A stretch of DNA of 64,000 bases, taken from positions 47,956 through 111,955 of IMG/VR virus record IMGVR_UViG_3300045988_175607. The stretch is one strand, 5' to 3'. The notes under the pieces are model-generated. The model saw nothing but the letters and a program-made list of their open reading frames with translations, made no database searches and had not been told where the DNA came from. The stretch comes from a virus. Both the position numbers and the translations under genes were made by a program. How positions within the stretch are numbered: the stretch's first letter is position 1; every line of letters begins with the position of its first letter. Below are positions 1 through 64,000 of this stretch, in pieces.

Positions 1-2334
1 ACCATATAATTGAATATTAGGAGCTGTACTTACAGGGCCTAATAATAGACCTCCACTGCCATTATTATAAACACTAGGAAAAATTGATGTAAATCTTGTG
101 CCGCAAGTATTAACAATAGGATATTCCCACCATTCAATACTAAAGTCTTGAGCACATAAATCATAAGGTTCTAATGTTATATAATTTCTATTATCAATAT
201 AATAAACTGAATTATGATTTTTTGGAAATGCTGTCGCAACATTGGCCACATTAGGTTCAACAAATTTCTGTGTAACAATATCAAAAAGTCCAATTACGCC
301 ATCAGATATTCTTTGTACAGGGAAGAAATCAGCAACTTTGTTATCATCATTATAGAAAGTATAACGATAGATAATTTCTTTATGATAAATAATAGTGTTG
401 GCAGTTCTATAATAACCACCCGCATAAAATACACCAGTATCACTTCCTGCAGAAGCAAAAGTAAAAGAGGAGTTTACTAAAGAATCATCAACAGTATATT
501 TGCCATTTTTTAAATCTAATACATGATGATGCATACCATAATCTGCAGTTGCTGTATCTCTAGAAATATCATATCTGCCATCTCCAAATACATAATTACC
601 ATTACTTGCAATACCAAACCAAACAGTATAATTAGAACCGCTCAACTAAATACCGCTGCATTTCATTAAATCACTTGTTGCATCAGGAATTGCAATATCA
701 GCTTCAATTTTATAAGTTGAATACGCGCTCGAAAGGACTGCATTTTTTAATTTAAAAGCGCATTTTCCTTGTGTATCTATCGCCGGAATTTTTTTATATC
801 CTTCTGGTATATTTGCAGTTACTGCCTAAGTGGGCGCCATAATACTACAACCAACATTAGTTACTGCATGACTATGTAAACTCTCATCTTTAAATTCTTT
901 GCCTAATAAAACAAATTCATCATCAGCATCGCCACGAGGTAAAGAATCATATTCCTCGCCATTATTTAAATAACGAGTTGTTTTAGGTGTAAAATTAGAA
1001 GTCCAAACTGCAAAATCAGAAATGCGAAATTCATCCATATTACCAGTTATAGAAGGCGTAGAGCTAGTGCTACTTATGGTAAAATATGACGCAGCAATAA
1101 AATCACTAACTTCTTTAAGAGTTTTAACCAGTGTGCCGTTTTTAAAAACTAAAAGATTTGATTTATGCCTAACAATAGCGTGATGCACCCAAGTATTACG
1201 AATTACAGCACTTCCTACTGTTCCATTTAATACATCCCAAGAAGAGCCTTTGCGAGTTGCATAAAAGCATAAATTGGTACCAACTTGATAACACCCCATA
1301 AAACTAGTGCCTCCAGTTGGCCCCATTTTAAAAGAACAGCTTGTTGTACTATCTTGTCTATATTCCCACCAATCAATCGTCCAATCATCTGTTGCAAATT
1401 TAGGTAAAGTAGAAACATTATTTATTGTTATTGCATTATTTGTTGAAGTAAACGCTAATGTTTTATTGCCATTACTAAGTGGCGATGCAAATGTAGAAAT
1501 AAAAGGCGTTGTTATTGATAATGTTTGATTATATTTAGAAACATCAACTGGTGAAGTACCCGCAGTATTAGGTCTAATTAAAGCACGGCAGTGCCCTAAA
1601 AAAGTATCGTTTTGTTTCTTTTCATGATAATCAACATCAATATGTTTAGTTTTTGAAAATAAATCATTAATTACATATTTATTAGTTATTTCAGACCAAC
1701 CACTTGACGCTTTTTGATAAACTTTTTTGGCTTTTACCCATTCGCCCTAATGATTTTTTACAACTATAGAACCTTCCGCAAGAGTATAAGAATCTTCAAA
1801 GAAGGGAATATTTTCATCACACCATTCTCTTGTAGGCTCATTTCCAGCACCAAAAGATTCGGTTAAGTCGATTAACATTATATCATCTAAGTATATGATA
1901 CTTGATGTAGCTGCATTTATCGAAATGCGCAATTTTATTGTAGTGTTTGTAGATATAGTGGCTATACGTGAATGCCGATACCAAATTTTCTCTTTTAAAA
2001 TATTTTTATACCAAGCATTATTAATATTGTAATTAATATTTGTGTCACCGCTCAAATACCAACTTCCTGTAGAATAACTTAAACTTACACTTGACGCAAA
2101 ATTTGGACTATGACAAGCAATGTAAAAAACATGGTCATCAACAACTGGTGTAATAATATAATCATTTGATGGAGGAAAATCAAAAACATTATTGGTAGTT
2201 GCTTTTTTAGTTGCTAATGATACATTTCCGCCCAAACTTATATCTGTATTATAGATATAATTTGTTGAAAAAGTAAAGCTTTTATTTTCAAATGAAGAGT
2301 CTTGACAAAGATTAATCAATTTAATTGCTGCCAT
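1..2334 (-). CDS. Giant tail-fibre-like protein, 5' part (more than 778 codons, continues beyond the window start); N-terminal CBM4/9/22-like carbohydrate-binding module
   Basis: Track ORFs 1747..2334 and 826..1326 are in the same frame and separated only by TAG (1747, 826, about 640); hand translation stays open to position 1. N-terminus MAAIKLINLCQDSSFENKSF... resembles the CBM_4_9 start motif; the IDLTESFGAGNEPTREWCDENIPFFE motif is shared with three other genes. Start ATG 2334 overlaps the upstream TAA (TAATG). Confidence 0.55.
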
Positions 2335-2564
2335 TATTCAGTAGCTTCAGTAACAATAAAAATGTCACCTACTTCTCCTATATCTGTTGGAGGCTCTGCA
2401 ACATTACCAAAATAAACATTTCTAAATGTTATAGAGCCATCTACTTTAGCACCTTTAACATAAGCCACTTTCCCTATCCTTAAATCACTTGCTGTTGCAT
2501 TTGAATCACTATAATCAAATAAAACAGTACCATCCATTATCGCTTTTTTATAATTTTTAGCCAT
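2334..2564 (-). CDS. Hypothetical small structural protein (76 aa), TAG-free
   Basis: Complete ORF; SD AAAGGAG upstream of ATG 2564; TAA stop at 2334-2336. Confidence 0.6.
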   Translation of the reverse strand: MAKNYKKAIMDGTVLFDYSDSNATASDLRIGKVAYVKGAKVDGSITFRNVYFGNVAEPPTDIGEVGDIFIVTEATE

Positions 2565-2579
2565 AATTTCACTCCTTTA

Positions 2580-3002
2580 TCACTTTGTAGTAATAGTTAA
2601 TATTGTATAACCATCACTATCTGTTGTTTCAGTTACTCCATAAACTTTAGTACCTTTAATACCCAAGAGTGTAACAGTTGAGGGCATAGACGCCGGATCT
2701 AGTCCATCCACAAGAGAGTTTACAGTTATAGGAGAACCATCATAATATCCAGCAGGCATAGTAATATTAAAAACCGCATAATAATTGTTTCCATTTTTTA
2801 CTGCGGTTGGCAATAATACGGCCGTGATCTCACTTGCTTGAATATTATGTGCAGTGCCTATTACTTTACCATTTGGGCCATACGCACTATAACCTTCGGG
2901 CAACATATTTGAATTAGTTAAATTAACATCTTGAGTATTAGTAGGGCCTGCAAGTATATGCATTCCACTAATATTTTGATTACCTAAATAAACTTTACCC
3001 AT
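2580..3002 (-). CDS. Hypothetical structural protein (140 aa), TAG-free
   Basis: SD AGAAGGTGG then ATG at 3002; TGA stop at 2580-2582. Confidence 0.6.
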   Translation of the reverse strand: MGKVYLGNQNISGMHILAGPTNTQDVNLTNSNMLPEGYSAYGPNGKVIGTAHNIQASEITAVLLPTAVKNGNNYYAVFNITMPAGYYDGSPITVNSLVDGLDPASMPSTVTLLGIKGTKVYGVTETTDSDGYTILTITTK

Positions 3003-3005
3003 AGA

Positions 3006-3966
3006 TTATGACCACCTTCTGAATATAGCTTTGCCACCAGCATTATCGCGCATATAAGCTAAAGTTACAAAATCATAATCTGTCGTTGGAATATAGGATG
3101 AAGATGCAGCTGCGCCAAATTTAAATAAACTTTTTTGACGATTTTTGATAAGTACAGTATTCTCTAATTTACTATTATCCGCATCATATCTTGCTAATAC
3201 AATTTTTTGATCATATTCAATATTATCATTGTTAGCAGGAGCTAATTTAATATCATCTTCAGTCTAAAAAGTTGCATATCGTTCTAAATAAAATGAAGGG
3301 CTAAGTAATCCCAAATCTTTAAAAGTATTAGTGTTTCCTGTGGCAGGATCTACTGCTAATGCAAATTTATTGCCTATAGTGACTTTATTATAAAAAGTTG
3401 TTGGCTGCTTAGTAGATTGTTCGGCTTGCGCTACATAATTTATAAAAATATTGTCTGTACCAGTTACTTGCTCTTCATCAACCGCATTATCAGTTTTAAT
3501 TATTTGACGATATATTTTATTATCTGTTAATATATATTCATCATTAGTATGTAAAAATGAATCGTTAATAGAATGTTTCCAACTTTTTTCTGCATCATTA
3601 TCCAGCTATGTATAATTAGCCATATTCGCTTGAGTAGCACGATCTGCATAAGTTGCATAGAAAGCACCACTCGCTAATAAAGGCAAACGCATTATATTAT
3701 TATTATCATTAGAATTTAATATTTTAAAACTATCAGTGCTAGAAAGACTTTCATTCATAAAGTCTACAGTGTCTTTTAATAAAGCCTTTGCCGCATCTGA
3801 AACATTAGCTTTACTAGTATTTACGTCTAATGTAAAAAAACCAAGACCTTCATTAAAAATTAGAGTACCAGCCTATAATGCTGGCACAGAACCACTTGAT
3901 GTATTAGTACCATTAGTACCTCGATAAATTTTTAATGGAGTTTTTTCTGTTGCCATTTTTAAAAGA
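3006..3966 (-). CDS. Hypothetical tail/baseplate protein (about 319 codons, 3 in-frame TAG)
   Basis: SD GAAAGGAG + ATG at 3964-3966; hand translation runs through 3 TAG codons to TAA at about 3006-3008; no fragment appears in the ORF track because TAG recurs every <60 codons. Confidence 0.5.
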
Positions 3967-4040
3967 CTCCTTTCTCGTCAAATTCACTATTATTATATAA
4001 ATTTTTAATTAATTCCATTATTTTAATTCGGCCGTATATA

Positions 4041-4070
4041 AAAAGAAAAAGGGAAGTTAAAAACTTCCCC
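4041..4070 (-). terminator. Rho-independent terminator hairpin (GGGAAGTT/AACTTCCC) plus T-tract on the minus strand
   Basis: Perfect 8-bp stem directly downstream of the TAA at 4083; A-run 4041-4050 on plus gives the minus-strand T-tract. Confidence 0.55.
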
Positions 4071-4082
4071 TATAAATATATA

Positions 4083-4889
4083 TTAAGTCCAAGCAACTGG
4101 TACAGCTGCCCAACCCGTTCCTGTCCAATAGCGCAAAAAGTTATTCTTCTTGCCGCCAGTGTCAATCCAAAGTGCACCAACCTAGAAATTACTGCCCACA
4201 GGCTAAGTCGCAGAAACAGTAATTAATTTACTAACAGACTCTTTTACTGTTGCTGTTGTAACAAGTTTAGATTTAGGTGCTGGCAAAAGTGGTGTAGGAG
4301 TATTTTGCGGATAAAACTCGAAGCCCAAATCCCCTTCAACATAATTTTTTAATAAATTATTAACAATATTAAAATCTAAATATTCTTTATTTACCACATG
4401 AGCTGCATTAGTAATAGGTGCGGAAATGCTAATGGTTGCGTCATCACGCATTTTACCGCCATCAAGTGACAAATAATTTTTCATGCCGCTAGCTTCAAGT
4501 AAATTACGCACTGTGGTATAGTATAAAACATCATTATTATCTAATACTAAAATTTTAGTATTTTTAAGACCACTACCAGTTAGAGGCCCAACTTTACCAG
4601 CCCGATTATTATATAAATGTTCATTGGTAATTATTTTTACTGCGCCAGTAATAGTTATATTTTCAGTAGTTAAAGTGCCTGAAAAAGAGGCTTTAGACCA
4701 CATGTTTTCTAATTCTTCAAGTTTCTCTTGGACGGTTTTATTTTTATTTATACCCTCACGAATGACAACGCCTTTGCCCTATTCGCTATTGTTAGGGTCA
4801 ACATAAAACACGCCACTCGCCATTGTTTCAGGATAAATAATAATTGCACCGTCAGAGGTCTTGAGTGTTTTTACATATTCATTTGCCAA
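4083..4889 (-). CDS. Hypothetical structural protein with Trp-rich C-terminus (about 268 codons, 2 in-frame TAG)
   Basis: Track ORF 4203..4703 extended through TAG at 4203 and 4779; TAA at 4083-4085; probable TTG start near 4889 (an AGGAGG-associated ATG is one base out of frame); C-terminus ...LGALWIDTGGKKNNFLRYWTGTGWAAVPVAWT. Confidence 0.45.
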
Positions 4890-4959
4890 AACTCATTTTC
4901 CTCCTTTTTATCTTCTATAAATATCTCTTTTTTCATTAAAACATATTAATAAAAAATGT

Positions 4960-4998
4960 CCATAGAATAAAAAAGAGGGAGAAAGCTATTCTCCCTTA
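4960..4998 (-). terminator. Terminator-like hairpin (GAGGGAGAA/TTCTCCCTT)
   Basis: Inverted repeat downstream of the TAA at 5005 with a flanking A/T tract. Confidence 0.45.
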
Positions 4999-5004
4999 TT
5001 TTTA

Positions 5005-5601
5005 TTATAAATCAATCCAACTTAAACTCTCAAGCGCAGCTATACGAGCATAGATTTCTTCTTCTTTATCAGCTAAATAATTACTAGCTTCTAAATCTTT
5101 AATATCTAACCCATATAATACTTTACCTTTTGTTGGCCGAGTGCTTAAATTGTAAGTAAAATATCTTGGATTTTTTTCATCTAAAACCTTATTAAGTTTA
5201 TAAAATCTAAATGAAAAAGTAACATCGCCGGCATACTTAGTTGCTTCGCCTCCAATAGCCCAAGGAATAAGCATTTTTGGCGAGTCAGGGTCATTATAAG
5301 TGGTTACGTCATAATATGGAACGGCATATACCCGCGATTCCCCACCAGCATTTATATATTGTATTACACAAGTTGTAGTAGCTAAATCGATATTATCAAA
5401 AAATCTATCTACAATAAAATATAAACATTCTGCCCTATGATCTTTCTCCACACTTAAAAAATCTGGCACTTCAACAATTCTTTTGTTTAAGTCGATTTTA
5501 TAAATGGGTTCACTACTAGGGAGTAAAACTGCCAAGGTGGGAGGATTTACATCATAAATCTATGATAAATATTTTTCATATTCCGCGGCAGTTGTTATCA
5601 T
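5005..5601 (-). CDS. Hypothetical structural protein (about 198 codons, 1 in-frame TAG)
   Basis: Track ORF 5005..5535 extended upstream through TAG at 5560 to ATG 5601, preceded by SD AAGAGGT; TAA at 5005. Confidence 0.5.
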
Positions 5602-5619
5602 TGTTAGTTACCTCTTTAA

Positions 5620-7434
5620 TTAGATTTGTGCAACTTTGAAGAGTAAGCTATAAGTAGGTTCAGATTGGCTGCCATTAAGATTATTAATAATTTTAACATA
5701 ATAATAACCCGACACTTTAGCATTATAACGAATCGCGAGATCGGTAGTTTGAACAGCTTCAGGCAATAAAGCTTCATCATTCTCATGGGGATGTTGTTTG
5801 CCAGTTTCTGCATAATCATTTTTATAATCACATTTATACCACTGGTAAGTATATCCATCAGTTACAACACCTGAACTTAACGTTACTTCTAAGGTAGCTG
5901 AACCATTTTCCATTTCAATTTCGGCCATACCGCCCTCAGAAGCAGGCAAAGGCTTCACGATAACGGGTTTTGCAGCTGGCTTGGTAACACGGCAAACCTC
6001 AGACTGTGTAGTTAATTTACTATTATTTAAATGATTAGTAACAATTACACTATAGCTACCTTCTTCATTTGCAGTATATTCATTTTTAATAGCGTTTTCA
6101 ATAAGATTTTCTTTAGAATACCATTGATAACTAAGTTCACCACCGTCAGGACTTTCTGCAAGACAAATTAATGATATAGGAGTCATGTCTGCATCAAATA
6201 ATGAACTTGTGGGGAAGCTCTTTATTACTGGTTTGCTTGCGGCAGGAACTACGCATTTAGTGGTATCTATCGTATCAGAGCTAATCTGTACACGATTAGT
6301 AACAGTGGCAAAATAAGTACCAGTCTCAGAAATGGTACAAGCATAGAACCTTTCATAATAAGTATTTTCAGGAATCGGATCACCATCAGTAACTTCTGCG
6401 ATTTGATAACCTGAAATATTCTCATTATTTTCAGCTTTAATATAATAAGCTTTACCCTAAGCAAAAGTACCATCATTACTCAGTACATATTCATCAGGCA
6501 GAACCGTAAGCTTGCTATCAGCACTGGGTACAATATGACCATTTTGCATATGAGTCCAAGAGATGGAGATAACTCCCGCGTCTTGGCTTTCAGCTTGTAT
6601 CCTGAGTGTTTGAGATTGATGATCTCTTTCGCCTTCAAGATTGATTGTTTCAGGCAAATCTTCAAATAATACAGGTTTTTCCGCGGTTTGACCACCAACA
6701 GGATTAGTATCAACAAAGCGGCTAAGGATTAAATCATTACGATCAATAATCTCTATTGCGCTATCATCTTCTATATCTAAGTCAAGAGCAGGATTAATTA
6801 CTGCACTTGCAGTCAAAGTACTAAAACTATAAGTAATTTTAGGCTTTTCTTCATTGGTTTTACTAATAAAACGCACAGAAAATTTAATTGTGCCTGCGCG
6901 ATCAGTAATTTCAGAAGAAATAGGCCAACCAAAAATAATCTTACCAGGCTTGCTTATAATATCGCGCACCCAAGGAATAGAAACGTTCTTTTCAGTAATA
7001 CCTTTAGCATCAGGCGCAGTTTCCCACTATATATAAATTTCTTTAGTATTTAAGTCAGTAGCATCAAAATAGCGATCAATTTCAAAATAAAGTATTTCGG
7101 CAATTTCATCGCCTTTTACTGATATACCATTCTTTTTAAAACTGGGAGGTACAGTAATAGTTCTTGTATTTGCATCAATCAAAAATACTTCTTCGTCTAC
7201 TGGTAAAATAGTATATTTAAATTGTCTATTTTTTGAAGGGTCATAAGCTGGCGAATTATTAGAAGTATCATCATGGTCATATTTAGCTAATTTAGTAATA
7301 TAACCAAAATAATCTTCTAAAGTAGTGATTTCCGCACCATCTTGCATTTCATTATGTTTTTTCAAGATTTTATTGGCCTCTTCAAATAACTTACGATATT
7401 TAACAGTATTTTCACTATTTACATAAGTAATCAT
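5620..7434 (-). CDS. Structural protein with Ig-like (Big_2-type) repeats (about 604 codons, 3 in-frame TAG)
   Basis: Track ORFs 7027..7434, 6457..6969 and 5620..6186 share one frame and are joined only by TAG; SD + ATG at 7434 with TAA just upstream; TAA at 5620; repeated YQWY-containing segments separated by KPAAKPVI linkers. Confidence 0.5.
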
Positions 7435-7463
7435 TAGCTTTTAACTTCCTTTCTATTAAAATT

Positions 7464-7493
7464 GTGAGTTAGGAAACGAATTTCCTAACTCAC
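7464..7493 (-). terminator. Perfect 13-bp hairpin GTGAGTTAGGAAA-CGAA-TTTCCTAACTCAC
   Basis: Lies between the gene ending at 7510 and the start at 7434; T-rich flank. Confidence 0.45.
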
Positions 7494-7509
7494 TTTATTT
7501 TAATGTTTT

Positions 7510-7719
7510 TTATTGTTCTTTATCTACTTCTACCCATAAGTTTAAATCTGCTTCTGGTACAGTCACCATTTCAACAAATCTTTTATGGTCTTTAGTAAGA
7601 ACTTTTCCTTCATCAGCAACTAAGGAATAATAGCGAACCGAATAAGCACCTTCTATATGAATGGGGCTATCAATTATTCCATTAGTGCCTAAATATCTAT
7701 AAATTGTAGATTTGTTCAT
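7510..7719 (-). CDS. Hypothetical small protein (69 aa), TAG-free
   Basis: SD AAGGAGA + ATG 7719; TAA at 7510. Confidence 0.55.
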   Translation of the reverse strand: MNKSTIYRYLGTNGIIDSPIHIEGAYSVRYYSLVADEGKVLTKDHKRFVEMVTVPEADLNLWVEVDKEQ

Positions 7720-7730
7720 ATTTATTCTCC

Positions 7731-10700
7731 TTATATTACTTTAAAGTTATATGTAACTCCAACACTTGCAGTGGTAAGACCAGTAAGATTCGGCAAATAA
7801 TCATCTGATTCTGGCGCACTATACTTATTAATATGCTCCTAATCAGAATACATATTTACTGTTGTAATTGTGCGGTTAGGAGGATTCTAGAAAAGCACTC
7901 TATAGTTAGTAGAGCCAGAGCGCATACTAGTAATATAACATCCTTTTTCAGAATCGCCAAAATTAAATGTTGATATCTTGGTTTGGAAAGCAAATGCCGA
8001 TTGACCTATAAATTCAAAATGTCCAGTAATAGTAAATGAATCATTATCAATGGGTGAACCACTAAGTGCGTAGTTATCAAAGCGACACACCTTATCTGGA
8101 TTAATATCAATACGACTTAATCTTAATATTGGTATATCAACGGCATTATTTTTACGTATTGAAGCCATACAATACGCACCAAAGCGCTCTATAGTGCCAG
8201 GAACTTCAATATACTATAACTAGCCCATACCCTCAAGACAACGAGGCATAAAATCAATGACGTTTGTTCCAGCAGGGTCTTTATACCAGAAAATATGTGT
8301 GATATTGTTATTGTTTCTAAAACCATTAACAAGACTTGAATTAGTATCACCATAAATACCAATAATGGGCTAATTGTTATGACGAGTTGGCAAAGTTATT
8401 TTACCAGATAATGAATATTCAGATTTAATGCTGATGTAATAACCATTTTGTTCACGATATGTTCCAGAAGTGAAATCAAAAAATTTCTCATCAAAAGGCG
8501 CATCATAGACATTTGCTATTTCATAAACCGCATAGAATTTATAATCTTTAATAGATCTCATAGCCTCTAAATCAACCTTGCGGCCGCCCTTACTGGTTGA
8601 ATAGCCGACGTGTTTATAAGTGCTTTCAAGGGGTAGAGTTGATTCGTCTTTATGAGGAATAATTGTGGGAGGATAAAGCTTTTCATTATAAGTGACTTCT
8701 ATCTCATCGATTAATGAATCATCATCATTATAAAAAGACATTTTATACTTATGCTTAATATAAATAGCATAGAAAGTATAATCTATCACACCCTATGTGC
8801 AAGACCATTCTTCCCATTGTTCATTAGTGATAATATTATTACCTGCTGCATCAGTTGCCCAACCGAGGAAATCATAATTGGGCTTTGGCTTTGGTGTATA
8901 AGTGGTATAAGGATTAGAGAACCGCACAATTGTACCACTTTCAAAATCATCAGCCGCAATTTTCTATATGCCAATAATATTTTTCTTACCATCTTCATCA
9001 ATCTATACAAATATACCAGAATAACCTTGCTTTACATTTGTAAAGAAGAAATTAAGATTGGGATAATAATCATTGCTCTATAAAGTATTGCGAATATATC
9101 CTTCATCAATTACGTCATTATTCTCAATATAAATATAACCAGTAATTTCAGGCATTGAAGTCGCAGTACCTTTGAATATATTGCTATACTTTTCGATGTA
9201 ATCTTTTAACATATCTACATTGGCAATAGTCTCATATTTATTGGTAACTTTCTTAAATAATTTTCCATCAATAAGTAAGTTATTCCATTCAGAAGCATCC
9301 CAAGTCCAAGTTTCTAATCCATAATGGCCATTATCTTTGTAGTATTCCTCAGAAACATTATAAGTATAACCCTCAGTTAATTTTTCATAAGGCATCCAAT
9401 TAACTCCACGCAATGAAATTTGCAACTAACCTTGATTAGGAAGAAGCTTGATACGAGTTAAAGACTTTAATAATTTATAACTATCATAACCAAAATAATC
9501 ACCATTAATGCTTAATACATTTAAACCAGTTTCAGTCGCAGTATCTAAATTATTAGTTAAATCTTCAATATATAATCCCGTTGGAGGAGTCCAAGTAGAG
9601 AAATTCTCTTCTGTTGGAGGCTCATAAGAAACAATCAAATCTTTTAACTAAGAAGCTTCAACCAAATTAAGATTCGTTAAAGTCTTAGGAATATGTAAAG
9701 TATTAAGAGCAACACCTTCTGCAAATACAATATTCTAAATATTAGAGCGTACTGCACGGAAAGATTGTAATTTCTCACTGCTGGAAAAATCTAATGTTTG
9801 TACATTTTCAATAAATACACCAGTAAGATTTACCTCTTTTAACATTGGTTTACCTTTTGCACTGCTCTTAGAAGCATCAAAACTGGGTGGATTCGTTTTT
9901 AAGAAATAGCCCGGATACTCTGAACCAAGTAAAAGTCTCTATAAACGAGAAGCTCCTAACGCTCTAAACTCTCGCCAATATAAAGTGCTCATATCACCAA
10001 CATCTTGTAAGAAGCTTGCGCCATAAATATAGAATAACTGTTCACCATAATTGGCACCACTACGACGTCCTATAGGCATGTTACCCGGTAATTGCATATA
10101 AACAGCTTTGTCACCTTTATATAATTGCGGTTCCATTGAGCTATTATCGCCACCAATAGTAACATATTGCCGTTGATAAGGAATAATCTTTACTGCTAAA
10201 TCAGCATCCAAATAATTAGTTTTTATTGGGTTGCCATCGGCATCTTTTTTCTCTGTGCCATTTTCTATAACATAATATGGCGAATATTCAAAACCGGCTG
10301 GTAATGTCGTAGTATTATTATCGATCCATTTATCTGAAGTTTGATTTATATCGTTAGCAATAATACGACCTTGAATTGAGGCACCCGCACGTGCATATTC
10401 GCCCCAGCCCTAAAATGAATCATAAAAATTAATACGATTCATTAAGAATTGCTGACGAGATAAACTACGATCACCTTGTAATGCATAGAAATAAGTACCA
10501 TCACCATCAATCGCAATATCACCATCTTGATTCTAATAACCATCTCCATCGGGATTGGTAATAGAAATATATTTCCAATATTCATCCAAATTCAATGCCA
10601 TTAAAGGACGAATACCTCTCATAGCAATAGAATTACATTCAACAGGGTCGGCTAAGTACCATTTTTCAATATGATCAACATCTCGCTATAAAGCAGAACG

Positions 10701-13700
10701 ATTATCATTATCTCCAGTAGATGAGCCAAGCAAAGGGGTTGTAGTTTTTTTAGTATTAATATTAACAATGCCGTTACCGTCTCCACGCATCTAGAAATAC
10801 TTAGCCTTTAAAGCATCTTTATAGCAAGTATAAAGGTTTGCCCATAATACGCTATCATTAGTAGAGAAGCAACCATCTTCTTGCGCATTCACGTAATATT
10901 CAAAAGAAGGAATACCAGTATTATTAATACCTAATTGAGTATCCATATCATAGAAAATAGGATACCAAATATAATCTCCGCCTTCTTTTTGCGGACCCCA
11001 AGACGCCATCATACAATTCTTTCCACGGCTATCATAGCAAAGGAAAATTTCTGTTATTAAGAAATATACTAAACAATATTCTAAATCAAAATGTTCAGGT
11101 AATTCTTTCTTAAATTTAGCCAAACGATATTCTTGAGTATCAAAATAATAATTAACGCCATTAATTGTTACCGCAGAATCAAGCACTTCAATATTATCAG
11201 TTGCATAATCTGCAGGAGTTAATTGTATAATATTAAATACTTCAGCATAAGTTTCAACTGTACCAGTCTAATAAGTACCAACTTTATCAAGGTCTTGTAC
11301 ATAAACATAGCCAGTAATCTTAGCATAGGCGCGGAAAACATCACTATCTGTAAAGGTATAAATAGGATTACCATTATTATCTGTACTATCAGTAGTTCCC
11401 CATTCAGCACTCTTTAAAATATCATCAGTCAAACCAGCTTGAGTTAAATTGTTTTTAACATCATCATAACTCATTGTTGTTTCTACTGGATTAAATAAAA
11501 TGGTTTCTTGTATTGTTGGTATTTTTGCTACGGAGTATTTTTTAGTATGAACAAATGTTGCATTTTCTCCATACTTTTTTATTGCATATTTATTAATTAA
11601 GTCATCTTCTTTACCGACATAATCAACACAAGTACTCCATACCCACTTACAAGCGCGTTCCCAATTTTTCATCTTCTTAAATAAAGAAGCATTTCGATTT
11701 TCAGGAGTTGTATATTCTTCTGGACTATAATCAGCAGCCAAATCTTCTGCTGTTACACCACCACCGGTTATATCATAAATATAATCCAATAAATCGGAAT
11801 CAGTATGATATCGATATTCATAGCTATCTGTAACTATTGGCCCGCATCCTTTAGAATTTGCGCGCTCATTACCATTAAATGCAAGTCCTTCAGTATTCAT
11901 CCCCGCACGACGCATTTCTTCTTGAGTCATGCTAAAGCTAAATTCTTTGCGTTTTAATGGATCTCTAAATGAACAGAATGTGCGGCCATTGTCTGAAAAT
12001 TCCCAACATTCAGCCATTTTGCGAACAGCTTTATTACCTAAGAACTTTTGACTTATTTTTTTACCAGGCTTAAAGCCATATACTTCATCAGAACCTTTAT
12101 CCAAAAGCATATTGAAACGGCCTAAGAATGTATAAGTATCTCCATTTTTGCGGAAACCCAATACAGGGAAACCTTGGACGCTAGTACGATAATCTTTTAT
12201 GTTTGGCCAATCATAAGATTTATATGTTGTTACTGCAATGTAATAATTGCTAACATTATCAGCATTTACAATTGTTTGATCAGCTAATTTTTTATATTTA
12301 CCAGCGTCATTTAATTCATAATAAGTAGTATTTTCATCATAAGAAGTTGCGGTTTCGTAATTTTCTTTAGATTCAGTAAAAGCACCAATACTATTATAAT
12401 CATTAATAGGATGTTTAGTATAAGCATTAGCAACAAAGTTTGCCATACCCATATTATAAGTGCCAGAAGATTCCATATAATCAATTTTTACAGTGAATTT
12501 GGTAGTACCTACTGTATAATTATCATAATAGAATGCATCAAGATGGCATTTATCTTCTTTATTTTTATAAGCACTTGCAAAAGGCCCAGCATTCATATAC
12601 ATATTAATATTACCATCTGAACCTTTAGTTTTTATCTTATAATTGCGGCGAGGATAAAATTCTGAAGAAGTGCCTTGAACTTGAATCGTTACACCAGTGT
12701 TATTTAAATCTTCATAAGCCGTTGATGTAAAGCTTGGGCAATGATGTTTATAATATTCTTCAATGGCTGCAATTTCACCTTGCTCAGCCAAAATATTAGC
12801 TATTTCTTTATCTTCTTTAATCTTAGTTAATAATTCACCATTTTCATAAGCTCTATCTAAGCCAGTATTAACAAAAGTAACGGTAGCGCCATTAACTTTA
12901 ACCGCTTTTTTATAAGGCATATTTTTTAATGAAGTATTAGTAACATCAAAAATTAAATAAGGCATTAAATAATCGTCAGGATGGCTTTGATTATAAAGAA
13001 TCATATCTTCATAACGCAATCTAGGCTCATTACCAATACCAAGAGAAGCAATACTGTTTTGGTCATAAATTAAAACATCTTTAAAATCAACAGCATAATT
13101 CTTCAAAATGTTTAATAAATCTAAACTTTCAGAATAAATACGCATCTTATATAAATCAATATCACAATTACTTGAATTAAATTCAATGGCTGAGCTTGTA
13201 ATATTAACTGCACTACTTACTGTAATCTTGTTAACGCCAGTTAAAACACCATTAATATAAATTAAAATTAAATTAGAATCTGGTGAAAATACAATACTTA
13301 AATTTACTAATTGATTTTCTACATAAGACACATTAACCGTATCAGTACCATCACTAAAGAAAGCGTCCTATGGGCCTAAGCATAATCCAGTAGTGCCTGT
13401 AATATATTTGCAGAAAGCATTTGCGGTTGATATCTATTTATAAACCTAACTAAAAATTAAATCGTCATATTCTTTTCCCAATAGTTCTAAAGCCTTATCA
13501 TGCAAAAAAGCATCATAGTTATCGTACTTGTCTTGCGCGATAAAAGCATCATAAGCCACTTGGTCATTTTGATAACGAGTAATTTCTTTAATTAACTTAT
13601 TATAATTACTAATATTTTTAACTTTAAACTAAAATTCAAATGTACATTTCTTAATGCCACTTACGCTAGAATTTAAGGTCATTGGGCCAATAGGGATAGA

Positions 13701-15278
13701 AAATTTCGCGCCATTACTTATACGCAAACAGGTATCATTGTTTTCATCTAAAAGCCATCCATTATTATACCAATTAAAGTTTTCAAATGTTGCTTTATAA
13801 TCACCTTGTTGCCATTTTTCACGGTTCGCCGCAGACTCACTATTAGAACGTCCAGCAGCGTCAAATGAAAGCATTAAATTTTCAGTGATAATATTCATAT
13901 CACGATTGGGGTCAGTTTTTACATTAAATGCAATTTCGCGGCGTACTTCACGTTCGCCTTCACCGCAAGATATGTAATAAAGATTTTCTTCATTAGTAGT
14001 GATATCGGTAATTTCAAAAATCTTATATTCTGATGCCGCAGTGAAATTTATAACCTATTGTTTAGATTCAAGTATTCTTGCATCTTTATAAAAATTAACA
14101 ATAGTGTTAGTTGGAGCTTTTGGATCATAGGCTAAGAAAGGGATTTGAATTTTATCATAGTTATAATACTCATTTTTATAAGCACCTATCCAAATAATCG
14201 GTAAATTACTTGAACCACTATTATAAGCAAATTCAAATTCAATAGGTTCTGGGCCAGCACCCTGTTTGTTATTTTCGTAAGAATATAATTCAAAACGTGC
14301 AGTATGAGTGCCATGTTCTAAAGCCGCAGTATTTATTATATAAGATTTTTCACCATTATTATTATAATCTAATATCTATTCGCTTACTAATTCATTATCT
14401 ACATAAAATAATAACTATTTAGTAATTGCGCCAGATACGTTACAATACATAATTGGCTTAACAGTAGAACTATATAAAGTTAAAGGTGAAAACTTTGAAC
14501 TGCGGCTAAGGGTTAAATTAACAGTAGTAACTTGTATATTACGCTTTACAGAAATACCACTATTAACGCCGGAAGCAGTCATCCACAAAGAACTTGTAGT
14601 ATTTTCTTTTAAGCGTTTACCAAATTCAAACTAAGTCCTTTCACCATTATTAACCTCAAAAGTACCGCGCATATAAGGAGTGCCTTCATCTTTAGTGCCT
14701 TCATATAAAGCCCAATTAACGGTTAATATATCATCTTCATAATCACCATTTGCATCTTGTTTTGCGGTTGCGGTAACATAAGTAGATACTTCTGTACCAT
14801 TAACAATTGTAGAGTGCGTTAAACCTTCAACTTTAAAGGTCATATTGCGGCCTCCACTGGGGTTATCGCCGCTTCCACCACCGCCACCACTTATAGACAA
14901 TCGTGCGCAATATATCTAATCATTGGGTTCATCAATAGTTAAAATCTAATAAAAAGCGCCATCATTTTTATTTAATATTAAATCGCCTTCATGACAATTT
15001 TCATAATTTTCTATTTTACTTAGCACTAAGATATAGCCAGTTTCTAAATCTGGATCTTCTACCGGTTTTTCATCAGCACCATAAAATAATGACACACCAT
15101 TATTACCTAATAGTATACGTTTCCCATCAGCATCCATAAAGATTTGACCACTGTCTTTTACCATATAAATATAACCTTCATTATATTTTTCAGCTTCTAA
15201 TCTATCTTTAGTCGTGCGAACGGGTCTAAATGCAGTTGCCATTATATTTTTTAACTCCTTTCTATCATTTCGTAACAT
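7731..15278 (-). CDS. Giant tail-associated protein (about 2515 codons, about 40 in-frame TAG); central region with possible CotH-like signature
   Basis: Eleven track ORFs (7887, 8370, 9078, 9426, 9939, 10791, 11268, 13629, 14631, 14946 ...) all share frame (coordinate mod 3 = 0); every junction translated by hand contains only TAG; TAA at 7731-7733; ATG 15278 follows a terminator. Motif ...GGDYIWYPIFYDMDTQLG... resembles the CotH W-x-x-IPWD-x-D core. Gly-rich linker GGGGGSGDNPSGG. Confidence 0.45.
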
Positions 15279-15318
15279 AATAAAAAAAGGGAAAGGAACA
15301 AAAAGCCCCTTTCCCTTT
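15279..15318 (-). terminator. Rho-independent terminator (AAAGGGAAAGG/CCTTTCCCTTT) after the 666-aa fibre gene
   Basis: 11-bp perfect inverted repeat with an 11-nt loop; A-run on plus gives the minus T-tract. Confidence 0.6.
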
Positions 15319-15381
15319 TTATTATTCCTCTAAGGAAATTAAAAATTATATCTATTTATTTATTGAATTTCGTCCAATTAA

Positions 15382-17382
15382 TTAAAACGTACCCCAAACC
15401 AGATCAAATGTTACGGTAGCAACACCTTCAGCAGCAGTTGTAGTCTTAATAGAAATATTCTGATTACCAGTTGCCGCAACATAATTGACTTGAGCAGTCT
15501 TTGCGTTAGTGGCATCTTTAGTTTTTACAGAATGAACTACGCCTTGGCCATTTTCAGAAGCTGCAACAGTGAAAGTATCAATATCATTATGAGTATCTTT
15601 CAGAGTGTATTCCTTAGCGGTTACGCTAGTAACATGACCATTCTTATCATAAGCTACTTCATGAGCAGTAACAACAACGGCCTCATCAGTCTTCTGACTT
15701 ACCTTGGAAGCAGTAGGTGCGGCAACAGCAGCGCCAGGAGCAGCATGGCTGACCTTTATGTTCTGATATTTGCCATCAGCTTCAGTATTATTAACGGCAA
15801 CAGCAATATTGTCACCAGCTTCTAAGGTAAGCTGACCAACAACATTAGCAGCCATACCATCAGGAGCAAGCTTAATACCAACTTTGCCTTCATCTTCTAC
15901 ACGAGAGAAGCTATAAGTAGTATTTTCTTCATCGCCAGAAGGTACAACATACCATTTTAATCCGCTAGTAATAACGCCACCGACTTCATCGCCAGTAGCA
16001 ACGATTAAGTCGCCAGTCTTTACATTGGCGGCCGCGGCACTGCCTTCAACACTACCCGCAGGAATGGTGAAGTCACCAGTGGCTTTATAAGTCCAGCCAA
16101 TTTCTTGAGCGCCAGTAGGAACAGCAGTAGCGACTCCCTTGAATACCATGGCGTCCATGCTCTGCTTAGCAGCAGTAATCTTATCGTCGATAACCTTTGT
16201 AGAAATAGTGGCTACACCATTTACAAAGGAAACAGACTCGCCGCCTTCAAGCTTAACTTTAGGATCAAATGTATTGGTTACACCAACATCACTGGAAGTA
16301 TCTTTAACAGTTACCTTAAAACCAGTGGCCTGACTATCTACAGCAACGCTATCAAGCTTTGTATCAGCAGCAGAAACGGTGATGGCAGTACCATCTTGAG
16401 CCACTGTTACATTGTCACCACCAGCAATACTAAGTTCAGAGCTAGCACTATTAGCAAGGTCAGACTTTAAAGTAATCTTAGCAGTATTTTCAGTAGCTGC
16501 GGTTTCACCATTTAAAGAGAAATGGCTACCCTTAATCTTAACAGTTTTAGCAGCAGTATCAGTGCTAATGTTAATATCATTACCATCAGCAGCAATCTTA
16601 AAGCTATCCTTTACAGGATCAGTCTGAAGGCTATCTTTAACCGCGCTTTCAATAGTAGCAGTTTGACCCTCTTGAGAAACTGTAAAAGTAGTGGACTCAA
16701 CAGAACCAACTTCAGTAGTAGCATTAACAGTAATATCACCATTAGTACCACGCACTAAACTAATTGCATTACCAGCTTTTAAATTAACAGAACCAATCTT
16801 ACCCTTACGAGTGGTATCTGCAGCGTTATCACGATTTAAATCAATCGCTACACCACCAGTAATAGCACTAGAACCGATTGAATAAGTATCACCAGTTAAT
16901 TTAATACCATCAGTGCCATTAGCGGTCAGAACAAGATCTGCACCAACAAACTTCAGAGCAGCAGACTTATTATTAGTAGCATCAAGATCTTTACCATCAC
17001 GAACAAAAGCAAGGGTTGTAGTTGCAGTAGCCGCATTATCAGCAACAGCAACAGCAGTACTTACAGAAGAAACCTGAGTATCAGTATCAGGATTAATCTG
17101 CACCCATTGCTGACCATTATAAACACAAAGAATGTTTTCAGCAGTAGCATAATAGAAATGACCAATCTCATTAGAGAGATCGGCGCCCGAAGGCAGATTG
17201 GCTATAGCCGCAACAGTTGTTACGCCTTCATTAAGAGCAACCAGCTCAGTTGCAGATTTACCAAAATATAAACGATTAGTATCATTAGTTAAATAGAAAG
17301 AGCCCTCTTTAATACCAGTTTTACCGGCCATTAAGGTATTTAAACCACTTTGAGAACCCCTCAAAAATCCAACATTAGCCAT
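15382..17382 (-). CDS. Tail fibre protein (666 aa), TAG-free, Ala/Thr/Val/Gly-rich
   Basis: Complete standard ORF; SD AAAGGAGAT + ATG 17382; TAA 15382. N-terminus FLRGSQSGLNTLMAGKTGIKEGSFYLTNDTNRLYFG matches the conserved phage tail-fibre/HylP-type N-terminal motif (RG...GE.g.etDT..lkiGdG); visibly higher GC than its neighbours. Confidence 0.7.
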   Translation of the reverse strand: MANVGFLRGSQSGLNTLMAGKTGIKEGSFYLTNDTNRLYFGKSATELVALNEGVTTVAAIANLPSGADLSNEIGHFYYATAENILCVYNGQQWVQINPDTDTQVSSVSTAVAVADNAATATTTLAFVRDGKDLDATNNKSAALKFVGADLVLTANGTDGIKLTGDTYSIGSSAITGGVAIDLNRDNAADTTRKGKIGSVNLKAGNAISLVRGTNGDITVNATTEVGSVESTTFTVSQEGQTATIESAVKDSLQTDPVKDSFKIAADGNDINISTDTAAKTVKIKGSHFSLNGETAATENTAKITLKSDLANSASSELSIAGGDNVTVAQDGTAITVSAADTKLDSVAVDSQATGFKVTVKDTSSDVGVTNTFDPKVKLEGGESVSFVNGVATISTKVIDDKITAAKQSMDAMVFKGVATAVPTGAQEIGWTYKATGDFTIPAGSVEGSAAAANVKTGDLIVATGDEVGGVITSGLKWYVVPSGDEENTTYSFSRVEDEGKVGIKLAPDGMAANVVGQLTLEAGDNIAVAVNNTEADGKYQNIKVSHAAPGAAVAAPTASKVSQKTDEAVVVTAHEVAYDKNGHVTSVTAKEYTLKDTHNDIDTFTVAASENGQGVVHSVKTKDATNAKTAQVNYVAATGNQNISIKTTTAAEGVATVTFDLVWGTF

Positions 17383-17408
17383 TGATTAAATATCTCCTTT
17401 TAGTTAGA

Positions 17409-18137
17409 TTATTCACCAGCAGGAATATCAGCCCACTGTAAAGCAGTTTCTATAGTAGTAATACGAGTTTCGTGATCTTCTACAGAAACTTTTAAATTAG
17501 ATACTACAGTTTTTAAGCCAGGAACAGTAACTTGCTCTTCGCCTTCACCAGTAGTAGTGTCATTAATAATGTCTTCAAGAGCTTTTACGCGAGTGTCTAA
17601 TTCTAACGTAGGATGCTCTTGAATTTTATCGACCGTATCTTGTAAATTGCCGACAGTAGTATTCATGGTGGTTAAGCGCTCTTCAAGAGCATCTAACATA
17701 CCATCAATTTCACCAACATCAACAGTTACCCATGTACCATCGCCACGCAAGAACTTAGTCTGATCGCCAATCGCGGGAGCAGGAACATAACCAGCTTTAC
17801 CAGCCGCATCAGGCTTAGCACCAACCATTGTTTCGATTTTAACAAGGTCAGATATAGGTTTATTTATCCATTTTTCGCTTGTTGAATCATAAACCAGAAC
17901 ATCATTAGTGCCAAGGGTTTCAGAAAGATTAATATTACCTAATTCACCAAGAGAAATTTCGCTGGGGACTACTCCACCAGAGCTGGTAGAACCAGTAATT
18001 TCAATATCACCCAAGAACAAACGACCAGTTTGAGAATCAGCCGCCGCCGTAGTGAAATATAAGGTATCCTTATCTTTTACTGCCAACTTGACATAATTAT
18101 CGTATAGACCGCGCAAGAATTTTACATACTGAGTCAA
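17409..18137 (-). CDS. Tail fibre/neck fibre protein (242 aa), TAG-free, coiled-coil C-terminus
   Basis: SD AAAGGAGTG + TTG 18137; TAA 17409; N-terminus KFLRGLYDNYVKLAVKDKDTLYFTTAAADSQTGRLFLG shares the fibre N-terminal motif with the next gene. Confidence 0.65.
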   Translation of the reverse strand: MTQYVKFLRGLYDNYVKLAVKDKDTLYFTTAAADSQTGRLFLGDIEITGSTSSGGVVPSEISLGELGNINLSETLGTNDVLVYDSTSEKWINKPISDLVKIETMVGAKPDAAGKAGYVPAPAIGDQTKFLRGDGTWVTVDVGEIDGMLDALEERLTTMNTTVGNLQDTVDKIQEHPTLELDTRVKALEDIINDTTTGEGEEQVTVPGLKTVVSNLKVSVEDHETRITTIETALQWADIPAGE

Positions 18138-18202
18138 TGAAATTCACTCCTTTTCTTTTTAAATTCTTCACCTAATAGTCAAATTTACTGTTTATTAATT
18201 AA

Positions 18203-18233
18203 AACGACTTGGCCTTATTAAGGCCAAGTCGTT
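18203..18233 (-). terminator. Perfect 14-bp hairpin AACGACTTGGCCTTA-TT-AAGGCCAAGTCGTT
   Basis: Immediately downstream of the TAA at 18244 of the giant fibre gene and upstream of the 18137 start. Confidence 0.6.
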
Positions 18234-18243
18234 CTTATAAAAA

Positions 18244-21200
18244 TTAAGCTTTGTTTTCTAAAGCGGCAATCCTTTGTTCTAAACTATTTATTTTATTCCA
18301 CAAACGTTTAATATAATTGTTTAAAGTAGCTTCGCCAGTAGGCTCAATAATACTATCAGTAGTTTCATTGGCGTAGCCTTTAACTACACTTGAACCAATA
18401 TCAGCGCTTATACCTTTAGTATACTTATGCTTGCCAATAATATGACCAGCTTCATCATATTCTATATCATATAATACAGGTTCTTCTGTATTGGGCTTAT
18501 CACTTGTATCAACTACAGAAATCTTATGTGCAACCTATAATTGATCATTAACTGTTCGTGGTAATGTCCAATCGCTTTGATACTCTTGTATACGACTTAA
18601 CCACATTGTTTTTTCTGGGTCAGCTAAAGCATTTGCTTTAGTTTTTAATTCTGCCGCATTAGTTAACTCTAAAGTACCTTCAGCAAATGTTGCACCGAAG
18701 CCTAATAATTCATTATAATAGTGCGGTTCGCGCTTGCCGCCATCAGGAACAAACACACCTCTTAATTGAATCCACTTATTAACTGAAGTTATTTCTAAAG
18801 GTTTCTATGTTGAGGTAGTCTTAAGTAAACCGCCTGAAACCATACTGCCACGCACCGGCACTTCCTCAGCAATTGGCGAGCTATATATCGCGCTATTCTC
18901 TGGAATCGCAGTAAATATATCGCGTGGATGACTGGTCTCATAAGGATTATTATCTCCGCGTGCAGTCACACTATTTTCGAATTCAGCTATCCAAGATAAA
19001 TATAAATTATATTCAGTCTCAGTAAGATTGCCATTATTTTTCTCTTCAAGCCAAGCCGCAAGTAAAGCGTCTTTATTTTCTATTACTTTTGGATTATCAA
19101 GATTAAATATAGCACCTTGATAAGAAAGTTCAAGCATCCTACTAAAATAAGGCTAATAATTTAAATTATTAATTACTATGTCTTTAAAATGAGTAGGCAA
19201 TGGCGCAATCTTATTTTGTTTACCAACTACATGTCCAGTTTCATCAATAAGATAATCACGCAATAAAATAGTACCATTATATTTATTATCAGTATAAGCC
19301 ATGTTATAAAGGTCATAAACATTAGGACTATTTTCTAATGAAGGTTTAATATCTTCAAGTTTGTGATAATTGTGATGAATGCTTAAAATATTATTATTTT
19401 TATCATTATTAATATTAACAGTAATCCATTGTTTATTAATCATAGCTGGATCGCTATAATCATGTTTATAAATATCTTGGTCAATAATATCATCACTGTC
19501 ATTTTCAAAAGTATAAGTAGTTTCAAAAAAGGGAATATTTTCATTACACCATTCTGCAGAAGGCTCGTTTCCAGCACCAAATGCCGATGTTAAATCAATT
19601 AACATCATTCCATCTATATAAAAATCTTTAATGCTACAAGCAATAGTAAGAGAAGTTGATACAACATTCTCTTCCTATAATGCACTCGGTTCATAAATAT
19701 ATGTTTGAGACTACCAATCATCTATATCAGTTTTTTTACCCGTCATTTCTATAAGCTTAAACTAAACTATTTGAACATTATTAGAATAATTAAGACGAAA
19801 ACTTACTATGCTACCTGTTCCATATGAATTAGTATAACAAACAAAACAATATTTATGATTTAAAAAAACCTAAATATCTTTAGAAGGTGTTAAATATATA
19901 ACATTATCTTCACTATCTTTTACTCTTGTGAGTGAAGTTTCTCCAAAATATTTTTTTGAAGAATCATATTTAGCATTATTGCTGAATGTCCATGCCTTAT
20001 TTTCAAATGATGGATCGAAAATAAGATTAGTTAAAGTAACATTTTTTGTTACAACAGGCTCTTTAGTAAAATTAATGCTATTACTCTAATCAGTGCTAAT
20101 TTTAGCACTAATTATTTTACCAAACTGATCAACCGTCAACAGTGATTTAGGAGTAAGTGTATCGAATGTATTTAAAATATCATTCATCAAATTAATGCAA
20201 CCCTAAACTGTTTTATTATCACGAGATGTTTCATTATCAATCTCTAATAACGCATTTAGTTTAAGAATTAATCCATGAATAGTATTCAGTCCATCAGCAA
20301 ATCCAACCAATTCACTAAATTCATAACCCATCTATTGGCCTATTAATGATAAACCATCAACAACTACTTTATAATCAGTATCCCATTTTTGTCCAATAGT
20401 GTAGTCATAATCATATTCTTTAGAACCATCAATTGCTTCAATATAATAATTGACATCATCAATAAATTCATAATAATACTTTTCTTTAGTGTCTGCGCGG
20501 TTTTCACCAACTAAAAGCCCCTTAACCGCAACAATACTAGTCCAAGCTTGACCTAAAGGATAATTAGTTTTTAAAGCTGTCTATTCATCAGCATTTAAAT
20601 CAGTTAAATCATAACCAACAATCTGATAATTAATACCTTCCTCTAATACATATTCATCTCTATCAAGCGCGGCAATGGGGGAAGTTGCAAGAGTTAAACC
20701 TTCAATATAAGTTTTATTGGCAGTATCCCAGATTTGACCAACCTGATATTGCTTTTTAAAGTTTTCAAATTCCTCTGTGGGCATACCAGCACTATTTTCA
20801 ACTTGAGTAATTTGATAAATAATACCATCGCGGAATACCCATTCGCGCTCGTAAATTGAACCAATTAATGTAAGTTCAGTTTGGCCCTCTTCATAATAAC
20901 CCAAAACAATACCATCAATAAATTCTCGACCATAAGGCCAAACTTCATGATTTTCATAAATTGAACCATACTTTTCTTGAAGCTCTTGAATTTTTTCTTC
21001 AGTAAGGCTTGTGCCACTACCAATTTCTTTAGCTATATAATAATCAACACCATCTTGCATATTATAATATAACTTCTAATCGGTTGCAGCAACATATTGA
21101 GATAATGTGACACCAGGAACTACTTTATCTCCTTCAGTCCAGATGTCTCCAATAACGTATTTTTCTAAAAGCTCATCAATATCTTCTAAAGCAGAAATTT

Positions 21201-23157
21201 GATATTGAGTCCCAACAGCCATATCATAACGAGACACTTGAACAACTTCAGCGACGCTAGATGCCAACTAAATACCCTACCGCACTTTTGTATCACTAAT
21301 AGACCAAGCAGTACCAACATTTAACCCACTTGTGCCAGCATCAACAATATAATATTTTTTATCAGGCTTAAAAATGTAAGATAAACTAGTCTAATCACTA
21401 ATTGTTACATCAATAATATCAGGCGCAAGAACAATACCATCTATTACATCAGTTAATTCAGTATTCCACTTTTGTCCTACTTTAAAATGCTGATTAATAT
21501 AAGTGGCCTAATCTTTGTCAAATTGCGCATTTGAACCATCTTCTAAATAAGCAATATAATAATTACGTCCAGGTTTAAATACATATTTACCATCTACAGA
21601 AGCAACTGTTGTAAGTAAACCTTCTTTATATCTTTTAACTAAGTCAGTATTACGAATACGATAATATTTTTGATTCTGATAATAAATTTTATCTAAATCA
21701 ATATTATTAAAATCTTGTAAATCAATATGATTATCGTCATTAGTAACAATAATCATACCCATTAAATCATGTACTGAATTAATACAACCCGCAAGAGTGT
21801 TAATTTTATCAGTATCATAGCTATATCCATTACCTTCTGGATTAATACTTACAAGACGTAAACCATTTTTATTATCCCAATCAACATTAAGATTACGATT
21901 CAAAGAACCATTCTATTCTTCTGAACCATAAACTAAATCCCAAACATGAGCTAAAGTATTACCTAAAGAAGGCAACATAACGCTAATTTCTTGAGTATCT
22001 TCACTCACAGCTAAACGATTAGTACCATCATGTTGGTTATATAAATGACCACTATATCCAGTAGGCTCAATAGAAATTTTATCTGTTATATTTTCATCAG
22101 CATAAGAAATATGTTCAGGGTCAAAGCCCGCTTTATTGTAATAAATCGCGGCGGGAATCTTACTTTCTGCGGTTTGCCACTATTTGGTTTCCGCATTAAA
22201 ATACTGCTTTTGGCTTGTATTATTTTCAGTATCCATCTTAATTTGAGACCAAGAAGTTTCTTCATCAGAAGGATAATCTTTTACATCATTAGTCAAAATA
22301 GTAGAATTAGTAAATAATTCACTTTTATTACCATTCTCATCAAGTACTGGGCCAGTAAATTGTTCAGCACCTTTAATCCTTAATCCCCATGAAGGCTACC
22401 AATGTAATTGATAAAATTTATTGGTGCTGTCAGTATCAAAGTGCGGCGCCATAGGTACAATACTTGGTGCATCCGCGGAAATACCAAGTGCAGGCATCGT
22501 GGAATTAAGTTCCGCAATCATTATATATTGTTCTTTATTATCTTTATAAACCTTTTGCCAAACGGTAGAATCCCAACCGCGCCCTTTACCATAAATAGAA
22601 GTATCTAAAGCATAATTACGCACATAAGCAGAATTTGCACTGGTTAAAATAGTAAACACAGATTGACCATTTACCAATTTAGCTTGATAATAAAGAGTCG
22701 TAGAACCGTTTAATGTTCCAATATCAATAGGTTCGTGCGAATCAGTTGATGTATTATAATTAAAACGCTCAGTAATTTTACCATTTTTATCAGTAACAGT
22801 TGCTGGAACGCGCACTACATCGCCTTGCCGCACTTGACAATAATTTAAACTTACTGTTGAACTGGGTACAACCTCTAATTCATATGCCGCAGGAAACTCG
22901 ACTGCGCCATCAAGCACTTCTTGAATACTTGCGCCCTCTTTTTGTTTAAAACTTGCATATAGCTTACCATCGGGTGCTAAATAACAAGATTTAAAACTAT
23001 CATCGCTACCTTCAGAATCATATTCCACTAAAACCAAACGATTTACATAAATACCATCAGTCTTAATATTATGATCCATTTCATAGCGGCTAGAATAAAT
23101 TTTATCAAAATTGAACTGGGCGCGGTCTAAATTTACCACTTTTCCATAAAAACTCAT
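18244..23157 (-). CDS. Giant tail fibre / receptor-binding protein (about 1637 codons) with internal CBM-like module
   Basis: Track ORFs 22396, 21508, 21076, 20581, 19153, 18805 and 18535 all have mod 3 = 1 and are joined by TAG; ATG 23157 is preceded by TAA; TAA 18244; internal ...FDPSFENKAWTF... and IDLTSAFGAGNEPSAEWCNENIPFFE. Two junction stretches were not translated by hand. Confidence 0.45.
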
Positions 23158-23529
23158 TTAAACCGTTTCCTCCTCATCATCTTGATTATAAACTATATCA
23201 ACAATTAAATAAGCACTATCATTGGAAGATATAGAAGTTATAGAAGAAGCATCAAATGAAATTGCAGTAATTTCACTCAATCCCTCTAAATCTAATTCAT
23301 AAATTCCAGTAGCACCAATAATAATTGGATTATCCGCATTATTTAAATAAAACTTAGTCCCTGGAACCGTCTAAATGCCCAATTGTGTTATGGGCAAATA
23401 GGCGGAAAAAATACTACCAGAGGTAAGTTTAGCTTTAGTAATTGCGCCAGATATTCCGCTAGTTCGATTTGGCTAATTCTCTAAAGAACTATCATTATAA
23501 TAGCGGAATTGCATTACTTTTCTTGCCAT
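23158..23529 (-). CDS. Hypothetical small protein (about 123 codons, 2 in-frame TAG)
   Basis: SD AAGGAGGATAAGGAGA + ATG 23529; hand translation runs to TAA at 23158-23160. Confidence 0.45.
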
Positions 23530-23547
23530 TCTCCTTATCCTCCTTAA

Positions 23548-26500
23548 TTAATAAATTCGATCAACTACTTTAGTTGCTTTTATATTCATTAATCCATTAT
23601 GAGTTAATGGTATTGTTAAGGTTTGAATATTATACAAACCATTAATTTTACTTGTTTCATCGTATATTGAAATCTAAGTGTTAGGTTCTAATGTATATAT
23701 AGGTATTGCATTTACAGTTACAGACTCAACACAATAGGAATAATTATATACCATATTGTCTATAACTGAATGCGCATCTTTTCCTTGTGCGCTAATACTA
23801 AACATATTTTCATATTCAGCATTTAAATATATATAACTATAACCATCTCTTATTTCTCCTTGCGCTTTTAACTCATCATACTAATTTTTATTAGTTAAAA
23901 AAATCACCGTAGGAGTTTCTCTATAATAGATGGCCGTTACCTTATCATCATTAATTGCTTTAGGCCTATCTCCAACTATATTAATAGAATACTTCTCTAA
24001 ATCATCACCGTCTAAGAAATCTAACCAATAATTTAAAACTTCAGGAGCATTAACCACATTTTTATTCCAATAATATAATGATTTATCAACGCCGTCAATA
24101 GGCTTATAATATTGGCAAGTTTTAGTATAATATGAACGATTTTTCTTAGGCTCATAAATTACAATATCTTCAATTCCATCTTGAACAAACACATTTTTTA
24201 AAGCTTGCTACGCCGCATAATCTTCTACGGTTTCAATTACTTTATAAACACTATATTCAGTCGGCACAATTTCATATCCTGATAAAGTTGCAGTAGATTC
24301 TTTAAGATAATATCCCTTAGTAATTTTACAGAAAATGATATCTTCTCTGCCCCATACCTCATCATCTTTTGGATTAGTATGGTTTACTTCTGGATAACGA
24401 TAATAGGGAGATATCACTTTATCTTTTCTGAAAGAATATAAGCCATTTGCACCTTTACTCATAACCGCAAGATATTCCTTAAGAACAGCATCGTATTCAT
24501 AAATATCAGTATATTCAGAAAAAGTTTGATGATATCCATCAATATAATGGTCAGTTTTCTCATAATAGATTTTCTTAGAATCATATATACTATCTTCAGT
24601 CAATTTTAAAAACTTATCATCTATATTTACATCTTGATAAATGTAACAATTATGAGTTTTCTTTGCATTGACTAAACTATTATCACTAGTAACTAAAGCG
24701 ATATTGGGATTATCATTTTCTGGTATAAAAAAGCCATAAGTATTTTGAAAATGCACTTCTTGCCCATTTATATATTCTGTATATTCGGTATTATAAGAAC
24801 CATTTAGCGCATAATAATATAAAGGTTCAAGCTCCTCTTCTTCTTCTGCATCTGCAAAAATATAAATATTTTCGTCAAATGGAATATTTTGATTACACCA
24901 ATCTAAATTAGGCTCTTGTCCCGCGCCATATTTACGAGTTAAATCTATCATAACAAAAGGTGCAACTAAGCCATTAGCACCGTCAGTATTTTCAGATAAA
25001 GTGGTGATTATAAATTTAAGCGCATCATAATCTTTTAAAGTAAAAATATTCGCATATCGGAACTAATTTTCTGATTCTTTAAATTGCGGGAACCATCCTT
25101 TGCTATGATCTGAAATAACATTTGCATATAAACCCTATAAAATTCTAAATATTGTAGCAGAAGCATAGGAATGTACTGCAATATAATATTTATGAGCTGA
25201 AGAAATTTTTGCTTGTTTATTTATTTTATGAAAAGTATATTCACTCTCAAAATAAGGAATATTTGCATCACACCATTCTCTTGTAGGCTCTTTACCCTCA
25301 CCAAAAGCTTCAGTTAAATCAATTAATATTATATCATCTATACAAATAATACTTGATGTATTTACACCTATTCCAAAATTAAATTTAGAAATATGGCTTG
25401 TAGATCCAGTAATTAACTTTGAATGTCGATACCATTTTTTTTCCAAATGCCTTCCATACCAAGTATTATTAATATTATAATTAATATTTGCCGCTCCATA
25501 GTTATAATATATACCATTTATAAGTTGAGTTATTTTTACACTTGACGCAAAATTTGGACTGTGACAAGCGATATAAAAAATATGATTTTCAATATTTGGT
25601 GTAATTATAACGTTGTTTGATGGTGGAAAGAAAAAATCCTCATAAGTTTGCTCTTTTTTAGTTGTTAATGAAACATTTCCACTCAAACTTAAATCTGTAT
25701 TATATATAATGCTAGAATCTTCTAAAATAAAGCTCTTGTTTTCAAAAGAGGGGTCAGGAGCTAAATTAGTTAAAATTATATCATTAACTTCTTCTTCCTT
25801 CTCATCAATATTTATATAATCTAAATTAGTAAAATACATATTAGTACGCTATACGTAAACATTATCATATTGCAGGCATAATGCAAACATATTGCTATTA
25901 GTAATTTCAACTAATTTATTCGGCTCATCAGGATATAAATATTTTATTTTTTCAATATAGCCCAATTTATTGCCTTCAGACCAATCGCTATCATAATTAT
26001 CATCAAAAAATCCAAAAGCTTCAGAAACCTCAATACTAAAGGGCCGACACCAATAAGTCTAAACAAAATTATTCCAGATTTCTTTTGCAGATTTTCTAAA
26101 TGTATTATATATTTCTAACTAATGAGAACGTTGTTCTAAATTAAATACAGCTTCTTGCATAGATAATATTTTTTTCTTAACCTTATTATCTAACTCAGTC
26201 TATACTTCATAAGTTGAATATTTTTCATCTGCGCAATTAATTCGACGAGATTCATATCCCACTTCAGGCTCTAATGAAGTTGCTCTATCAATAATTTCAG
26301 GAGTTATTTTTACCGCATTTGGCCACATTGGTTTATAAGGCAGCAAATGAACAAAACCAGTAGATTGACAATAATGTTTTTTGTCTTTATAACAATTACC
26401 AACCTATTGATAATCGCGCACATAAGAAAAATATAATTCAGAAAAATTACCATCTTCTGTTTTTATATAATACTTAGTACCAAAATCAACTGGATGAGTC

Positions 26501-28383
26501 ATTGCCCACTGATACCAATTTCCTTCAGAATTATCAGATTTCCAATATTCGGCAACTTTTTCATTTTTATACTAATCAAAAGCTAAACCTTCATAATAAA
26601 TGCCCAATATTTTTCTGTCATCAAATTCATCTTGTGGAATTTTAACTTCAAGATAATCATAGCTCATCATTCCATTTTCATCAACTATTGGAGCATAAAT
26701 GGGACGAGTTAAATCATCTATAACTTTAATCGGCGTTCCTGTTAATGGTGAAATCATAGATTCATAAGTAACTTCAGCATAAGGATCATATAATTCTCGC
26801 CAATAACTCATTAAATCAGTATAAAACATTTCATATCCAGTACTTCCAAAAGGAAACAAATCTTTATCTTCTGGGTAAATACGATTAGCTTGCCGCACTC
26901 GCGCAAAAAAATCATCCATAGTTCCATATTGATAAAAATCGCGCGCCATTTGATATAAAATTTCTCGCCAATCCCAATCTTCATCAGTATAAGTGCGATG
27001 ATCTTGAGATTTATTATTGCCATATTTTTTTGCTTCTTCAGCATTAACTGCAATGGTTGTATATTCGGTGGGCTTTTTAGCAATAGCATATCGCATATGT
27101 ATGGGAATTTCACCACCGCCAACGCCTTTGCGAATACCATGAACAAAATAATCATTTTTCATATTCGCAATATTGGGAGAATTATTAAAAGAAGTGATTA
27201 AAGTACCATTATCAAAAGAAAATTTATAACAAGATTCATAGCCAGTCTATTTAAAATAAGTCTCGTTATTACTAGAACCCGTACCATTCCAAGGGGTATT
27301 AATAAAAGTTTGTTTTTTCTAAAAAATAAAAGTACCATAAACATCATAATAATATTCATAATCACCAAGAACTTTAACTATTTTATCTAATTGCGCAGTT
27401 ACGCTTTCTCCAGGATTACAAATAAAATCATTAGGATAAACCAAATCAGTGGGACGATAACCCGCAGTTTCACCATATTGGATTCGCGCAATTATGTATT
27501 TATCACGCTCTTTACCATGCTAAACCATATCTTTATTTAAAAGATATACTTTAGTTGGAATATTTATTTCTTTATCATTAAGAGTATCAAAAGTATAATA
27601 TTTAATAAAATCTTCTAATTTTACTTCTCGCTCAATTTCATTACCTTCAGAATCTTCGTCAATTGCATAAACAATCTAAGAACCATCAGTACTCATATTT
27701 TCATAATAATTGCCCTAAGAACTTAAACCATCCCAATACTTTTTAAATAAATATAAAGGAGTGTCTCCACGATACTCTAATAACTCAATACCGTTATTAT
27801 CGACATCATTAATTAATATATTCTAAATTGGTTCTAATCCATAAGTATGAACTAAATCAAAAATAATTCTTTTAAGTAATCTATCAACTCGAACTTCCTT
27901 ATTTAATTCAATATCATCATAAATAAATTGTCCAAAATTTACAGTCTATCCAATAGTACCACCAATACCACCATTTAAAAGACACATTTTATCTTGCCCT
28001 TGAATAGACATAGTAAAATTATTTAATGCCTAACTGGTAGAAAGTCCTGTGATAACATAGATTCCTGCAGGAAACCAAACTGTTTCAGGAAAATTTTCTG
28101 TATCAATAAAATTTTTTAATCCAATAGACAAAGAAAACTTGGTATGTAAACCCCAATGGAAAGCATTAATATCCATATCAGTCGTAACCAATGATAGATT
28201 ACATGTGCGGCGAACCGCTGAAGTACCATTAATATTAATGGTACCTCCGGTTACTCGTCCTTGAATTTCTTCAAGACAATGTATTTCATCAAAAGATAAT
28301 AAAATGATTCGCGCAAAAATTTCACGTTCTGTGTAAGTAAATAATTTATTTAAAAATTCTTCATTTAACAATGGATCAAACAT
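23548..28383 (-). CDS. Giant tail fibre / receptor-binding protein (about 1611 codons) with two tandem CBM-like modules
   Basis: Track ORFs 28030, 26572, 25135, 24208 and 23881 all have mod 3 = 1; the junctions 25840-26571 and 27163-28029 were translated by hand and contain only TAG; ATG 28383 overlaps the upstream TAA (TAATG); TAA 23548. Two copies of the ...DPSFENKSF... / IDLTxxFGxGxEPxxxWCxxNIP module. Confidence 0.45.
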
Positions 28384-31300
28384 TACTATCTTCGCGCCTC
28401 CTCATCTTCTGCTAAAGCAGCTTTTAATTTTTCTATGTAATCTCTATAAAGTTCATAAACCTCTTTACGCTATGCTGCAATTACTTTTACATAATCAGTT
28501 TCTCGCTTCCCATTTACTTCTTTTATAATAGGTCTGCGCGCCATTAATTCTTCCTCTGTTGGATCATCATAAAGCCAAAAACCAATTTCAGTATCACCTT
28601 GATACATACCCAATACAAGACCTTCAAGATTTGTATAGGCTTGCATCCAACGACTATCACTTAAATGAGGTTTTTTACCAGTAACTTCATTAGGAGTTAA
28701 ATCAACCCAAACTTTTGCCCAATTCGCTGGAGTATCATATAAATAATGCTCTTCAGTCGTCCATTGTGCTCCAGCTAATACGTATCCTGATAAATAATAA
28801 CTTGGAATTTCTTCACCTTCCATTATTGAACAACAAGTCATCCAAGTATAATCCTCATCATTTAAAGTGGGTTCTTCAAACGCAATTTCATTATAAGTAA
28901 TATCAGCACCCAGTTTCATCCAGTGACTCTTAAGGCCTTCATCTAAATTAGTCCAAATTAAAGCGCCAGTAAAGCCAAGTTTTTCATCATAAGTGGAATC
29001 ATCGTATAATTCTTCATTACAGCCAATTCCAATACCGCTCCAATGTTCACTTTCTGGTTTAAAATCATCATGCCAATGGCGTCGAATTAAATCTAAATCA
29101 TAAGCTGTACCAAATAACCAATTTTTTAAAGTCTATAAAGCATCAAAATATTTATCCTTAGCATCCCTTACAACTTCATCAACATTTTCTAAACGATAAG
29201 TGGTAACACGAGTTCTTAAAGATACATGCCCAACTACGCCATTACCTTGAGTTAAAGTTTCGGGGATGCTGGGCGCACGCAGATAATATTTTTTAATTTC
29301 TTTTAAAGAGATAGCATTGCCATCAATATAAACACAAGGATCATAATCTTCTGCTTTAATTATTTTATCATTAAAATAATCATAATAATGAGTTATATCA
29401 CTTATTATTTCTAAAATTGCTTCACTATTTATTAAAGGCAATTCAAAAGCTGAATTTTCTGGATCAACTAAAAGATAAGTATATTCAGAGCCTCTCCTTT
29501 GTATATTTTTTATTTTCCAAGGTGTGCCATAACCAGTTAAAGACCTTGAAATAACTCTTTTATAAATATCTTTTGCGCCATCTTTTAAATATACAATAAC
29601 GCCCTGATTTAATTGTGCCGGTCGCAATTCATATAAATACCAAGGGTCTAATATACTAAAATCTTTAACTCTTTCAGAACATAAAGAGTCATAGTAAAAA
29701 ATATAAGGAGTTACAGTTTCACCACTTACGCGCCCTAAATCCTAATAATATAAAGGTAAAATTGGCCGCAGCTAAAAATTATAAATATGCCATCTCTCAA
29801 CTACAGTTCGTGTATCGACTATTTCATTAAGAATATCATGCTCACCAATAAATTGTCTATCTGCTATATCTACAATTTCAAAATCTGTGACAGTATCAAA
29901 AGCAACCTCTTTAGTTGCATAATAACCATAAGTTAAATGTCCTGAGCCGTGACCATAGGCGGGTAACTTAATTTCAGAAATCTCATCTTTAATATCATTT
30001 AATAAATAACCACCTGTTGCACCAATAGTAACTAAAACGCCATCTATTAGCACTTTCTCTCCTGGAGTCATGCCAATAAATTCAGCCATTACTGCGGGAT
30101 GTTTATTTAATAAAATATCTTCATTACTTTGCGCTAATTTCCAAAGTTCGATAGTCTCCCAACGCAATTGCTTTTCAGAAGCTTGCTCAATCTAAATAAA
30201 ATTATATTTATCTAAATTTTCATAAGAACTTTCCGCAATTTCATAAGCTGAACAAGTAAAAGTATGCAACATGCGACCGGTTGGGTCCACAGGCGCCATA
30301 GTGGCATTTAAAAGACGCACAATATAGTTCCCTTCACCTGGAGATCTAAATATTTTAGGCTTACCATCCGTAAGCCATTCATATGCTTTTAATTTAAATA
30401 TCCTTTCAGAATATAAATTACTTGTAATTAAATCTATTGTATAGCCTTCAAATTGTAAATCATTTTTAGAAATAAATAATTCTTCTTCATCACTATAATA
30501 AGATAATAAACCTGAAAGGCTAAATTCTTTATAATTAATATTACCATTACGAAAAATAAAAGGATACTTACCACCGATAGTTTCTTGTTTAACTTCCTGT
30601 AAATCAGATTTAAATGTTGCAACCTTGGGATTATATTTTACTTTTAGCTATCTTTTACCATCATAAAGAAATGCATCTTCAAAATCAGCACGAATTTTTT
30701 CTGATAAAATTCTATTAGAATATAATCCTGCATCGTTATACTGCTAAATGCTGTACTAATAAGTTACACCTTGTTCTGTTGTAAAATCTCGCCAGCTCCA
30801 AGAAGAAGGTAATTGCGCTTGCATAGAAAATTTAGCAATCTCATTCCAAATCATGAAATCATCATTACTATTTGAACGAGATACAGAAAATAATCCAGTT
30901 GCGGGGATTTCTAAGCCGCTTTCGCCAATTTTTCCAGATAATGTTAAAGTAATATAACCATTATCAAAATTATTGGTAACAAGTAAATCAGCTCGCATTT
31001 CTGGATCAATAGAATGATGTTGAATTAATCTATATCGAGGAGAAGATACAATTAATCCATTATTTGTTTTTACTGTATATTGTATATAATAAATTTCATC
31101 AACTTTTAAATCTTTGGGAAAATCAAATGTATCAATAGAAGTATGATAGGTCGTATCATTTAATCCATTATGTACTAATTCTCCAGAAGTAGCAATAAGT
31201 TTTTCATTACTATCATACACATTAAAATGATAACTATATACTTTCTCAGTAGTGTCCTAATCCATTCCCTTTTGAGAATATTGTCCAGTATAATGAAACA

Positions 31301-31682
31301 TATGTAAATTAACTGTATAGCGCTCAAGACCTACAATCGTTACACTGGGCTTAGAAGTGCATTTTACTGAACTTACTGAAGAGTAATAACCCACTCCCGC
31401 AACACTCATATATGCCAACTAAATTTTATAATATTCACCTGGCACCATATTAACGCCAGAAACATCAAAATATGCTTCCATTTTATCTAAATCCCAACTT
31501 GTTGCGGGTAAAGCGTTAATAAGTAAAGTATCACTTAATATATTTTTTACAATAATAGCAAAACCTGTTATATCTGTTTTATGAACTGAACGATTCATAG
31601 TGAAAGGAACAGTTAATATATTACCATAAAACGCAGGAACTTTCCCCAAAGTGGGAGGATATAGTTTTTTTGCTATTGGCAT
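28383..31682 (-). CDS. Large tail/baseplate protein (about 1099 codons)
   Basis: Track ORFs 31419, 30756, 29772, 29133 and 28470 all have mod 3 = 0; the gap 30168-30755 was translated by hand and contains only TAG; SD TAAGGAGG + ATG 31682; TAA 28383-28385. Confidence 0.45.
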
Positions 31683-31697
31683 ATCACCTTTTCCTCC

Positions 31698-32081
31698 TTA
31701 TTTATATTATTTACTTTCGTCAATCATAAAAGCTAATACTGACATTTGCTCAGGAGTAAATTTCATATCTTCAATCCAGCTTAACGGGATTAAAGAAATA
31801 TCTAACTCTTGTTTTAAAAACATCAGTTCATTTAATTCCTAATTAGCTATTGGAAGTTTATCTTGAGGTATAGTCAACCCCTAATCAGAATTGACTATAC
31901 CATAATGTTCAATTATTGAATCCTTCGCGGCAATTATTGCCATATCAAGCTAATTAAAAAGATTAATATTTTTTTGTATATAAAAGATTATTTTCGCAGG
32001 AAAATATTCTGGACTATTTTTTAAACAATCAAAAGACAAAGCTTTTGTATGTATTTCATAATTAGTTAATTCAATTTTCAT
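31698..32081 (-). CDS. Hypothetical small protein (about 127 codons, 3 in-frame TAG)
   Basis: ATG 32081 overlaps the end of the upstream gene; hand translation runs to TAA at 31698. Confidence 0.4.
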
Positions 32082-35000
32082 AAAAACTATTCCCACTTCG
32101 TGATTTTACTAGTATTACATTACCAACATTGCCCTTTAATAAACTCGCTAATGTTTGCTTGGTAACATTACCATTAGCAGCTACATCAGTAACCACTTCA
32201 ACGTTTAAATTATCTTTAGACAATAAATAGACTTGCTATGCTATACCTATTCCAGCATTTAATGAATATAAATAAATATCATCCATCATTTCACCATTAC
32301 TATCTAACTTTTTTAAATGCAAATTACAATTATTATCTATAGTACAATAAGTAAAAGCACTTTTATTGATAGTACACTCTCTTAAAAAACCATCGGTTAT
32401 ACTGCCATTTTTTAAATTACCATTTATTAATGTTGCAGGTTTATCAGTATAATCATTTCTACCTAAATCAATATTTGTACCTTCTGTAATTCCGCTTAAA
32501 GAAATACCTGTAAAAGTACCATTAGTAGATTGTACGATTCCATCTGAAGTGATAGCAAAATTTTTGCCTATTTTTATTGTCCCTCGAATTAAGTCAATAA
32601 TCATTCCACTAATTACATTTCCGCTAGAATCAGCTCGATAGTTACTTGAACATAATTCATATTTTTGATCAGACATATAAACCAAATCTGTTGTTACATT
32701 ACTACTTGGAACCCATCCCAATATTTCATCATAAAAATAAGCTGGTGAAGTGATTTTAAAATAAGGGCCAATCTATCCACTATCTTCATCAATAATTTCA
32801 GGACTAGAATCTAAAGTAATACTTTTAGAAGTTAATTTAAAAGCATAAGCGTCAATATGGCCTTCAGTTAAATCAATTCTCATGCCTGAACCGGCCTCTT
32901 CTGATGTTCCTGGCATATAATTACCAGATTGTATTGATCCACTAGTGCCATCAAACAAAATGCGGCCTTCACCTGAACGCCCCATAAATGCAGTACCATC
33001 TTCCATGAAAGCAAAACTCATTTCACCATCACGGAAACCATATAATCCAGTTTGTGAAGCAATTGTACCCTCAACCGAAGAGCCTGACCAATCACCCAAC
33101 ATTACACCAGAAAATTGGTTCTAATCATTTTTAGAACCTGCCGCAATCATAGTAGATAAAATACTACCCTCAGAAGTATTTAATGCAACAGTAGAACCAT
33201 TCCATCGATCTATCATTGCAGAAGGGTAGCGATTTTTAGAAATAATTAATCTCTAATACCATTGTTGATTATATTTATCTTGACCAACTAAAACTACTTT
33301 TGGCATTCCATCAACATACATTACTGGTGGAAATAAAAAATATTCATTTTGATTATTTTTATAAAGCTATGGAGTATATTTAGTGCTTTCTTTAACAGCT
33401 TTCCATTCTTCTTCATCATTATACAATAAACTCCAAGTACTTACAACTTCTTGTCCAGCACTATTAAAAAGCTTTAATTTATCTTTATAATAATAAACAT
33501 AACCAGAAGAATCATAAATAATACTTGTTGGAACAGCAGCCATTGAATAGCTACCACCGCTATTATAATTTTTAATAATAGGAATAGAACAATATGTAAT
33601 TAATTCCATCCCATTCTAATAAATTTTTGCTTGCAATATTGCGCCACTATAATCATTAGTAAAATCATAATCTTTATTTAAGCTTACAGTCCTTGTTGCA
33701 ATACTTGGTCGCCCAGGTGCTTTAATATAAACACCCAAACTTAATTTATCAGTATCTTCTGGAATGGCATTAATTTCTATATTAGTACCATCTAATTCTA
33801 TTTCTTCATTATTTTCATAATTGAATAATTTAGCTGTAACTTTAATAACATGATTTTTATTATCATAAATTAAATAAGGCTCATTACAAGGATCAATATT
33901 TAAAGTTAATGTATAAGGGCTACCTGAAGTTCCAGAAGGGCCAAAATGAAATTGATAATTTGTGCTATATGATACGCCAGAAATTATTGTATCTGCAATA
34001 ATAGAATTATTCAAATAACTTTGTGAATAAAAAGGAGATATTCCGTAAATAAAATAATTGGTGTATCCATCGGCAGTTCTAATAATGCGCTTGCGCACAA
34101 TTAATGAAGAATAATCTCTCTCATAAACAGCAAGACTATAATCATCTATAATATCTCCAACTGTTACAGTAATGGGTACATAATTTGTTTGAACATAATA
34201 CTCTTTATTCTTTTCAAACTCATTAGCCGTAACCATATAATAACTGCCGCCCTCATTAGTATAATACATACGAAGAGGAATGTTTTTCCCTATGGCTTCT
34301 TCAGGACATTCCCATTTTAAATAGCTATTTTCACTATATATATAATATTCTTTATTAAGCTAAAATCTAGTATCAGTGGTTAAAACATATTTAGGAACTA
34401 TTTCCCAATCATAATAACTATCATCAAAAACAGTTATCATTGTTCCTGTCATTGGAATTGTCCAATCAATATATGAAGTAGTAGAACTATTTAATTCATC
34501 ATTATTATAATAAGCTTTTATAATTCGCTTTTCATAAGAATCACTTAAATTAGCAATATTACCACCAACATTATAACGATAATAATTACCTTCGCTACCA
34601 TCTAAGGGCTTTATCTAAAAAGCGGTTAATGCGGTAATTATTGCAGGGTTAACCACGTCTTGCTCATTATAAAATGTTAAAATATTACTAATAAAATAAT
34701 AAGCACCTTGCCGCACTATTACTTTAATCTATTCTGTAGATTCCAAAAGATTAGGAGAAAAATAATATTCACTTAAATCATTATTTTTAAATCCTCCATC
34801 ACTATCAGGTATACGCTCCCAATATAACCCAGAATACGCATCACTTGTTTCAGCACCACGTTTGTAATGATACCAGCGTACTTCTGCATCTCCAAGAGCG
34901 ACAATATCGCTATAGTCTAGTGATCGCACCACTTTCTTAGCATCTTGATGTACCCAGCGCAATTTAATTACTTTAGTATTCTATTCTTCGCTTGCGGCCG

Positions 35001-36156
35001 CGCTATATGCTTGCGAGGATACTGAAAAAATTTGAACTTTATCAGTACCAAATTGAGTTATATCATAACCAAAACATATATAAGGATCATTAACAAATAA
35101 ATTTTCACTTACTTCTGGTTTAACCGTTTTTCCATTCCCATTTTTAAAACTGCCAGGTTCTTGATAAAACTACAACTCTAATTTTGTAATAGCATTAAAG
35201 TTTGATATATCAAAAACTTTTTCTTGGGGATAAAAGCCTTTAAAATCAAATTTATTGCCATTCATATCATCAGAATCTAAAATTAATTCATAGACACCGG
35301 TTTTAGAAGAATTTCCACTAACCGGCCCATTAAGTGAAGCAGTTAACAATAAACGTAAACCATAATGACCTTCAATAACATTAAGATTTTGTAAAAGCGA
35401 ACAAAATTCACCTTTTAACCCCAATCTATCATAGCCAGCAATTGGATAAGAGGGCTCATATTCCCATAAAGTAATTGATTGAATTTTCTAACTATTCAAC
35501 TCAGTACTGCTAACATATAATATAGAAGATTCAGGAACTGGAATATATTTTAAATTTTTATTATAAAAGTTATAAATATTAGTTTGAGCAATAGCGATTT
35601 TTTCAGCATTAGGATTATTTTCTTTTTGCAAATTATCATAATCATTATAAAGCACTTTTAATTGCTCATACATTTCATCACTAATAATATCTCGATTATT
35701 AGCAACTAATACTGAAATTTCATAACAAATTTCGCTCATGGTAGCTTGATGATCATTTTGTTTTGTTTCATCCATACCATAATTAGCTATTAGCCCTTTT
35801 TTCTTGATTGGTATATCAATAATATTTTCTGTAATATCAATAATTGTTCCAAAAGGAGATGTGAATGTATATGATGTTGAACCACTATACATTTTTTTAC
35901 CAATGATTAAACATTGTTCTTCTCGATTATTATTTGGTACAATTACATATACCTAATCATTTTCCTAATATGAAGTATTTGAAGAATATGCGGCAAACTC
36001 TACTGAACCATCATTAACAGTATAAATGCCATTTTCTGCATCTGCGGCATCTACTATTTTACAAATTAATGTTGCATTAAAAGATAAGCCCTGAATGCGC
36101 TGACTTACAATTTCATCAACTGCCGCGCAAAAAGTTTCTTCATAATTAATACCCAT
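32071..36156 (-). CDS. Giant tail tip/baseplate protein immediately downstream of the tape measure (about 1361 codons)
   Basis: Eight track ORFs (35965, 35488, 35170, 34729, 33616, 33367, 32773, 32236) all have mod 3 = 1 and end in TAG; SD AGAAAGGAG + ATG 36156 preceded by TAA; TGA at 32071. Its position after the TMP suggests a distal-tail/Tal-like role. Confidence 0.45.
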
Positions 36157-36230
36157 ATTATACTCACTCCTTTCTCTCTTAAATCCTATTTTATTATAAA
36201 AATTTTCACAGATTATTTAATCATATTAGC

Positions 36231-36270
36231 CCAAATAAAAAAAAGAGGAATGAGCTATTATGCTCATTCC
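36231..36270 (-). terminator. Rho-independent terminator after the tape measure gene (GGAATGAGC/GCTCATTCC)
   Basis: Perfect 9-bp stem, 6-nt loop; A-run 36231-36246 on plus gives the minus T-tract. Confidence 0.6.
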
Positions 36271-36279
36271 TCAAAAAGA

Positions 36280-39200
36280 TTATTGAATTTTACTATTTAC
36301 GTATTGCGCCGCCGCATTAACCAGATTATTAAAAGCATCTTCAATTTCATTACTATTGGTTACACTTGGGAACGTGGCTTGAATTTCAACTTTTTGTTTT
36401 AATTCATTCTGCAATTGTCCCTTAATCTGCGCCGCAACTTGTTGCGCAAAGGAAGCATAGCGAATATTGCGATTAATTTGATTATTCATATCACGCACTA
36501 TATTTACAGAATCAAGAATATTAGCGGTATCTTTTTTATTTAAGACTAACTCTTTTTCATGGAGAAGAGCAACTTTTCCATCAGAGGTTCCCCAATTACC
36601 AGTATAGCCGCCTGTAGCATAGCCATACAACCACTTAGAAGCTGTTTTTGATCCTTTAAGCCAATCAAAATAATCGGTTGACCAATTGCTGGTATAAAGC
36701 CCACTGATAGTTTTTGTTATTTTTTTACTTTTTCCATTTGAAGATGTTGCAGTTGCAGCTTTATTGGCAGCATTATTACGTTGTTGCTAATACCGCTGCT
36801 CCCTTGCATACTAAGATTCTTTTCCATAATTATAAAATTCTTCAATAACATCATCTGCATCTGAAGTATCATATCTGCGCTCAGGCAAAGGAACAGTACG
36901 ATAAACCCCTTTTCCCCCTCCACCAGGTGTTTTAGGGGGATTTTTCGGGCTTCCACCACTATCACTAGTCCCACTATTACTTTCATTACCAATCATATAT
37001 CCGCGGTATTCTCCACCTGCTTCACCAGTGTAGCTAGGTGTCCAATCCCAATCAATTTCAGGTGGATGATCCTTAAAATAATCTTCCCAACTACTATATC
37101 CAGCAGGCACTTCATAGGAGCTAAGATTCCATTTTTCGTTTGCGGCCATCATATCTCTAATGGCATTAAGATATGTTTCTTTCCAAGTTTGAATAGTGTC
37201 AATAACTTTTGTGATACTATCAGAAATATCTCCCATGAAAGAATCCATATCTTTAGCAAGGTCTTCAGTTTTACCATTCACCCAATCAATATTAATAATA
37301 ACATTATTACTGAAATTATCACTATCAATTCCCGCAGATTCATTAGCTTTGCGGATAGTATCTTGTAAATTTTTATACTGATTAATTAACTATTCTGGCG
37401 CATCTTTAACACCATTCATTAAGTTAGTTATATAAGTTAAGAAATCAGTCATAATGCCTTCATCGGCAAATACTGTATCAGCTAAAGTAGAATTACTATC
37501 AGCTAAAGCTTTATCAAATTCTACAGCGAGATATTGCAATTTATCATAATAGAATTGATAAATCTTCCAAGCCTTTTCTTGATAATCGGCTGCATTCTTA
37601 TCAAGCCCGCCAAGTTCTTCAAACATATTGTTTAAAGCATCAATAACTTGAGACTCCATTTCATTACGATATTCTTTCGCAGCTTTTTGCATATCATGCA
37701 ATTTATCTTCATAATTTTGTTCAGCTTCTGCGATTTTGTCTTGATCGGCAGTATAAACATAACCCCAATTACCTTCTGAATCGCGCTTCAGCTAGACCGT
37801 ATTCTTAGCATTGCGAGCCTCTTCCAAAGCAATTTCCGCAAGCAGTAATTCATATCTCGCACGCGCATGGTCTAAGTCATATTGGCTCATTAATGCGCCT
37901 TCTTCTTGATATTTTAATATTTCTTTTTGGAAATCAGCTAATCGACGTTTCGCTGAAAGATTGCTAGTATCATCAATCTCTTTGTCAATCTCACGATTTA
38001 ACTTGCTAATTTCATACCAACGGTCGAAATCATCAAGGTAGCGCTCGCGCACATCATTAACTTTATCAAGCTTATCAGCCATTGCATCTAAGCCATCGAC
38101 GAAAAGATTATCTTTGAAGTGCTGTATAATGGCTTCAACTTTACTTTCAAAAAATTCTGTTGCGGCTTCAATTGTATTCTACCAAGAGGAAATGAATGCT
38201 TCATAAGCTTCTTCACTTGCGGTTTCAAGTTCACGAACTTTTTCTTGCCAGAATAAAATATTTTCTTGGTCTCCTTGCTCAACTGCACGGGCAAGAGCTT
38301 TTTTAGTTTCTGCCAATGCTTGATTGTAAGTGTCAAGACGCTTTTTGTTATTATCAATCGTAGCGATTGAAGTATCCATTCTTTGTTGTAAGAGTTTTTG
38401 ATAAGTAGCAAAATCTTTAGTATTCATGCCAAGCAATTCCATAGTGTCACTGAAATGCTCAAGTACACTACCATAAGTCTCAAATCGACCTTCCGCTTCA
38501 TCAAAGCGCTCGGTCATCTTATCAATAGCCTCATTGAATTTCTCTTCAACCTCTTGAACTTTATCAAGCATTTTGAGATTAAGTTCTAAAAGCTTAGATT
38601 GATAATCTTTAATAGTATCCCATTGGTCTTGAGTTAATTCAGTAAGACCATATTTCATTGCACTATCATAAATTTTTTGAATAGCATCTTGATATTCCTT
38701 AGATTGTTTCATATACTCAGGAATATAATCGCCCATTTTATTAATCTATATATCAATATTTAATGTGCGGCTTCGAGTAAGTTTTTCAATTTCATACTCT
38801 ACTCGCTCAATTTCCTTTTCTGATAATTCAATCTTAAAATCAACTTCAACAGTTATGGCTTCTAACTCTAAATCAACAATTTGATTATAATAATCAATTA
38901 ATTTATCATATTCATCTTGCCATAAATCATGAGTTTCTTCATATTGATTAAGCGCATCTACTTTATCTTGATAAGCTTTTTCTGCTTCGTCGGTAAGCGA
39001 AGCATTAAATTCTGCAACCCAACCCGCAACAAGAGAATCATAATTATTGACATTGCCGCGAGAATCAAATGTTGCGCCCAAGGCTGCAAGAGCTTTTTGA
39101 TCATCAATGAGATTATCATTGATTTCAGTCATGTATTGTTTTTGGGCTTCCGTAAGCTCTTTGGTTTTCTCTATCTCCTCTTGGATAAGAGCAACCTTGG

Positions 39201-42200
39201 TCATACCATAGGCACGATCACGAGCTTTTTTAATGCGGTCATACTCACGCTCAAGATCTTCAAGAGTATTTTTTATTTCATGGTAACGCTCAATCTCGTC
39301 TTTATTTGACTTAGGCTCTTTTTTATCAGAACCGCCACCACCACCAGAGTTTTTCTTTTTGCCATTAATGGTTTTCATCTATGGGTCAGGAGCTTCTCTG
39401 GGTACAACAGCTTTATCTAAAGTAATACCAACTTTTACATCTCTAGTTTTATCAATAAAGTCTGCGTATTTTTTTGCTTTGGCTGCTGGATCTGTTTCAT
39501 TATTTATTTCATTAGCTAATTTCTATAAATCTTCATTTCCAGCCACTTCACCCTCAAGAGTTATATTGCTATAGCCTAATTCCATTAATATTTTTGCGAC
39601 AGCTTCTGCTTCAAGCCCAGCCGCATTCAAAGCCTACATTAAACCAGTAAAGTCTGCGTTGCCAGTAGCAGTTAAAACTATGGGGTTGTTATTAATAATA
39701 TCTTGAATATCAGAATATTTAACTTTTATACCATCTATGATGCCTTCTAAAGAGCCAGAATCATAAGCTACCTCTAACTAAGCCAAATCTTTTATTTGAT
39801 TACCCAACTAAATAAATTCATCGCCTGTTGAGTTAGCCCATTTTTTAATTAAATCAGCATTATTCTTAACGAAATCTTTAGATATATTTAAATCAAAAGT
39901 TTTATTGATTGATTTTGCTAAATCCTAAAAGATTTCTTCAGCCTCCGCGGAATTTTTATCTAAGTCTTCTAATGAATCAGAAGCTTTTTGGCATTCTTTA
40001 GCTAATTGTTCCCATTCAGCTTGACGAATTGCTTTTTCAAGCTCTTTAGCTGCTTTTTTTGCCTATTCAGAATCTTCACCATGCGCCTCAAGTTCTTTAT
40101 TATATGTTTTTAATTCATCATAACAAGAAACATATTGAGCACCAAGATTTCTTAAGCCTTTAGCGTGAGTACCTTCATATTTTTCACTTTCACTAAAAGC
40201 AGAATTTAGTTCATCAACTGAAGAGGCCACTTGAGAGACGACTTCCTAATCACTAACATTATCAAGTCTTCCTGATTTAGTGTTTTCAACATCTTGAGAT
40301 ACGTCATTAAAGAAATTAGTAATATCTTCAAAAGCTTTATCCCATTGTTCTTTAGTGGCTGTTACGCTACCTGATAAAATTTTTTGAGCTTCTTCAATAC
40401 TATCTCTTGAATATTGATTTTTTTCACCGACAACAGAAAAATCAAAGTTTTCATTTCCTAATGTAGATGATACAAGATTATCAATTTCACTACCGCGATA
40501 GGCAATATTTTTATCTCTTAAACTTCGCCCCGATTCTATCTATGCCTTCTGACTATCTATTAGTTCTTGGTCAAAATCTTTATTTAAATAATCATTAACA
40601 TTATTTCGTCTCTGCTCTCGCATTTTATTGGCTTCTTGGTTAGACGCTAAAGCAAAATCAACAGCATAATTATTTAAATTGTCAGTGCCAACATATTTAT
40701 ATTTTCCATCTATCTGTTCAATAAAAAGATTTTTTAACTTTTCATCATAGCCAATAAGTTTTTCATAACTTTCAGCATCAATAATATCATTAGTATTTAA
40801 ATCTTTAATAATTTCTAAAATACTAACTAATTGACTTTTAATAGTATCCAAATCTTTGATAACGTTTGAAGCGCTAGCTTTCTCCATGTTTTGAGCAAAC
40901 TATTGCCACAAATTGTCATCCTTTTTAATGATAATACCAAGTTCATTACACCTTTGATAAAACTCAGTTAATGCTGCGACACCTTTAGACCAATCGATTT
41001 CTTCCAAAAGCTCTAAAAATTTTGGCTAGTCTTTTTTAGAAATACTCTAAAACGCTTCAGTAAAATTATTTAAGCCCTCTTGTCCAGAAGAAGAGAAAAT
41101 CTGATCAAGAGTTTCGGTTAATTGTGCCTTATTGGCAACACTAATATCTAAATTATTAACTTTTATTTTATCAAAAGCTTTCTTAACCGAAGGGCCCATT
41201 CCCTTAGCTAATGAATCAAATTGTTTCTAAACAGATTCTGTTAAATCAATAATATTCTATTTAAAATCTTCAACAGATAATCCTAACCCTTCAATAATTT
41301 CATCAGTTAAACCTAATAAAGCATTCTATTCTTTATCACCTAATAAAATTTTATCAAGATCTTTTTGTTTTAACTATGAGGCATCACCATTTATTGCTGC
41401 TAACAATAAATTCTTTCCATCTTCACCGACGGCTTCTAAAGCTTCATCTAAAGCTTTTTCTGCTTTACCTACATATTCATCTCGGTTTTTATATACTTTA
41501 TTATAGGCGAGATATTCAGCCATTTCATCAGCAGTAAAAGCGCCGACCTCTTTACCATCTTTATAAAAAGTTGTTTTATTAGTTACCTAGTCTTTACTAG
41601 TTTTATTAGCTCCTAAAAGTTCTGCGACTTTTTGAGAATTATCATTACCAGCCGTTGGAAAATCCTTTTTTGCTTCCTCGATAAATCTATCTTCTAAATT
41701 AGAAAAAACTGTTAAAAGTTCATTTTTATTATTATTATTCTAAAACTTTTTACTACCTTCAATTTCAGAGGTGATTCTAGTCTTAGTTTCTGTTTTTATT
41801 GTATCTGAATTTTCCTATAAGGCAACTACTATATCAGAAAGTGCTTTTGTAAATTCATCATTGTCAAATAGCTCTACATAATAATCCGATAAAAGTGGAT
41901 TTTGAGCCGCCACTTCATTCCATTGCGTTAAAGATTTTTGAATATTAACATTCAGATCTTTAACATATTCTTCCAAACCGCCCTTATATTTAGCCGCATC
42001 TTGTGCAATAATTTTTAATACTTCATCATCTGTACCCGAAACACCAATTTTATCATTATCTTTTATATTTGTTTTTATCTATTTATATATATCTTGAATA
42101 TTTTTTTCATTTTGTAAAGCTGTAACAGAATAATTAGAAGCATTAACAAGGCGTTCTTTTTCACTTATATCTGATTGTAATTCAATTTTTTTATCTTCTA

Positions 42201-45200
42201 ATGACTGCTTATTGATTTTTATTAAGCCAGTATTACTATCTATAACAAAATCATCGCTATTTAATTTATAAGTTTCTATTAACTCTCTAGCTTCATTATT
42301 AGCAGATTTCAAAGCGTCATTAAAAGCTTCTGTTCCTACTGTTAATTTATTTAAAGATTTAACCGCAGTGTCATATTTATTAATAGTTTCTAATAAATTT
42401 TCATATGACTATTTAGCTTCATTAGCAGCTTCAGCCATTTTTTCAGTATTTTCTTGCGCTGCTTTTAAACGATTTTCAACTTTATTTGCCTCAGCCTTTT
42501 TTACAAGAACCGTAATTAACGCTACAAGTCCTATAATTGCTACAGAAATAGCTAATAATGGCAACCAGCCAGCCTAAGCAATAAGACCCCCGGCCGCAAC
42601 TTTTTTTCCAGCTTCTAACCCTGCCGCTCCCACAACTTTTTCTGCCCCAGCCTAGCCAATTGCAGATACTGTAGCTAATTCATGAGCAGTTTTCTAAGCA
42701 TCAATCAATTTAACAATACTGCTCATTCCAGTCATTAACTAAGGAATAACAAAACCTACCTAAGTTAATACTGCCGTAAATTTTTCCCAACCTGTTGTAT
42801 CAGGATTATTAAGAACATCAATTAGCCCTTGAACGGAAGAAATTACAGTTCCTAATGACATAAGTGCTGTAGTTACCTAGGAAATTGATGCAGCCCAATC
42901 GCTTAATTGTTGTACTGCGTCCTATTTTAACCCCTGTGTCATTTCATCAGCTAATTTATCTTGATAATTTTTAGTGGCATCTAATTCTTGCTTCTATCGA
43001 CCTCGCGCATTTAACATATCTATAACTTCTTGAGGAATATTATATAAATCTTGTCTATCGCTAATAACACCGTTTAATATTTGAGATATCGCATCGTCTC
43101 CACCAAGTTCAAAAAATTCTCCTGGAGCATAACCCTAAGAATTTTGAACTTTTAAAATTATCTCAAATAAATCTTTATATTCTTTTTCTCCTAATTCAGC
43201 TTTACTAGTTAACTCTTTAACTTTATCAATATATTCTTGTAATTTTTGTTTTTCTTCATCAGTAAGTGCATCTTTATCGATTAAAGGATTTTCAGCGTTA
43301 AATGCTTCTGCCTACAACTTTTCAAGCATTAAAGCTAATTCTTTGGCTTTCGCTATGGCAGTATCTGGAACTATATCTTTAAATGATAATTTTTTTTCAG
43401 CCATTCTTTGTAATAAGGCATCAATATTAGTACTTGCAGGTATATCTTCTCCGGTCTCGCCTATATTTTTATAAATCTCACCAAAAATACTTACAACTTC
43501 ATCTTGATATTGAGTGGCTCTTTTCCATTTTCCCTAAAACTCCGCTTGAGCGTATACTTTTTCTACATCTTGTTCAGCTTCTTCTTGAGTTAAAGGTTCA
43601 TCATAAATATCAAGTACACGAGTAAGTTCTTCCTATTGCTTTTTTAGCTCTTTAAGACGTTCTTTGGTTTTATCTATTTCTTTTTGATAATATACAAAAA
43701 AATCTTTTACTTTTGTTGCATCTTCATCAGAATTAATCCCAGCCAATTTTTCATTTAATTGTTTTTCTGCTTCAGAGCGAGCAACTAAAGCAGCATCTTT
43801 TTTTTCGCCTTTTAAACCTCTTAAAGAGGTATTTGCTCTTATTTTTTTTAACTAATCATTTTGATAAGCCTTTTTAGCACGATCCAAAGCCGAGCCTTGT
43901 ATATTATCTATTTCTGCTGCTACTTCAACTTTTCTTATTTTTGAATTTTCAATATTTTCATCTCTTGTTGCTTTTGAATGTACGACACTGCGCTCTTTTT
44001 CATATTGCAATAACTTTTCACTATCTTTTAATTGTTTAGCTAATTCCTAACTATGCTTTTGTAAAGTATCTAAACCATCAAGCTAAATCTAAAAGCGTTT
44101 TTTTGTAACATCATTTAAACTATTCTCATATTTAAGGAAAGTCTCTTGCAAAGAAGTGCGTTGTAATAAATTGGCTCCCTAAGTAGACATTGAAATGTCG
44201 GAACTACCAGACATAGTACGATAAACACTTTGTGCATCTTGGATTGCCTATCTTTTACTCTGTTCAAATGCTTTTTGGCCCGCAGGAGTCAATTGTTTTA
44301 TTGAAATTGCAGCATTGCGTAAACCTTGTGCCATTTCCTACTAGAACACCTTGGTAACAATAGTTCCAATAGTAAACAATACACCTTTTAAGCCGCCCAA
44401 ACCATTAATTAAATCAGCTACAAACTCAAGAACATTTTTTAAACCATCAGTCATGGTAATAAAAGCGTCATCTTTTAATAACTAACTATAAATCTCTTCG
44501 GCGGCAGCTTGTACTCTCTTAGAAGCACCAAGCCAGCTCTCTTCAAAAATCTTAGCCTGATTATCTAATTCACCAGTTGAGCTTTTTGCAACACCAACTA
44601 ATTCCTAAAAATAATCCCAATTACTCATTAAAGTAATTAATTGATTATATTGACGCACACCAGCAACAGTTTGCGCCAAAGCCATTTGCTGATCTCGACG
44701 TAAAGTAGTCCATTTATCACCCAGCTCATTCAAAATAGTATCCATATCTTTCAATTCGCCGGAAGTATCTTTAATATTTATACCAACTTTACTTAAAGCT
44801 TCAGAATATTTATTTAAATTAGTGCCATCATCTTGGGTTTCTCCAAGAGTCAAGCCTTGAATACGAGAGAATAATGTACGTAATGCAGTACCAGCTACAT
44901 CGGCACTTTCACGAGTTGTGGCTGTAATAGTTGCTAAAGCACTTGACGCATATTCATAACTTAATCCAATAGTCTGAGCAACAGATGAGAACTTCTCTAA
45001 ACCTTGTGTGATTTCGTCAGTACTAGAAGCTGTATACGCACCCAATTTAACCAAAACGTCCGCAAAATATTCAAGATTATCAGAGCCTTGTGCAAAGTTA
45101 TTCCATACGGCAGTCATCTGGTCTGCGACAGTTTCAGCACTAACACCCGCAACATTCGCCATTTTTATTGTGGCATCTGTACGCTTTTTAACTTCTTCAT

Positions 45201-45867
45201 CACTCAAACCCTATTGATAGTAAATCAATGAAGCGTTTGTATAATTAGTGGTTGTAGTACTCAAAGCTTTTGCAGCTCTATTAGCTTCAACCGCAAAATC
45301 CTTCATCTATTCAGCACTATATCCAGTAACAATACGAATATCATTCAAAGATCTATTTAAATTTTGAGCATAATAATAAGCCTTTTGCACACCGCCCATT
45401 AAACCATGTACAATACTGGATGATAATTGCCATCTCGCAGTATTTGATAACGACACACCAAGTTCTTTTATTTTACTATTTACGCGAAAAATTGGCGCTT
45501 CAGCGTTAACAATAGCTCTTGTCATACCATTGAAAGCTTCCATGCCCTTCGGACCTAAAAGCGCCAATTCATTACCATAATCTTTTAAGGTTTTTCCACT
45601 TTGTTTAAGTGAAGCATTGAATCTATTTAAATCCAACTTGCCAGTCTTAGGATTCATCGCAGATTCTAACTAAGCTTGTAATTCAGCGGCAGAAGCACGA
45701 GCCTTCATTAAGGCATTATCCAGATCTGAGAGTCCGCTGCCATTATTCCAATTTAAATTTTTGCCAACGGCTAAACTATTTAAAGCTTGCTATAATGATT
45801 GTATTTCCTTCTTTGCCGCATTAGCATCTGCGGTAAAAGATAAGGTTACATTTAACTGTTTTGGCAT
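36280..45867 (-). CDS. Tail tape measure protein (about 3195 codons, dozens of in-frame TAG)
   Basis: Ten track ORFs from 45307 down to 36280 all have mod 3 = 1; every fragment end checked (45307, 44605, 42079, 40540, 38746) is TAG; long coiled-coil E/K/Q/L-rich text; C-terminal YGYATGGYTGNWGTSDGKVALLHEKELVLNK is typical of TMP ends; SD AAAGGAGC + ATG 45867; TAA 36280. Confidence 0.7.
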
Positions 45868-45901
45868 ATTAATAAATTGCTCCTTTCTCTCTATATACGA
45901 A

Positions 45902-45938
45902 AAAAGCCTTATGGTATATTAAATACCATAAGGCTTTT
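45902..45938 (-). terminator. Perfect 16-bp hairpin between the chaperone gene and the TMP start
   Basis: AAAAGCCTTATGGTAT-ATTAA-ATACCATAAGGCTTTT, followed on the minus strand by T-rich sequence and then the TMP SD. Confidence 0.55.
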
Positions 45939-45978
45939 AATATCCTAATTTTATTAAAAATTAGAATAATTCAATAAA

Positions 45979-46512
45979 TTACTTTAGACCAAGTAAAGGT
46001 GCTATCTGCTTCAAAAGCTCTAGATTGTTAGGATCAGCGAGCTTCTTTTGAATTTCATTAGCATCAAGATTTAATTGGCTATAGTCTTGAGAGATTGTAT
46101 CCATAATACCAGCCGTAGAATTTTGATAGGTATAAATTGAATCAACCATCTTACTAATTTCCGCAAGAAGTATAGAATATTCATTAGTTGGTAAATAATC
46201 CATAAGCTTACTCATAAAACCAGAACCAATAAGCAAATCATAAATCTTTGAAGGATTTTCTAATTGTTTTTCTGTAAAAGTTATATTAGTATAGTTACGG
46301 ACTATTTCAAGTGCAAGATATACTTCTATTTTTACTGCATTAGAAAATTCCTTTTGCGCATCATGGGAATTATTAATTACAGTAGCAATAAGATCAAGCT
46401 TATCGGCTATTGGAAGATATTGCTTTACTTCAATAGTCTCATTATTATAATCAAAAGTTTTTATATCTTGATTTTTATTTAAACCAAGTTTTGTAAAAGA
46501 TACTTTTGCCAT
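45979..46512 (-). CDS. Tail assembly chaperone-like protein (177 aa), TAG-free
   Basis: SD AAAAGGAGA + ATG 46512; TAA 45979; lies directly upstream of the TMP gene. Confidence 0.5.
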   Translation of the reverse strand: MAKVSFTKLGLNKNQDIKTFDYNNETIEVKQYLPIADKLDLIATVINNSHDAQKEFSNAVKIEVYLALEIVRNYTNITFTEKQLENPSKIYDLLIGSGFMSKLMDYLPTNEYSILLAEISKMVDSIYTYQNSTAGIMDTISQDYSQLNLDANEIQKKLADPNNLELLKQIAPLLGLK

Positions 46513-46543
46513 TATATATTTCTCCTTTTACTCTATATATAAA

Positions 46544-46574
46544 TATTATAACATAAAAAAAATGAATTGTAAAA
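46544..46574 (-). promoter_or_regulatory. Sigma70-like promoter (TTTACA-17 bp-TTATAAT) upstream of the chaperone gene
   Basis: On the minus strand: -35 TTTACA (plus 46569-46574), 17-bp spacer, -10 TTATAAT (plus 46544-46550). Confidence 0.45.
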
Positions 46575-46579
46575 TTTTC

Positions 46580-47164
46580 TTATTGTTTTGTAAGATTTGC
46601 CAATAAAGCATCACTTTCATTCTCTACCTATTCATTTAATTCCTATTCAATTTTTTGCAATACAGTGGCTGAAAATTTTTCAAATAATTGTTCCACGTCC
46701 TCATCTTTAATATTTTCTATGCCTCTTTTTGTTATTTCTAAAAAGAAGTTAATTAGTGCCTAAAGAGATTGTACGTATTTTTTATAATTATGCACATAAT
46801 TATAACTTGTATTAACACTACCTTTTGCCTGAATATTATATATTACTTTTCCCTCGTGATCAATAAGAATAATATCTCCTCCCCAATGCGCATCTAAATT
46901 TCCCTTTGCGCTTTGTAAAAGTAAAAAAAGACTTTTTCCTCCTGTCCCACCATGCTCTTCAATTACGCTTCTTCTTAAACTAGTTGCATGGTTTTTACTT
47001 AAGGCTTGAGCATGTTGCATTACCAAATGATTGCCAAAACTTTCATTAACATATCCATGATAATAACCCCCGCCCCAAAAATATTCAGCAAGAGAAATCT
47101 GTTCAGAACCTCTTTCATATGCATCATATCTGTTTTTCATATAATAATAAGACCACACTCTCAT
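46580..47164 (-). CDS. Hypothetical tail assembly protein (about 194 codons, 3 in-frame TAG); may be the C-terminal part of a readthrough fusion with 47222..47731
   Basis: ATG 47164; TAG at 46760, 46643 and 46628; TAA 46580. The same frame stays open upstream through five TAG codons into the preceding ORF. Confidence 0.45.
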
Positions 47165-47221
47165 TTTTATAAAATCTTTTTTATCCTAGAGCTATGGATT
47201 CTATACCTACCTATAAAAATT

Positions 47222-47731
47222 CTATAAATGATTTTGCATTACTTCATTTAATAAAATTAATGATTCTGATGACTCTTTTAACTGTTTTATCTTTGCCAAA
47301 GTATTATTAATGTTTTTTTCTCCAATTTGGTTAACTTTTTTACCAACAAGCATTTTTTCATCGGCTAAGAAATATGTTTTAATTTTTTCTTGATCATTAA
47401 AATTAAAAGTAGTGAGTAGACCAATTTGATCTCCGCCCAAGCTTTTCATAAAATTGGCAAGCGGTTCAGACACTTTTTCGATATCACGAAAAAAATGTTT
47501 AATTGTTTTTCTTCTTACCGTTGCTTGTGTTGTAGAAACCTTTTTAAGAGTATCTGAAGCTTTATTTAACATATTTTGTAATTCAGAATAAGTTTCTGTT
47601 TGTGGCAAAACTTTTTTAATAGCTTCTTTAAATTCTTCTTTAGATATAGCTTCTTTTCCTAAAATAACTCTTTCAGTAAGGGCATAAGATTGTTTCATAT
47701 TGTTATCATCAATAGTAGTAATGACTCGCAT
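47222..47731 (-). CDS. Hypothetical tail assembly protein (about 169 codons)
   Basis: Probable ATG near 47731 (MRVITTIDDNN...); the longer N-terminus in the track reads through the terminator hairpin; ends at the first of five clustered TAG codons (47222). Confidence 0.4.
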   Translation of the reverse strand: MRVITTIDDNNMKQSYALTERVILGKEAISKEEFKEAIKKVLPQTETYSELQNMLNKASDTLKKVSTTQATVRRKTIKHFFRDIEKVSEPLANFMKSLGGDQIGLLTTFNFNDQEKIKTYFLADEKMLVGKKVNQIGEKNINNTLAKIKQLKESSESLILLNEVMQNHL

Positions 47732-47769
47732 ATATTCTTTAATATTTTCCTCCTTTCTTATAAAAAAAT

Positions 47770-47797
47770 AATGGGGGAAGATTTCTCTTCCCCCATT
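47770..47797 (-). terminator. Rho-independent terminator after the major tail gene (AATGGGGGAAGA/TCTTCCCCCATT)
   Basis: Perfect 12-bp stem, 4-nt loop; A-run on plus gives the minus T-tract. Confidence 0.65.
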
Positions 47798-47965
47798 TTT
47801 ATTCTTGAGAATCAAGCTCAAAATCTAATTCTTCAAAAACCTTCTTAGGTTTTTTCTTTGTTATTTTTATCGGCTTTTCTTCTTCAATATTAATCTTTTC
47901 TACTTCTGGTTCTACCACCTTAGTAGCATTTCCCACACTTGCTTTTTTACGCGAGTGTATAATCA

Positions 47966-48964
47966 TTAGTCTATGAAATATTCCTCATGAGCCTTGATAT
48001 GATCAGTCTTAAGACGCTCGATATCAGAAGCACCCGCAGTTTCAATAATCTGAATTGCGGCGAGGACTTTCTTAGTCTTGTCGAAACGAGTATAATCAGG
48101 GAATGCATCCATGGTAAAGGTGAAAGTAGAAGGATCGCCAGAAGACGCCATTGTGAAAGTAAAGTTAGACTGAATCTTGCAGTTAGGAATAATAAATTCC
48201 GCAGGCATATCTACACCATTGCGATCACGGAACAGAGTAGAAGCTTCAAGATAGTAGTTACCGCCAAACTTATCGGCAGTAATTTCAATCTGCTGCGCGC
48301 CACTTTCCTTGGCTACATAATAGTCTACCAGCACAACGCAACCAGCCTTGAAAGGAGTGAGGTCATCACGCTCAGCACCCTCAGCAGTACGAGTAATGGG
48401 CAGAGTAATCTTATAACCAGAATAGGTTATACCTTCGACTTCTTCAGTAACTTTCACATAAGTATTATCAGCTTCCTTATTGCTGTAACCTTCGGGCTTA
48501 GCAGGAATATAAGGCTCAGTGGCAACTTCATCGCCATCCATAAGCATAACATAAACCATATCCTCATTATTATCAGCAAAATAGGGCTTTTCTTTCAGAT
48601 AAATAGTAACCTTATCGGCATCTACTATAACCTGGTCAGTTTGTTCAGTTGTATGAACATAAATAGGAGCGCCCTTACCAGCTTCAATAAGACCAGCACC
48701 AGAAAGAATCATGAATCCCGCAGGGGAAATCAGAGCATCCTCCATGGTGAAGGTTACTGTGCGCTCACCTTCCCAAGCTACAAGACGTGTATTACCACGT
48801 CCGCCTTGCGCGTAAACTGTGGTTGCAGCGCCTTCCATGCTGGAGGTCTTCAATGTATCAAAATAAATAACAGGTTCATTTTTATAGAATATTTTATTAC
48901 CCACTTTTTGAGGTGCTTTCGCCTTTAACACGACGTCACAAATCTCGCGGACACCAAACTTCAT
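47966..48964 (-). CDS. Major tail (tube) protein (332 aa), TAG-free
   Basis: SD TTAAGGAGG + ATG 48964 (MKFGVREICDVVLKA...); TAA 47966; strong terminator follows; sits upstream of the chaperone/TMP block. Confidence 0.55.
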   Translation of the reverse strand: MKFGVREICDVVLKAKAPQKVGNKIFYKNEPVIYFDTLKTSSMEGAATTVYAQGGRGNTRLVAWEGERTVTFTMEDALISPAGFMILSGAGLIEAGKGAPIYVHTTEQTDQVIVDADKVTIYLKEKPYFADNNEDMVYVMLMDGDEVATEPYIPAKPEGYSNKEADNTYVKVTEEVEGITYSGYKITLPITRTAEGAERDDLTPFKAGCVVLVDYYVAKESGAQQIEITADKFGGNYYLEASTLFRDRNGVDMPAEFIIPNCKIQSNFTFTMASSGDPSTFTFTMDAFPDYTRFDKTKKVLAAIQIIETAGASDIERLKTDHIKAHEEYFID

Positions 48965-48987
48965 AGTGTTTTGTTCCTCCTTAATAT

Positions 48988-49713
48988 TTAATGAATATTT
49001 TTCATCCAATTATCGGGTTGTTGATCCGGCTTACCTCCCGCCAATCTAGTTCGGACGTCAAGATCCCAATTAGTATACAGAGAGAGTCTTTCAATTAAAT
49101 CATACATCTAAAACATAGTTAAATCTAAAACATCATGTAAAGACATTGAGTTAAGGCCTACTGTTAGGATGGATGCGTATTGGGCAAAGATGCTGCCCGC
49201 ACCCTCTCCCTTCTCCGCTGCAACTCGTTGCCGCCCTCGCATGAGCTTTTCCGCAATTTCTCTTGCTTTAGCATCTGCAGGATTGAAAGCAGTTTCACCC
49301 ATCGCCCCGGAATTAACACAAAAAATTTGACGTAAAATTTCTTGAAAGGAATCAAAATTACCCTCATCTAATATGATATTTGTATCTTCTTTATTAAAAA
49401 AAATTGACCGAGGGGTAAAATTAATTTTATAACTCGGACATATCATATTTAATAATTGTTTCACATGTATTTTTTTATCTTGCCCTTCTGGACTATTTAA
49501 AAGTGTCATGACAATCTAAAAGTTATTAACCGTAGCCAATTCTTCTTGATTCTCAGCAAACATGCGTTTATCTAAACAAAGAGTCTAAACACCAGTAAAA
49601 AAAGGCGTTTCGCCCAAATAAGCTATCTCCTTGATTTTCGGCTAGTGAATAATTAAAGGACATTCAGGCACCGCAATATCTATACCAGATATTAAGGCTA
49701 GCCGCAAATCCAT
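48988..49713 (-). CDS. Hypothetical tail completion/terminator-like protein (about 241 codons, 4 in-frame TAG)
   Basis: Track ORF 49108..49509 extended through TAG to ATG 49713 (GAGGG upstream, overlaps the previous stop) and down to TAA 48988. Confidence 0.4.
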
Positions 49714-49715
49714 AA

Positions 49716-50324
49716 TTAACCCTCATCTTCATCATCAGGTCCAATAGTGTCCATGCTAAAGTAATCATTCAAGAATACTTTTTCATCTTGCGGCGTAAGC
49801 ATATTTTTCTTATCTTCTTCACCATGCACAACGCGATACATCAAACACAATCCCGCATACTCATCATTAAGTACTATTTGATTGCAGCCTAAAAATTCAG
49901 TTAAACCAATTCCAGTCAATCTTTGATTGTTTAACATAGAATCAATTTCCGCTGCAATTTTATAGGGTCGCAATTTAAAATCTGTTAATTGCCATTGATC
50001 AAAATGACAAATAACATCTACTTCTAATACATTATCTCTAAATTGCGGATTCGTTGCATTTGTTAAAAAATTATCAAAAGAAATAATTAAATAAGCAAAA
50101 ACTTCAGAATCAACATAAAGCTTGGGTACAATTTTTATTTGCTTTCCAAATAGCTCAATACTCTAATCTTCAGTTAATGCCGGCTTAATTAATGCATCCT
50201 TTGAAGGATAATACAATAACTTTTTTAACCGAACATCAGCCAAAATCTTATCTACAATGATAGCTAAATCCTTTTCTAACGATAAAAAAGAAGATTTCGG
50301 CTCAATATAGCTCATAACTTTCAT
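49716..50324 (-). CDS. Hypothetical head-tail joining protein (about 202 codons, 1 in-frame TAG)
   Basis: SD GATAAAGGAG + ATG about 50324 (MKVMSYIEPK...); TAA 49716. Confidence 0.45.
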
Positions 50325-50347
50325 AACACTTTTTCTCCTTTATCTCA

Positions 50348-51376
50348 TTAAAACAGAGACTCAACCACTATTACTTTTTCAAAATCACCATAGCTTAATG
50401 TAAACTATCCACTTATAGGTTTTAACCACATTAATTCAATACAATGCTCATCAATTTCCCAACATTGTAACGGCAAATCAGTTTTTATTTTCCAATCAGA
50501 AATCATAGAGCCAGTAAATTGATATCTATATCTCTTTTTGGGCTTAATAAATGTCTCACCAGTAATAGTGTCCTCTATTTCTTCGGTATTGGGATTTTTC
50601 TCTTCAACTACTAATCCGCCTACAATACCATTTTCTATATCATCTTCAACTTTATTACTATAATATTCTACTGCATTTATTTCTAAAACACCCGGCATAC
50701 TAATCCAATCCACAGCTTCAACTCGCCAACAGATTTTATTTTTTTGTACTGGATCATTCTACAAATAAAATTTAGAATATCTGGTAAAATATTTTAAAGT
50801 TTCTTCATTTTTAGGCATTAATATATTCAAAGAATAATTAGGTTCATCCACACTAATTCCATGTTTTTGAATAAAATTAATTTTTGTTTCTACAGGGCCA
50901 CGAATTGCTGCATAGGTTTTATGCTCACCATCATCATCTTTCCAAACAATTTCATAAGAACACTTACGAATATCGCCACGAAAATATGCCAATTCAGTTA
51001 AATCTTGCAAATAAACTAACCAATAAGTGTGAGTACCAACCCATTCAAAAACAGTGCCTGGCTAAAATCTAGACTCAAATCCAACAGAAACAATCTTATC
51101 ATCATAATCTTGTTTTAATTTATTAGGATTAATTAAAGCGCGATATGTATTTAATATCTTTGCATTAATGTCCCGCACATCAGCAGCCTAGTAAGAATAA
51201 AGGGTGGCTTTATCCAAACTGCGACGCTTATCTTTAATCATTCTTTCTTGCTGATGATATCCTCCGCGCTATATAAACTATTGGTCACGAGTTTCAACAC
51301 CAGCATCTTGTCCTGGCTACTAAGAATATAAACCAAGACGTCCGCGCATTAATGAATTTACATGTACATTATGCAT
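50348..51376 (-). CDS. Hypothetical neck/tail protein (about 342 codons, about 9 in-frame TAG)
   Basis: Track ORFs 50759..51010 and 50405..50713 share a frame; extended through TAG to ATG 51376 and to TAA 50348. Confidence 0.4.
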
Positions 51377-51671
51377 GTTTTAACTCCTATAATAAATTTA
51401 TAGCTTCAAAAACAGTTTTACGATAAGTGTAAAAATCTAAATGTTCTTCAATTTTTAAACCTTCTAATTTACTTAATAAAATAGTAAAAGAAAGCTCTGG
51501 CGCAAATATTTCATTCAAGCCAGAGATTTCTACAATTATCGTATTTAATTGTTTTAACCAATCTTCCTCATGTTCGCGCATAGGAATTAATTTCCAAATC
51601 TAATTTGTTAAACGTAATAAATCTTTATTAATAATCTCTTCAGTAATAGTAAAACCATATTTAGTCATCAT
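51369..51671 (-). CDS. Hypothetical small protein (about 100 codons, 2 in-frame TAG)
   Basis: ATG 51671 overlaps the upstream TGA (ATGA); TAA 51369. Confidence 0.4.
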
Positions 51672-52258
51672 TGTCTATCTAACGCACTCTTTTCTCGCAA
51701 TATAGACCAATTAGATTCATAAGCACCTCGCGCATTTTTCTTGCGGCGGCCATAAAGCCTTTGCATATGAATTGATTGACGCTATGTTTCTGATAATAGA
51801 GCTAACATTTTTGATAAATGATTAGCTTGGGAAGTAAATTTAAAATCTGATCCTGAATACTTCATCCTCGTATTTTCAATGGACGCAACTTGTCTATTTA
51901 CCCAAGCGCACATCATTAAAATAGCTATAATATTAATTTCTTCTTCTGTTAAAGATTCTAAAAAATAAGATTTATCAATAATTACATCAGGAATATCATC
52001 TGGCCCAGAAGGTATCTTTCCCCATAAAACACCTACTACAAAATCATCAGAAGTTACCATATCTTCTGGAATTGTTTCAGTTTTTATGACATAGGAAGAA
52101 ATATTATGCCTAGGAAATTCAAACCCTGGCAATGATTCAATTAAAAGGTTCTGCAAATCTTTTAATGTATCTTCTGGAGTCAATTCAATATACATATCAT
52201 CAGTAATTTTACCAAGAAAGCGATTATATACTTTGGAAAATTCAGTTATTCCATCCAC
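51668..52258 (-). CDS. Putative head-tail connector/adaptor protein (about 196 codons, 1 in-frame TAG)
   Basis: Track ORF 51782..52258 extended through TAG 51782 to TGA 51668; the position downstream of the capsid genes suggests a connector. Confidence 0.4.
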
Positions 52259-52285
52259 AGTGTAAACTCGCCTCCTATTTATTTA

Positions 52286-52882
52286 TTACTTTACTACTTT
52301 ATAAACTGGAGTAGTGGGAGTTTCTTCGTTACTCTTCTTGTAATCAACAGTAGTACGACGTCCAGTAGGTGCAGTATGAGCAGTTTCAGTATTTTCCTTC
52401 TTTTCAGTTTTTGTAAATACTTCATCAGGCTCCTTAGACTCTTTATCATGCTGGATAGCAGCAGTAACATTAAAACCAGTCTTTTTCTGCAAAGCCTCTA
52501 TCTTACGAGTATCAGTTAAAGGCAAAGACACAGAATATTTCTTAATTAAATCCATAGCACCAACGGGAGCATAATCAAGAGCATCAAGCCACTGATCAAG
52601 TGGGCCAGTTTTAATCAAATCTATAATATTCTTTTCTGACATCCAATATTCAGGAGTTGCATAAATATTTAAGCTATTGATTGCTTCATCGCTATCAATT
52701 TGCAAAAAATTTGCCATCAATTCACGACCGCCAGGCTGATAAGTAAGTTTTTCTAACTCTGCATAAGAAATTCTCTTGTTTTCACCAGGCGCGAACTCTC
52801 TACGGATATTTTCTTCTGGAATTTTATAAACTACTACACTAGCACTACGATTTTTTACATTAAAATTTTTATTACCAACCAT
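52286..52882 (-). CDS. Hypothetical head protein (198 aa), TAG-free
   Basis: SD AAAGGAGAT + ATG 52882; TAA 52286. Confidence 0.5.
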   Translation of the reverse strand: MVGNKNFNVKNRSASVVVYKIPEENIRREFAPGENKRISYAELEKLTYQPGGRELMANFLQIDSDEAINSLNIYATPEYWMSEKNIIDLIKTGPLDQWLDALDYAPVGAMDLIKKYSVSLPLTDTRKIEALQKKTGFNVTAAIQHDKESKEPDEVFTKTEKKENTETAHTAPTGRRTTVDYKKSNEETPTTPVYKVVK

Positions 52883-52906
52883 TTTATTATCTCCTTTTTC
52901 TCATAG

Positions 52907-52950
52907 CAAAAAATGGGAGAAAAGGGATACAAAGTACCCTTTTTTCTCCC
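52907..52950 (-). terminator. Terminator hairpin after the major capsid gene
   Basis: GGGAGAAAAGGGATAC / GTACCCTTTTTTCTCCC imperfect 16-bp stem with a flanking A/T run. Confidence 0.5.
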
Positions 52951-52963
52951 CTTATATTAAAAA

Positions 52964-54073
52964 TTACGGATTGTCGTTACCAATAACAACATTAGACTGC
53001 CAAGCAACATTGGAAGCACCATCAAGATGCCATGTATCCATTTGACCCAGAAGAGCAGTGTCAACATAAGCACAAATATTATTGGCCATCATGCACACTA
53101 CGCCAACCTTCTTATAGACCTGAACTTCGCGAGAGCGATCATAGTTATTATATTCATCAACGATAGTATTACCTTCAAAAGCAACCTTTACAGGCTTGCC
53201 ATCAGCGCCAGTAGGAATAATCCAAGCATAACCAGGATCAATAACCTTCTTTTCATTAGTGCCATCTTCAAAGCCCTGTTCAAGAATAACAACCTTCTTA
53301 CCCTTATAGCTAGCCAGACGGCCGGTACGCCAAAGTTCATCCTTCATAGACTCAGTATAACGCCAAGCTTCCTGAGGAATCATATTGACAGCAAATTCAT
53401 AAGTACAATAAATAGTAGGTTCGCCATAAGCAGAAGCAATGGTTAAAAGGCGATCAAAGGAAGCCTCATCAAAACCTGCGGCCGCAACGCGATTTGCAGG
53501 AGGAAGCTGATTGATAGAAGCCTTCAAGGCAGCACCAATCTCCTTATAAATGAGTTCATCCATACCTTCCATAATAATAGCGGTAACTTCAGCGAAATCA
53601 ACACGGCCATCAAGAAACTCTTCAAAGCCAATCTGAGCAGCGCCACCAATCGCGCTAGTGCGCACTTCAAAAGCCTCTTCAGCTACGCCAAGCTTAAAGA
53701 CCTCATACATACCAGCAAGGCCAACGCGAGTTACAAACTGCTTAGCACGCTGACGAGTGTTAAGCTTCCTACGGAAAATGGGTTTATCGCCCTGCTTAAA
53801 AGTCTTAACTTCAGCGAACTGATTATACTGCTCTTCTACCTTCTTGGGGAGAACATCATCAAGAGTCTCTTCAATAATGGAGAAAATCAGATTTTTATTT
53901 TCACGATAAAGAGAATAAGAACCCGCAAGTTCATTCATCTCCATACGAAGTGTTTCATTAAGTGTATCATAGTCTAAATTCTTGCCATCCCAGCTATAAG
54001 CAACAGGAGAAGCAGGCTTAGCCTTAGCTACAGTCTTCATTAATGCAACAAGATTATTACGATCTAAAGCCAT
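52964..54073 (-). CDS. Major capsid protein (369 aa), TAG-free
   Basis: Complete ORF; SD GAAAGGAGA + ATG 54073; TAA 52964; higher-GC, well-biased codons; position within the portal-scaffold-capsid order; a terminator follows. Confidence 0.6.
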   Translation of the reverse strand: MALDRNNLVALMKTVAKAKPASPVAYSWDGKNLDYDTLNETLRMEMNELAGSYSLYRENKNLIFSIIEETLDDVLPKKVEEQYNQFAEVKTFKQGDKPIFRRKLNTRQRAKQFVTRVGLAGMYEVFKLGVAEEAFEVRTSAIGGAAQIGFEEFLDGRVDFAEVTAIIMEGMDELIYKEIGAALKASINQLPPANRVAAAGFDEASFDRLLTIASAYGEPTIYCTYEFAVNMIPQEAWRYTESMKDELWRTGRLASYKGKKVVILEQGFEDGTNEKKVIDPGYAWIIPTGADGKPVKVAFEGNTIVDEYNNYDRSREVQVYKKVGVVCMMANNICAYVDTALLGQMDTWHLDGASNVAWQSNVVIGNDNP

Positions 54074-54090
54074 TATATTTTTCTCCTTTC

Positions 54091-54855
54091 TTACGCTATG
54101 CGCATTAATTTAACGCCTTTTTGACCATCAGGCATAGTATACAGACGCACTACCTGCCACTTCATAGAGCCATCACCAGACTTGCTGAGAATACCGTCAG
54201 CCGCACGGGGAGAAAGCTCATCACCAAGAGCAAGAGTAGATTCCGCAATCATGTTAGTGGTAAAGATATCACCCACATTAGTCTTAAATACGCGGGGAAC
54301 CATCTTAGTGCCTTCGGGCATCTTGCGCTCATAATGCTTACCAAGAATGTGGAAGGGATCTTCATTATAATGAATTTCATAATAATCAGGGCCGGCAGTT
54401 ACATCGTCATAATTGTAAGTCTTGCCACCAAGTTCAATGCTAGAATCGCCATTATTATCTACGCCATTGTAATAACGAGTCTGTTTATCCTCTTCGGGCT
54501 TTTCCCAATCATAAGGACTATAAACACGAGCTTCATAATTATCTTTCAGCATAGCGAACTCAGCATCAACCTGATGTTCACGATAAAGCTTAATCTCATT
54601 ATAAACAAGCATCCATTCGCCCTTACCAGCGAAATTTACCTCACCACCATTGGCGGCAGCATAGTCATATTTTACAAACTGACCATTTTCTAAAATCTTA
54701 ATATCTTTATTAGCAGGCAGCTGACCATAAATCTGTCCAGTCCTCTGAGCTGAAAGATGGTTAGGTTCTACTTGGCCATAACCATAATCAACATAGCCGC
54801 CATTAGCGGAATCTGCCTGGCTAGTAATGTGTTTCTTTAAAAACTCACCCAGCAT
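54091..54855 (-). CDS. Capsid-associated protein (254 aa; decoration or auxiliary capsid protein), TAG-free
   Basis: Complete ORF between the scaffold-like gene and the MCP; TAA 54091. Confidence 0.4.
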   Translation of the reverse strand: MLGEFLKKHITSQADSANGGYVDYGYGQVEPNHLSAQRTGQIYGQLPANKDIKILENGQFVKYDYAAANGGEVNFAGKGEWMLVYNEIKLYREHQVDAEFAMLKDNYEARVYSPYDWEKPEEDKQTRYYNGVDNNGDSSIELGGKTYNYDDVTAGPDYYEIHYNEDPFHILGKHYERKMPEGTKMVPRVFKTNVGDIFTTNMIAESTLALGDELSPRAADGILSKSGDGSMKWQVVRLYTMPDGQKGVKLMRIA

Positions 54856-54876
54856 TGTTTATCCTCCTTAAAACTA

Positions 54877-56415
54877 TTATTCTTCTCTAGATTTTGCAAC
54901 AGCAAATGCAGCCTTTAACCAAGCAGGAGTATTATCAACTTCATCATGGTCTAAATTATAAGTAATAGGCCCATTCTCATCTGTTTTCTTTTCCTCATCA
55001 AGGTCAAAACTTACCTTATTGCGGAAACATATTATAGAAAGTTTTGCTTCAATATCATCCAAAGAATAAGAATCAATATGATCAACAACATCTTTCTTAT
55101 CATCATCGGACAGCATATAAAAGCTATTTATCATAGCCTGCTTATCCTTGCGCTCGGCCGCAACCTTAAACTGAGTCAAAGACTCAACTTGCGCAGTTAA
55201 CTCATTATTAGTTTCCTGCAAGGCATTATACTGAGCTTGTAAAGTATTTAACTGTTCAACAACAGTATTATACTCTTCTATAGAATAAGAAGTTTTCTTC
55301 TTCTTCTTATCTTCCTCATCATCAGACTGAGATTCATTATCAGAATTATCTTCTTCTTCTGACTTTTTCTCATCCTCAGTGGGCTTCTCTTCATCCTCAG
55401 AAGGCTCTTTAGTATTCTTTTTCTTATATTCTTCCATATAAGCTGCAACATCGGCTTCTGCAAACTGATTAATAGGAGTATAATTTTTAGTTACTTCAAT
55501 TAAAGTGTCAGAAGCTTGGAAGCCCTCTGTTTCAGAAAGAGAGAAATTTAAACGATAGTATTTTGTATCAGCGCTTCTCAGAACTGCAAATTTTTGACCA
55601 TTTTCTTCGCAAATGCTATCAATGCTATACAAAGAAGACCATTCATCAGCAGGATCTTTATAAGTCTTATGAATATAATCCCATACGGCTGACCAAAGAC
55701 TATCGCCAATATCAACGGCATAAGTATTCAATACTTTCGCTCCTCCTTCATTCAAAATATTCTTTAACTCATTCATCATTGAGAAGAGCTACTTTTTAAA
55801 CCCATCCTCGAATGAGAATTGAATAGGAGCTGTAATACTCGCTCCCTCAAAGCAAGGTTCTACATCTTCGCCTAAAATACAAAGATTCTAAATTATTGCT
55901 TCATTGATAATAAAAAACTGCGGTTTTCCTTTATCATCTTTTGTCCAGTGTCCTTTTAAAATTGTATTGTCAAGTTCCATTGAGTGGTTATTACCTATAT
56001 CAATAATACGTTGACATTCAGGATACTAGCCAGTCCATAAATATCCTTCTGTTACTAAATATTCACGTTCTATTACATCATCATCAAGGAATTTCTAAAA
56101 CCAAACTTTAGCACCCAAATCAATAAAGCCATAAGGCCTTGTATTTTCTTTAAAGGTTAATTGGCCATTAGAAATTTCTATAATTTTATTATGTTCTTCA
56201 AAATCGCCATTGGCCTCATTATAATAACCAACAATGGGACTACCTGGCAATGAATTAGCGAGCTTTCGCGCAACATCCTTAGTAATTATACTCTTATTGC
56301 GATTAGGCTCATCTTGAACATAACAAACTTTTATTTGACATTTAGAAATTAAAGGATTGAGCGGAGTCACGTTAATGAATTCGATGGACTGTTCAATGCC
56401 TATACTCTTATGCAT
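54877..56415 (-). CDS. Head morphogenesis protein: N-terminal domain fused to an acidic coiled-coil scaffold-like C-terminal domain (about 512 codons; 4 in-frame TAG in the N-terminal half, none in the C-terminal 300 aa)
   Basis: TAAGGAGGAATATTA + ATG 56415 right after the portal TAA; track ORFs 56095..56415 and 54877..55779 share a frame and the 55780-56094 gap contains only TAG; the C-terminal part has an SEDEEKPTEDEKKSEEEDN acidic tract plus heptad coiled-coil; an internal in-frame ATG at 55779 could give a nested scaffold product. Confidence 0.45.
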
Positions 56416-56427
56416 TAATATTCCTCC

Positions 56428-58035
56428 TTAACTCATAGATTCTTTATTCTAGATAGTTTTTTCGCTCTTTTGGTCATCAGATTTTTCTGGACGACCAATT
56501 TCTTTACTATCCTAATTTGTTTGATTTTTTATCTAATTACTTTGCTCTTTGTTACCCAAAATTAAATCACTGCTCATAGTAGAACTCATAAGCGGAGGAA
56601 TCATAATTTCGTATAACTTTAATATATCATTCTCAAAGTGGGCAGAATTCAAAATGAAACTCTAAGAATGTCCAAGAGCAATCTAAGGTAACATCTTTGA
56701 GAAACCAATCTAAGATTGTTCTTTATATAATTTTGCCAATTCTTTATAATTATATTGAGTTGTTTCTAACATACAAAAATTAAAAATACACTTACTATTT
56801 TTATATTTTTGGCTTATAATACGATCAAAAAACTATTCAAATTGAAGCAATAACTTACGTATCGAAGATTCATCATTAAGAATTGATTTTTCCAAAGACA
56901 AATTACCATCAGTATTAAATAAATTACGCGAAATACCTAATGCATTATAAACAGTGCGTTCAACTTTTTCTAAATCATCTTTGGTGGTTGAAGTGTTTTT
57001 ATCAGACATATCAATAGAATCAACATCTGTAAATGTCGTTAAAACATCAACTCCAACAGCACGACGCAACATTTCTACTGCATTGTTGTGTATATCTCTA
57101 GCTTCTTCAACATCAAATATTAAATCACCATTTTTGTCTCGCGGCAATTTTTGGACAACAATTTTTAATAATTGCTGCATTTGTTTTTTGCGGTCCAGGT
57201 CTTGGGCGGCATCCAAGTCAAGAATCGCAGGAATTGCATTTACAAACATTGGTAAATCATGATGCAATAAATTAAATTTTACAGTATTTTCTGGTTCAAG
57301 CAAATACCAGCTTCCCTAATTATCTCCAGCAAAGTCAGGTTGTAATTTACCCTATTTATAAAGTAAATATCCTTTTGAAAATTCATCAGGAAATAACTTT
57401 AAAATACGCATACGATAATTAGTGTCTCTAAACGTATCAAAGTATCTCATGTCAAATTCTACTGCAGGAGTTGAACCAACATTATAGCGGGAGCGGCAAT
57501 AGTCAGTTGGCAGCTATTGTAATACTAAACTTTTATTCATATTAACAATATATCCATAATAAGCGCCATTTTTGACTACTTCTAAAGCTATATCGCCGCA
57601 CACTTTTTTAATATAAGATTTATCAAGAAAATCTAATACACTAGCAAAATTTTTTAGAACTTTCTCGACAATAGCATCTTCATAAACTTTTGGATCTACA
57701 TACCAATCATAACGATAAAGATAGGCGAAGTAATTGCAGACCTTTTGATAAATACCATTTATCTCATAAAAAAGATTAGAAATTCTTCGCTGTTCTTTAA
57801 CATCATGTTCCATTAAAGCTTTAATAACCATGCCTTTATTAATTGCTGGACCATGATTACCTTTATCTTTTGGATTGGGACAATAGGAACCTAATTGAAG
57901 AACAGCATCTTCAACAGATTTTACTCCAATGCGAACTTTCTTATATTCATTAGGTGCGTCTGTGCGATAATATGCATATCCATCAACCATAGCAAAACCT
58001 TTATCATGAATTTGCTATGTGCGGGATTTATTCAA
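56428..58035 (-). CDS. Portal protein (about 535 codons, about 11 in-frame TAG)
   Basis: SD AAAGGAGGTG with a 9-nt spacer to TTG 58035; track ORFs 57514..57990 and 56833..57303 share a frame and are joined by TAG; TAA at 56428-56430; located immediately after the large terminase. Confidence 0.55.
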
Positions 58036-58056
58036 ATTACGCACCTCCTTTGCTGT

Positions 58057-58413
58057 TAATATCCAGCTCGTTCCATAATATAATCATAAGAAATAAGATT
58101 CTCTTCATTATAAGGTATTTCTATTAAATTAAAATCATGTAAAGCACAAAATCGACGTTTTTGATTATCGTTATATTGCTGTTGGTAAAAACCTCTTTTG
58201 CCACCAAATTTACTACTTGGTTGGTAATGCTATTTACCCTAATACTCAATAATGAAATCAATACGTCCATCATCATCAAAAATAACAAAATCAAAACGTA
58301 AAGGACGCCCATTAGGACTTTTTAAATCGGGAAAAATATACTCCATTTTAAAGTTTAAGCCTGCTTCGCGCAGGATTTCTTCGATCTTGATTTCCGCTCG
58401 TGAAGCTCGCACT
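58057..58413 (-). CDS. Small DUF559/Vsr-like (restriction-endonuclease-fold) protein inserted between terL and portal; 2 in-frame TAG
   Basis: Motif RFDFVIFDDDGRIDFIIEY-TAG-GK-TAG-HY corresponds to the family signature IE.DG.QH if TAG = Gln; apparent GTG start at about 58413 after GAGG; a 31-codon MKNFAVIANRAIRSFNTT... ORF with a strong SD (58414..58507) precedes it in another frame, so an indel or programmed shift may be present. Confidence 0.4.
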
Positions 58414-58521
58414 ATTGATAATACCTCGCAGCAATATCAGTATAGTTTAATATAGTTGTATTAAAACTTCTAATAGCTCTATTAGCTATTACTGCAAAAT
58501 TTTTCATATTTTATTTCTCCC

Positions 58522-60252
58522 TTAATTAAAAAAGGCCCAATCTTTTGCATTAAACCTTTTACGTTTTTTCTTGTCATCTTCCTCATGTTTAATGTAATAT
58601 AATCCATATTCAAACGCAGAAAATTTGTCTTTTCGTATCCCACGATTTACCTATTTTAAAATAATATTAATACCTTCATTTTCTTCACGAAGATTCAACA
58701 TTTCTTCTTTTAATATGGAAGTGTAATTAAATGGTTTTAAATAATCTGTCCTTTGTTCGGGCGTCATATTTTGACCAACTTTTGTATTAAGTAATTTTGC
58801 TTTTGCTGTCTATACATCAATCAAAAATTTTACTTTTCCAGAAGATAACTGAGTTTGCGCATTTGCATGAGCATCAGTATTTAATGATGCATTAGCTTTA
58901 ACTAAATACATTGCATCTTGTTCTGTAAAATTAGTTTTATATTTTTTATAATAGTTATCTTCATCGTTATAAACACCAAAATCATAATAAGTTTCATTTG
59001 TCTCAGGATTAACCTACGTTTTTATCATGTAGTCTACAAGTCCAATACCTAGACCATTCGCATCTATGATAAGACGTCGCGCCTTAAACTTATAATATAA
59101 CTATTTTAATTTTATTGCCTAATCTTCAAAATGCTCATCCGTTAACACAAATATGTTAACTAATTTTTTGATTGATGTACCCTGCTATTGTGGAATTACA
59201 TTAAAAACGCAAACAACAGTATCACATTGTTTGCGGCCCACATCCACAGAAAGCACATAATAAGATTGTTTTGATGCACGTCCAGATGGCTCATATTCCG
59301 GTTGATTAAGAATACGGTTTCGCTCAAAAACTTCAGGATTGAAAAATGCATCCTCTACTGTTCCAGACCATTTCGACTCATATTCTCGCTAAAACGCACT
59401 TTCATTAAAAGTACCATCCATACGTAAATCTTGAACAAAGCTTTTGTCCAAAAGCTTCATAAGCACGGGGATGCGATAAGTGCCTCCAAGTATAATTGAA
59501 CGCTCTGGCTTCACGATCTACCAAACTAACAACTAGATGAGTTTGTCATAGGCATACGTGTTCTTATATCCAGCTGTAGTCACGTAGATTTGGGACTTGT
59601 TGAGCGTTTCCTCAGGCTATGTTGTTCCATCCATACACATACGTGAAATGTTCATTGTGGGAATGATAACCTGAGACAATATATCGCCATCGACTCCAAC
59701 ACATTCTTCTATGACTCCCCCATGACGACGCTTACCACGAGAGGTTTCACGCGCTGCAATATTATCAAAATAAGAGCCATTTTTAAATACTATTGTAGTT
59801 TGGTCTTTACTAAATCTAGTTTGACCAGGCCTATAATCAATTTCCTTATCCATAGCTGGGATAAGGTTACATATTTCTTGCACCTTTTCTTTTATGATTC
59901 CGGCTGCCTATTCTTTACCACCCGAAGTAACGAAAAGTTTGCACTTAGGATACAAAATGCAACGAATCATTAAAATCATAATCGCAAGAAATGATTTACT
60001 GTACGCGCGCGGATAAACTGCGTATACGTATTTATGCCGCATTGCCGCACGCAAAAAAACTCGTTGATAAAAATAAAGATGAAAATTTTGGGGATTTCCT
60101 GCTTCCAAAAGAAAGTCAATAAACATATCTGGGTATTCGCGCCAGAATGCCACATATTCACGCACCACTGGAAGAATTGCGGTCACACGCTCTTCGGAAA
60201 GCCCTAATTTATTGTATCGAGACTATAAATTTAAAAGTTCTTGTAATGCCAT
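58522..60252 (-). CDS. terL: Terminase large subunit (about 576 codons, about 10 in-frame TAG)
   Basis: ATG 60252 overlaps the upstream TAA (TAATG); Walker-A-like YPRAYSKSFLAIMIL near the N-terminus; track ORFs 59908..60186 and 59617..59883 are joined by TAG; hand translation continues through 8 further TAG codons to TAA 58522. Confidence 0.7.
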
Positions 60253-60683
60253 TAATTATTTTTGCCCAAGGCTAATTCTTCAGTCAATCGCGCATCTGCT
60301 TCTTGCTCAGACTCAAGAAATTCCTCTTGCTCCATAAAGTCTGCATCAGTAATTTCTGGAACTACATCTTCCATTATTTCATCTTCGATATCTTCATCTT
60401 CTTCTTTATTTTCTTCGTAATTCATTGTGCGTATTGAAGATTCAATTAAGTTGCCCAAGTTCATTTCTTCTGTAACTAAAGTACGCACATAATTTTTTGT
60501 ATCCTATAAAGTTTCATCAACTTTATCTTGTGGTGTGGATATATAATAACGTGGTATAAAACCTTGCTATTCACATAAAGTAACAAGTTCAGAAACTGAA
60601 TTAACATATTCACCAGATTCTGCCTTGTTCTGAGCAGCGGTAAATTTTCCTGATTTCATTAAGTTATCATACACACGGCTCAT
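60252..60683 (-). CDS. Putative small terminase subunit / DNA-packaging protein with acidic C-terminus (about 143 codons, 2 in-frame TAG)
   Basis: GAAGG + ATG 60683; TAA 60252 overlapping the terL start; the small-terminase call rests on position and size only. Confidence 0.35.
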
Positions 60684-60847
60684 TTTTTGAAAACCTTCTA
60701 CCATTATATATGTTACGAAGTATCGCTACTACTTCTCTTTACATTTCTGTAAAGTTCAGACTATATCTTTATCTTTTACCATAATTTTAAAAAGATACTC
60801 TCCATTTCGGAATACTTATTCCTACGTCTTTCGACTAGTCGTTGAAC

Positions 60848-61687
60848 CTTTTATTTAAATTTCCAATAAAATCCTCCGGCTAAGCCTTGTTTAGAAATTG
60901 CCCTACTTATATTAGCAATCTTCAATTCTTTCTAAGCTTGAGCAATAGAAGGAAATTCTTTAATTATGTTTTTTTCTTTATCTAACTGATACACAGGTTT
61001 ACTACTTTTGTTAGTTTTTATTATATATGTTGCATGTAAATTATTTTCTTGATAAGTAATTTTTTCTAAATTTTCTTTAGCATTATTTAATTTATTGCCA
61101 TCTTTATGATTTATAACATATCCTAATAAATCAAAATCATTATAAAAATTACTATAAACTAATTGATGTATACGATAAGTTTTACCCTAATTATTATGCC
61201 ATAAGCTTATACACTCATATCCACCACTATTATCCTAATAACTTTTTAATAATCTCTAAGTGCGAATATTCATTATTCGTCCTATAGATGAAATTACATA
61301 ATTTGGATAATCTTTTACAGGTCGCCATTCTTCATCAGATAAATTCCCAATAAATTTATTAATGGTCTAGTTTCCGTTTTTTCGCAATCCTGTATTAATA
61401 GCATGTATACTATTTTCTTTTTCAGTAACCCACTCTAAATTATTTATGTTAAAATTATGGGTATCTCCATCTTTATGATTCACTATATTTTTCCCAATGG
61501 GCTATACTAAAAAAGTTTCTGCAACCATTCGATGTATTTTTACCTATTTCTTTTTTCCATTTATAGTTAAATTATAAGTAGGATATGTTACTGACATTTT
61601 TGGTGTTAAAAACTTGTTAGATAAATTACTAAAACATCTACCATCATCATAAATGATATAAGATGTATCTTTATATTGTTGAAACAT
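60848..61687 (-). CDS. HNH homing endonuclease with NUMOD4-like N-terminus and two HNH_3-like motifs (about 279 codons, about 8 in-frame TAG)
   Basis: SD AAAGGAAAT + ATG 61687; motifs VNHKDGDTHNFNINNLEWVT and INHKDGNKLNN (H-x-D-G-x-x-x-N-N), plus YPNYVISSIGRIMN (NUMOD4-like); TAA about 60848; no track ORF because TAG recurs every <60 codons. Confidence 0.6.
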
Positions 61688-61834
61688 ATTTATTTCCTTT
61701 CTGGAATATTAAATAACTTGGCTGCTGATTGTCTATATATCTTTATTTTTTTCAAACTTTCTAATTTATCTCTATAAAGAGATTCTTATGTAGTAAATAA
61801 AGCTTTAAGAGTTTCCAGCAATTAAAAGAGTTTT

Positions 61835-62598
61835 TAGGCGACATAAAAAAGTTTATCGCCAATATCAATCAACTAATTGGCTTTTAAAGAAGTTTTACAT
61901 ATTAATTTAAGAGTGTCAATATGACCGGCACTTTGAATGTCATAAGACTGAAGAAATTCATTATATAATTGTTCAAGCTTAATCCATTCTTCAGGCTTAT
62001 AAGTTTTTCCCCATTTAAGACGTAACATTAATTTTTCTTCATCAGTTAAATCAAATGTTTCTTCAGGGACTTCAATATTATTTTGCTAATCAAAGTAATC
62101 CTGTGATGAGCCAAACTCATCACCATTTGAGGTGGGTATCTGGGGTTGTTCATAATGTTCATCAAATGTAAAAGTAGCCTTATTAATAGCTTCAGCAATT
62201 TGTTGAGCATCATATCCAGAACGCTTCATCGTTTGTTCTATTTTACTTTGCGCAAGTTCCTGTAAAAAAGCCGTATCTTTCCATCGATAATCTCTAAATT
62301 GTTTGAGTTTCATTTTAGAAAGGTAGCGCCCTATAATGGTCATACCAGTTAATTTTTCTGGATTGCCAGCATATTTTGCCATTAACTTGTTCCATTCATC
62401 AGGAACATAAGGTACGTCAGCTTCTTCTAAAATCCAAAGATAAGTATTTGGATCCCAGTTATCAACATGCATGGTCATACATTTTTTGCAAATATCGAAT
62501 TTACCATTGTTAGGATATTTTTCTAAATTATTAGAAGAATAAAATTGTTCCCCATCCATGGTACGATTACATTTTTTGCAATAATATAATTCGCCCAT
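61835..62598 (-). CDS. Zinc-ribbon protein (about 254 codons, 2 in-frame TAG)
   Basis: SD AAAGGAGAAAT + ATG 62598; N-terminal CKKC...CKKC pairs; track ORF extended through TAG 62086 and 61874 to TAA 61835. Confidence 0.5.
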
Positions 62599-62601
62599 AA
62601 A

Positions 62602-63678
62602 TTATTTCTCCTTTTGTTTTTTCTTTTTACTTTTAGCATTGCGGCATTTTTTACATATACTGTAATAGCCATCTTTGCTAGTTTTATTTTTAGAAAAATA
62701 TTTATTATGAGCTAATTTAATTTGTCCACAGCAACTGCATCTTTTATATTTTCCTTTTTCAATATTAAGATAATACCAATCCAAATATTGATCTTCGGCG
62801 GCACTTGCTATTAATTTAGGAATTTTATTACGCCAAAGACTCGATAAATATTCAAGGCTATGAGTAATACCAAATTCTGTCTGTAATAAATTTTGTATTT
62901 CAACATTTTGCCGACCATCTATTTTATATAACACTAATTTTTGATAAATGGGATAGGGTGCAAGCGCAATGGTGGAAATTTTATCAAAATCTTCCATAAG
63001 ATAATATAAATCTCCAATAAATTCACTATAACCATCTTGTTTTAATTTGGAATATAAACATAAAATTGTCGAACAAATGTTTGGATCCAAAAGAGAGAGA
63101 CCTAAAGGAATTGGATATCCTTCTTCATCAAAATTGCAAGTCTTATCATCATAAGTAAGTTTATAGATGCCGCGGGAATGCGCAGTCGAGCTTGCTTGAA
63201 TAGGCTATCGGAAAGAATCTTTAACAAGATATTGATCTTTTCGCAATTCAATAATTGTTTTTCGTGTAATAAAAGCTTCGCGGCCTTGCGCGGTTTTTGC
63301 TTTTTCTTCCCAAAATTCAATGGAATTTCTTATTTGTTGTAATTCAGGTATTTCTTCTAAATCTTTTTTTGTTATTTTTACTTTTGGTTTGAATATTTGA
63401 TTTTTATTTTCATGGATTAAATTATAGATTCCATCTTCGCCACTTTCTAGTTGTGATACAAGGCCTTCAAAAGAAGTTTCACGTTTATTAACTGTGGCTA
63501 AGCGGTTTTCAGTTAATATTTTGCGCTCACGGCGCTCTTGACGTTCCATGCACATAACTAGATAATCAGTTAAAATTTCTATGTATTTTTGTGGAGGGTT
63601 AGGCTATTCAGCCAAAATTTGTTCCACTAATTGTACTCTTTCTTTTGGAGTTTCTAAAGAATAATCTAATTTTATCAA
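62602..63678 (-). CDS. Zinc-finger protein (about 358 codons, at least 2 in-frame TAG), possible regulator/replication-associated
   Basis: Track ORFs 63205..63555 and 62602..63090 share a frame and are joined by TAG 63205; C-terminal CSCCGQ...CKKCRNAK; probable TTG start near 63678 after SD AAAGGAGG; TAA 62602. Confidence 0.45.
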
Positions 63679-63699
63679 AGGCTTTTTAGAACCTCCTTT

Positions 63700-63887
63700 A
63701 TTTTTGAAGCGTAGCTAGCTCCAATTCTTATTTTATTATAGCATGAAAAAAGCGCAATGTCAAGTTTTTTGAGAAAAAATTGATAAAATTTTAAAAATAA
63801 TATATAATTTATATATAAAAAATAAGAAAGGAAATGCGCTTTTTAAAAAGCGCAGCTTTTTAAAAAATGAGAAAACCTCGTGGAATT
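63700..63887. promoter_or_regulatory. Divergent intergenic control region with paired GC-clamped TTTTTAAAAA palindromes
   Basis: AT-rich; GCGCTTTTTAAAAAGCGC (63837-63853) and GCTTTTTAAAAAAT (63855-63868) lie 20-50 bp upstream of the + strand ATG at 63888; the minus-strand SD AAAGGAGG sits at its other edge. Confidence 0.4.
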
Positions 63888-64000
63888 TTGGGCAGTTATG
63901 CTGCAAATATGAAAAGAAAAGCTACTATAACAGCGACTACTAGAGTGTATGAATTTATATTTAATGAGAAGCCAAAGAGGGGTCGGCCTAAGAAGAAGAA
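63888..64000 (+). CDS. Early-region gene, 5' part (basic N-terminus MRKPRGILGSYAANMKRKATITATTRVYEF..., continues beyond the window)
   Basis: Only substantial + strand coding start in the window; no in-frame stop to the window end; a partial GAGAAAA purine run precedes the ATG. Confidence 0.4.
   Translation, partial: MGSYAANMKRKATITATTRVYEFIFNEKPKRGRPKKK

Follow-up and report, generated by a model that had tools for sequence, protein, structure and literature searches.

Virion gene block of a ~176 kb tailed phage in which UAG is very probably read as glutamine

Introduction

Tailed phages of the gut that recode TAG according to genetic code 15 have been described among the Caudoviricetes (Borges et al., bioRxiv 10.1101/2021.08.26.457843), for which the NCBI taxonomy holds the taxon 'Caudoviricetes code 15 clade', and proteomic proof of code 15 was provided for crAss-like phages (Peters et al., PMC9523058). 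The described phage closest to the one analysed here is phAss-1 from the proposed genus Phassvirus (Babkin et al., 2023, PMC10607447; OQ749652). Its wider group includes standard-code members such as Enterococcus phage EF1 (PMC10607447), and a Clostridia host is suspected. Furthermore, theta ribozymes, i.e. minimal HDV-like ribozymes, were reported next to phage tRNAs, approximately 90% of the published examples coming from phages of Bacteroidota, and RNA ligases of the DRB0094 family were reported as enriched (Kienbeck et al., 2024, PMC10879173).

Here, we analyse a stretch of 64,000 nucleotides (the window), which corresponds to positions 93,620-157,619 of the ENA contig ERZ27250529:k119_226633 (176 kb). 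The genes of this window form the virion and packaging block of a ~176 kb tailed phage that probably stems from the human gut. Terminase and portal come first, followed by capsid, tail tube, tape measure and, lastly, giant tail proteins.

Gene content with TAG as sense codon

Every gene of the window is located on the minus strand. With TAA and TGA as sole stops, 36 tightly packed genes were called, which comprise 20,304 codons and cover ~95% of the window. Their frames contain 225 TAG, 0 TAA and 0 TGA codons, and when these genes are read in their two other frames, TAA (2,116) and TGA (1,702) make up ~9% of the codons. Under the standard code, the longest ORF has 700 aa and the 73 fragments of at least 100 aa amount together to 41 kb; once TAG is counted as sense, ORFs extend to up to 3,213 codons, and the longest called gene encodes 3,195 aa. 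An ORF of 3,195 codons without TAA or TGA cannot have arisen by chance. The gene set obtained with translation table 15 is thus far more coherent than that of table 11, and public gene calls on identical DNA gave matching long products (g29 was called as a 2,503-aa product in public assemblies).

An earlier note, made from the letters of the window only, had claimed that TAG is recoded as sense, that ORF fragments mostly end with TAG and continue downstream in the same frame, and that true genes end with TAA or TGA. All of this held. Among the 136 minus-strand standard-code ORFs of at least 60 aa, 101 end with TAG, 30 with TAA and 5 with TGA (for comparison, 7 TAG, 59 TAA and 17 TGA on the non-coding plus strand), and the reading frame is kept across TAG in all cases. 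The 35 complete genes stop with TAA (32) or TGA (3), and a GGAGG-type Shine-Dalgarno site precedes most starts. The proposed TAATG/ATGA couplings fit the 1-nt overlaps by coordinates of g4/g5, g23/g24 and g35/g36 and the 4-nt overlap of g12/g13, and one strong hairpin terminator of the kind the note had named was found after g17. Hence, TAG is a sense codon, and TAA and TGA are the sole stops.

The features of the packaging and capsid side are the following:

63854-63835, minus: hairpin before the head-of-block promoter
63735..63763, minus: perfect sigma-70-type promoter at the head of the gene block (TTGACA, 17-nt spacer, TG, TATAAT; 12/12)
62602..63555, minus: g1, 317 aa, Cys-rich C-terminus, 1 TAG, stop TAA; orthologues in 78 related loci
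61855..62598, minus: g2, exon 1 of a 397-aa gene just upstream of TerL, 2 TAG
60702..61854, minus: group I intron, 1,153 nt, interrupts the g2/g4 gene and contains the HNH gene g3
60851..61687, minus: g3, intron-encoded HNH homing endonuclease, 278 aa, 7 TAG; PHROG HNH families, E 3e-64
60252..60701, minus: g4, exon 2 of the g2/g4 gene, 2 TAG
58522..60252, minus: g5, large terminase (TerL), 576 aa, 12 TAG; PHROG matches on both halves
58056..58346, minus: g6, small free-standing homing-endonuclease-like nuclease, 96 aa, 2 TAG; PHROG 9084
56428..57990, minus: g7, portal, 520 aa, 10 TAG, stop TAA; PHROG 2739
54877..56415, minus: g8, 512 aa, acidic middle region, 4 TAG
54091..54855, minus: g9, 254 aa, TAG-free, GC 0.42, CAG preferred over CAA
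52964..54073, minus: g10, major capsid protein, 369 aa, TAG-free, GC 0.42; PF27364 on record
52286..52882, minus: g11, 198 aa, TAG-free
51668..52195, minus: g12, 175 aa, 1 TAG, stop TGA (in the overlap with the g13 start)
51369..51671, minus: g13, 100 aa, 2 TAG, both invariant Q in relatives
50348..51376, minus: g14, 342 aa, 8 TAG
49716..50324, minus: g15, 202 aa, 1 TAG
48988..49713, minus: g16, 241 aa, 4 TAG, each Q in at least 26 relatives

The capsid assignment agrees with distant g10 homologues annotated as major capsid protein. When positions 60702-61854 are removed, g2 and g4 form a single ORF that is collinear with the uninterrupted gene of the related locus L060, and one 404-codon ORF of phAss-1 matches both halves. 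The intron is missing from L060 and from a second related locus, L002. Its Rfam Intron_gpI match (60737-60956; 41.4 bits, E 7.9e-9) lies under the gathering score of 50, and its borders show a T before the 5' splice site and a G at the intron 3' end. The TAG density of the intron-encoded g3 is among the highest of the window.

Since the genes look shattered under the standard code, one could think of a decaying prophage with nonsense mutations or of sequencing or assembly errors. This reading is refuted by the in-frame stop counts and has practically no probability left. The frame is kept across every TAG, and the same sequence occurs in many independent assemblies, with 100% identity over the compared 13 kb, as do variants with 94-99.7% identity over shorter stretches. 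Moreover, the TAG positions are either common to relatives or replaced there by Gln codons.

Residue inserted at TAG

The earlier note had proposed TAG to mean Gln, as in code 15, and this agrees with the alignments. For 49 TAG sites of the window, alignments with at least 5 out of 37 standard-code relatives were available. The residues of these relatives are Q in 53.7% of cases opposite TAG vs 52.3% opposite the window's own CAA/CAG codons, and Q reached a log-likelihood of -99.5, with K next best at -157. The commonest codon of the relatives opposite TAG is CAA; as it is two substitutions away from TAG, mutational proximity does not explain the pattern. TAG makes up 27% of all Gln-type codons. 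Judged from these alignments, TAG is equivalent to Gln.

Single genes give the same picture. In TerL, for which homologues of the full length of 576 aa were found, the 36-38 standard-code relatives compared show near-invariant Gln at 6 of the 12 TAG sites. In g6, TAG occupies both x positions of the motif IEYxGKxH, at which 36 standard-code relatives invariantly have Gln. The earlier note had seen TAG at the Gln position of a DUF559 signature; DUF559 was not confirmed, Pfam giving only a sub-threshold DUF2726 match. The merged TerL, portal and tape-measure proteins, which had been suggested as a check, match their family profiles across TAGs (PF10145 for the tape measure), and in the portal the PHROG 2739 match spans residues 61-518 with all 10 TAGs inside.

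It is very unlikely that TAG stands for another residue (pyrrolysine, Lys, Trp, Tyr, Leu or Ser) or is read ambiguously. Q is the majority residue at 28 of the 49 sites and another residue at 21, but such variable sites are equally common at CAA/CAG codons, and Q leads by 57 log-likelihood units. No pyl genes were found in the Pfam-annotated loci.

Suppressor tRNA and its 3' element

A tRNA search of the window found none, as the earlier note had stated, and its suggestion that the decoding machinery lies elsewhere was borne out in closely related genomes. A tRNA(CUA) is encoded at L285:4546-4620, on the same 238 kb scaffold as the locus L086 and ~100 kb from the virion block. Over 10.7 kb, L086 and the window share 98.1% identity, and L086 encodes the exact g34 protein. 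The same tRNA occurs also on a 179 kb scaffold; between this scaffold and the window, the capsid regions are 99.7% identical. Thus, the tRNA(CUA) is present in genomes that share 98-99.7% identity with the window over the regions compared, and we infer that it serves as decoding agent for the window's own contig as well.

The tRNA(CUA) scores 38.9 bits against the Rfam tRNA model, folds as a cloverleaf and forms a stand-alone unit with a 12/12 sigma-70 promoter and a terminator. Its closest tRNAs are only ~65% identical and of mixed isotypes. ARAGORN labels it 'Pyl', which could speak for pyrrolysine, but this label is given to any tRNA with a CUA anticodon, and its 5-bp anticodon stem and normal D-loop with GG are features that we take to be unlike pyrrolysine tRNA. 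The tRNA would be charged with Gln; in the genome parts read, neither a release-factor nor a glutaminyl-tRNA synthetase gene was seen.

In the near-identical genomes, tRNA(CUA), tRNA-Thr and tRNA-Pro have no encoded CCA, and each is directly followed by a nested P1/P2/P3 pseudoknot with a G.U first pair and a conserved CTAA junction. For the HDV-like pseudoknot 3' of tRNA(CUA), 100% of cells are paired and compensatory changes occur in 9 of 15 pairs; an Rfam search with the element matched no family. A PF09414 RNA ligase, presumably of the DRB0094 family, is encoded near the tRNA locus. The 3' end of tRNA(CUA) is probably released by this adjacent HDV-like (theta-type) ribozyme, and the CCA would then be completed. 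All in all, we consider it highly probable that UAG is read as Gln in this phage (genetic code 15) via the phage-encoded tRNA(CUA), with UAA and UGA alone terminating.

Use and avoidance of TAG

The tail side of the block contains these features:

47966..48964, minus: g17, tail tube (major tail) protein, 332 aa, TAG-free, GC 0.43; PHROG 2729, homologues annotated as tail tube protein
47797-47770, minus: strong hairpin terminator after g17
46580..47731, minus: g18, 383 aa, 8 TAG
46573-46545, minus: promoter-like site before g19, 11/12 matches, TG present
45979..46512, minus: g19, 177 aa, TAG-free
36280..45867, minus: g20, tape-measure protein, 3,195 aa, 53 TAG; PF10145 PhageMin_Tail, 102 bits; homologous to a 3,155-codon phAss-1 ORF
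32071..36156, minus: g21, tail protein, 1,361 aa, 14 TAG, stop TGA
31707..32081, minus: g22, 124 aa, 3 TAG
28383..31682, minus: g23, 1,099 aa, 11 TAG
23548..28383, minus: g24, 1,611 aa, 19 TAG
23158..23529, minus: g25, 123 aa, 2 TAG
18244..23157, minus: g26, 1,637 aa, 19 TAG
17409..17828, minus: g27, coiled-coil protein, 139 aa, TAG-free, GC 0.41
15382..17382, minus: g28, 666 aa, Ala/Thr/Gly-rich, TAG-free, GC 0.41
7731..15278, minus: g29, 2,515 aa, 28 TAG
5620..7434, minus: g30, 604 aa, 2 TAG
5005..5601, minus: g31, 198 aa, 1 TAG
4083..4823, minus: g32, 246 aa, 3 TAG
3006..3956, minus: g33, 316 aa, 3 TAG
2580..3002, minus: g34, 140 aa, TAG-free
2334..2564, minus: g35, 76 aa, TAG-free
1..2334, minus: g36, Laminin_G_3 tail-fibre protein, cut by the window start, 3 TAG in the window (whole gene on the source contig: 918 aa, 5 TAG)

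TAG occurs once per 90 codons overall. The frequency of one per 50-70 codons claimed before for large genes applies to the tape measure (1 per 60) but not to the other giant genes (1 per 85-100). Likewise, contrary to what had been stated, TAG is not used throughout the late genes: 27 of the 36 genes contain it, and 9 are TAG-free, among them capsid and tail tube. This avoidance is family-wide, since the orthologues of g9, g10, g11 and g17 in 42 recoded relatives contain 0.2-0.8 TAG per 1,000 codons (0.6 for g9, 0.8 for g10 in 32 recoded orthologues, 0.2 for g17) and other genes 8-26. In g28, none of the 18 Gln codons is TAG (probability 3e-3). Replication, nucleotide-metabolism and other non-virion genes of the relatives have 3.06 TAG per 1,000 codons vs 11.1 in the window. 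Outside the virion block, TAG occurs also in RuvC (5 in 165 codons), dUTPase and homing-endonuclease genes, and the gene adjoining tRNA(CUA) contains 3 TAG; hence, a clean early/late split is not apparent and the restriction of TAG to late genes is only relative.

The host is probably a low-GC Bacillota, and the metagenomic bins holding the phage carry conflicting names. It could be argued that the host itself uses TAG as Gln and the phage mirrors it without any code switch. We give this assumption very little probability, because a tRNA(CUA) with a strong promoter is encoded in the phage lineage itself, the genes differ strongly in their use of TAG, and the standard code is found in close relatives, with at least four switches between the codes on the portal tree. 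The portal gene itself stops with TAG in 28 of 34 standard-code relatives and with TAA at the same place in recoded ones.

By analogy with the published model, the host would read UAG as stop early in infection, when the TAG-poor replication genes would be made. The suppressor tRNA would build up, and only then could the 27 TAG-bearing virion genes be made full length. Capsid and tail-tube genes, needed at the highest copy numbers, are kept TAG-free, likely because suppression has to compete with release factor 1 of the host and works less efficiently than ordinary decoding. We infer both the timing of this switch and the efficiency argument.

A related possibility, which we regard as unlikely though worth considering, is that TAG is only partly suppressed and acts as a leaky stop throttling output, with truncated and full-length products and the number of TAGs setting the protein yield. 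It would fit the TAG-free state of the most abundant virion proteins next to TAG-rich low-copy portal, terminase, tape measure and fibres, the lack of a release-factor gene in the genome parts read, and the consensus host-type promoter of the virion block, which would leave translation as the controlling step. However, a 3,195-aa protein with 53 TAGs requires very efficient read-through at each site, and neither the 27% share of TAG among Gln-type codons nor its presence at invariant Gln positions of essential enzymes suits a throttle. In any case, this would be a refinement of UAG reassignment to Gln and no alternative to it.

Comparison with known systems

Like the code-15 Caudoviricetes, the window phage combines TAG as Gln with TAA and TGA stops, a phage tRNA(CUA) and low GC; structural genes are enriched in TAG and replication genes poor in it, and recoded and standard-code members are mixed within one clade. 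In the searched text of the Borges preprint, TAG-free capsid or tail-tube genes are unmentioned and the word 'capsid' occurs 0 times. As in published theta ribozymes, the pseudoknot directly follows a CCA-less tRNA, but the putative element has no Rfam match and sits outside the window.

The virion block of phAss-1 is syntenic with the window (identities of 43% for TerL, 40% for portal and 51% for capsid; tape measure ~3,150 aa). It shares TAG as Gln and a tRNA-Sup(CTA), and has TAG in TerL and tape measure but not in the capsid orthologue, as in the window. No similarity to phAss-1 was found at the nucleotide level, hence the window phage belongs to a different genus at least. Its genome is larger (~176 kb vs 136 kb), 6 tRNAs with one suppressor were seen in its relatives vs 36 with three suppressors in phAss-1, and the suppressor tRNA sequences are unrelated (~65% identical). 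Recoding of this type is already well described, and the window phage matches the published code-15 biology (Borges 2021; Peters 2022; Babkin 2023; Kienbeck 2024).

TAG as a sense codon

The window is AT-rich (32.8% GC) and all its convincing genes are found on the minus strand. Under the standard code the longest open reading frame has only 700 aa, compared with 3,213 codons when TAG is taken as a sense codon, while freeing TGA or TAA instead of TAG gave no gain in ORF length of similar size. When only TAA and TGA were allowed as stops, gene calling resulted in 36 genes (g1 to g36) comprising 20,304 codons, i.e. approximately 95% of the window. Ribosome-binding sites of the GGAGG type are present at most of these genes, and several of them overlap with the start of the next gene by 1 or 4 nt. 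In the correct frame, 225 TAG are present and both other stops are entirely lacking, whereas 2,116 TAA and 1,702 TGA occur in the off-frames of these genes.

In an earlier note, made from the sequence alone, TAG was described as an in-frame coding triplet in which most ORF fragments end, with true gene ends at TAA or TGA, and this description proved to be accurate. Among the ORF fragments of 60 aa or more that are called under the standard code, 101 out of 136 on the coding strand end with TAG versus 7 out of 83 on the other strand, and the 35 complete genes terminate with TAA (32) or TGA (3), never with TAG. The homology across TAG positions, for which the same note had asked, could also be established. 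The portal profile match extends from residue 61 to 518 and thereby spans all ten TAGs of the gene, and the profile matches of the large terminase subunit (TerL) and of the tape measure (PF10145) likewise continue through their TAGs. Furthermore, the terminase search returned thousands of full-length homologues of 576 aa.

Two generalizations of the earlier note hold in part. The proposed spacing of one TAG per 50 to 70 codons applies to the tape-measure gene (1/60), but not to the other giant genes (1/85 to 1/100) or to the window overall (1/90). Its statement that TAG occurs throughout the late genes is correct for the 27 genes with TAG, in which the triplet makes up 27% of all Gln-type codons of the window, but nine of the 36 genes are TAG-free and non-virion genes carry TAG as well.

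In practice, standard-code annotation breaks this phage into approximately 100 fragments, whereas calling with code 15 (TAG read as Gln) restores the 36 genes. The two halves of TerL (58522-60252) match PHROG 15503 and PHROG 24618, which are listed as separate families of unknown function and may go back to partial terminases of recoded phages that were annotated with the standard code.

Assignment of TAG to glutamine

To assign the amino acid, 80 related IMG/VR loci were fetched and the orthologues of g1 to g17 aligned. Among these relatives, 42 are recoded and 37 have no in-frame TAG at all, hence the latter were taken as users of the standard code. For 49 TAG sites of the window, five or more standard-code relatives could be aligned. 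These relatives have Gln at such sites in 53.7% of comparisons versus 52.3% at the window's own CAA/CAG codons, with a Gln majority at 28 of these 49 sites. The log-likelihood of the residue profile is -99.5 for Gln and -157 for Lys, the second best amino acid. The most common codon opposite a window TAG is CAA, which is two mutations away from TAG, so the pattern is explained by selection on the amino acid and not by mutational proximity.

Single genes give the same picture. In the IEYxGKxH motif of g6, a small nuclease gene, both TAG positions are invariant Gln in 36 relatives. The earlier note had derived its Gln assignment from a DUF559 signature in this gene; the assignment stands, whereas the family name does not, because PF04480 was not matched and the single Pfam hit, DUF2726, reached 21.4 bits where 24.7 are required. 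Instead, g6 matches homing-endonuclease families of PHROG. Moreover, the portal gene stops with TAG in 28 of 34 standard-code relatives, while TAA takes this position in the window and the other recoded members, and in the conserved portal tail KTIQNKESMS the Gln is aligned with a nearby window TAG.

Pyrrolysine, another amino acid decoded from UAG, was considered and rejected, since the TAG sites fit Gln and not Lys, and since the suppressor tRNA(CUA) of near-identical genomes (see below) aligns along the entire general tRNA model, positions 1 to 71. No pyl genes were found in the annotated loci of the relatives. The similarity of tRNA(CUA) to other tRNAs does not indicate its isotype, hence the Gln assignment is based on the alignments. 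Taken together, the comparison makes it very probable that the phage uses code 15, in which UAG stands for Gln while TAA and TGA terminate. For crAss-like phages, the reading of UAG as Gln was proved by proteomics (PMC9523058).

Genes that carry or avoid TAG

The nine TAG-free genes are g9, g10, g11, g17, g19, g27, g28, g34 and g35. Among them, g10 is the major capsid gene, as indicated by a recorded PF27364 assignment and by the capsid annotation of distant homologues, and g17 encodes the tail tube protein according to its PHROG match and annotated homologues. Single-sequence structure predictions were poor for both proteins (pLDDT 44 for g10 and 32 for g17), and PDB sequence searches with them gave no useful match. 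The GC content of g9, g10, g17, g27 and g28 is 0.41 to 0.43 and thus above that of the rest, and g9, g10, g11, g17 and g28 prefer CAG over CAA, in contrast to the remaining window. A total of 67 Gln codons is found in seven of the TAG-free genes; with 0.272 as the pooled TAG share, the probability that none of them is TAG is approximately 6e-10.

This avoidance of TAG in capsid and tail-tube genes is family-wide. In the 42 recoded relatives, the orthologues of g9, g10, g11 and g17 have 0.2 to 0.8 TAG per 1,000 codons compared to 8 to 26 in other genes, and the orthologues of g8, g10, g11 and g17 are TAG-free in phAss-1, the closest described phage. The phage is a clear example of recoding that spares the capsid and tail-tube genes. 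TAG is also more frequent in the window (11.1 per 1,000 codons) than in non-virion genes (3.06, measured on close relatives), and the relatives' genes for DnaE, helicase, primase, gyrase, ligase, ThyX and RNA ligase are TAG-free or nearly so. However, RuvC has 5 TAG in 165 codons, and dUTPase and several homing endonucleases also contain TAG, therefore the restriction to late genes is a tendency and not a rule.

Introns, homing endonucleases and tail modules

Immediately upstream of the terminase, a gene is interrupted as follows:

60702-61854, minus strand: group I intron of 1,153 nt, splitting g2 and g4 (397 aa when spliced)

The intron carries g3, a TAG-rich HNH endonuclease gene, and is absent from two close relatives. 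Its Rfam score of 41.4 bits is under the gathering score; the usual T and G are present at the splice sites. Another group I intron (Rfam 92.7 bits) is located inside the terminase of the related locus L060 (10927-11149), whereas the window terminase is uninterrupted. The free-standing g6 (58056-58346, minus strand), coding for a homing-endonuclease-like protein of 96 aa, is situated between terminase and portal and is found at the same spot in approximately 77 relatives.

A repeated module resembling PSFENKSF...NVSL.TKK...FG.G.EPTREWC..NIPFFE is common to the three giant tail proteins g36 (1-2334), g24 (within 23548-28383) and g26 (within 18244-23157), and is followed in g36 by Laminin_G_3. 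Related-locus searches in IMG/VR with g36 and with g33 to g35 found no relatives. Judged from these searches, the distal tail genes are lineage-specific, which suggests that they are swapped receptor-binding parts.

The suppressor tRNA and its neighbourhood

The window has no tRNA; the earlier note had stated this for a suppressor tRNA and had placed the decoding machinery elsewhere in the genome. The TAG-free protein of g34 led to the ENA contig ERZ27250529:k119_226633 (176,020 bp), with which the window agrees at 100% identity over 13 kb and in which it occupies 93,620-157,619. L060 (IMGVR_UViG_3300045988_177309), with 87-94% nucleotide identity to the window, showed no tRNA along the approximately 60 kb walked from the tail genes to replication and metabolism genes. 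A family without suppressor was therefore considered, but this idea was dropped after a tRNA cluster had been found via the RNA-ligase and DUF2828 proteins. The cluster adjoins the DUF2828 gene and consists of tRNA-Ile, tRNA-Gln(UUG), tRNA-Thr, tRNA-Leu(UAA) and tRNA-Pro; tRNA(CUA) is located beyond it, approximately 3 kb further in the related loci L270 and L285 and approximately 10 kb further in L280.

The expected suppressor exists in genomes with 98-99.7% identity over the compared regions. A 238 kb scaffold combines tRNA(CUA) with the exact g34 protein and with a region that matches the window at 98.1% identity, and a 179 kb scaffold has the same tRNA(CUA) together with a capsid region of 99.7% identity. 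Searched by itself, the tRNA reached 38.9 bits with the Rfam tRNA model, whereas two wider searches missed it because of speed filters. It has a predicted cloverleaf fold, a predicted promoter at its 5' side with 12 of 12 consensus positions (TTGACA, 17-nt spacer, TG, TATAAT) and a terminator at its 3' side, and CCA is not encoded. A more distant recoded relative possesses a different tRNA(CUA) with encoded CCA.

The CCA-less tRNA(CUA), tRNA-Thr and tRNA-Pro are each followed immediately by a predicted ribozyme motif:

L285:4621-4680, L285:547-606 and L285:1492-1560; also in L270, L280 and L283: predicted HDV-like (theta-type) ribozyme motifs

The nested double pseudoknot of this 3' element has 15 pairs, which are 100% paired in the alignment, nine of them with compensatory changes, and a conserved junction C; slid controls reached only 32-62% paired. 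No Rfam family matched the motifs.

Around the tRNAs, L270:8771-17634 harbours a candidate RNA-repair set consisting of an RNase T-like exonuclease, an RNA ligase (PF09414), an AAA_33 kinase-like protein and a metallophosphatase. A homologue of this ligase is named 'tRNA-binding EMAP/Myf-like' by one source; we take the PF09414 ligase to belong to the DRB0094 family named in the work on theta ribozymes. The same region encodes an 814-aa protein with major-vault-protein domains and a Band_7 protein. In L283, a distant recoded relative of 191 kb, a full-length ROOL RNA (2271-2854, 327 bits) is located among the tRNAs, and 1632-1748 of this locus gave a weak Y-RNA-like (YrlA) match below threshold. 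Theta ribozymes have been reported next to suppressor tRNAs of recoded gut phages, often together with an RNA ligase (PMC10879173), and the predicted 3' element of tRNA(CUA) in the genomes near-identical to the window resembles them, also with an RNA ligase nearby.

Possible role of TAG in expression timing

In a published model, the host's standard code is in force while TAG-poor genes and the suppressor tRNA are expressed, and TAG-bearing virion and lysis genes are completed after the tRNA has accumulated (bioRxiv 10.1101/2021.08.26.457843). Our analysis of this phage fits the model. With its consensus promoter, tRNA(CUA) would be expressed early. The following signals were predicted in the window:

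63763-63735, minus strand: perfect predicted sigma-70-type promoter at the head of the virion block
46545-46573: near-perfect predicted promoter ahead of g19 and the tape-measure gene
47770-47797: strong predicted two-way hairpin terminator just after the tail-tube gene

Since a consensus promoter is also present at the virion block, translation would be the gate. Suppression would presumably be less efficient than normal decoding, and the proteins of highest copy number would then be encoded without TAG. A further-reaching idea is that the number of TAGs in a late gene is tuned to the need for its protein, and that amber suppression instead of transcription sets the timing and proportions of virion proteins. 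Behind this idea is the pattern that the high-copy genes (capsid, tail tube and few others) are TAG-free with preferred CAG and a GC content of approximately 0.42, while TAG is abundant in homing endonucleases and in virion parts of low copy number, together with the consensus host-type promoter ahead of the whole block. But the same picture of TAG avoidance would result from ordinary codon optimization of highly expressed genes, and we regard the tuning of virion proteins by TAG number as rather unlikely.

Host and place among known phages

Strong Shine-Dalgarno sites, the low GC content and relatives infecting Enterococcus, Bacillus or Lactococcus point to a host among the Bacillota. The metagenomic bins holding the phage disagree in their names (Clostridium sp., Mollicutes, Gastranaerophilaceae and Lachnospiraceae): in these 'bacterial' metagenome-assembled genomes, whole phage contigs of the family are deposited (L288, JALFQD010000409.1, 174,861 bp, and L289 to L292), which is probably due to mis-binning.

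The phage is a code-15 recoded member of the Caudoviricetes. With phAss-1 (PMC10607447) it shares syntenic virion genes at 29-51% protein identity, a similar giant tape measure, TAG as Gln and the presence of suppressor tRNAs. It differs by the lack of nucleotide similarity, a larger genome, far fewer tRNAs seen in its relatives and an unrelated suppressor tRNA. Members of the proposed genus Phassvirus show 80-86% nucleotide identity among themselves (PMC10607447). Membership in this genus was rejected, because megablast of 24 kb of the window against deposited phages gave no match and because of the protein identities of 29-51%. Syntenic TerL, portal and capsid genes, the tail block and a tape measure of approximately 3,100-3,200 aa are present, by which the phage belongs only to the wider phAss-1/Enterococcus EF1-like group.

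The portal tree of the relatives implies at least four code switches. The mixture of standard-code and recoded relatives is already known for other clades; hence, we report a known phenomenon in a new lineage, and the current picture of phage recoding is unchanged. The 37 standard-code and 42 recoded relatives provide a natural comparison set to study how recoding starts. Besides this set, the main additions are the family-wide exclusion of TAG from capsid and tail-tube genes and the suppressor tRNA with a predicted ribozyme in near-identical genomes. The phage adds a well-resolved Bacillota-type example to the known recoded gut phages.

What the first reader, a model, noticed from the sequence alone, without database searches (positions are those of the whole stretch)
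1..28383. Family of CBM-like receptor-binding modules repeated in at least three giant fibre genes, with nucleotide-level repeats
- The module is about 230 aa. It starts with ...L(T/I)NL..DPSFENK(S/A)(F/W)... (reminiscent of CBM_4_9/CBM22 starts) and ends with IDLTxxFGxGxEPxxEWCxxNIPFFE.
- It occurs at the N-terminus of the gene 1..2334, once inside 18244..23157 (about 19560-20050) and twice in tandem inside 23548..28383 (about 25135-25839 and 24208-24951 onward).
- Copies are similar at DNA level. For example 2081-2200 vs 25541-25660 at about 80% identity, and GGCTC(A/G)TTTCCAGCACCAAA appears at 1840 and 19567.
- This suggests modular polysaccharide-binding receptor-binding domains exchanged by recombination, a possible route to host-range variation.
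Basis: partly seen in the sequence, partly recalled or inferred. Interest (0 to 1): 0.65.

Follow-up and report, generated by a model that had tools for sequence, protein, structure and literature searches.

The report
Swappable sugar-binding-like module in phage tail genes
Three large tail genes of an uncultured gut phage that reads the TAG stop codon as glutamine carry copies of one previously undescribed, carbohydrate-binding-like domain, and close relatives of the phage have swapped, patched or deleted it, as expected for a host-recognition cassette.

Summary
With TAG read as glutamine, the window encodes three large minus-strand tail genes. They carry three complete copies (about 188 aa) and one N-terminally truncated copy of one module: nt 1765-2334, 19489-20055, 25210-25794, and the partial copy at 24835-25224.

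The module defines a large uncurated family: 1,287 cluster representatives at E<=1e-10. Its hallmark is a near-invariant C-terminal cap, DLTxxFGxGNEPxxxWCDxNIPYF.

Six related assemblies (84-99% identical in the neighbouring protein) show three states at the 18244-23157 slot: the window's unique variant, a second variant in five assemblies (10-40% identity inside 90-100% identical flanks), and a precise in-frame absence. Cap sequences are also shuffled between paralogous slots.

So the fold class and exchange by recombination are supported. Sugar binding, receptor binding and host-range effects remain inference. Most of the DNA-level similarity is what protein conservation plus AT-rich codon bias would give. 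This is a new variant of a known kind.

The parts
1..2334 (-). Gene g1. Its 3' part is cut off by the window edge, so 777 codons are visible. It has 3 in-frame TAG codons. The module is at the extreme N-terminus, and a Laminin_G_3 (ConA-like lectin) domain lies at aa 298-442 (nt 1009-1443).
   Evidence: ORF seen only with TAG read through. A stop codon lies immediately upstream of the ATG. Pfam PF13385, E 3.7e-10.
1765..2334 (-). Module copy 1 (g1 aa 1-190), complete. It was the query for both AlphaFold2 models.
   Evidence: Profile hit E 7.5e-56. Models with pLDDT 74.8 and 77.3, pTM 0.75 and 0.78. Fold matches CBM16, CBM22 and CBM4.
18244..23157 (-). Gene g18244 (1637 aa, 19 in-frame TAG). 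One module is inserted at aa 1035-1223. The region aa ~525-990 holds degenerate repeats of about 55 aa.
   Evidence: The N-terminal 471 aa have no relative in deposited phage genomes.
19489..20055 (-). Module copy 2, 'variant A'. Among the 7 related genomes compared, only the window has it.
   Evidence: Profile hit E 9.7e-34 to 2.7e-41. Orthologues are 10-40% identical here against 82-100% in the flanks. One relative (L002) lacks exactly this segment.
19224..20197 (-). Window-specific divergent tract: the module plus short flanks. The core, 19494-20107, is at most 77% nt-identical to every relative, while the relatives are 90-100% identical to each other there.
   Evidence: Sliding nucleotide identity. 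This was the only break in collinearity with L001.
23548..28383 (-). Gene g23548 (1611 aa, 19 in-frame TAG). Its N-terminal domain is a conserved tail-protein domain. It carries module A followed by the truncated module B.
   Evidence: phrog_32343 at aa 9-150. tblastn hits to phAss-1, Enterococcus EF1/VRE9 phages and a Thomasclavelia phage 'tail protein'.
25210..25794 (-). Module copy 3, 'g23548-A', complete. It is 59-60% aa and 69-73% nt identical to copy 1. It evolves faster than the rest of its gene.
   Evidence: dN/dS 0.16-0.35 against 0.05-0.14 for the rest of the gene.
24835..25224 (-). Module copy 4, 'g23548-B'. It is N-terminally truncated (profile positions 60-179) and keeps the GHxYY-type strand and the C-terminal cap. 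It is conserved in all relatives under strong purifying selection.
   Evidence: Profile hit E 3e-14 to 6e-16. Present in all six related loci. dN/dS 0.05-0.11.
1798..1872 (-). C-terminal cap motif of copy 1 (IDLTESFGAGNEPTREWCDENIPFF). This is the DNA-level repeat unit.
   Evidence: Its amino-acid sequence is identical to the g23548-A cap of relative L002, with 89% nt identity.
19525..19599 (-). C-terminal cap motif of copy 2 (IDLTSAFGAGNEPSAEWCNENIPFF).
25249..25323 (-). C-terminal cap motif of copy 3 (IDLTEAFGEGKEPTREWCDANIPYF). It carries the EAFGEG signature of the variant-B module that sits in the g18244 slot in five relatives.
   Evidence: 91-92% nt identity to the variant-B caps against 88-91% to its own orthologous caps. 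The signature residues are EAFGEG here and ESFGKG or ENFGKG in the orthologues.
24874..24948 (-). C-terminal cap motif of the truncated copy 4 (IDLTRKYGAGQEPNLDWCNQNIPFD).
36280..45867 (-). Context: the tape measure protein (3195 aa, 53 in-frame TAG). It places the module-bearing genes in the tail-tip part of the structural operon.
   Evidence: Pfam PhageMin_Tail PF10145 at aa 197-403, E 1.2e-28. Gene order.

Best explanation
The window is the tail-gene region of a large siphovirus-type phage that uses TAG as a glutamine codon. It is related to the phAss-1 group and to large Enterococcus, Lactococcus and Bacillus siphoviruses, and its host is probably a member of the Clostridia.

Three large tail-tip proteins each display a plug-in domain of about 188 aa. 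The domain is a CBM4/16/22-type beta-sandwich. Its framework is conserved (LTNLxPDPSFE, HxYY, W...S, DGxMLIDL) and the stretches between are highly variable. It is closed by a family-specific, near-invariant cap of about 30 aa with two short helices (TxxFGxGNEPxxxWCDxNIPYF).

Shown here:
- the repeat, the fold class, the tail-gene context and the size of the family;
- that among near-identical phages one slot holds either of two very different variants, or no module at all;
- that cap sequences have moved between paralogous slots.

Inferred:
- The modules are surface-glycan adhesins that help the tail tip recognise host cell-wall polysaccharide.
- Homologous recombination replaces whole modules, using gene flanks and the conserved framework and cap DNA, and non-allelic gene conversion patches them.
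- This changes adsorption specificity.
For: Genetic code and genes: (TAG aligns with CAA or CAG at 131 of the 163 aligned positions where only one of the two sequences has TAG).

Repeat.

Sequence bridge: 8 of 44 family modules hit PF02018 CBM_4_9, best E 3.5e-7. One family member carries a precomputed PF02018 annotation.

Family: 3,182, 1,287 and 265 cluster representatives at E<=1e-3, 1e-10 and 1e-30. The module is N-terminal, internal or C-terminal, and 38 proteins carry two copies. The strict cap motif is in 188 of 203 fetched proteins. Partner domains are adhesion or tail domains: Flg_new, Laminin_G_3, ALK_LTK_GRD, Sipho_Gp37, CBM_4_9, LRR_5, F5_F8_type_C, GDSL, Prophage_tail. Two sampled contexts are phage tail regions.

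Tail context in the window: tape measure protein, tail tube, conserved tail-protein N-terminus of g23548.

Exchange:
- The g18244 slot holds variant A in the window, variant B in L005, L006, L007, L008 and L011, and no module in L002. The L002 junction is precise and in frame...EPPKIN|CFSKDSDD....
- The variant-B cap is 64/69 nt identical to the g23548-A cap of the same genome, although the module cores cannot be aligned. Codon sharing is 47 against 37.1 expected, P=0.008.
- The window's g23548-A cap carries the variant-B signature, and L002's g23548-A cap is identical in amino acids to the window's g1 cap.

Faster protein evolution of module A: dN/dS 0.16-0.35 against 0.05-0.14 for the rest of its gene.
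Against: - No binding or host data exist. Ligand, receptor role and host-range effect are inferred from fold and context only.
- The window copies do not reach any curated CBM model.
- dN/dS stays below 1, so relaxed constraint cannot be told apart from diversifying selection.
- Variable sites in module A are only mildly enriched in predicted loops: 29 of 95 against 19 of 95 in secondary-structure elements.
- Cap-shuffling inferences rest on short 75-nt segments.
- At least one family member is a membrane-anchored protein in an ordinary bacterial chromosomal context, so the module is not phage-specific.
- The module was not found by tblastn in 50,697 deposited phage genomes, so no characterised phage protein anchors the function.
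Confidence: 0.6

Rival explanations
1. The module is structural rather than adhesive. It could be a spacer, an oligomerisation or docking domain, or a decoration domain of the tail tip. The near-invariant cap would then contact another virion part. The variability would reflect low constraint on an exposed scaffold, not selection on ligand binding.
For: - The cap is the most conserved element across thousands of otherwise very different modules, which fits a protein-protein or intradomain packing role.
- The truncated copy B is under strong purifying selection even though it lacks the N-terminal strands.
- dN/dS is below 1 everywhere.
Against: - The module occurs N-terminally, internally and C-terminally, in very different proteins, and in a bacterial membrane-anchored protein. 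A single conserved virion partner is therefore unlikely.
- One relative does without the module in the g18244 slot, so it is dispensable for assembling that protein.
- The best fold matches are ligand-binding CBMs and receptor-binding domains.
Confidence: 0.15
2. The module is a small jelly-roll enzyme, such as a polysaccharide lyase, hydrolase or esterase, that degrades a capsule or wall polymer. The invariant His, Tyr, Trp, Ser, Asp and Glu residues would be catalytic.
For: - Invariant polar residues H68, Y71, S122, D156 and E166 sit in an otherwise hypervariable domain.
- One family member weakly matches Pfam Polysacc_lyase-like (E 9e-4).
- Tail-associated depolymerases are common in phages, and the phAss-1 relatives carry pectate-lyase domains in their tail fibres (PMC10607447).
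Against: - The top structural matches are all non-catalytic CBMs of 140-175 aa. Jelly-roll lyases and GH16-type enzymes are not among the best hits.
- From my recollection of the CBM_4_9 signature, the invariant residues fall on its framework strands (N-terminal xxFE, the Y-rich strand, W...S, and the C-terminal DxxxL strand). This was not tested here.
- The sandwich is too small for the known lyase folds.
Confidence: 0.08
3. There is no exchange. The copies are old intragenomic duplicates that diverged in place. The differences between genomes are ordinary divergence, and the DNA-level similarity is merely a by-product of conserved residues and AT-rich codon usage.
For: For most copy pairs the number of shared codons at identical residues is only slightly above the codon-usage expectation: 40 against 34.7, 34 against 28.4, 15 against 17.0. 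The longest exact DNA matches are short, 9-25 nt.
Against: - Genomes that are 87-92% nt identical across 20 kb differ by a block of 43-57% nt identity exactly at the module, or by a precise 172-codon in-frame absence of the module.
- The relative that is 99% identical in the neighbouring gene still carries the other variant.
- Cap signatures do not follow orthology.
- Codon sharing exceeds expectation for g1 vs g23548-A (79 against 61) and for variant B vs g23548-A (P=0.008).
Confidence: 0.05
4. The variability is produced by a diversity-generating retroelement (DGR) acting on the module.
For: DGRs are common in gut phages and target tail-fibre ligand-binding domains (general knowledge). Only 64 kb of a roughly 175-kb genome is visible here.
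Against: - The self-BLASTN of the window lists no match of the module's variable stretches to any other place in the window, so no template/variable repeat pair is seen there. The only DNA repeats lie in the conserved part, not the variable part.
- Variants differ by unalignable sequence and indels, not by substitutions restricted to adenine positions in a fixed-length tract.
- The fold is a CBM-type sandwich, not the C-type-lectin or Ig-like DGR target fold.
- Presence of a reverse transcriptase gene was not examined in the window's ORFs.
Confidence: 0.02

Closest known systems
CAZy/Pfam CBM_4_9-type carbohydrate-binding modules (CBM4, CBM16, CBM22; e.g. PDB 2zew, 1h6x, 4bj0)
   Different: The window copies match no curated CBM model. 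Sequence identity to solved CBMs is about 12%. This family adds a near-invariant C-terminal cap of about 30 aa (TxxFGxGNEPxxxWCDxNIPYF) that I did not find in Pfam, PHROGs, NCBIfam, PDB sequences or the literature library. It sits in phage tail proteins, not in glycoside hydrolases.
CBMs that decorate Dit, Tal, neck-passage and receptor-binding proteins of siphophages of Gram-positive bacteria (lactococcal 936/P335 phages, Streptococcus thermophilus phages, Bacillus phage Deep-Purple; PMC6669499, PMC7533335, PMC7291167, PMC9128512)
   Same: The same concept: accessory carbohydrate-binding modules inserted in several tail-tip proteins of one virion, downstream of the tape measure gene, in phages of Firmicutes. 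They are thought to increase or tune adhesion to cell-wall polysaccharide.
   Different: This is a different sequence family. It was not found in any of 50,697 deposited phage genomes by tblastn. The host proteins are much larger (1,600 aa), and the phage recodes TAG. Here there is a natural allelic series (variant A, variant B, none) among near-identical genomes.
Mosaic adhesins of T-even phages (gp37/gp38: hypervariable segments delimited by conserved His-box or glycine-rich motifs) and the VR2 host-specificity region of S. thermophilus phages flanked by collagen-like repeats (from my own knowledge; not checked in the paper library)
   Same: Short conserved motifs bracket hypervariable ligand-binding segments and appear to act as recombination points. 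Segments are exchanged between paralogues and between phages.
   Different: The fold and motifs are unrelated. Here the conserved elements are the framework and cap of a CBM-type domain. The best-documented event is replacement or loss of the whole module.
phAss-1 group of TAG-recoded gut siphoviruses (PMC10607447)
   Same: TAG read as a sense codon in structural genes, a tape measure protein of about 3,150-3,200 aa, predicted Clostridia hosts, and tail-fibre architecture differing between close relatives. The tail tube is 53% identical and the g23548 N-terminus 33% identical to phAss-1.
   Different: The phAss-1 fibres are described with pectate-lyase domains. The module studied here was not detected in phAss-1 or any other deposited phage. 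The genomes of this lineage are larger, about 162-175 kb.
CBM-like domains in solved phage baseplates and fibres (Staphylococcus phage phi812 'CBM-cenC domain' protein 9euf_8, Pseudomonas phage Pa193 gp46 9b45_v, mycobacteriophage Douge gp20 8zdp_v, CBA120 TSP4 5w6h)
   Different: Only 8-16% sequence identity. They lack the cap motif. There is no evidence of family membership.

Membership tests
Pfam CBM_4_9 (PF02018) / CAZy CBM4-9-16-22 type modules | Sequence match to the curated family model | tested here: not met
   The whole proteins and the isolated window module give no CBM_4_9 hit even at E<=1. Only 8 of 44 family relatives hit, best E 3.5e-7, and one has a precomputed PF02018 annotation. 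This points to a distant relationship, not membership.
Pfam CBM_4_9 (PF02018) / CAZy CBM4-9-16-22 type modules | Beta-sandwich (jelly-roll) fold superimposable on solved CBM4, CBM16 and CBM22 structures | tested here: met
Pfam CBM_4_9 (PF02018) / CAZy CBM4-9-16-22 type modules | Binds a carbohydrate ligand | not testable with these tools
   Needs binding assays or a ligand-bound structure.
Adhesion-device CBMs / receptor-binding modules of siphophage tail tips | Encoded in the tail-tip gene block downstream of the tape measure gene | tested here: met
   The tape measure protein (PF10145, E 1.2e-28) is at 36280-45867. The module-bearing genes follow it on the same strand. The g23548 N-terminus is homologous to tail proteins of other Firmicutes phages. 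For g1 the link is by position only.
Adhesion-device CBMs / receptor-binding modules of siphophage tail tips | Domain-level variation between closely related phages while the rest of the protein is conserved | tested here: met
   There are three states at the g18244 slot in 7 genomes. dN/dS is raised in g23548 module A.
Adhesion-device CBMs / receptor-binding modules of siphophage tail tips | Present on the virion and binds the host surface; determines adsorption | not testable with these tools
   The phage is uncultured and its host unknown. Needs proteomics, cryo-EM and adsorption assays.
The uncurated 'capped CBM-like' family defined here (alignments A2 and A4) | Significant match to the family profile over most of its length | tested here: met
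   E 7.5e-56 (1765-2334), 3e-57 (g23548 module A; 25216-25788 in the A2 scan, 25210-25794 in the A4 scan) and 9.7e-34 (g18244 module; 19492-20049 in the A2 scan, 19489-20055 in the A4 scan). The partial copy (24841-25224 in the A2 scan, 24835-25224 in the A4 scan) scores 3e-14 over profile positions 60-179. The first two copies were used to build the profile, so their scores are partly circular. The other two were not.
The uncurated 'capped CBM-like' family defined here (alignments A2 and A4) | C-terminal cap motif DLTxx(F/Y)GxGxEPxxxWCxxNIP | tested here: met
   Present in all four window copies and, in a slightly shorter form (DLTxx[F/Y/C]GxGxEPxxx followed by W-like and C-like positions), in 188 of 203 fetched family proteins.
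Diversity-generating retroelement (DGR) target domains | Template/variable repeat pair with adenine-specific differences | tested here: not met
   The self-BLASTN of the window lists no match of the module's variable stretches to any other place in the window, so no near-identical repeat pair covers the variable region. Variants differ by unalignable sequence and indels. Presence of a reverse transcriptase gene was not examined, and only 64 kb of the genome is visible.

The most novel reading that the evidence does not exclude
The near-invariant cap (TxxFGxGNEPxxxWCDxNIPYF) may be the functional core of a portable 'plug-in adhesin cassette' rather than a passive end of a CBM. It would close and stabilise a sandwich whose surface can then vary almost freely. 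Its conserved coding sequence would also serve as the crossover point that lets phages, and some bacteria, shuffle binding specificities between unrelated proteins. That would make this an uncurated, metagenome-wide system of exchangeable host-recognition units, used among others by a lineage of gut phages that read TAG as glutamine.
Probability: 0.2. Interest if true: 0.65.

Novelty: new variant of a known kind. Interest (0 to 1): 0.45.

Why it matters
CBM-type modules on phage tail tips and modular exchange of receptor-binding domains are both well known, so the principle is not new. Three things are new here.

1. A large sequence family with no curated model: 1,287 cluster representatives at E<=1e-10, with a distinctive conserved cap. 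Current annotation pipelines miss it. One reason is that in TAG-recoded phages the genes are broken into fragments.
2. A natural allelic series in near-isogenic uncultured phages: two very different variants, or no module at all, at one slot.
3. Signs that the cap sequences move between paralogous slots.

Together these give concrete, testable candidates for the host-range determinants of a poorly known group of gut Clostridia phages. They also provide a ready-made profile for annotating such modules in viromes.

Tried and rejected
- Standard-code ORF calling fragments all three genes. It was rejected in favour of TAG as Gln.
- A word-indexed homology search with the g18244 copy found nothing, probably because database proteins are split at TAG. 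The TAG-free copy worked.
It was rebuilt from TAG-free window stretches plus database hits (A2).
- Megablast of 18000-29000 against deposited phages found no match. tblastn of three different module sequences against the same collection also found none.
- A PDB sequence-profile search gave nothing significant.
- PHROGs and NCBIfam scans of 44 modules gave only scattered weak hits.
- A literature search for the cap motif as text returned 0 papers.
- Attempts to recover the full g1 gene or its orthologues failed. IMG/VR scans with the neighbouring ORF and with g1 aa 197-502 found nothing, and the exact-sequence look-up gave only a 953-bp contig.
- The AlphaFold database Foldseek library was unavailable.
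- The promoter and terminator scan of 17300-28600 was at chance level.
- A DGR was considered and rejected, as was a catalytic jelly-roll enzyme (see the rival explanations).
- Loop-versus-strand enrichment of variable sites in module A was weak and is not used as evidence.
- BLASTP did not confirm the degenerate repeats in g18244 aa 525-990. They are seen only at motif level.

Full report
**Genes and genetic code.** Under the bacterial code the region is a litter of short ORFs. Reading TAG through gives 19 ORFs of at least 300 codons (17,699 codons in all), against 7 (3,024 codons) under the standard code. Reading through TGA changes nothing, and reading through TAA gives only 17 ORFs (7,096 codons) scattered over both strands. 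All but one of the 19 long ORFs are on the minus strand; the one on the plus strand overlaps a minus-strand ORF. In alignments with orthologues from related contigs, there are 163 positions where only one of the two sequences has TAG. At 131 of them the other codon is CAA or CAG, so TAG encodes glutamine. No tRNA gene lies in the 64 kb.

**The repeat.**
- BLASTP among the window's large proteins gives g1 aa 4-185 vs g23548 aa 869-1051 (60% identity, E 1e-45) and g18244 aa 1040-1339 vs g1 aa 4-314 (29% identity, E 8e-22). A weaker second copy lies in g23548 at aa 1064-1179.
- BLASTN finds 1796-2301 vs 25247-25755 (73% over 522 nt). It also finds two shorter matches of about 110 nt at 77-80% that join all three genes at the C-terminal motif.
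- A family profile run over all six frames finds exactly four hits: 1765-2334, 19489-20055, 25210-25794, and a truncated copy at 24835-25224 that matches profile positions 60-179 only.
- The module is therefore about 188 aa, not 230, and the 'tandem second copy' is partial.
One quoted DNA pair is out of register.

**What the module is.**
- Pfam, PHROGs and NCBIfam do not recognise the window copies. A PDB sequence-profile search is also empty.
- Two AlphaFold2 models of g1 aa 1-190, built from 18 and 44 aligned sequences, have pLDDT 74.8 and 77.3 and pTM 0.75 and 0.78. They show a beta-sandwich followed by two short helices and a final strand.
- Foldseek with the second model gives the same families (E 8e-6 to 1e-3) and also the mycobacteriophage Douge central fibre.
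- In the viral structure library the matches are minor tail proteins, receptor-binding proteins, tip attachment protein J and 'CenC-like' proteins.
- There is a sequence bridge too. Eight of 44 family modules weakly hit Pfam CBM_4_9 (best E 3.5e-7), and one family member carries that annotation precomputed.
- 'CBM-like' is therefore supported as a fold class and as a distant relationship. Membership of CBM_4_9 or CBM22 is not met for the window copies.

**The wider family.**
- An exhaustive profile search of 1.84 billion cluster representatives finds 3,182 proteins at E<=1e-3, 1,287 at E<=1e-10 and 265 at E<=1e-30.
- In the 203 sequences fetched, 230 full-length modules lie N-terminally (92), internally (92) or C-terminally (41), and 38 proteins carry two.
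- The framework is conserved: LTNLxPDPSFE, GHxYY, W...S, DGxMLIDL. The stretches between are highly variable.
- The most conserved element is a C-terminal cap, TxxFGxGNEPxxxWCDxNIPYF. It is present in strict form in 188 of 203 proteins. I found it in no curated model or paper.
- Partner domains are adhesion or tail domains: Flg_new, Laminin_G_3, ALK_LTK_GRD, Sipho_Gp37, CBM_4_9, BspA-type LRR, discoidin, GDSL esterase and Prophage_tail.
- Two sampled genomic contexts are phage tail regions. One is an ordinary bacterial chromosome, where the protein has an N-terminal membrane anchor.
- tblastn with three different modules finds nothing in 50,697 deposited phage genomes.

**Context in the window.**
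- g36280 (36280-45867, 3195 aa) is the tape measure protein (PF10145, E 1.2e-28).
- The protein at 47966-48964 is a tail tube or virion structural protein. It is 31-53% identical to those of phAss-1, of Enterococcus EF1/VRE9 phages, of Lactococcus WRP3 and PMBT69, and of Bacillus phage Nate.
- The N-terminal domain of g23548 is shared with phAss-1, the Enterococcus phages and a Thomasclavelia phage 'tail protein'.
- The phAss-1 paper describes TAG-recoded siphoviruses with tape measure proteins of 3,149-3,209 aa, predicted Clostridia hosts, and tail fibres that differ between close relatives (PMC10607447).
- The module-bearing genes thus sit in the tail-tip block of a large siphovirus-type phage. 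'Fibre' as such is not shown.
- g1 also carries a Laminin_G_3 lectin-like domain.

**Exchange between genomes.**
- Six related assemblies were fetched through the neighbouring TAG-free gene 15382-17382, at 84-99% protein identity.
- L001 (a 174,861-bp contig filed as a Clostridium MAG) is collinear with window 35820-15121 at 87-92% nt identity. The single break is the core of the g18244 module.
- Protein identity along g18244 is 82-100% everywhere except aa 1041-1184, where it is 10-40%.
- Five assemblies share this second variant, 'variant B'. That includes L005, which is 99% identical in the next gene.
- L002 lacks the module precisely and in frame. The junction reads ...EPPKIN|CFSKDSDD..., and 172 codons from LTNL to NIPFFxxxY are missing.
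- At the nucleotide level the window-specific tract spans about 20197-19224. Its core, 20107-19494, is at most 77% identical to every relative, while the relatives are 90-100% identical to each other there. Identity declines gradually at both edges. This looks like replacement by a divergent allele through flanking homology.
- More distant relatives (36% identity in the marker gene) show no module within 10 kb on either side.

**Exchange between paralogous copies.**
- Codon-level tests show that most DNA similarity between copies is what identical residues plus AT-rich codon usage predict: 40 shared codons against 34.7 expected, and 34 against 28.4.
- g1 vs g23548-A exceeds that, with 79 against 61.1.
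- In L001, variant B and g23548-A share 64 of 69 nt in the cap and patches of 81-93% identity in the N-terminal motif and the HxFYIACH strand, while the intervening sequence cannot be aligned. Codon sharing is 47 against 37.1, P=0.008.
- Cap signatures do not follow orthology. The window's g23548-A cap (EAFGEGKEP...) equals the variant-B cap of other genomes, not its orthologous caps (ESFGKGKEP or ENFGKGKEP). L002's g23548-A cap is identical in amino acids to the window's g1 cap, with 89% nt identity.
- These are short segments, so each case is modest. Together they point to patchwise gene conversion between module slots, with the conserved framework and cap DNA as the likely substrate.

**Selection.** In g23548, module A has dN/dS 0.16-0.35 against 0.05-0.14 for the rest of the gene. 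The truncated module B has 0.05-0.11. Module A is therefore less constrained or partly under diversifying selection, and module B is a maintained structural part, not a decaying remnant. Variable sites are only mildly enriched in predicted loops.

**Interpretation.**
- Shown: the repeat, the fold class, the tail context, the large uncurated family with its cap, and replacement, loss and patching of modules among close relatives.
- Inferred: the modules bind host surface glycans and changing them alters adsorption. This follows the established picture of CBMs decorating Dit, Tal and receptor-binding proteins of siphophages of Gram-positive bacteria (PMC6669499, PMC7533335, PMC7291167, PMC9128512).
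- Rivals: a purely structural role, a small jelly-roll enzyme, in-place divergence without exchange, and a DGR. I judge all of these less likely, for the reasons given under the rival explanations.

**Verdict.** The finding is a new variant of a known kind. Interest is moderate, mainly as an annotation gap and as a natural allelic series for testing host-range determinants in TAG-recoded gut phages.

Noticed in passing
window 1-64000: The whole window uses TAG as a glutamine codon (genetic code 15). Reading TAG through raises the long ORFs from 7 to 19, and at positions where only one of two aligned orthologues has TAG, the other codon is CAA or CAG in 131 of 163 cases. No suppressor tRNA gene lies in these 64 kb.
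   Followed up: yes
window 15382-17382, 47966-48964, 52964-54073, 54091-54855, 52286-52882, 45979-46512 (all minus strand): A handful of genes contain no TAG codon, while their neighbours hold 10-50. They include the tail-tube-like gene and an Ala/Thr/Gly-rich 666-aa protein in a patch of higher G+C (0.40). They may be the most highly expressed structural genes, or genes expressed before TAG suppression is established.
   Followed up: no
window 18195-18241, 45902-45938, 7455-7504, 28213-28252: The self-BLASTN shows inverted-repeat palindromes of 37-52 nt at 81-92% identity. Three are intergenic: just after the g18244 stop, just before the tape measure start, and between 7434 and 7731. One lies inside g23548. 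They may be terminators or regulatory hairpins.
   Followed up: no
window about 20190-21580 (g18244 aa ~525-990): Five to seven very degenerate repeats of about 55 aa, each ending in (V/I/T)G(Q/D/T)(K/I/A)W, possibly a shaft. The same zone is mosaic among relatives: L005, L007 and L002 share one haplotype and L006, L008 and L011 another. The repeats are seen only at motif level and BLASTP does not confirm them.
   Followed up: partly
window 5005-5601 and 5620-7434 (minus strand): These adjacent genes are paralogous: 34% identity over 157 aa, E 8e-16. The larger one has weak Ig/PKD-like matches at aa 401-481.
   Followed up: no
window 1-3002: g1 and the ORF at 2580-3002 have no relative in IMG/VR, although a 162-kb IMG/VR contig (L002) is closely related across 5400-27400. 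The left end of the window appears to be a variable region of the genome. The 3' end of g1 lies outside the window and could not be recovered.
   Followed up: partly
L015 7715-8830 (protein P0004): One family member with an N-terminal membrane anchor lies among housekeeping genes (genes whose products match Pfam families of Clp-type AAA ATPase, BacA, a radical-SAM/TRAM enzyme, MscL, IPPT, poly(A)/CCA nucleotidyltransferase, DnaD and FtsK/SpoIIIE) on a bacterial scaffold. The module is therefore not restricted to phages.
   Followed up: partly
L001/L011 (JALFQD010000409.1, 174,861 bp): A contig deposited as 'MAG: Clostridium sp.' is collinear with the window's phage tail genes at 87-92% nt identity. 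It is fragmented into many short 'hypothetical proteins' because it was annotated with the standard code. It is most likely a phage genome binned with a bacterial MAG.
   Followed up: partly
window 7731-15278 (minus strand): A 2,515-aa protein with 28 TAG codons has no Pfam match at E<=0.001. It lies downstream of the module-bearing genes and is conserved in all close relatives (2,534-2,541 codons).
   Followed up: no

Follow-up and report, generated by a model that had tools for sequence, protein, structure and literature searches.

Does a region that the standard code breaks into many short open reading frames encode one giant protein and, if so, what might a protein with a kinase-like segment do for a phage? 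The region lies on the minus strand of a 64-kb window (the whole stretch of viral DNA that was analysed). The first-pass annotation had read it as a single gene of about 2500 codons, interrupted by TAG codons, with a possible CotH-like kinase-fold segment.

A single late gene read through TAG codons

From position 15338 down to 7731, TAG is the only type of stop codon in frame, and the reading is closed by a TAA at 7733-7731. The frame contains 2,515 codons when read from the ATG at 15278 and 2,503 codons when the second ATG (15242) is taken as the start. In the 2,503-codon reading, a stop-codon census found 28 TAG, but no TAA or TGA codons, whereas the remaining two frames of the same stretch contain 102 (81+21) and 377 (195+182) TAA/TGA codons. 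The absence of stops other than TAG is therefore far beyond chance. The N-termini of relatives start at the equivalent of the second ATG, and a public gene call for the same gene on a 176-kb contig also has a length of 2,503 aa. The ATG at 15278 is the less likely start; it falls within the T-tail of an upstream terminator-like hairpin with a 16-bp stem (15284..15320, minus strand), which is located between a TAG-free gene coding for a 666-aa protein and the giant gene. We thus place the gene at 7731..15242 (minus strand; 2,503 codons, with the 28 TAG codons read as glutamine), but number residues according to the 15278 reading, in which the ATG at 15242 is M13. The earlier proposal that all fragments share one frame with only TAG at their junctions was borne out over the entire gene. 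Its count of 11 fragments was too low, as 28 TAG codons produce 29 pieces, and eleven approximates the number of long ORFs under translation table 11. The 687-aa fragment that it highlighted is located at 11268-13331, and the peptide quoted from this region, SWGPQKEGGDYIWYPIFYDMDTQLGINNTG, corresponds to residues 1426-1455.

Uninterrupted relatives of 2,100-2,900 aa align with the protein along its whole length, and their residues cover all 28 TAG sites. For instance, P0197 (2,458 aa) covers residues 17-2514 with 40.8% identity over 2,592 columns. A TAA, TGA or frameshift between fragments had been named as evidence against a single gene; no such codon is found in frame, and relatives align in a single stretch. 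Glutamine is the most frequent residue of relatives at the TAG sites (428/3,107, or 13.8%, compared to a background of 2.8%), and at site 637 it is present in 114 of 123 relatives. Within the gene, TAG makes up 36% of the presumed glutamine codons (28 TAG, 47 CAA and 3 CAG). In the syntenic relative L001, the same gene is interrupted by 25 TGA codons instead of TAG. The protein studied here has a tryptophan at 13 of 24 of these sites, and the TGA-recoded ortholog aligns over residues 6-2457. Across phages, the gene has remained intact whether the code is standard, TAG-recoded or TGA-recoded.

One might argue that the TAG codons are true stops and that the region holds a series of small genes or a pseudogene in decay. 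Table 11 indeed splits the region into many ORFs, and a tRNA scan of the 64-kb window, which represents part of a genome of ~176 kb, detected no tRNA and hence no suppressor tRNA(CUA). An Rfam scan of the window gave no match. On the other hand, related phages carry two to three tRNA-Sup-CTA genes (PMC10607447), and the terminase, portal and tape measure genes of the window are interrupted by TAG in the same way. Reading through TAG across the window yields 38 ORFs covering 64.8 kb, as opposed to 33 kb under the standard code. The stop-codon census, together with full-length relatives spanning all of the glutamine-enriched TAG sites, rules out both decay and a series of small genes, and we give true stops practically no credence. 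TAG as the sole interrupting codon, sense codons at these sites in relatives and an enrichment of glutamine are the pattern by which amber-recoded genes are recognized. The census, the end-to-end relatives, the TGA-recoded ortholog, the public gene call and the glutamine enrichment all uphold the annotated single gene. Standard-code gene calling breaks the giant CotH family into hundreds of meaningless pieces in public databases.

The major-capsid-like protein encoded in the window is 50.6% identical to that of phAss-1 (OQ749652, proposed Phassvirus group). The 3,212-aa tape measure protein is similar in size to those of phAss-1 relatives (~3,150-3,210 aa), with which the phage also shares late genes using TAG as a glutamine codon and a gut origin; the predicted host of these relatives is Clostridia (PMC10607447). 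The giant gene, a single late gene, belongs to a large gut siphovirus that is phAss-1-like and amber-recoded (TAG = Gln). The source phage is uncultivated. A tblastn search of the giant protein against phAss-1 gave no match, and the receptor-binding fibre of phAss-1 is a pectate-lyase-type protein of ~1,070 aa (PMC10607447).

On the minus strand, the tape measure gene (36280-45918) is followed by four large ORFs, the 666-aa gene and the giant gene, which thus belongs to the tail module, where it lies downstream of the tape measure gene amid other large TAG-rich ORFs. In L001, the flanking genes are arranged in the same order. The following gene (5620-7440) encodes Hoc-like Ig domains, and several further fibre-like giant proteins are encoded by the same phage. 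The description of the protein as one of the largest phage structural proteins was overstated, as the tape measure protein is larger even within the window. An N-terminal anchor motif that, by eye, seemed common to the giant protein and neighbouring fibre-like ORFs was discarded after BLAST showed no similarity to any neighbour.

Domain layout and the CotH-like segment

The protein reads as an N-terminal domain, an Ig-like array, a LamG-like lectin, a CotH-like domain, an LRR region, Listeria-Bacteroides repeats and a BspA-type LRR tip; all coordinates below refer to the minus strand. The conserved N-terminal domain (residues 13-129, 14892..15242) has the consensus F.P.RG.E..I.......G..YFATD.GKIYLD in an alignment of 20 full-length relatives. 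It gave no match in Pfam or NCBIfam and, also considering the BLAST comparison with the neighbours, is like no known fibre anchor. We infer that it acts as an attachment domain, anchoring the protein to the tail tip. It is followed by a Gly-rich hinge, SGGGGGSGDNPSGG (residues 130-143, 14850..14891), whose poly-G run is kept in the family consensus, and by a beta-rich, presumably Ig-like array (residues 144-470, 13869..14849), which is collinear with residues 324-746 of the variable protein of Hankyphage. PHROG profiles cover residues 117-571 (phrog_14959, profile length 2,494, E = 1e-57; phrog_24896, E = 1e-30). The LamG or concanavalin-A-like lectin region (residues ~475-730, 13089..13856) gave no Pfam match of its own and was assigned by the Laminin_G_3 matches of relatives (P0099, E = 2e-3, and 3 of 20 full-length relatives, best 7.5e-5) and by the family-conserved motifs NFNWYNNGW...LRISNGA and ...IYINGVL...CDIDLYKMRIYSESL.

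Beyond the CotH-like domain, a family-conserved central LRR-like solenoid (residues ~1760-1960, 9399..10001) was recognized by eye from its repeat pattern. It aligns with residues 500-712 of the compact relative P0128 and with residues 1528-1574 of the Hankyphage protein, and LRR_8 is matched by 3 of 20 full-length relatives. Two Listeria-Bacteroides (Flg_new) repeats follow at residues ~2125-2265 (8484..8906), with a sub-threshold Pfam match (E = 1.4e-3) and a match to TIGR02543 (E = 0.02), NCBIfam being otherwise uninformative for the giant protein; 2 of 20 full-length relatives match Flg_new, with a best E-value of 2.8e-8. The C-terminal BspA-type LRR domain (residues ~2280-2515, 7734..8441), probably the receptor-binding tip, matches LRR_5 (E = 3.7e-5; 24.1 bits versus a cut-off of 27.7 bits), as do 19 of 20 full-length relatives (best 3.7e-89). 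Each of the protein's Pfam matches, namely CotH, LRR_5 and Flg_new, lies below the gathering score, and a Pfam search with the whole protein returned only a weak LRR_5 match, with CotH absent at E<=1.

The CotH-like domain is composed of two lobes separated by a variable insertion. The N-lobe (residues 860-1165, 11784..12701) was delimited by column counts, its alignment with the N-lobe of P0128 and the fold match described below; it contains the never-varying motifs QGTSS..YPRRNYK.K, K931-x-D933-x-M-E936-SS, RT..G.P, D1060-K1061, C-W-E1093 and E1154-x-R-Y. The insertion (residues 1166-1375, 11154..11783), which includes the TAG at 1337, is evident from the spacing between the EYRY and YDSRGKN motifs, 261 aa in this protein versus 146-198 aa in relatives. 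It corresponds to a low-confidence region in the AF2 model of P0001. The C-lobe (residues 1376-1640, 10359..11153) resembles Bacillus phage G gp353 (tblastn, E = 4e-15) and Hankyphage-type proteins. The CotH profile (PF08757), with which the first-pass annotation had suggested checking its proposal, did match residues 1376-1632 (E = 2e-4, profile positions 158-248 of 322), but with 21.3 bits the segment stays below the gathering score of 23.8 bits. For this reason, we refer to it as CotH-like, that is, a divergent branch and not a curated member of the Pfam family. Among 49 relatives, 26 match CotH, and no other Pfam family, at E<=0.01, with scores of 23.8 bits for P0128 and 22.9 bits for P0006.

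The fold was examined on P0128, a proxy that is 23-36% identical to the giant protein. An AF2 model of its residues 60-500 (pLDDT 73.9, pTM 0.81) retrieved B. cereus CotH (5JDA/5JD9) as the top Foldseek match (E = 5e-7, probability 1.0, TM 0.52-0.63), with PI3K as runner-up (E = 0.02). P0128 and the giant protein share the conserved motifs of both lobes in one alignment. The model of P0001, the closest two-lobed relative, reached a pLDDT of only 47.8, making a Foldseek search with it meaningless, and none of four different queries recovered CotH from PDB chains by sequence or profile search. Taken with the profile score and the matches of the relatives, the fold match supports the kinase-fold segment proposed from the first inspection.

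Within the C-lobe, D1416-S-R-G-K-N1421 (11016..11033) is a putative catalytic loop, equivalent to the HRD...N loop of kinases, and Y-D1444-M-D1446-T-Q-L-G (10929..10952) is a putative metal-binding motif, equivalent to DFG. The D, S, R, K and N of the former are each found in 43 of 43 relatives, D1444 and D1446 are kept in 48 of 48, and the D....N and DxD motifs are also invariant in the 20 full-length relatives, which are 23-47% identical. In B. subtilis CotH, D228 and D251 are both required for activity (PMC7821199), and motif and spacing suggest that D1416 and D1444/D1446 correspond to these residues. Judged from its sequence, the domain has retained Asp 1416, Asn 1421 and Asp 1444/1446, and with them every residue that an active phosphotransferase should have. 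As polar residues of both lobes are invariant in such distant relatives, the pattern resembles that of an active site rather than a spacer, and the domain is probably a working enzyme. A putative active site that is invariant among very divergent members argues for a real enzymatic activity.

A widespread family and its relation to known systems

The 2,503-aa protein is a member of a widespread phage protein family, whose giant members (>2,000 aa) unite a LamG-type lectin, a CotH-like atypical kinase domain and LRRs. The family contains 1,831 clusters at 50% identity, and 108 of its best 142 representatives have at least 2,000 aa. The first-pass annotation had described CotH-domain tail proteins as rare and functionally unexplored; with this number of clusters, 13 viral matches in BFVD and several papers, they are not rare, while they have indeed already been described as unstudied. 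A megablast search with the giant gene found no match among GenBank phages. The protein is new as a member only, the CotH/LamG/LRR family having been noted before.

The best-known relative is the 2,245-aa variable protein of the diversity-generating retroelement (DGR) of Hankyphage (Bacteroides phage p00, BK010646), which likewise exceeds 2,000 aa and shares the order of beta-rich array, LamG-like region, CotH N-lobe, CotH C-lobe and LRR. Its active-site motifs D-Q-R-A-K-N and Y-D-G-D-T-Q match those of the protein studied here, and phmmer aligned the two in six ordered, collinear segments from residue 125 to 1874 (full-sequence E = 1.4e-24). The identity is ~24-35%, in patches, and the N-terminus is different. 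Both genes lie in a tail block after the tape measure gene, with the order tape measure, hub, minor tail protein and DGR target in Hankyphage. Whereas the Hankyphage protein ends in a DGR-diversified C-type lectin, our protein ends in Flg_new repeats and a BspA-type LRR, and whereas Hankyphage is a 43-kb Mu-like temperate phage, our phage is a TAG-recoded siphovirus of ~176 kb. Within the 64-kb window, a repeat search for a DGR template/variable pair found none that involves the 3' end of the gene, and no reverse-transcriptase-like ORF was recognized by eye among the translations. The giant protein is hence, within this window, a distant homolog of the Hankyphage protein but not a DGR variable protein. 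Related giant CotH-like DGR targets include category f1 of Wu 2018, PC_00012 of Roux and domain group 3 of bioRxiv 10.1101/2024.11.15.621889, and many relatives are found in Bacteroides phages.

With the Bacillus CotH spore-coat kinase (PF08757; 5JD9/5JDA), the domain has in common the atypical kinase fold, as seen through P0128, the catalytic Asp, an Asn five residues on and the second Asp; the spacing of 23 between D228 and D251 equals the Asp-to-Asp spacing in P0128. The resemblance is otherwise low, with 10-11% identity in the structural match, and insertions extend the phage domain to about twice the length of Bacillus CotH. In addition, Bacillus CotH is a free 42-kDa coat protein, whereas the phage domain sits inside a 2,500-aa structural-type protein. 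CotH-fold proteins already catalogued from phages, namely gp353 of Bacillus phage G, the 'Spore coat protein H kinase fold' protein of Myoviridae sp. ctrCp2 and the crAss-like proteins cr52_1 ('internalin-like') and cr124_1 ('spore coat protein-like'), are 700-1,300 aa in length, about half the size of our protein. Fusions to LRR or internalin-like parts are frequent among them, and they are uncharacterised.

Possible roles of the giant protein

On balance, we favour with moderate confidence that the protein is a CotH-like fibre or adhesin with a working enzyme, an N-terminal anchor and host-binding modules in a TAG-recoded phAss-1-like phage. The fibre role is suggested by the position in the tail module, the LRR_5 matches in 19 of 20 full-length relatives and the collinearity with the Hankyphage DGR target, which has been treated as a tail fibre (PMC12135933). 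Sequence and gene position would place the protein on the virion as a tail fibre or adhesin, where the Ig-like and LamG modules, the Listeria-Bacteroides repeats and the BspA-type LRR may bind the host surface, with the LRR tip taking the role that the hypervariable C-type lectin would have in DGR-bearing relatives. At adsorption, the CotH-like domain might have the host envelope as its target. An extracellular fibre with kinase activity would depend on ATP, of which little is present outside cells; alternatively, the domain could target virion or fibre proteins within the infected cell, which does supply ATP. It is possible, although somewhat doubtful, that an active phosphotransferase on the virion phosphorylates the host envelope (protein, teichoic acid or glycan) or patterns the phage's own Ser/Thr-rich fibres, and the latter would parallel the patterning of the spore coat by CotH.

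The scarcity of extracellular ATP also speaks for a fibre or adhesin that only binds, with the CotH-like domain as a dead scaffold or ligand-binding pseudokinase. Fungal CotH proteins are invasins that act through binding, and the large lineage-specific insertions, the weak Pfam match and the PDB profile searches without a match point in the same direction. Against this stand the Asp, Asn and Asp and the many other polar residues that are invariant in relatives with 23-47% overall identity, and we regard a pure binding function as rather unlikely. Intracellular ATP would be available to a kinase effector that is delivered into, or acts inside, the host and steers sporulation, dormancy or division signalling. 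A host-signalling role was proposed for CotH-like DGR targets by Roux et al. (bioRxiv 10.1101/2020.04.01.020958), and among Clostridia, the predicted host class, there are spore formers, whose spore coat is patterned by CotH kinases. Such an effector is improbable given the surface-binding architecture, from the Ig-like array to the BspA LRR tip, the location inside a tail-fibre block that is conserved in L001 and Hankyphage, homologs ending in a DGR-diversified ligand-binding domain typical of receptor-binding proteins, and the many relatives in phages of Bacteroides, which do not sporulate.

Instead of acting as a bacterial receptor-binding protein, the giant protein could decorate the virion and tether the phage to mucus or animal-host glycans, as raised for the Hankyphage protein by Benler et al. 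(PMC6199706). Host glycoproteins could be ligands of its lectin, Ig-like and BspA-type LRR modules, and the next gene encodes Hoc-like Ig domains. Tethering would, however, leave the conserved enzyme-like domain unexplained, and with several other fibre-like giants in the phage, such a role is not assignable from sequence; we consider it very improbable.

Should the fibre or adhesin indeed carry an active phosphotransferase, depolymerases, esterases and lysins would be joined by a new class of enzyme on tail fibres, one conserved in >1,800 gut phage protein clusters and independent of DGRs. Few groups of giant phage proteins in gut metagenomes are as large as this family, to which the diversified protein of Hankyphage, a phage common worldwide, also belongs. 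The CotH/LamG/LRR architecture also occurs without a DGR, and the prevalence of the BspA-type LRR tip among the sampled full-length relatives suggests that this is the common form, with the C-type-lectin/DGR version as one variant.

Reading frame and recoding of the giant gene

The giant minus-strand gene is translated as a single protein through its in-frame TAG codons, a conclusion for which there are four independent lines of evidence: relatives collinear across the TAG sites, glutamine in relatives at those sites, a TGA-interrupted ortholog and a public gene call. On the minus strand, the frame set by ATG 15278 has TAG as its sole in-frame stop from 15332 to 7841 and meets no other stop codon before the TAA at 7733-7731. 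Counting stop codons over the 2,503 codons from the second ATG (15242) gave 28 TAG, 0 TAA and 0 TGA; the two alternative frames of the same stretch hold 102 and 377 TAA/TGA codons. Database relatives are collinear with the protein over the TAG sites, and the uninterrupted relative P0197 (2,458 aa) gives a single alignment to residues 17-2514 with 40.8% identity (numbering from ATG 15278, so that M13 is ATG 15242). At the 28 TAG sites, glutamine is the commonest residue in the relatives (428/3,107 cells, 13.8%), compared with a background of 2.8% and with 22.7% at the gene's own CAA/CAG codons; at site 637, 114 of 123 relatives have glutamine. Reading TAG as sense also raises the long-ORF coverage of the window from 33 kb to 65 kb, on the minus strand throughout, and restores the terminase, the portal, the tape measure protein (3,212 aa) and several products 1,100-1,640 aa long. 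That the TAG codons are real stops, or the gene a pseudogene, is therefore a reading to which we give practically no credence.

The first-pass annotation had proposed one gene read through TAG, which is borne out by the absence of TAA and TGA from the frame and by relatives that are collinear and uninterrupted across the TAG sites. The 687-aa table-11 ORF and the peptide that it quoted were found in the window and in the translation, respectively; its count of 11 fragments was too low, as the frame falls into 29 pieces. We favour 15242 over 15278 as the start, because the public gene call for this very gene (on a 176,020-bp ENA contig, ERZ27250529 k119_226633) has a 2,503-aa product, because the starts of relatives agree, and because ATG 15278 falls within the T-tail of a 16-bp terminator hairpin.

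An ortholog in a matching gene neighbourhood was found in a syntenic relative phage (L001; ENA ERZ28612952 scaffold_87, 135.7 kb) at L001:8285-16240. It has 25 in-frame TGA and 0 TAG codons, and its alignment reaches residues 6-2457 of the giant protein. Since the giant protein has tryptophan at 13 of 24 of these TGA sites, the sister phages use TGA for tryptophan, not TAG for glutamine. The recoding given for the phAss-1 group, named after a TAG-recoded gut siphovirus, is TAG only (PMC10607447). The L001 genes next to the ortholog are likewise broken by in-frame TGA, and TAG is absent from them.

Domain architecture and the CotH-like domain

The family alignment delimits a conserved N-terminal domain (aa 13-129) and, together with the sequence itself, a Gly-rich hinge (aa 130-143). 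These are followed by a beta-rich array (aa 144-470) matching PHROGs of giant proteins (phrog_14959, profile length 2,494, E = 1e-57), a LamG-like lectin region (aa ~475-730) supported via relatives only, the CotH-like domain (aa 860-1640; Pfam segment match), whose lobes are separated by a 210-aa insertion, an LRR-like stretch aligned to relatives (aa ~1760-1960), two Listeria-Bacteroides (Flg_new) repeats (aa ~2125-2265) and a BspA-type LRR (aa ~2280-2515), the last two from sub-threshold Pfam matches. Every Pfam match of the protein itself is sub-threshold; among 20 full-length relatives, LRR_5 was found in 19 and CotH, Laminin_G_3 and Flg_new in 2-3 each, so that at the level of sequence the family confirms these matches. 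In the compact relative P0128 (1,250 aa, JGI metagenome), the CotH-like domain is only ~420 aa long, the long insertions are absent and the C-terminal domain differs (DUF6273, E = 1e-10). Across the family, LRR_5, C-type lectin and DUF6273 appear to replace one another as the distal domain.

The whole protein gave no match to the Pfam CotH profile, and neither sequence nor profile searches retrieved any PDB entry. Residues 1376-1632 matched PF08757 with E = 2e-4 and 21.3 bits, below the gathering score of 23.8, over profile positions 158-248 of 322, which are the catalytic core. Relatives of this segment matched CotH in 26 of 49 cases (best E = 1e-6) and no other Pfam family, and several carry a precomputed PF08757 label. 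The closest two-lobed relative (P0001) gave a poor model (pLDDT 47.8). The fold model was made on residues 60-500 of P0128 (E = 3e-51 against the family profile), not on the giant protein, using a 141-sequence alignment that included the latter's own fragments. This model (pLDDT 73.9, pTM 0.81) has two Bacillus cereus CotH entries (5JDA/5JD9) as its top PDB matches (E = 5e-7, probability 1.0, TM 0.52-0.63), and the next matches, to further atypical kinases (PI3-kinases and HipA), follow after an E-value gap of more than 4 orders of magnitude. The model thus shows a predicted CotH-like fold for the family, and the CotH-like segment suspected in the first-pass annotation is upheld by the sub-threshold match, the 26 relatives and the P0128 model.

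The motifs D1416-S-R-G-K-N1421 and Y-D1444-x-D1446-T-Q-L-G are unchanged in 43 and 48 relatives, respectively, and the active-site residues are likewise invariant in the 20 full-length relatives, whose overall identity is only 23-47%. Polar residues of the N-lobe (QGTSS, K931, D933, E936, D1060-K1061, E1093, E1154 and R1156) are equally fixed. In B. subtilis CotH, substitution of D228 or D251 abolishes enzyme activity (PMC7821199). The Asp-to-Asp spacing in P0128 is 23, equal to that of D228-D251, and the hairpin between the two Asp of the giant protein is 5 residues longer; to judge by motif and spacing, its Asp residues may be the equivalents of D228 and D251. The putative site is conserved in the manner of a functional active site, and we propose that the domain would be enzymatically active; that it is instead a pseudokinase scaffold strikes us as unlikely, if still worth considering.

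Phage affiliation, family and proposed role

No nucleotide match to GenBank phages was found. The capsid-like protein shares 50.6% identity with that of phAss-1 and ~42% with those of large Enterococcus siphoviruses, and one relative of the giant protein is encoded by Siphoviridae sp. ctxMM9, which belongs to the phAss-1 group and is TAG-recoded. Relatives of phAss-1 are ~135-kb gut siphoviruses with Clostridia as predicted host, TAG read as glutamine, a tRNA-Sup(CTA) and tape measure proteins of 3,150-3,209 aa (PMC10607447). Searches of the 64-kb window found no tRNA genes or Rfam families.

The C-lobe profile recovered 1,831 clusters (50% identity) at E<=1e-3 and 601 at E<=1e-30, and 108 of the best 142 clusters are at least 2,000 aa long, with the C-lobe positioned about as here. 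Such proteins are not rare, as had initially been supposed, and this one is not exceptional in size within the family. Earlier work records giant phage proteins bearing CotH, LamG or LRR motifs as DGR targets and calls them unstudied (PMC5758913, PMC8008677, bioRxiv 10.1101/2020.04.01.020958, bioRxiv 10.1101/2024.11.15.621889), in line with the earlier description as functionally unexplored. The feature itself is genuine and backed by good evidence; it is a further member of an already recognised, functionally unexplored family. Viral proteins of CotH-like fold number 13 in BFVD; among them are gp353 of Bacillus phage G and crAss-like proteins labelled "internalin-like" or "spore coat protein-like".

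A distant homolog is the DGR target of Hankyphage (BK010646; 2,245 aa), which aligns collinearly in six ordered segments (E = 1.4e-24) and shares the D....N and DxD motifs; its gene directly follows those for the tape measure protein, the hub and the minor tail protein. In 2018 it was described as unlike any characterised protein (PMC6199706), and it is handled as the tail fibre in PMC12135933. Unlike this diversified protein, the giant protein has no DGR signature that we could find in the window; its distal BspA LRR might stand in for the diversified lectin of DGR relatives. As the gene lies in a tail-module context and its product is collinear with the Hankyphage protein, we infer that the protein is probably a virion fibre or adhesin. 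An intracellular kinase effector seems improbable to us in this gene context, and a mucus-tethering decoration, which would draw on the lectin-like region, a little more so.

Neighbouring genes and elements

Seven minus-strand genes (15382-17385, 17409-18143, 45979-46527, 47966-49009, 52286-52900, 52964-54109 and 54091-54858) are TAG-free amid heavily TAG-laden late genes. They include those for capsid-like and tail-tube-like proteins and for a 666-aa Ala/Thr/Ser-rich protein immediately upstream of the giant gene; avoidance of the suppressed codon by the most strongly expressed structural genes would presumably explain this. The strong 16-bp terminator-like hairpin (15284-15320) lies directly between the 666-aa gene and the giant gene, an arrangement that would be consistent with a highly expressed 666-aa gene and with weakened read-through into the giant one.

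The tape measure protein (36280-45918; 3,212 aa, 53 in-frame TAG) exceeds the giant protein in size and implies a very long tail. A module of ~180 aa (...SFENKSF...LIDLTE(S/A)FGAG(N/K)EP..EWC..NIPFF...) recurs at 1775-2260, 19500-20040 and 24850-25780 in three fibre-like giants (ORFs 1-2337, 18244-23157 and 23548-28401, the last with two copies), with up to 60% protein identity between copies. The recurrence points either to a common domain for binding or assembly or to fibre genes having recombined with one another. The next two genes downstream of the giant gene (5005-5607 and 5620-7440) are paralogous over ~150 aa (34% identity) and keep their order in L001; the product of 5620-7440 has Hoc-like Ig domains (PHROG, E = 2e-8). 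The ~290-nt gap between the stop of the giant gene and the next gene contains a perfect 13-bp palindromic hairpin (7464-7493) and a 69-aa ORF (7510-7719).

Follow-up and report, generated by a model that had tools for sequence, protein, structure and literature searches.

The window, the whole 64,000-nucleotide stretch of viral DNA analysed here, is the virion module, expressed late, of a large siphovirus (probably about 160 kb) with a Firmicutes-type host. The phage is a member of the phAss-1 / Enterococcus EF1 / Lactococcus 949 lineage and decodes TAG as glutamine. The minus strand is the coding strand for all genes (Table 1), and its ORF coverage doubles from 29.6 to 61.3 kb once TAG is read as sense. 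There are 226 TAG codons versus 607 CAA and CAG codons, the genuine stops are TAA or TGA, and alignments of relatives place glutamine as the residue most often opposite TAG in seven of the eight families tested. A suppressor tRNA or release-factor gene was found neither in the window nor in the 10 kb past its right end in the closest relative.

Table 1. Genes and signals of the window. The fifth column gives TAG/Gln codons at conserved-Gln alignment columns of relatives; dG, hairpin stability.
Feature	Position	Strand	Codons and remarks	Conserved-Gln columns
Giant tail-module ORF block	7731..36156	-	2515, 1637, 1611, 1099, 1361 aa; 11-28 TAG each
Strong terminator directly after fibre gene	15284..15320	-	dG -22.8
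Fibre-like protein, Ala/Thr/Gly/Val-rich	15382..17382	-	TAG 0, CAA 8, CAG 10; codon-optimised
Second fibre-like protein, coiled-coil C-terminus, TTG start	17409..18137	-	TAG 0, CAA 4, CAG 3; codon-optimised
Terminator-like hairpin just upstream of fibre pair	18203..18233	-	dG -24.7
Tape measure protein (TMP), 3195 aa	36280..45867	-	53 TAG (27% of Gln codons, 1 per 60 codons)
Terminator hairpin between chaperone-position gene and TMP	45902..45938	-	dG -22.1
Gene in tail-assembly-chaperone position	45979..46512	-	TAG 0, CAA 8, CAG 1; directly upstream of TMP
Strong intrinsic terminator after major tail gene and a 55-aa ORF	47770..47797	-	dG -21.2
Predicted major tail (tube) protein gene	47966..48964	-	TAG 0, CAA 3, CAG 5	4/57
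Protein just downstream of capsid gene	52286..52882	-	TAG 0, CAA 1, CAG 4
Terminator hairpin and T-run directly after capsid gene	52915..52950	-	dG -19.2
Predicted major capsid protein gene	52964..54073	-	TAG 0, CAA 1, CAG 11	4/130
Candidate capsid-associated protein	54091..54855	-	TAG 0, CAA 2, CAG 8; between scaffold and capsid genes	5/145
Putative nested scaffold gene	54877..55731	-	In-frame TTG start 55731-55729 (codon 228), RBS GAAGGAGGAG before it; TAG-free
Full-length scaffold-like ORF	54877..56415	-	phrog_3313; 4 TAG, all within first 208 codons
Portal protein	56428..57990	-	10 TAG / 27 Gln codons (1 per 52 codons); phrog_2739 portal, E 3e-84	62/210
Large terminase (TerL)	58522..60252	-	12 TAG / 31 Gln codons (1 per 48 codons); terminase PHROG matches	46/92

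The predicted capsid gene sits downstream of the portal and scaffold genes, with which it is contiguous, and has the top codon-adaptation score of the window. A 98%-identical protein in nr bears the name 'major capsid protein', tblastn retrieves annotated capsid genes of Bacillus phages (26% identity, E 2e-9), and there is a weak, sub-threshold NCBIfam match to HK97-fold major capsid proteins (E 2.3e-4). Its neighbour 54091..54855 is strongly codon-optimised, with a TAG share of 2-3% in relatives; homologues labelled 'hypothetical' adjoin the capsid gene syntenically in phAss-1 and Enterococcus phages, and the product may be capsid-associated. The neighbour on the other side, 52286..52882, is moderately optimised, has a TAG share of 8-9% in relatives and also has syntenic homologues in phAss-1 and Enterococcus phages.

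The predicted tail tube gene, second in codon adaptation, has the chaperone-position and TMP genes downstream of it. It matches phrog_2729 'virion structural protein' (E 3e-54), its homologues carry the label 'tail tube protein' in Bacillus phage Nate and are called 'virion structural protein' in Lactococcus 949-group phages, and the best, if weak, matches of a fold search with a poor AF2 model are tail tube proteins. Both the capsid and the tail tube assignments are putative, being annotation transfer at the sequence level combined with gene order. The chaperone-position gene matched only PHROGs of unknown function in the PHROG search, and its family is intermediate in relatives, with a TAG share of 0.19-0.21.

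The fibre-like pair is the only interruption by TAG-free genes of the giant tail-module block. A full homologue of 15382..17382 occurs only in the closest relative (87% identity, also 0 TAG), and family and PDB searches gave no assignment for this protein. A distant N-terminal homologue has 0 TAG in 18 Gln codons yet is not codon-optimised, a combination not expected from plain codon optimisation. The second gene, 17409..18137, has a weak match to a fibritin neck whisker PHROG (E 0.004) and its homologue in the closest relative carries one TAG, and the TAG-free fibre result represents essentially one independent lineage. The products of the two 'tail fibre' genes and of the two capsid neighbours may all be abundant. 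Genuine distal tail fibres would be low-copy.

The sequence-only reading had proposed that TAG is excluded from the most abundant virion proteins and dense in large low-copy ones, and the gene coordinates on which it was built all hold. The TMP (PHROG 'tail length tape measure protein', E 2e-60), portal and TerL genes are indeed TAG-rich, densities ranging from one TAG per 40 codons in the HNH gene to one per 85-100 codons in the giant tail proteins. By codon count its seven TAG-free genes (177-666 codons) contain 0 TAG in 69 Gln codons. The remaining 31 genes form a homogeneous set with 29.6% TAG (G = 35, p = 0.38), their TAG number tracking Gln count whatever the length or likely copy number. 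For a single TAG-free gene the probability of zero TAG is 0.003-0.2, which is marginal, but heterogeneity among genes is jointly significant (G = 80.9, permutation p = 1.5e-4). All 11 TAG-free ORFs, four small ones included, hold 74 Gln codons versus 16.4 expected, a value reached in 0 of 20,000 permutations. The TAG deficit is also apparent for capsid and tail tube as an a-priori pair (Fisher p = 0.003) and when the two capsid neighbours are added (p = 1.8e-5). TAG is depleted more than CAA, the TAG:CAA ratio being 0:27 in TAG-free genes versus 226:472 elsewhere (Fisher p = 5.6e-5).

The TAG-free genes use a codon set that is distinct at almost every amino acid. AAG accounts for 64% in these genes versus 20% elsewhere, CAG for 61% versus 9% and CGT for 66% versus 33%; the optimal set, defined internally from the phage's own genes rather than from the host tRNA pool, comprises AAG, CAG, CGT, GGT, GCT, CTT, ACT and TTC, and AGA, CGA, GGA, GGG, ATA and TTA are avoided. 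With Gln codons left out, the principal codon-usage axis explains 33% of the variance and places all seven genes within its top eight, the eighth being the scaffold ORF; position on this axis correlates with TAG fraction (Spearman -0.62, p 7.5e-5). The accompanying claim that TAG-free genes are GC-richer stands for five of the seven (GC 0.41-0.425) and fails for the other two (0.29 and 0.35). Moreover GC1 is 0.53 versus 0.43 in other genes, GC2 0.39 versus 0.33 and GC3 0.285 versus 0.203, and as most of the excess falls at the first two codon positions it reflects amino-acid composition. The fibre gene has a GC3 of 0.24, near the 0.21 average of the genome, and its bias is toward T-ending optimal codons.

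Shine-Dalgarno pairing is stronger in TAG-free genes (-9.5 versus -5.9 kcal/mol, p 0.016). Strong terminators come after the capsid, tail tube, chaperone-position and fibre genes, the two hairpins at 18203..18233 and 15284..15320 bracket the fibre pair as its own unit, and a promoter-like site (46573-46545) lies upstream of the chaperone-position gene. No terminator was found among the contiguous portal, scaffold, 54091..54855 and capsid genes. The identities of the products, the codon bias, the ribosome-binding sites and the terminators together suggest that the TAG-free genes are highly expressed.

The pattern was compared with 35 TAG-recoded relatives, dereplicated to 19 lineages, and with standard-code relatives. 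Over all 35 of the former, TAG makes up 2-8% of Gln codons in the depleted families versus 24-55% elsewhere, and 8 of the 35 capsid genes carry a TAG. Exclusion is therefore too strong a word; the depletion is approximately tenfold and not absolute. TAG takes a lower share in four core families in 19/19 dereplicated lineages (Fisher p 5e-8 to 6e-3 each), although kinship among these lineages keeps the counts from being fully independent. Optimal-codon fraction correlates with TAG fraction over 16 gene families of the 19 lineages at rho -0.84 (p 4e-5), and still at -0.63 (p 0.03) without the four top families. All TAG-bearing conserved-Gln columns are polymorphic among relatives, and capsid Gln codons still shift between CAA and CAG from lineage to lineage, so too little time for TAG to arise is not the cause. 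The log-odds shifts across lineages are 3.85 for CAG over TAG and 2.14 for CAG over CAA. In phAss-1 the capsid gene has 0 TAG, 0 CAA and 15 CAG and the tail gene 0 TAG, 2 CAA and 12 CAG; the TMP gene has 110 TAG in 249 Gln codons. The same families prefer CAG and AAG likewise in standard-code relatives, and the codon bias is thus independent of recoding.

The scaffold ORF contains the transition from one regime to the other within a single gene. Its TAG codons are numbers 106, 129, 175 and 208 (window positions 56097-55791), so that the part 54877-55779, singled out from the beginning as TAG-free, does lie wholly C-terminal of them. The optimal-codon fraction climbs from 0.4-0.5 to 0.65-0.75 in the nested part, and both this rise and the last TAG come before the internal ribosome-binding site and its start codon, number 228. 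This internal site and start are kept in 21/21 relatives examined, in which TAG makes up 41 of 143 scaffold Gln codons (29%) before the internal start and 12 of 135 (9%) after it (Fisher p 2.8e-5). This indicates a nested scaffold with heavier translation. In phage lambda the scaffold Nu3 is likewise nested within the larger head-maturation ORF C and initiated in frame at an internal start with a strong ribosome-binding site, and the C-terminal scaffold of such an arrangement is expected in larger amount than the full-length product. The present case resembles C/Nu3 in its internal start and ribosome-binding site, which would give a C-terminal scaffold; it differs in being known from sequence alone and in its N-terminal part, which matched only PHROGs of unknown function and in which a protease domain is not established.

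It is proposed that the depletion is probably the result of ordinary selection for efficient translation acting on a reassigned stop codon, TAG being the least fit of the glutamine codons. In most genes the three codons would be near mutation-drift equilibrium under AT pressure (CAA about 62%, TAG about 30%, CAG about 9%), with single C/T transitions interconverting TAG and CAG. The capsid gene with its two neighbours, the tail tube, the scaffold made from the internal start and the separately transcribed fibre-like pair would be translated far more, and the chaperone-position gene heavily too, to a lesser degree. Selection on synonymous codons in such genes may be strong enough to maintain a distinct optimal set. 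TAG would be least fit because it needs a phage suppressor tRNA and because the host release factor RF1 competes for it, so that each TAG would cost time and some truncated product; this cost would grow with the number of ribosomes crossing, and TAG would be purged only at the highest expression. Expression levels, copy numbers and the molecular nature of the cost are surmised from these patterns; the cost may lie in scarce suppressor tRNA or in RF1 competition. The efficiency reading, which was also the first explanation offered by the sequence-only reading, is supported by the tracking of TAG absence by an independent codon axis and stronger ribosome-binding sites, by conservation in 19 lineages and phAss-1, by depletion beyond that of CAA and by the switch at the nested start.

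The sequence-only reading had also suggested a timing or dosage gate, by which TAG would delay or throttle low-copy late proteins and the TAG-free genes would be exempt for early or bulk synthesis. A published model of recoded phages has recoding time late and lysis gene expression, and full-length yield must drop exponentially as TAGs accumulate: with 95% read-through at each TAG only 6.6% of TMP (53 TAG) but 60% of portal would be full-length, a direction that fits a low-copy TMP. The partitioning of TAG-free units by terminators and promoter-like sites would also suit such a gate. However, TAG fraction is uniform among the 31 remaining genes regardless of length or likely copy number, TAGs are spread evenly along genes without 5' enrichment (KS p 0.22), the exemption is leaky in the capsid genes of relatives, and standard-code relatives are biased alike in the same families. 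The portal gene with its 10 TAGs is contiguous with the scaffold, 54091..54855 and capsid genes without a terminator, which implies common transcription timing, and the TAG switch falls within a single ORF, where translation would start internally. A gate is therefore considered unlikely.

A mosaic origin, in which TAG-free genes were recently gained from standard-code phages with foreign codon usage and have not yet accumulated TAG, is quite improbable. Donors do exist, as standard-code relatives are interleaved with recoded ones at similar capsid identity (about 82%), and the fibre genes are fast-evolving, almost without relatives and cassette-like between their terminators. Against this, depletion recurs in the same four core families throughout the 19 recoded lineages, whose gene order is conserved, the CAA/CAG turnover in the capsid shows that there was time for CAG-to-TAG changes, the fibre gene is biased toward T-ending optimal codons rather than GC-rich foreign ones, and the scaffold boundary falls within a gene. 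That GC-richer or Gln-poor genes simply carry fewer TAGs, as the marginal single-gene probabilities and the higher GC of five genes might suggest, is hardly credible given a joint permutation p below 5e-5, depletion relative to CAA, a codon just as AT-rich at the relevant level, a peak of CAG, the one-step mutational source of TAG, in exactly the TAG-free genes, a GC excess mainly at positions 1 and 2, and repetition in 19/19 lineages.

TAG-to-Gln recoding (code 15) has been described in gut phages (Ivanova 2014; Borges et al., bioRxiv 10.1101/2021.08.26.457843; Peters et al. 2022, PMC9523058), with which the present phage shares in-frame TAG in structural genes, restored gene lengths, TAG opposite Gln, TAA as preferred true stop, low GC and close standard-code relatives. 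That work stresses a split between standard early and recoded late genes, whereas the contrast reported here is a depletion within the late module. It tested only which families prefer TAG, these being lysis genes and one tail tube family of crAss phages, and the preprint text of Borges et al. makes no mention of capsid genes or expression level. As Borges et al. report this TAG preference of a tail tube family in crAss-like phages, some recoded clades may depart from the rule. phAss-1, of the proposed Phassvirus group, has suppressor tRNA-CTA genes and shares the broad lineage, a 51% identical capsid and TAG in TerL, TMP and portal, but differs in its 44.5% GC, its length of 136 kb and its 36 tRNA genes; its description implies a TAG-less capsid gene, an exception that its authors neither analysed nor explained and that the codon count given above confirms (PMC10607447). 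In an Egyptian amber-reassigned Crassvirales genome the capsid gene 'shows no alternative codon usage', and pressure to fit codon usage to the host was suggested (bioRxiv 10.64898/2026.08.21.746148). This is one genome of an unrelated clade with a Bacteroidota host, presented without statistics, a codon axis, lineage replication, other abundant proteins or within-gene evidence.

In ciliates reassigned stop codons are rarer in the top-expressed genes, for which possible translational inefficiency was offered as a reason (PMC10553269). Ciliates are cellular and their termination system is fully converted, whereas in the present case the new reading comes from a virus and the host presumably keeps RF1, and termination competition is therefore expected to be stronger. 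Classical translational selection, under mutation-selection-drift, yields one codon axis that sets apart a few highly expressed genes with stronger ribosome-binding sites, and phage structural genes are known for stronger host-adapted codon usage. The present case has the same single axis, stronger ribosome-binding sites and a bias graded with inferred expression, but the disfavoured codon is a reassigned stop, whose cost can add premature termination to slow decoding. TAG-less capsid genes were noted anecdotally in earlier work, and the present pattern is a well-replicated case of a known kind.

Seven minus-strand genes of the window, between 177 and 666 codons in length, contain no TAG among their 69 glutamine (Gln) codons. 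They comprise the capsid and tail tube candidates, the two genes flanking the capsid gene (here 54091 and 52286, after their first positions), a gene in the position of a chaperone and a pair of fibre-like genes. A first, sequence-only reading had described these genes as encoding all their Gln residues by CAA or CAG; an independent gene table reproduced all of its gene coordinates and the depletion of TAG is confirmed. In the window as a whole the gene table holds 226 in-frame TAG codons and 607 CAA and CAG codons. The probability of a single one of these genes having no TAG lies between 0.003 and 0.2 and is compelling for none of them alone. Jointly, the TAG share is heterogeneous among genes (G = 80.9, permutation p = 1.5e-4), and the genes without TAG, in this case the seven together with four small ORFs, contain 74 Gln codons where 16.4 are expected, a value reached in 0 of 20,000 permutations. 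As a guard against post hoc choice of genes the sets for Fisher tests were fixed by function alone. The capsid and tail tube genes are depleted of TAG (p 0.003), as are these two together with the capsid-flanking genes (p 1.8e-5), so that counting TAG per Gln codon under the recoded table sets the major structural genes apart from the rest. The other 31 genes have a TAG share of 29.6%. The high density of TAG that had been claimed for the large proteins approximately holds, with one TAG every 40-60 codons in the HNH endonuclease, large terminase (TerL), portal and tape measure protein (TMP) and one every 85-100 codons in the other giants. Set against CAA only, the TAG-free genes have 0 TAG to 27 CAA and the remainder of the window 226 to 472 (p 5.6e-5). 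Because the depletion of TAG holds against CAA and against CAG alike, TAG is the worst Gln codon and the depletion is not a mere effect of AT versus GC. CAG, which is one mutation away from TAG, is commonest in exactly those genes that lack TAG.

The window uses code 15 (TAG to Gln), as judged from restored ORFs and from alignment. Long ORFs are nearly confined to the minus strand, along the whole of which GC skew is below zero, and appear only when TAG is read as sense. ORFs of 150 codons or more then cover 61.3 kb instead of 29.6 kb, and portal, TerL and TMP come out at full length (PHROG E-values 3e-84 to 2e-60). The stop codons in use are TAA and TGA, and an AGGAGG-type ribosome-binding site stands ahead of most genes. 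TAG aligns mostly with Gln in homologues, Gln being the top residue in seven of eight families, and TAG, CAA and CAG swap freely at conserved-Gln columns. Homologues of the capsid and major tail candidates occur in phAss-1, Enterococcus phages of some 140 kb and siphoviruses of Bacillus and of the Lactococcus 949 group; together with the gene identities these homologues identify the window as the virion module of a large TAG-recoded siphovirus with a Firmicutes-type host. Relatives in IMG/VR are found on contigs of up to 200 kb, the closest (IMGVR_UViG_3300045988_177309) on one of 162 kb, and a megablast search of deposited phage genomes returned no relative at the nucleotide level. Rfam yielded no RNA family in the window, and neither a release-factor gene nor a lysis gene was identified within it. 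There is no tRNA gene in the 64-kb window or in the 10 kb past its right end in the closest relative, about 100 kb of genome lying beyond, and no suppressor tRNA in the window or the flanking DNA of that relative; phAss-1 carries three tRNAs with the anticodon CUA.

Coordinates of genes and expression signals in the window
Feature	Position	Strand	Basis or location
Fibre-like pair	15382-17382; 17409-18137	-	
TMP, 3195 aa	36280-45867	-	PHROG profile
Terminator hairpin	45902-45938	-	strong; between chaperone-position gene and TMP
Chaperone-position gene	45979-46512	-	
Near-consensus promoter	46545-46573	-	TTTACA, 17 nt, TATAAT, with TG; directly upstream of chaperone-position gene
Tail tube	47966-48964	-	
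Capsid-flanking gene 52286	52286-52882	-	
Capsid	52964-54073	-	
Capsid-flanking gene 54091	54091-54855	-	
Scaffold-like ORF	54877-56415	-	
Putative nested scaffold	54877-55731	-	internal start
Portal	56428-57990	-	PHROG profile
TerL	58522-60252	-	PHROG profile
Split terminase-small-subunit-position gene	60252-62598	-	phrog_3314; profile positions 9-189 at 61834-62598, 192-277 at 60252-60704
HNH endonuclease	60851-61687	-	PHROG profile
Non-coding stretches, 146 nt each	61688-61833; 60705-60850		flanking HNH ORF
Sigma-factor-like protein	62602-63555	-	PHROG profile phrog_5767, E 1e-43
Perfect sigma-70 promoter	63735-63763	-	TTGACA, 17 nt, TATAAT, extended TG; upstream of sigma-factor-like gene
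Terminator hairpin	63835-63854		precedes sigma-70 promoter
Terminator hairpin			directly 3' of capsid gene
Terminator hairpin			3' of tail tube gene and 55-aa ORF
Terminator hairpin			3' of fibre gene
Terminator hairpin			just upstream of fibre pair

Six minus-strand ORFs of 1099-3195 aa occupy about 36 kb of the tail module (7731-45867). The length of the TMP would imply an unusually long tail, presumably of several hundred nm and with hundreds of tube subunits, a number that we take to be similar to that of the capsid protein. At the other end of the window the gene in the position of the small terminase subunit is split by the HNH endonuclease ORF, which contains seven TAGs; the gene is unbroken, at 392-395 aa, in the two closest relatives (L001 and L002, 96-98% identical proteins). 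The split thus looks like the work of a mobile HNH element that inserted recently and may be a group I intron; no intron family was found by Rfam. The neighbouring sigma-factor-like gene has TAG at one of 17 Gln codons. It lies behind a promoter and a terminator, and may belong to the middle genes, be transcribed by the host and turn on late transcription. Its low TAG share touches on the split between standard-code early and recoded late genes in a manner that is suggestive only, the window being almost entirely late module.

The TAG-free genes are also distinguished by their remaining codons. They prefer AAG for Lys (64% versus 20% in the other genes), CAG for Gln (61% versus 9%), CGT for Arg (66% versus 33%), CTT for Leu (43% versus 20%), GGT for Gly (62% versus 46%) and GCT for Ala (62% versus 42%), while AGA, CGA, GGA, GGG, ATA and TTA are avoided, and codon choice differs between the two groups at p < 0.01 for 13 of 18 amino acids. 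When relative codon frequencies without the Gln codons are submitted to principal-component analysis, this difference in codon adaptation is borne out, as all seven TAG-free genes are among the top eight on the first axis (33% of the variance); the remaining place is taken by the scaffold-like ORF, whose TAG share (4/22) is intermediate. The impression that TAG-free genes are richer in GC is correct for five of the seven, where the excess is mainly at codon positions 1 and 2, owing to a composition rich in Ala, Gly, Val and Thr, and only modest at position 3. Shine-Dalgarno duplex energy is -9.5 kcal/mol in TAG-free and -5.9 kcal/mol in other genes (Mann-Whitney p 0.016). Terminator hairpins with T-runs (dG -19 to -25 kcal/mol) sit at five borders of TAG-free genes; since similar hairpins also follow some TAG-rich genes, TMP included, they are supportive and not specific to the TAG-free class. 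The promoter and terminator on either side of the chaperone-position gene suggest a separately boosted chaperone transcript, from which read-through would feed TMP.

Some relatives have tRNA genes near the sigma-like gene (L059, 1242-2377; L081, 5718-5793; L082, 4117-4192). These are Ile-GAU, Lys-UUU, Asn-GUU, Thr-UGU, Arg-UCU and Arg-ACG, several of which read the A-ending codons that dominate weakly biased genes; no tRNA gene lies near the sigma-like gene in the window or its closest relative. The Lys-UUU, Arg-UCU and Thr-UGU genes of some relatives would accord with two tRNA pools, with phage tRNAs serving A-ending codons and host tRNAs the optimal set preferred by TAG-free genes. This is unsupported because the tRNAs of phAss-1 cover both CAG and CAA and both AAG and AAA, and the phage tRNA set therefore does not discriminate the preferred codons.

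A capsid-protein scan returned 52 loci, which were classed by ORF restoration as TAG-recoded (35) or not (17). Across the 35 recoded loci TAG makes up 2% of Gln codons in the capsid family, 3% in the 54091 family, 7% in the tail tube family, 8% in the 52286 family, 19% in the chaperone-position family, 20% in the scaffold ORF and 24-55% in every other family. Dereplication at <90% portal nucleotide identity leaves 19 recoded lineages, and the depletion is found in all 19 and is significant in each one. TAG had been called excluded from these genes, which is true of the window and too strong for the clade, as the capsid gene has at least one TAG in 8 of the 35 recoded loci and four in one lineage. 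At conserved-Gln columns the share of TAG among codons is 30-66% in portal, TerL and two families of connector or tail proteins as compared to 3-7% in the abundant-protein families; all TAG-bearing columns are polymorphic among lineages, and the variation between CAG and CAA that persists at capsid Gln codons shows that there has been time enough for synonymous change. The optimal-codon fraction, calculated from non-Gln codons, correlates with TAG share across 16 families (rho -0.84), and the relation is graded, as rho is still -0.63 without the four extreme families. The log-odds of CAG shift by 3.85 against TAG and by 2.14 against CAA across lineages. In standard-code relatives the same families show a shift of 1.86 for CAG over CAA and 0.90 for AAG over AAA, and the codon-optimised state is thus neither dependent on recoding nor a by-product of it. 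The standard-code loci (L016, L031-L037, L039-L041, L043, L045, L048-L050) have capsid identities of up to 82% and are interleaved with TAG-recoded ones, so the genetic code changes over short distances in this clade; in L031-L033 and L043 a sense reading of TGA increases ORF coverage. The complete genome of phAss-1 (51% capsid identity) has 0 TAG, 0 CAA and 15 CAG in its capsid gene and 0, 2 and 12 in its tail protein gene, and TAG at 110 of 249 Gln codons in its TMP.

The capsid and tail tube candidates and the putative nested scaffold fit the genes that would be expected to be most highly expressed. Capsid and tail tube are candidates by annotation transfer and gene order, and for the capsid by a sub-threshold HK97-fold match, beyond which Pfam and NCBIfam contain essentially nothing for the TAG-free proteins. 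Sequence and profile searches of the PDB gave no usable match for the capsid, tail and fibre proteins, and a Foldseek search of the PDB returned no significant match either, its best being to tail tube proteins (E 0.09). The AF2 models are poor, with a mean pLDDT of 44.6 for the capsid and 54.1 for the tail protein, of which only a middle beta domain is confident, and they come from shallow alignments (at least 67-80% identity). The exact capsid sequence is recorded on 42 contigs. Homologues of the two capsid-flanking genes are annotated only as hypothetical, and the chaperone-position gene, without TAG in the window, is only intermediate in relatives. The fibre-like proteins, although codon-optimised and encoded in their own terminator-bracketed unit, would be the least secure part of a reading as abundant proteins. 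Homologues were found at three loci and are full-length in only one, so that the fibre result stands on one lineage, and a distant homologue is TAG-free yet not codon-optimised. A homologue of the tail tube protein (P0234, 73% identical) is located on a 192-kb contig that NCBI lists under a Methanobrevibacter MAG. The sigma-70 promoter is bacterial and the phage relatives are those of Firmicutes, so this label is probably a binning artefact and not a host clue.

The scaffold-like ORF changes its codon usage within a single gene. Its C-terminal half had been noted as TAG-free, and indeed all four of its TAGs fall at codons 106-208, while the optimal-codon fraction rises from 0.4-0.5 to 0.65-0.75 from about codon 210. 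An in-frame TTG at 55731 (-), codon 228, is located behind GAAGGAGGAG with a pairing energy of -12.1 kcal/mol, and the aligned position has a matching internal ribosome-binding site and a GTG, ATG or TTG start in 21 of 21 relatives, recoded or not, with pairing energies of -8.9 to -12.7 kcal/mol. In the window and 18 recoded lineages TAG occupies 41 of 143 Gln codons before the internal start and 12 of 135 after it (p 2.8e-5). The simplest reading is that the internal start gives rise to a nested scaffold, predicted at roughly 285 aa, which is made in greater quantity than the full-length protein. Since both parts are on one mRNA the difference in TAG use does not stem from transcription timing, and it would instead follow ribosome traffic. 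The N-terminal part of the ORF is matched only by PHROGs of unknown function.

Most genes are probably at mutation-drift equilibrium under AT pressure, and selection keeps a small number of very highly translated genes at the optimal codon set. TAG would plausibly be the most counter-selected Gln codon as its decoding requires a suppressor tRNA of the phage, in competition with RF1 of the host, a cost that we infer. The computed share of ribosomes that finish the TMP, with its 53 TAGs, is 0.4%, 6.6% and 59% at a read-through per TAG of 90%, 95% and 99% respectively; making TMP at all therefore requires high read-through. The cost per codon is probably small, which fits its visibility only in the top-expressed genes. 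Translational selection with TAG as the least-favoured Gln codon, anticipated by the sequence-only reading, is supported by the Gln-free codon axis, Shine-Dalgarno strength, the recurrence in 19 of 19 lineages and phAss-1, the stronger depletion of TAG than of CAA and the switch within the scaffold ORF.

That reading had also offered recoding as a gate controlling the timing or dosage of late proteins, which is disfavoured. The TAG share is homogeneous among the 31 other genes (p 0.38), TAG positions are uniform within genes and not concentrated early (KS p 0.22), and the depletion is leaky in relatives, of which those with the standard code keep the same bias. As far as can be told from gene arrangement, portal, scaffold, 54091 gene and capsid are contiguous without terminators between them, and TAG-free virion genes are interleaved with TAG-rich ones and do not form an earlier temporal class; the scaffold switch is intragenic. 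It also seems quite improbable that TAG density is an adaptive stoichiometry device by which the phage gains from lower yields of its giant TAG-rich proteins. Incomplete suppression would in that case let full-length yield fall exponentially with TAG number, shared late transcripts would give hundreds of TAG-free capsid, tube and scaffold subunits per few TAG-laden giants, and the reassigned stop would serve the whole virion module as an inherent, tunable attenuator of translation. Selection for a weak termination context is rejected: across all TAG codons of the window and 18 related lineages C follows 17-20% of TAG versus 8% of CAA, but also 22% of CAG (TAG versus CAG p 0.28), which is consistent with descent of TAG from CAG by C-to-T change.

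Studies of recoding have contrasted early with late genes and tested for TAG-enriched families (Borges et al., bioRxiv 10.1101/2021.08.26.457843). A capsid gene without TAG is implied, without comment, for phAss-1 (PMC10607447), and in one Crassvirales genome a capsid gene without alternative codons led to the suggestion of host codon adaptation (bioRxiv 10.64898/2026.08.21.746148); in a ciliate, reassigned codons are rarer in highly expressed genes (PMC10553269). Of 475 code-15 genomes in which table 15 finds the capsid gene, table 11 also identifies it in 407 (Cook et al.), a figure that in our own reading, not that of its authors, would fit a general sparing of capsid genes from TAG. Translational selection is therefore known already and the capsid exception has been noted anecdotally; the statistical proof, the wider set of abundant proteins, the replication in 19 lineages and in phAss-1, the finding that TAG ranks below CAA and the evidence for a nested scaffold are new.

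Overall, a code-15 phage seems to incur a measurable cost from reading TAG as Gln, one that is visible only at the most intense translation. This limits the view of in-frame TAG as mainly regulatory, as its distribution in the late module looks like mutation pressure opposed by translational selection. The depletion also explains why, under the standard code, the capsid and tail tube genes of such phages are called in one piece and enter protein databases, their neighbours being broken up. In uncultured recoded phages the TAG share of Gln codons together with codon adaptation may serve as a proxy for expression, which here flags the two capsid-adjacent proteins and the fibre pair as likely abundant virion components and exposed the nested scaffold. 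The latter resembles the nested scaffold of lambda C/Nu3, in that a conserved in-frame internal start with its ribosome-binding site is predicted from sequence inside a head-morphogenesis ORF.

Follow-up and report, generated by a model that had tools for sequence, protein, structure and literature searches.

A predicted Vsr-like nuclease gene and a lineage-specific spacer at the terL/portal junction of a TAG-recoded phage

Between the gene of the large terminase (terL) and the portal gene of a phage there are two short open reading frames in different frames, which raises the question whether they are parts of one gene, split by an error or joined by a ribosomal shift, or whether they have separate origins. 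We analysed this junction within a 64,000 nucleotide stretch of viral DNA, here called the window, in which all genes are on the minus strand. The terL gene (58522-60252) encodes a YonF-type large terminase, identified by tblastn matches to annotated terminases and YonF. It is uninterrupted over 576 codons with 12 in-frame TAGs and ends with a TAA stop at 58524-58522. A GGGAG Shine-Dalgarno (SD) sequence (58521-58517) comes directly after this stop and 9 nt before the ATG (58507-58505) of the upstream reading frame, ORF1 (58507-58412), which has 31 sense codons (MKNFAVIANRAIRSFNTTILNYTDIAARYYQ) and a TAG at 58414-58412. Both the start codon and the translation of ORF1 are inferred from the sequence. 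The second reading frame, ORF2 (58412-58056), has a GTG start codon at 58412-58410, which shares one base with the TAG of ORF1, and comprises 118 codons plus the stop codon TAA (58058-58056). The offset between the ATG of ORF1 and the GTG of ORF2 is 95 nt (mod 3 = 2). The preliminary description of this locus as a 31-codon ORF with an SD, followed by an ORF of roughly 118 codons in another frame, is exact in its coordinates. Downstream lies the portal gene (approximately 58035-56428; PHROG 2739, E = 3.7e-84), which on our reading of the sequence likely starts with the TTG at 58035, 8 nt after an AGGAGG (58049-58044). Upstream of terL there is an HNH_3/NUMOD gene (60851-61687), and the region around the nuclease gene is generally rich in introns and homing-endonuclease genes. 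No tRNA genes were found within the 64-kb window.

The frame anomaly is real but largely ordinary. We have high confidence in our reading of the structure of the nuclease gene, its family placement and its evolutionary history, taken jointly, while its biological role is weighed separately below.

The window contains large minus-strand genes with up to 53 in-frame TAGs, and because these large ORFs only appear with TAG readthrough, the phage is classified as TAG-recoded. Earlier work has documented code 15 in this group of phages (PMC10607447). Within ORF2, TAG is found at codons 58 (58241-58239) and 61 (58232-58230), and the peptide ...RFDFVIFDDDGRIDFIIEY(TAG)GK(TAG)HY... had been quoted correctly for it. 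Codon 58 corresponds to the Gln in the motif IEY-Q-G and codon 61 to the Q of a nearly invariant QH motif. In 78 distinct gene sequences of the clade, codon 58 is CAA in 58, TAG in 14 and CAG in six, and codon 61 is CAA in 42, TAG in 25 and CAG in 11; nothing else occurs at either position, which bears out the earlier claim that TAG falls on a Gln position of the family. Moreover, codon 61 is TAG in the window and CAG in L086, an independent assembly. Over 10,383 nt, L086 and the window share 99.6% identity and differ by 38 SNPs and by one 3-nt indel that lies outside the junction. This alignment evidence confirms the predicted reading of TAG as Gln in this phage, and the nuclease locus can serve as a clean internal control for it.

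Judging by its homologues, ORF2 is a complete and selected gene of 118 amino acids with translation predicted to start from its own GTG, behind a GAGG Shine-Dalgarno sequence (58424..58427, read from the sequence) that lies 11 nt upstream. The GAGG is kept in L086 as well as in L157 (terL 95% identical) and L099 (terL 97% identical). A distance of 11 nt between GAGG and GTG is long. The homologue search with ORF2 gave 2,225 clusters, the best 120 of which are 83-91% identical and nearly all exactly 118 amino acids long, and with so many homologues ORF2 is not a chance ORF. The N-terminal core MRASRGEIKIEE (MRASRGEIK...) is common to the 15 homologues that we inspected, most of which have 118 amino acids, and the longer gene calls among the homologues carry unrelated, non-conserved N-terminal extensions. 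We further scanned IMG/VR with terL and obtained 80 loci with 58-97% terL identity, 77 of which extend past terL. Across these 77 loci the start codon of the nuclease gene is ATG in 56, GTG in 17 and TTG in four, so that a GTG start is normal for this gene. An annotation should use table 15 and give a single nuclease of 118 amino acids starting at the GTG at 58412, with ORF1 left unfused.

The product of ORF2 is predicted from sequence profiles and a structure model to be a stand-alone Vsr-like PD-(D/E)XK nuclease. With TAG translated as Gln, ORF2 matches PHROG 9084, called 'homing endonuclease' (E = 1.1e-27, 98 bits, profile positions 60-165 of 187), and PHROG 559 (E = 1.5e-26). The Pfam family DUF2726 (Pfam: PF10881) matches the window protein with 21.2 bits (E = 2.6e-4), which is below the cut-off of 24.7 bits, and it matches 51 out of 73 family members with a best E of 2.4e-9. 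DUF559 (Pfam: PF04480) has no match at E <= 10 for the window protein and none at E <= 0.01 for the 73 relatives (0/73), and the Vsr family (Pfam: PF03852) matches neither the window protein nor any of the 73 relatives. Of the earlier assignment, the restriction-endonuclease fold and the likeness to Vsr hold, but DUF559 as the Pfam family does not: the alignment to the DUF559 and Vsr models that had been proposed as a check gives no match to either, only the DUF2726 match below threshold. NCBIfam has no match for the nuclease, and searching the PDB by sequence gave no relevant match, be it with the single sequence or with a profile.

An AF2 model of a proxy, P0001, which is 91% identical to the window protein, was built on the 73-sequence family alignment and has a pLDDT of 96. 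In the model of this proxy, a Vsr-like alpha/beta core fold is present and the catalytic fold spans the 118 amino acids from end to end, with no N-terminal NUMOD/HTH region. Structural neighbours in BFVD are proteins of 250-600 amino acids labelled 'DUF2726', 'homing endonuclease' or 'Group I intron-associated VSR homing endonuclease'. The conserved nuclease residues of the window protein are D41 (58292-58290), E56 (58247-58245), H62 (58229-58227), D82 (58169-58167) and K85 (58160-58158), all encoded on the minus strand. In the diverse 73-sequence alignment D41, G59, D82 and K85 are invariant, and S4, E56, Q61 and H62 are found in at least 90% of the sequences. The ordered catalytic pattern, with an Asp on strand 2 followed by E-x-Q/D-G-x-x-H and D-x-x-K/R, is present and intact in 49 distinct proteins of the clade. 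An hhalign comparison with Vsr lacks significance (E = 0.058) and weakly pairs E7 with E25, D41 with D51 and Q58 with H64 of Vsr, in the stretches SRAE with TAIE, RFDF with RPDF and EYQG with FTHG, respectively. These three Vsr residues, E25, D51 and H64, are those mapped for I-Bth0305I (PMC3239194). Vsr, DUF559 and DUF2726 were placed in one PD-(D/E)XK cluster by Steczkiewicz et al. (PMC3424549).

We conclude that the ORF2 nuclease is the same catalytic module as the C-terminal domain of the 'VSR/EDxHD' homing endonucleases. At the N-terminus, the long relatives have NUMOD regions or treble-clef zinc-ribbon repeats, and their genes often lie inside split terL genes. Going by its sequence, the protein would be a small Mg2+-dependent DNA endonuclease that uses D41, E56/Q58, H62, D82 and K85. 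It is probably homodimeric, by analogy with the catalytic domain of I-Bth0305I (PMC3239194), and would be made late, together with terL and the portal protein.

I-Bth0305I and the other 'EDxHD' VSR-type homing endonucleases (PDB: 3R3P; PMC3239194) are phage-borne like the window protein and have the same order of residues, which begins with an acidic residue of the first helix and continues with Asp, His and Asp. Longer proteins related to the window nuclease are endonucleases associated with introns, in terL as well as in further essential genes. However, the window protein consists of the core only and has neither the NUMOD/HTH nor the treble-clef zinc-finger DNA-binding region. Its gene is free-standing, outside of an intron or intein (no intron was detected with Rfam), and whereas EDxHD genes are patchy, it appears to be fixed and vertically inherited. 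The Vsr protein of E. coli has a Cys/His zinc site, which cannot form in the window protein because there is only a single Cys (C89). The two proteins (Vsr, PDB: 1CW0) are 14% identical, and while Vsr is a dcm-linked repair gene, the window gene is found in a phage packaging module. A zinc-binding motif was noted in Vsr (PMC3239194). With DUF2726 and DUF559 the window protein has the E-x-(D/Q)-G-x-x-H and D-x-x-(K/R) motif pattern in common.

The nuclease gene is present and intact between terL and the portal gene in all of the 77 loci that extend past terL, and neither empty sites nor decayed copies of it were found among them. The comparison of the terL-portal spacing in relatives, which had been suggested for this locus, accordingly finds the nuclease gene coding in every one of the 77 loci. 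The gene order YonG_N, terL, nuclease, portal and YonD_N is also found in standard-code contigs with 46-53% identical homologues, and again in phAss-1 and the Enterococcus phages VRE9/EF1/H1. In the Enterococcus phages VRE9_1-4, EF1, EF5 and H1, terL is followed by a nuclease of about 120 amino acids, annotated as 'homing endonuclease' (e.g. XAG97638.1; PHROG 9084), and then by the portal gene. This nuclease is 51% identical to the window protein and has the same start region. Unlike the window phage, these phages use the standard code without TAG codons in the gene, and they have a 17-nt spacer after terL and no upstream ORF.

Comparing the window with each locus, the identity of the nuclease tracks that of terL (Spearman rho = 0.75) and of the portal protein (rho = 0.84), and at the most distant of the loci compared the nuclease identity is down to about 40-50%. 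Identity to the window averages 77% in the nuclease, 69% in the 300 C-terminal amino acids of terL and 56% in the 300 N-terminal amino acids of the portal protein. The pN of the gene is 0.065-0.11 (about 0.08) against a pS of about 0.76-0.83, at which the synonymous sites are saturated. Some loci are discordant between nuclease and flanks, for example L177 and L162 with 61-64% identity in terL and 82-84% in the nuclease. The gene is absent in Geobacillus E3 (terL 48% identical), Alicyclobacillus KKP_3916 (47%) and Bacillus PJN02 (32%), where the portal gene follows 12-30 nt after terL, and its absence is found only in relatives with a terL identity of 48% or less.

As far as sequences can tell, the nuclease gene is an ancient insertion which is now fixed, vertically inherited and strongly constrained, and not a recent selfish one, because it is intact in 77/77 loci, co-diverges with its flanks, has a low pN and is absent from distant YonF-type phages. 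By this comparison, its entry into the terL/portal junction dates to the ancestor shared by a large clade of gut Firmicutes phages whose terminase is of the YonF type, among them the phAss-1-like code-15 phages and the Enterococcus EF1/VRE9-like phages, and it has since been passed on together with its flanks under strong purifying selection. The preliminary description had proposed a selfish insertion at this junction, similar to the HNH gene upstream of terL. An insertion agrees with the comparison to E3, KKP_3916 and PJN02, but the selfish part of the proposal is at odds with the fixation in 77/77 loci, the co-divergence and the purifying selection.

What the nuclease does for the phage, or for itself, is a separate matter. 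Here a catalytic core of the homing type without a DNA-binding domain is fixed between terL and the portal gene and is more conserved than its essential neighbours. Such fixation and high conservation would be unexpected of a purely selfish element and therefore suggest a role that benefits the phage. Based on this conservation pattern, we favour the view that the nuclease is probably kept because it is beneficial to the phage, and within that estimate a link to packaging takes up a minor share. The more specific idea that a homing-endonuclease catalytic module was domesticated and is now a fixed working part of the clade's DNA-packaging block is rather unlikely in our estimation. If it were so, the protein could act as an accessory nuclease with the YonF-type terminase or clear branched DNA before packaging, and it would correspond, with a PD-(D/E)XK fold, to the HNH proteins that help terminases of the HK97 type. 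HNH proteins of the HK97 gp74 type adjoin the terminase and portal genes, and a terminase-cutting role has been demonstrated for gp74. The window nuclease resembles gp74 in being small, stand-alone and conserved within the block of packaging genes, but gp74 has the HNH fold while the window nuclease is a PD-(D/E)XK protein whose packaging role is putative. Furthermore, related YonF-type phages package their DNA without a nuclease of the window type.

The alternative that survives best is that the gene has mainly remained a free-standing homing nuclease, selfish or competitive, in the manner of the upstream HNH gene. Such an element would persist by cutting the terL/portal junctions of co-infecting phages where these lack the nuclease gene or are variant, and by being copied into them during repair. 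The closest characterised relatives are indeed catalytic domains of homing endonucleases, several of which are inside the split terL of Twortvirinae, and a site between two conserved essential genes is typical of such elements. The neighbourhood is rich in introns and homing-endonuclease genes. The absence from distant relatives and the discordance between nuclease and flanks at some loci also fit. Another point in its favour comes from the comparison of the window with L086, in which 13 of the 38 SNPs fall inside the 357-nt nuclease gene (P = 2e-10) and 19 of the 38 in 57856-58329, that is in and downstream of the nuclease gene. This SNP cluster is a sign of local recombination and would fit homing-type behaviour that still goes on. 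On the other hand, there are 0 empty sites in 77 relatives spanning 58-97% terL identity and no decayed copies, so the patchy presence and decay by which a mobile homing gene is recognised are not seen among the 77 loci. The gene co-diverges with its flanks and is better conserved than they are, and a catalytic core of 118 amino acids lacks the DNA-binding domain that I-Bth0305I has in its NUMOD repeats (PMC3239194). We regard a mainly selfish nuclease as possible but not likely, and a benefit to the phage remains the reading that we prefer.

The frame anomaly itself lies in the spacer between terL and the nuclease gene (58413..58521, minus strand), which is 109 nt long, about 95 nt longer than in most relatives, and contains ORF1. 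The distance from the terL stop to the nuclease start is 9-30 nt in most relatives, and in 12 contigs that we compared the terL stop is followed by AGGAGG and by the ATG of the nuclease gene 9-19 nt past the stop. Among the relatives examined, a homologous spacer of about 85-95 nt is found only in the window, L086, L157 and L099. L086 has the same spacer, and its junction is 100% identical to that of the window over 126 nt. L157 has the same 95-nt offset as the window and CAG in place of the TAG of ORF1, which extends its upstream ORF to 50 codons. ORF1 of the window would reach the same length with TAG read as Gln, ending at the TAA at 58357-58355. L099 has a 10-nt deletion, an offset of 85 nt (mod 3 = 1) and an ATG as nuclease start; because of the deletion its upstream ORF is in another frame, and the ORF1 peptide is not conserved there. 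The anomaly comes down to a lineage-specific spacer of about 85-95 nt, in which a retained SD and ATG open a short and poorly conserved upstream ORF. The SD and ATG straight after terL may be the ancestral initiation region, stranded by the insertion of the spacer.

ORF1 has no family match in Pfam or PHROG and, by BLAST, no similarity to the regions N-terminal of the nuclease domain in longer homologues. A fusion of ORF1 and ORF2 was tried as a query and rejected, with no meaningful gain over ORF2 alone in Pfam, PHROG and BLAST. The RNA fold of the spacer is not unusual (z = -1.2), and Rfam gave no match at E <= 1 across 57900-62800, while with the same type of search the terL genes of relatives yield group I introns with scores of 90-93 bits. 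A scan of the spacer for promoter and terminator consensus sequences gave nothing on the coding strand above shuffle expectation. A second copy of the spacer was not found in the window, nor were convincing terminal inverted repeats found in it. A 25-mer of the spacer is absent from IMG/VR, and a degenerate pattern of the junction recovered only two contigs already known to have the spacer. A metagenome scan with a 17-mer used too short a word, as 75 of its 76 matches were due to chance and the remaining one was L086.

It is unlikely that the upstream ORF is a functional leader tuning the synthesis of the nuclease by the suppression state, with translation either stopping at UAG or reading UAG as Gln through to 58355. 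All four genomes with the spacer keep the SD and the ATG, with the first 18 codons largely conserved as well, and in the window and L086 UAG and GUG overlap as UAGUG, the classic layout for termination-reinitiation. Yet such a switch is impossible in L157, where CAG replaces TAG, and in L099 a 10-nt deletion shifts the frame and the upstream ORF ends elsewhere. The spacer is known in four genomes only, and the nine differences between the window and L157 in the 95-nt spacer, about four of them non-synonymous in the upstream ORF and about four synonymous, are too few to show constraint. As the upstream ORF is poorly conserved, a dedicated function for it is unlikely, and a lineage-specific spacer that happens to open a short ORF is the reading we prefer.

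A programmed -1 (or +2) ribosomal frameshift that fuses ORF1 and ORF2 into a protein of about 150 amino acids, which the preliminary description offered as one way to join the two frames, is highly improbable. ORF1 does have a good SD and an ATG and its end coincides with the beginning of ORF2, and with the fused sequence the match to PHROG 9084 covers about 11 more profile positions and gains 2.4 bits. In BLAST, however, the fusion adds at most 1.6 bits, and ORF1 is unlike the sequence upstream of the domain in long homologues. The homologues start where ORF2 starts and most of them have no room for ORF1. There is no slippery heptamer X XXY YYZ at the junction (...GCG AGG TAT TAT CAA TAG TGC...), and the offset differs between 95 nt (mod 3 = 2) and 85 nt (mod 3 = 1) in L099. 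We rule out a conserved programmed frameshift because the frame relation varies, the heptamer is lacking and most relatives have no ORF1.

The weakest explanation, in which one gene is split in two by an indel from sequencing or assembly or by its decay as a pseudogene, would account for adjacent ORFs in different frames and for the two breaks of ORF2 under table 11, but it has next to no probability: the breaks are TAG codons read as Gln, the gene is under purifying selection with intact catalytic residues, the difference from relatives is a block of about 95 nt and not of 1-2 nt, the independent assembly L086, 38 SNPs apart, is 100% identical over the 126 nt spanning the junction, and L157 and L099 from other datasets also have the spacer, so that an indel between the frames, as suggested earlier, is ruled out by the same spacer block in three independent datasets.

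Besides the spacer of the window and its three relatives, unrelated spacers of 33-160 nt are found at the same junction in other lineages. The spacers of L101 and L161 contain an extended -10-like sequence, TGATATAAT, and that of L114 a 14-bp hairpin. With such unrelated spacers in other lineages, the terL/nuclease junction tolerates regulatory or junk insertions.

Comparison of the window with L086, an independent assembly that is 99.6% identical to it, showed that 19 of the 38 SNPs fall within a single stretch of 474 nt (window 57856-58329; P = 5e-16). This stretch covers the 3' two-thirds of the stand-alone Vsr-like nuclease gene, which is located between terL and portal, together with the initial ~180 nt of portal. 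Towards its 3' end, the L086 copy of this gene looks like the copies of other lineages (...DENLISYDYIMKRAGY), which suggests, as far as the sequences tell, that the SNP cluster is a recombination tract.

Insertions were found in relatives at both flanks of the nuclease gene, on the terL side as well as on the portal side. The terL-nuclease junction of L016 carries two additional genes (1488-3025), encoding proteins of 362 aa and of 154 aa, the latter CTP_transf_like, and about 750 nt are additionally present at the nuclease-portal junction of L105 (6162-6917). In the L101/L105, L161/L164 and L114/L167/L168 lineages, the spacers between the terL stop and the nuclease start are unrelated to that of the window. 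Those of L101/L105 and L161/L164 contain an extended -10-like TGATATAAT, and that of L114/L167/L168 contains a perfect 14-bp hairpin (TTATTGCTACTATTA...ATAATAGTAGCAAT). Several of the long spacers open with TTGGGCA/TTGGGTA-AAAT right after the terL stop.

The terL gene itself is broken in relatives at differing sites, namely after residues 224, 84 and 198, the regions concerned being L157 4927-5149, L156 4235-4481, L186 2057-2295 and L168 about 4595-4854. A group I intron (RF00028) was detected at 90-93 bits in each of the L157, L156 and L186 loci, and the L186 locus additionally has a DUF723 endonuclease gene. The terL of the window has no interruption. Upstream of it, the yonG-like gene (window 60264-62583, minus strand) is split precisely between residues 255 and 256 with respect to the 404-aa protein of the relative L011. 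The segment 62583-61855 codes for residues 11-255, and 60701-60264 for residues 256-401, both on the minus strand. The two halves are parted by an insert of ~1.15 kb (60702-61854), inside which lies an HNH_3/NUMOD4/NUMOD1 endonuclease gene (60851-61687). Since none of the group I intron models matched the insert at E <= 1, it may be a divergent intron or the yonG-like gene may be truly split.

The TAG recoding is spread unevenly over the structural module. Several minus-strand genes of the window (15382-18137, 45979-46512, 47966-49009 and 52286-54855) are free of TAG codons and their neighbours are rich in them, with 28 TAGs at 7731-15278 and 53 in-frame TAGs in the 3,195-codon ORF at 36280-45867 (minus strand). 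This ORF agrees in size with the tape-measure proteins of phAss-1-like phages, which are reported to be 3,149-3,209 aa long (PMC10607447). Despite the clear TAG readthrough, ARAGORN detected no tRNA genes in the whole 64 kb window (1-64000), and thus no suppressor tRNA is found there; phAss-1 relatives have tRNA-Sup(CTA) genes elsewhere in the genome (PMC10607447). In two further relatives, L150 and L158, a TAG stands precisely at the usual stop position of the nuclease gene (...AGY-TAG and ...GGF-TAG). Because the ORF would extend at least 9 codons past that TAG under code 15, the terminal TAG may still work as a stop in these phages, or they may not be recoded.
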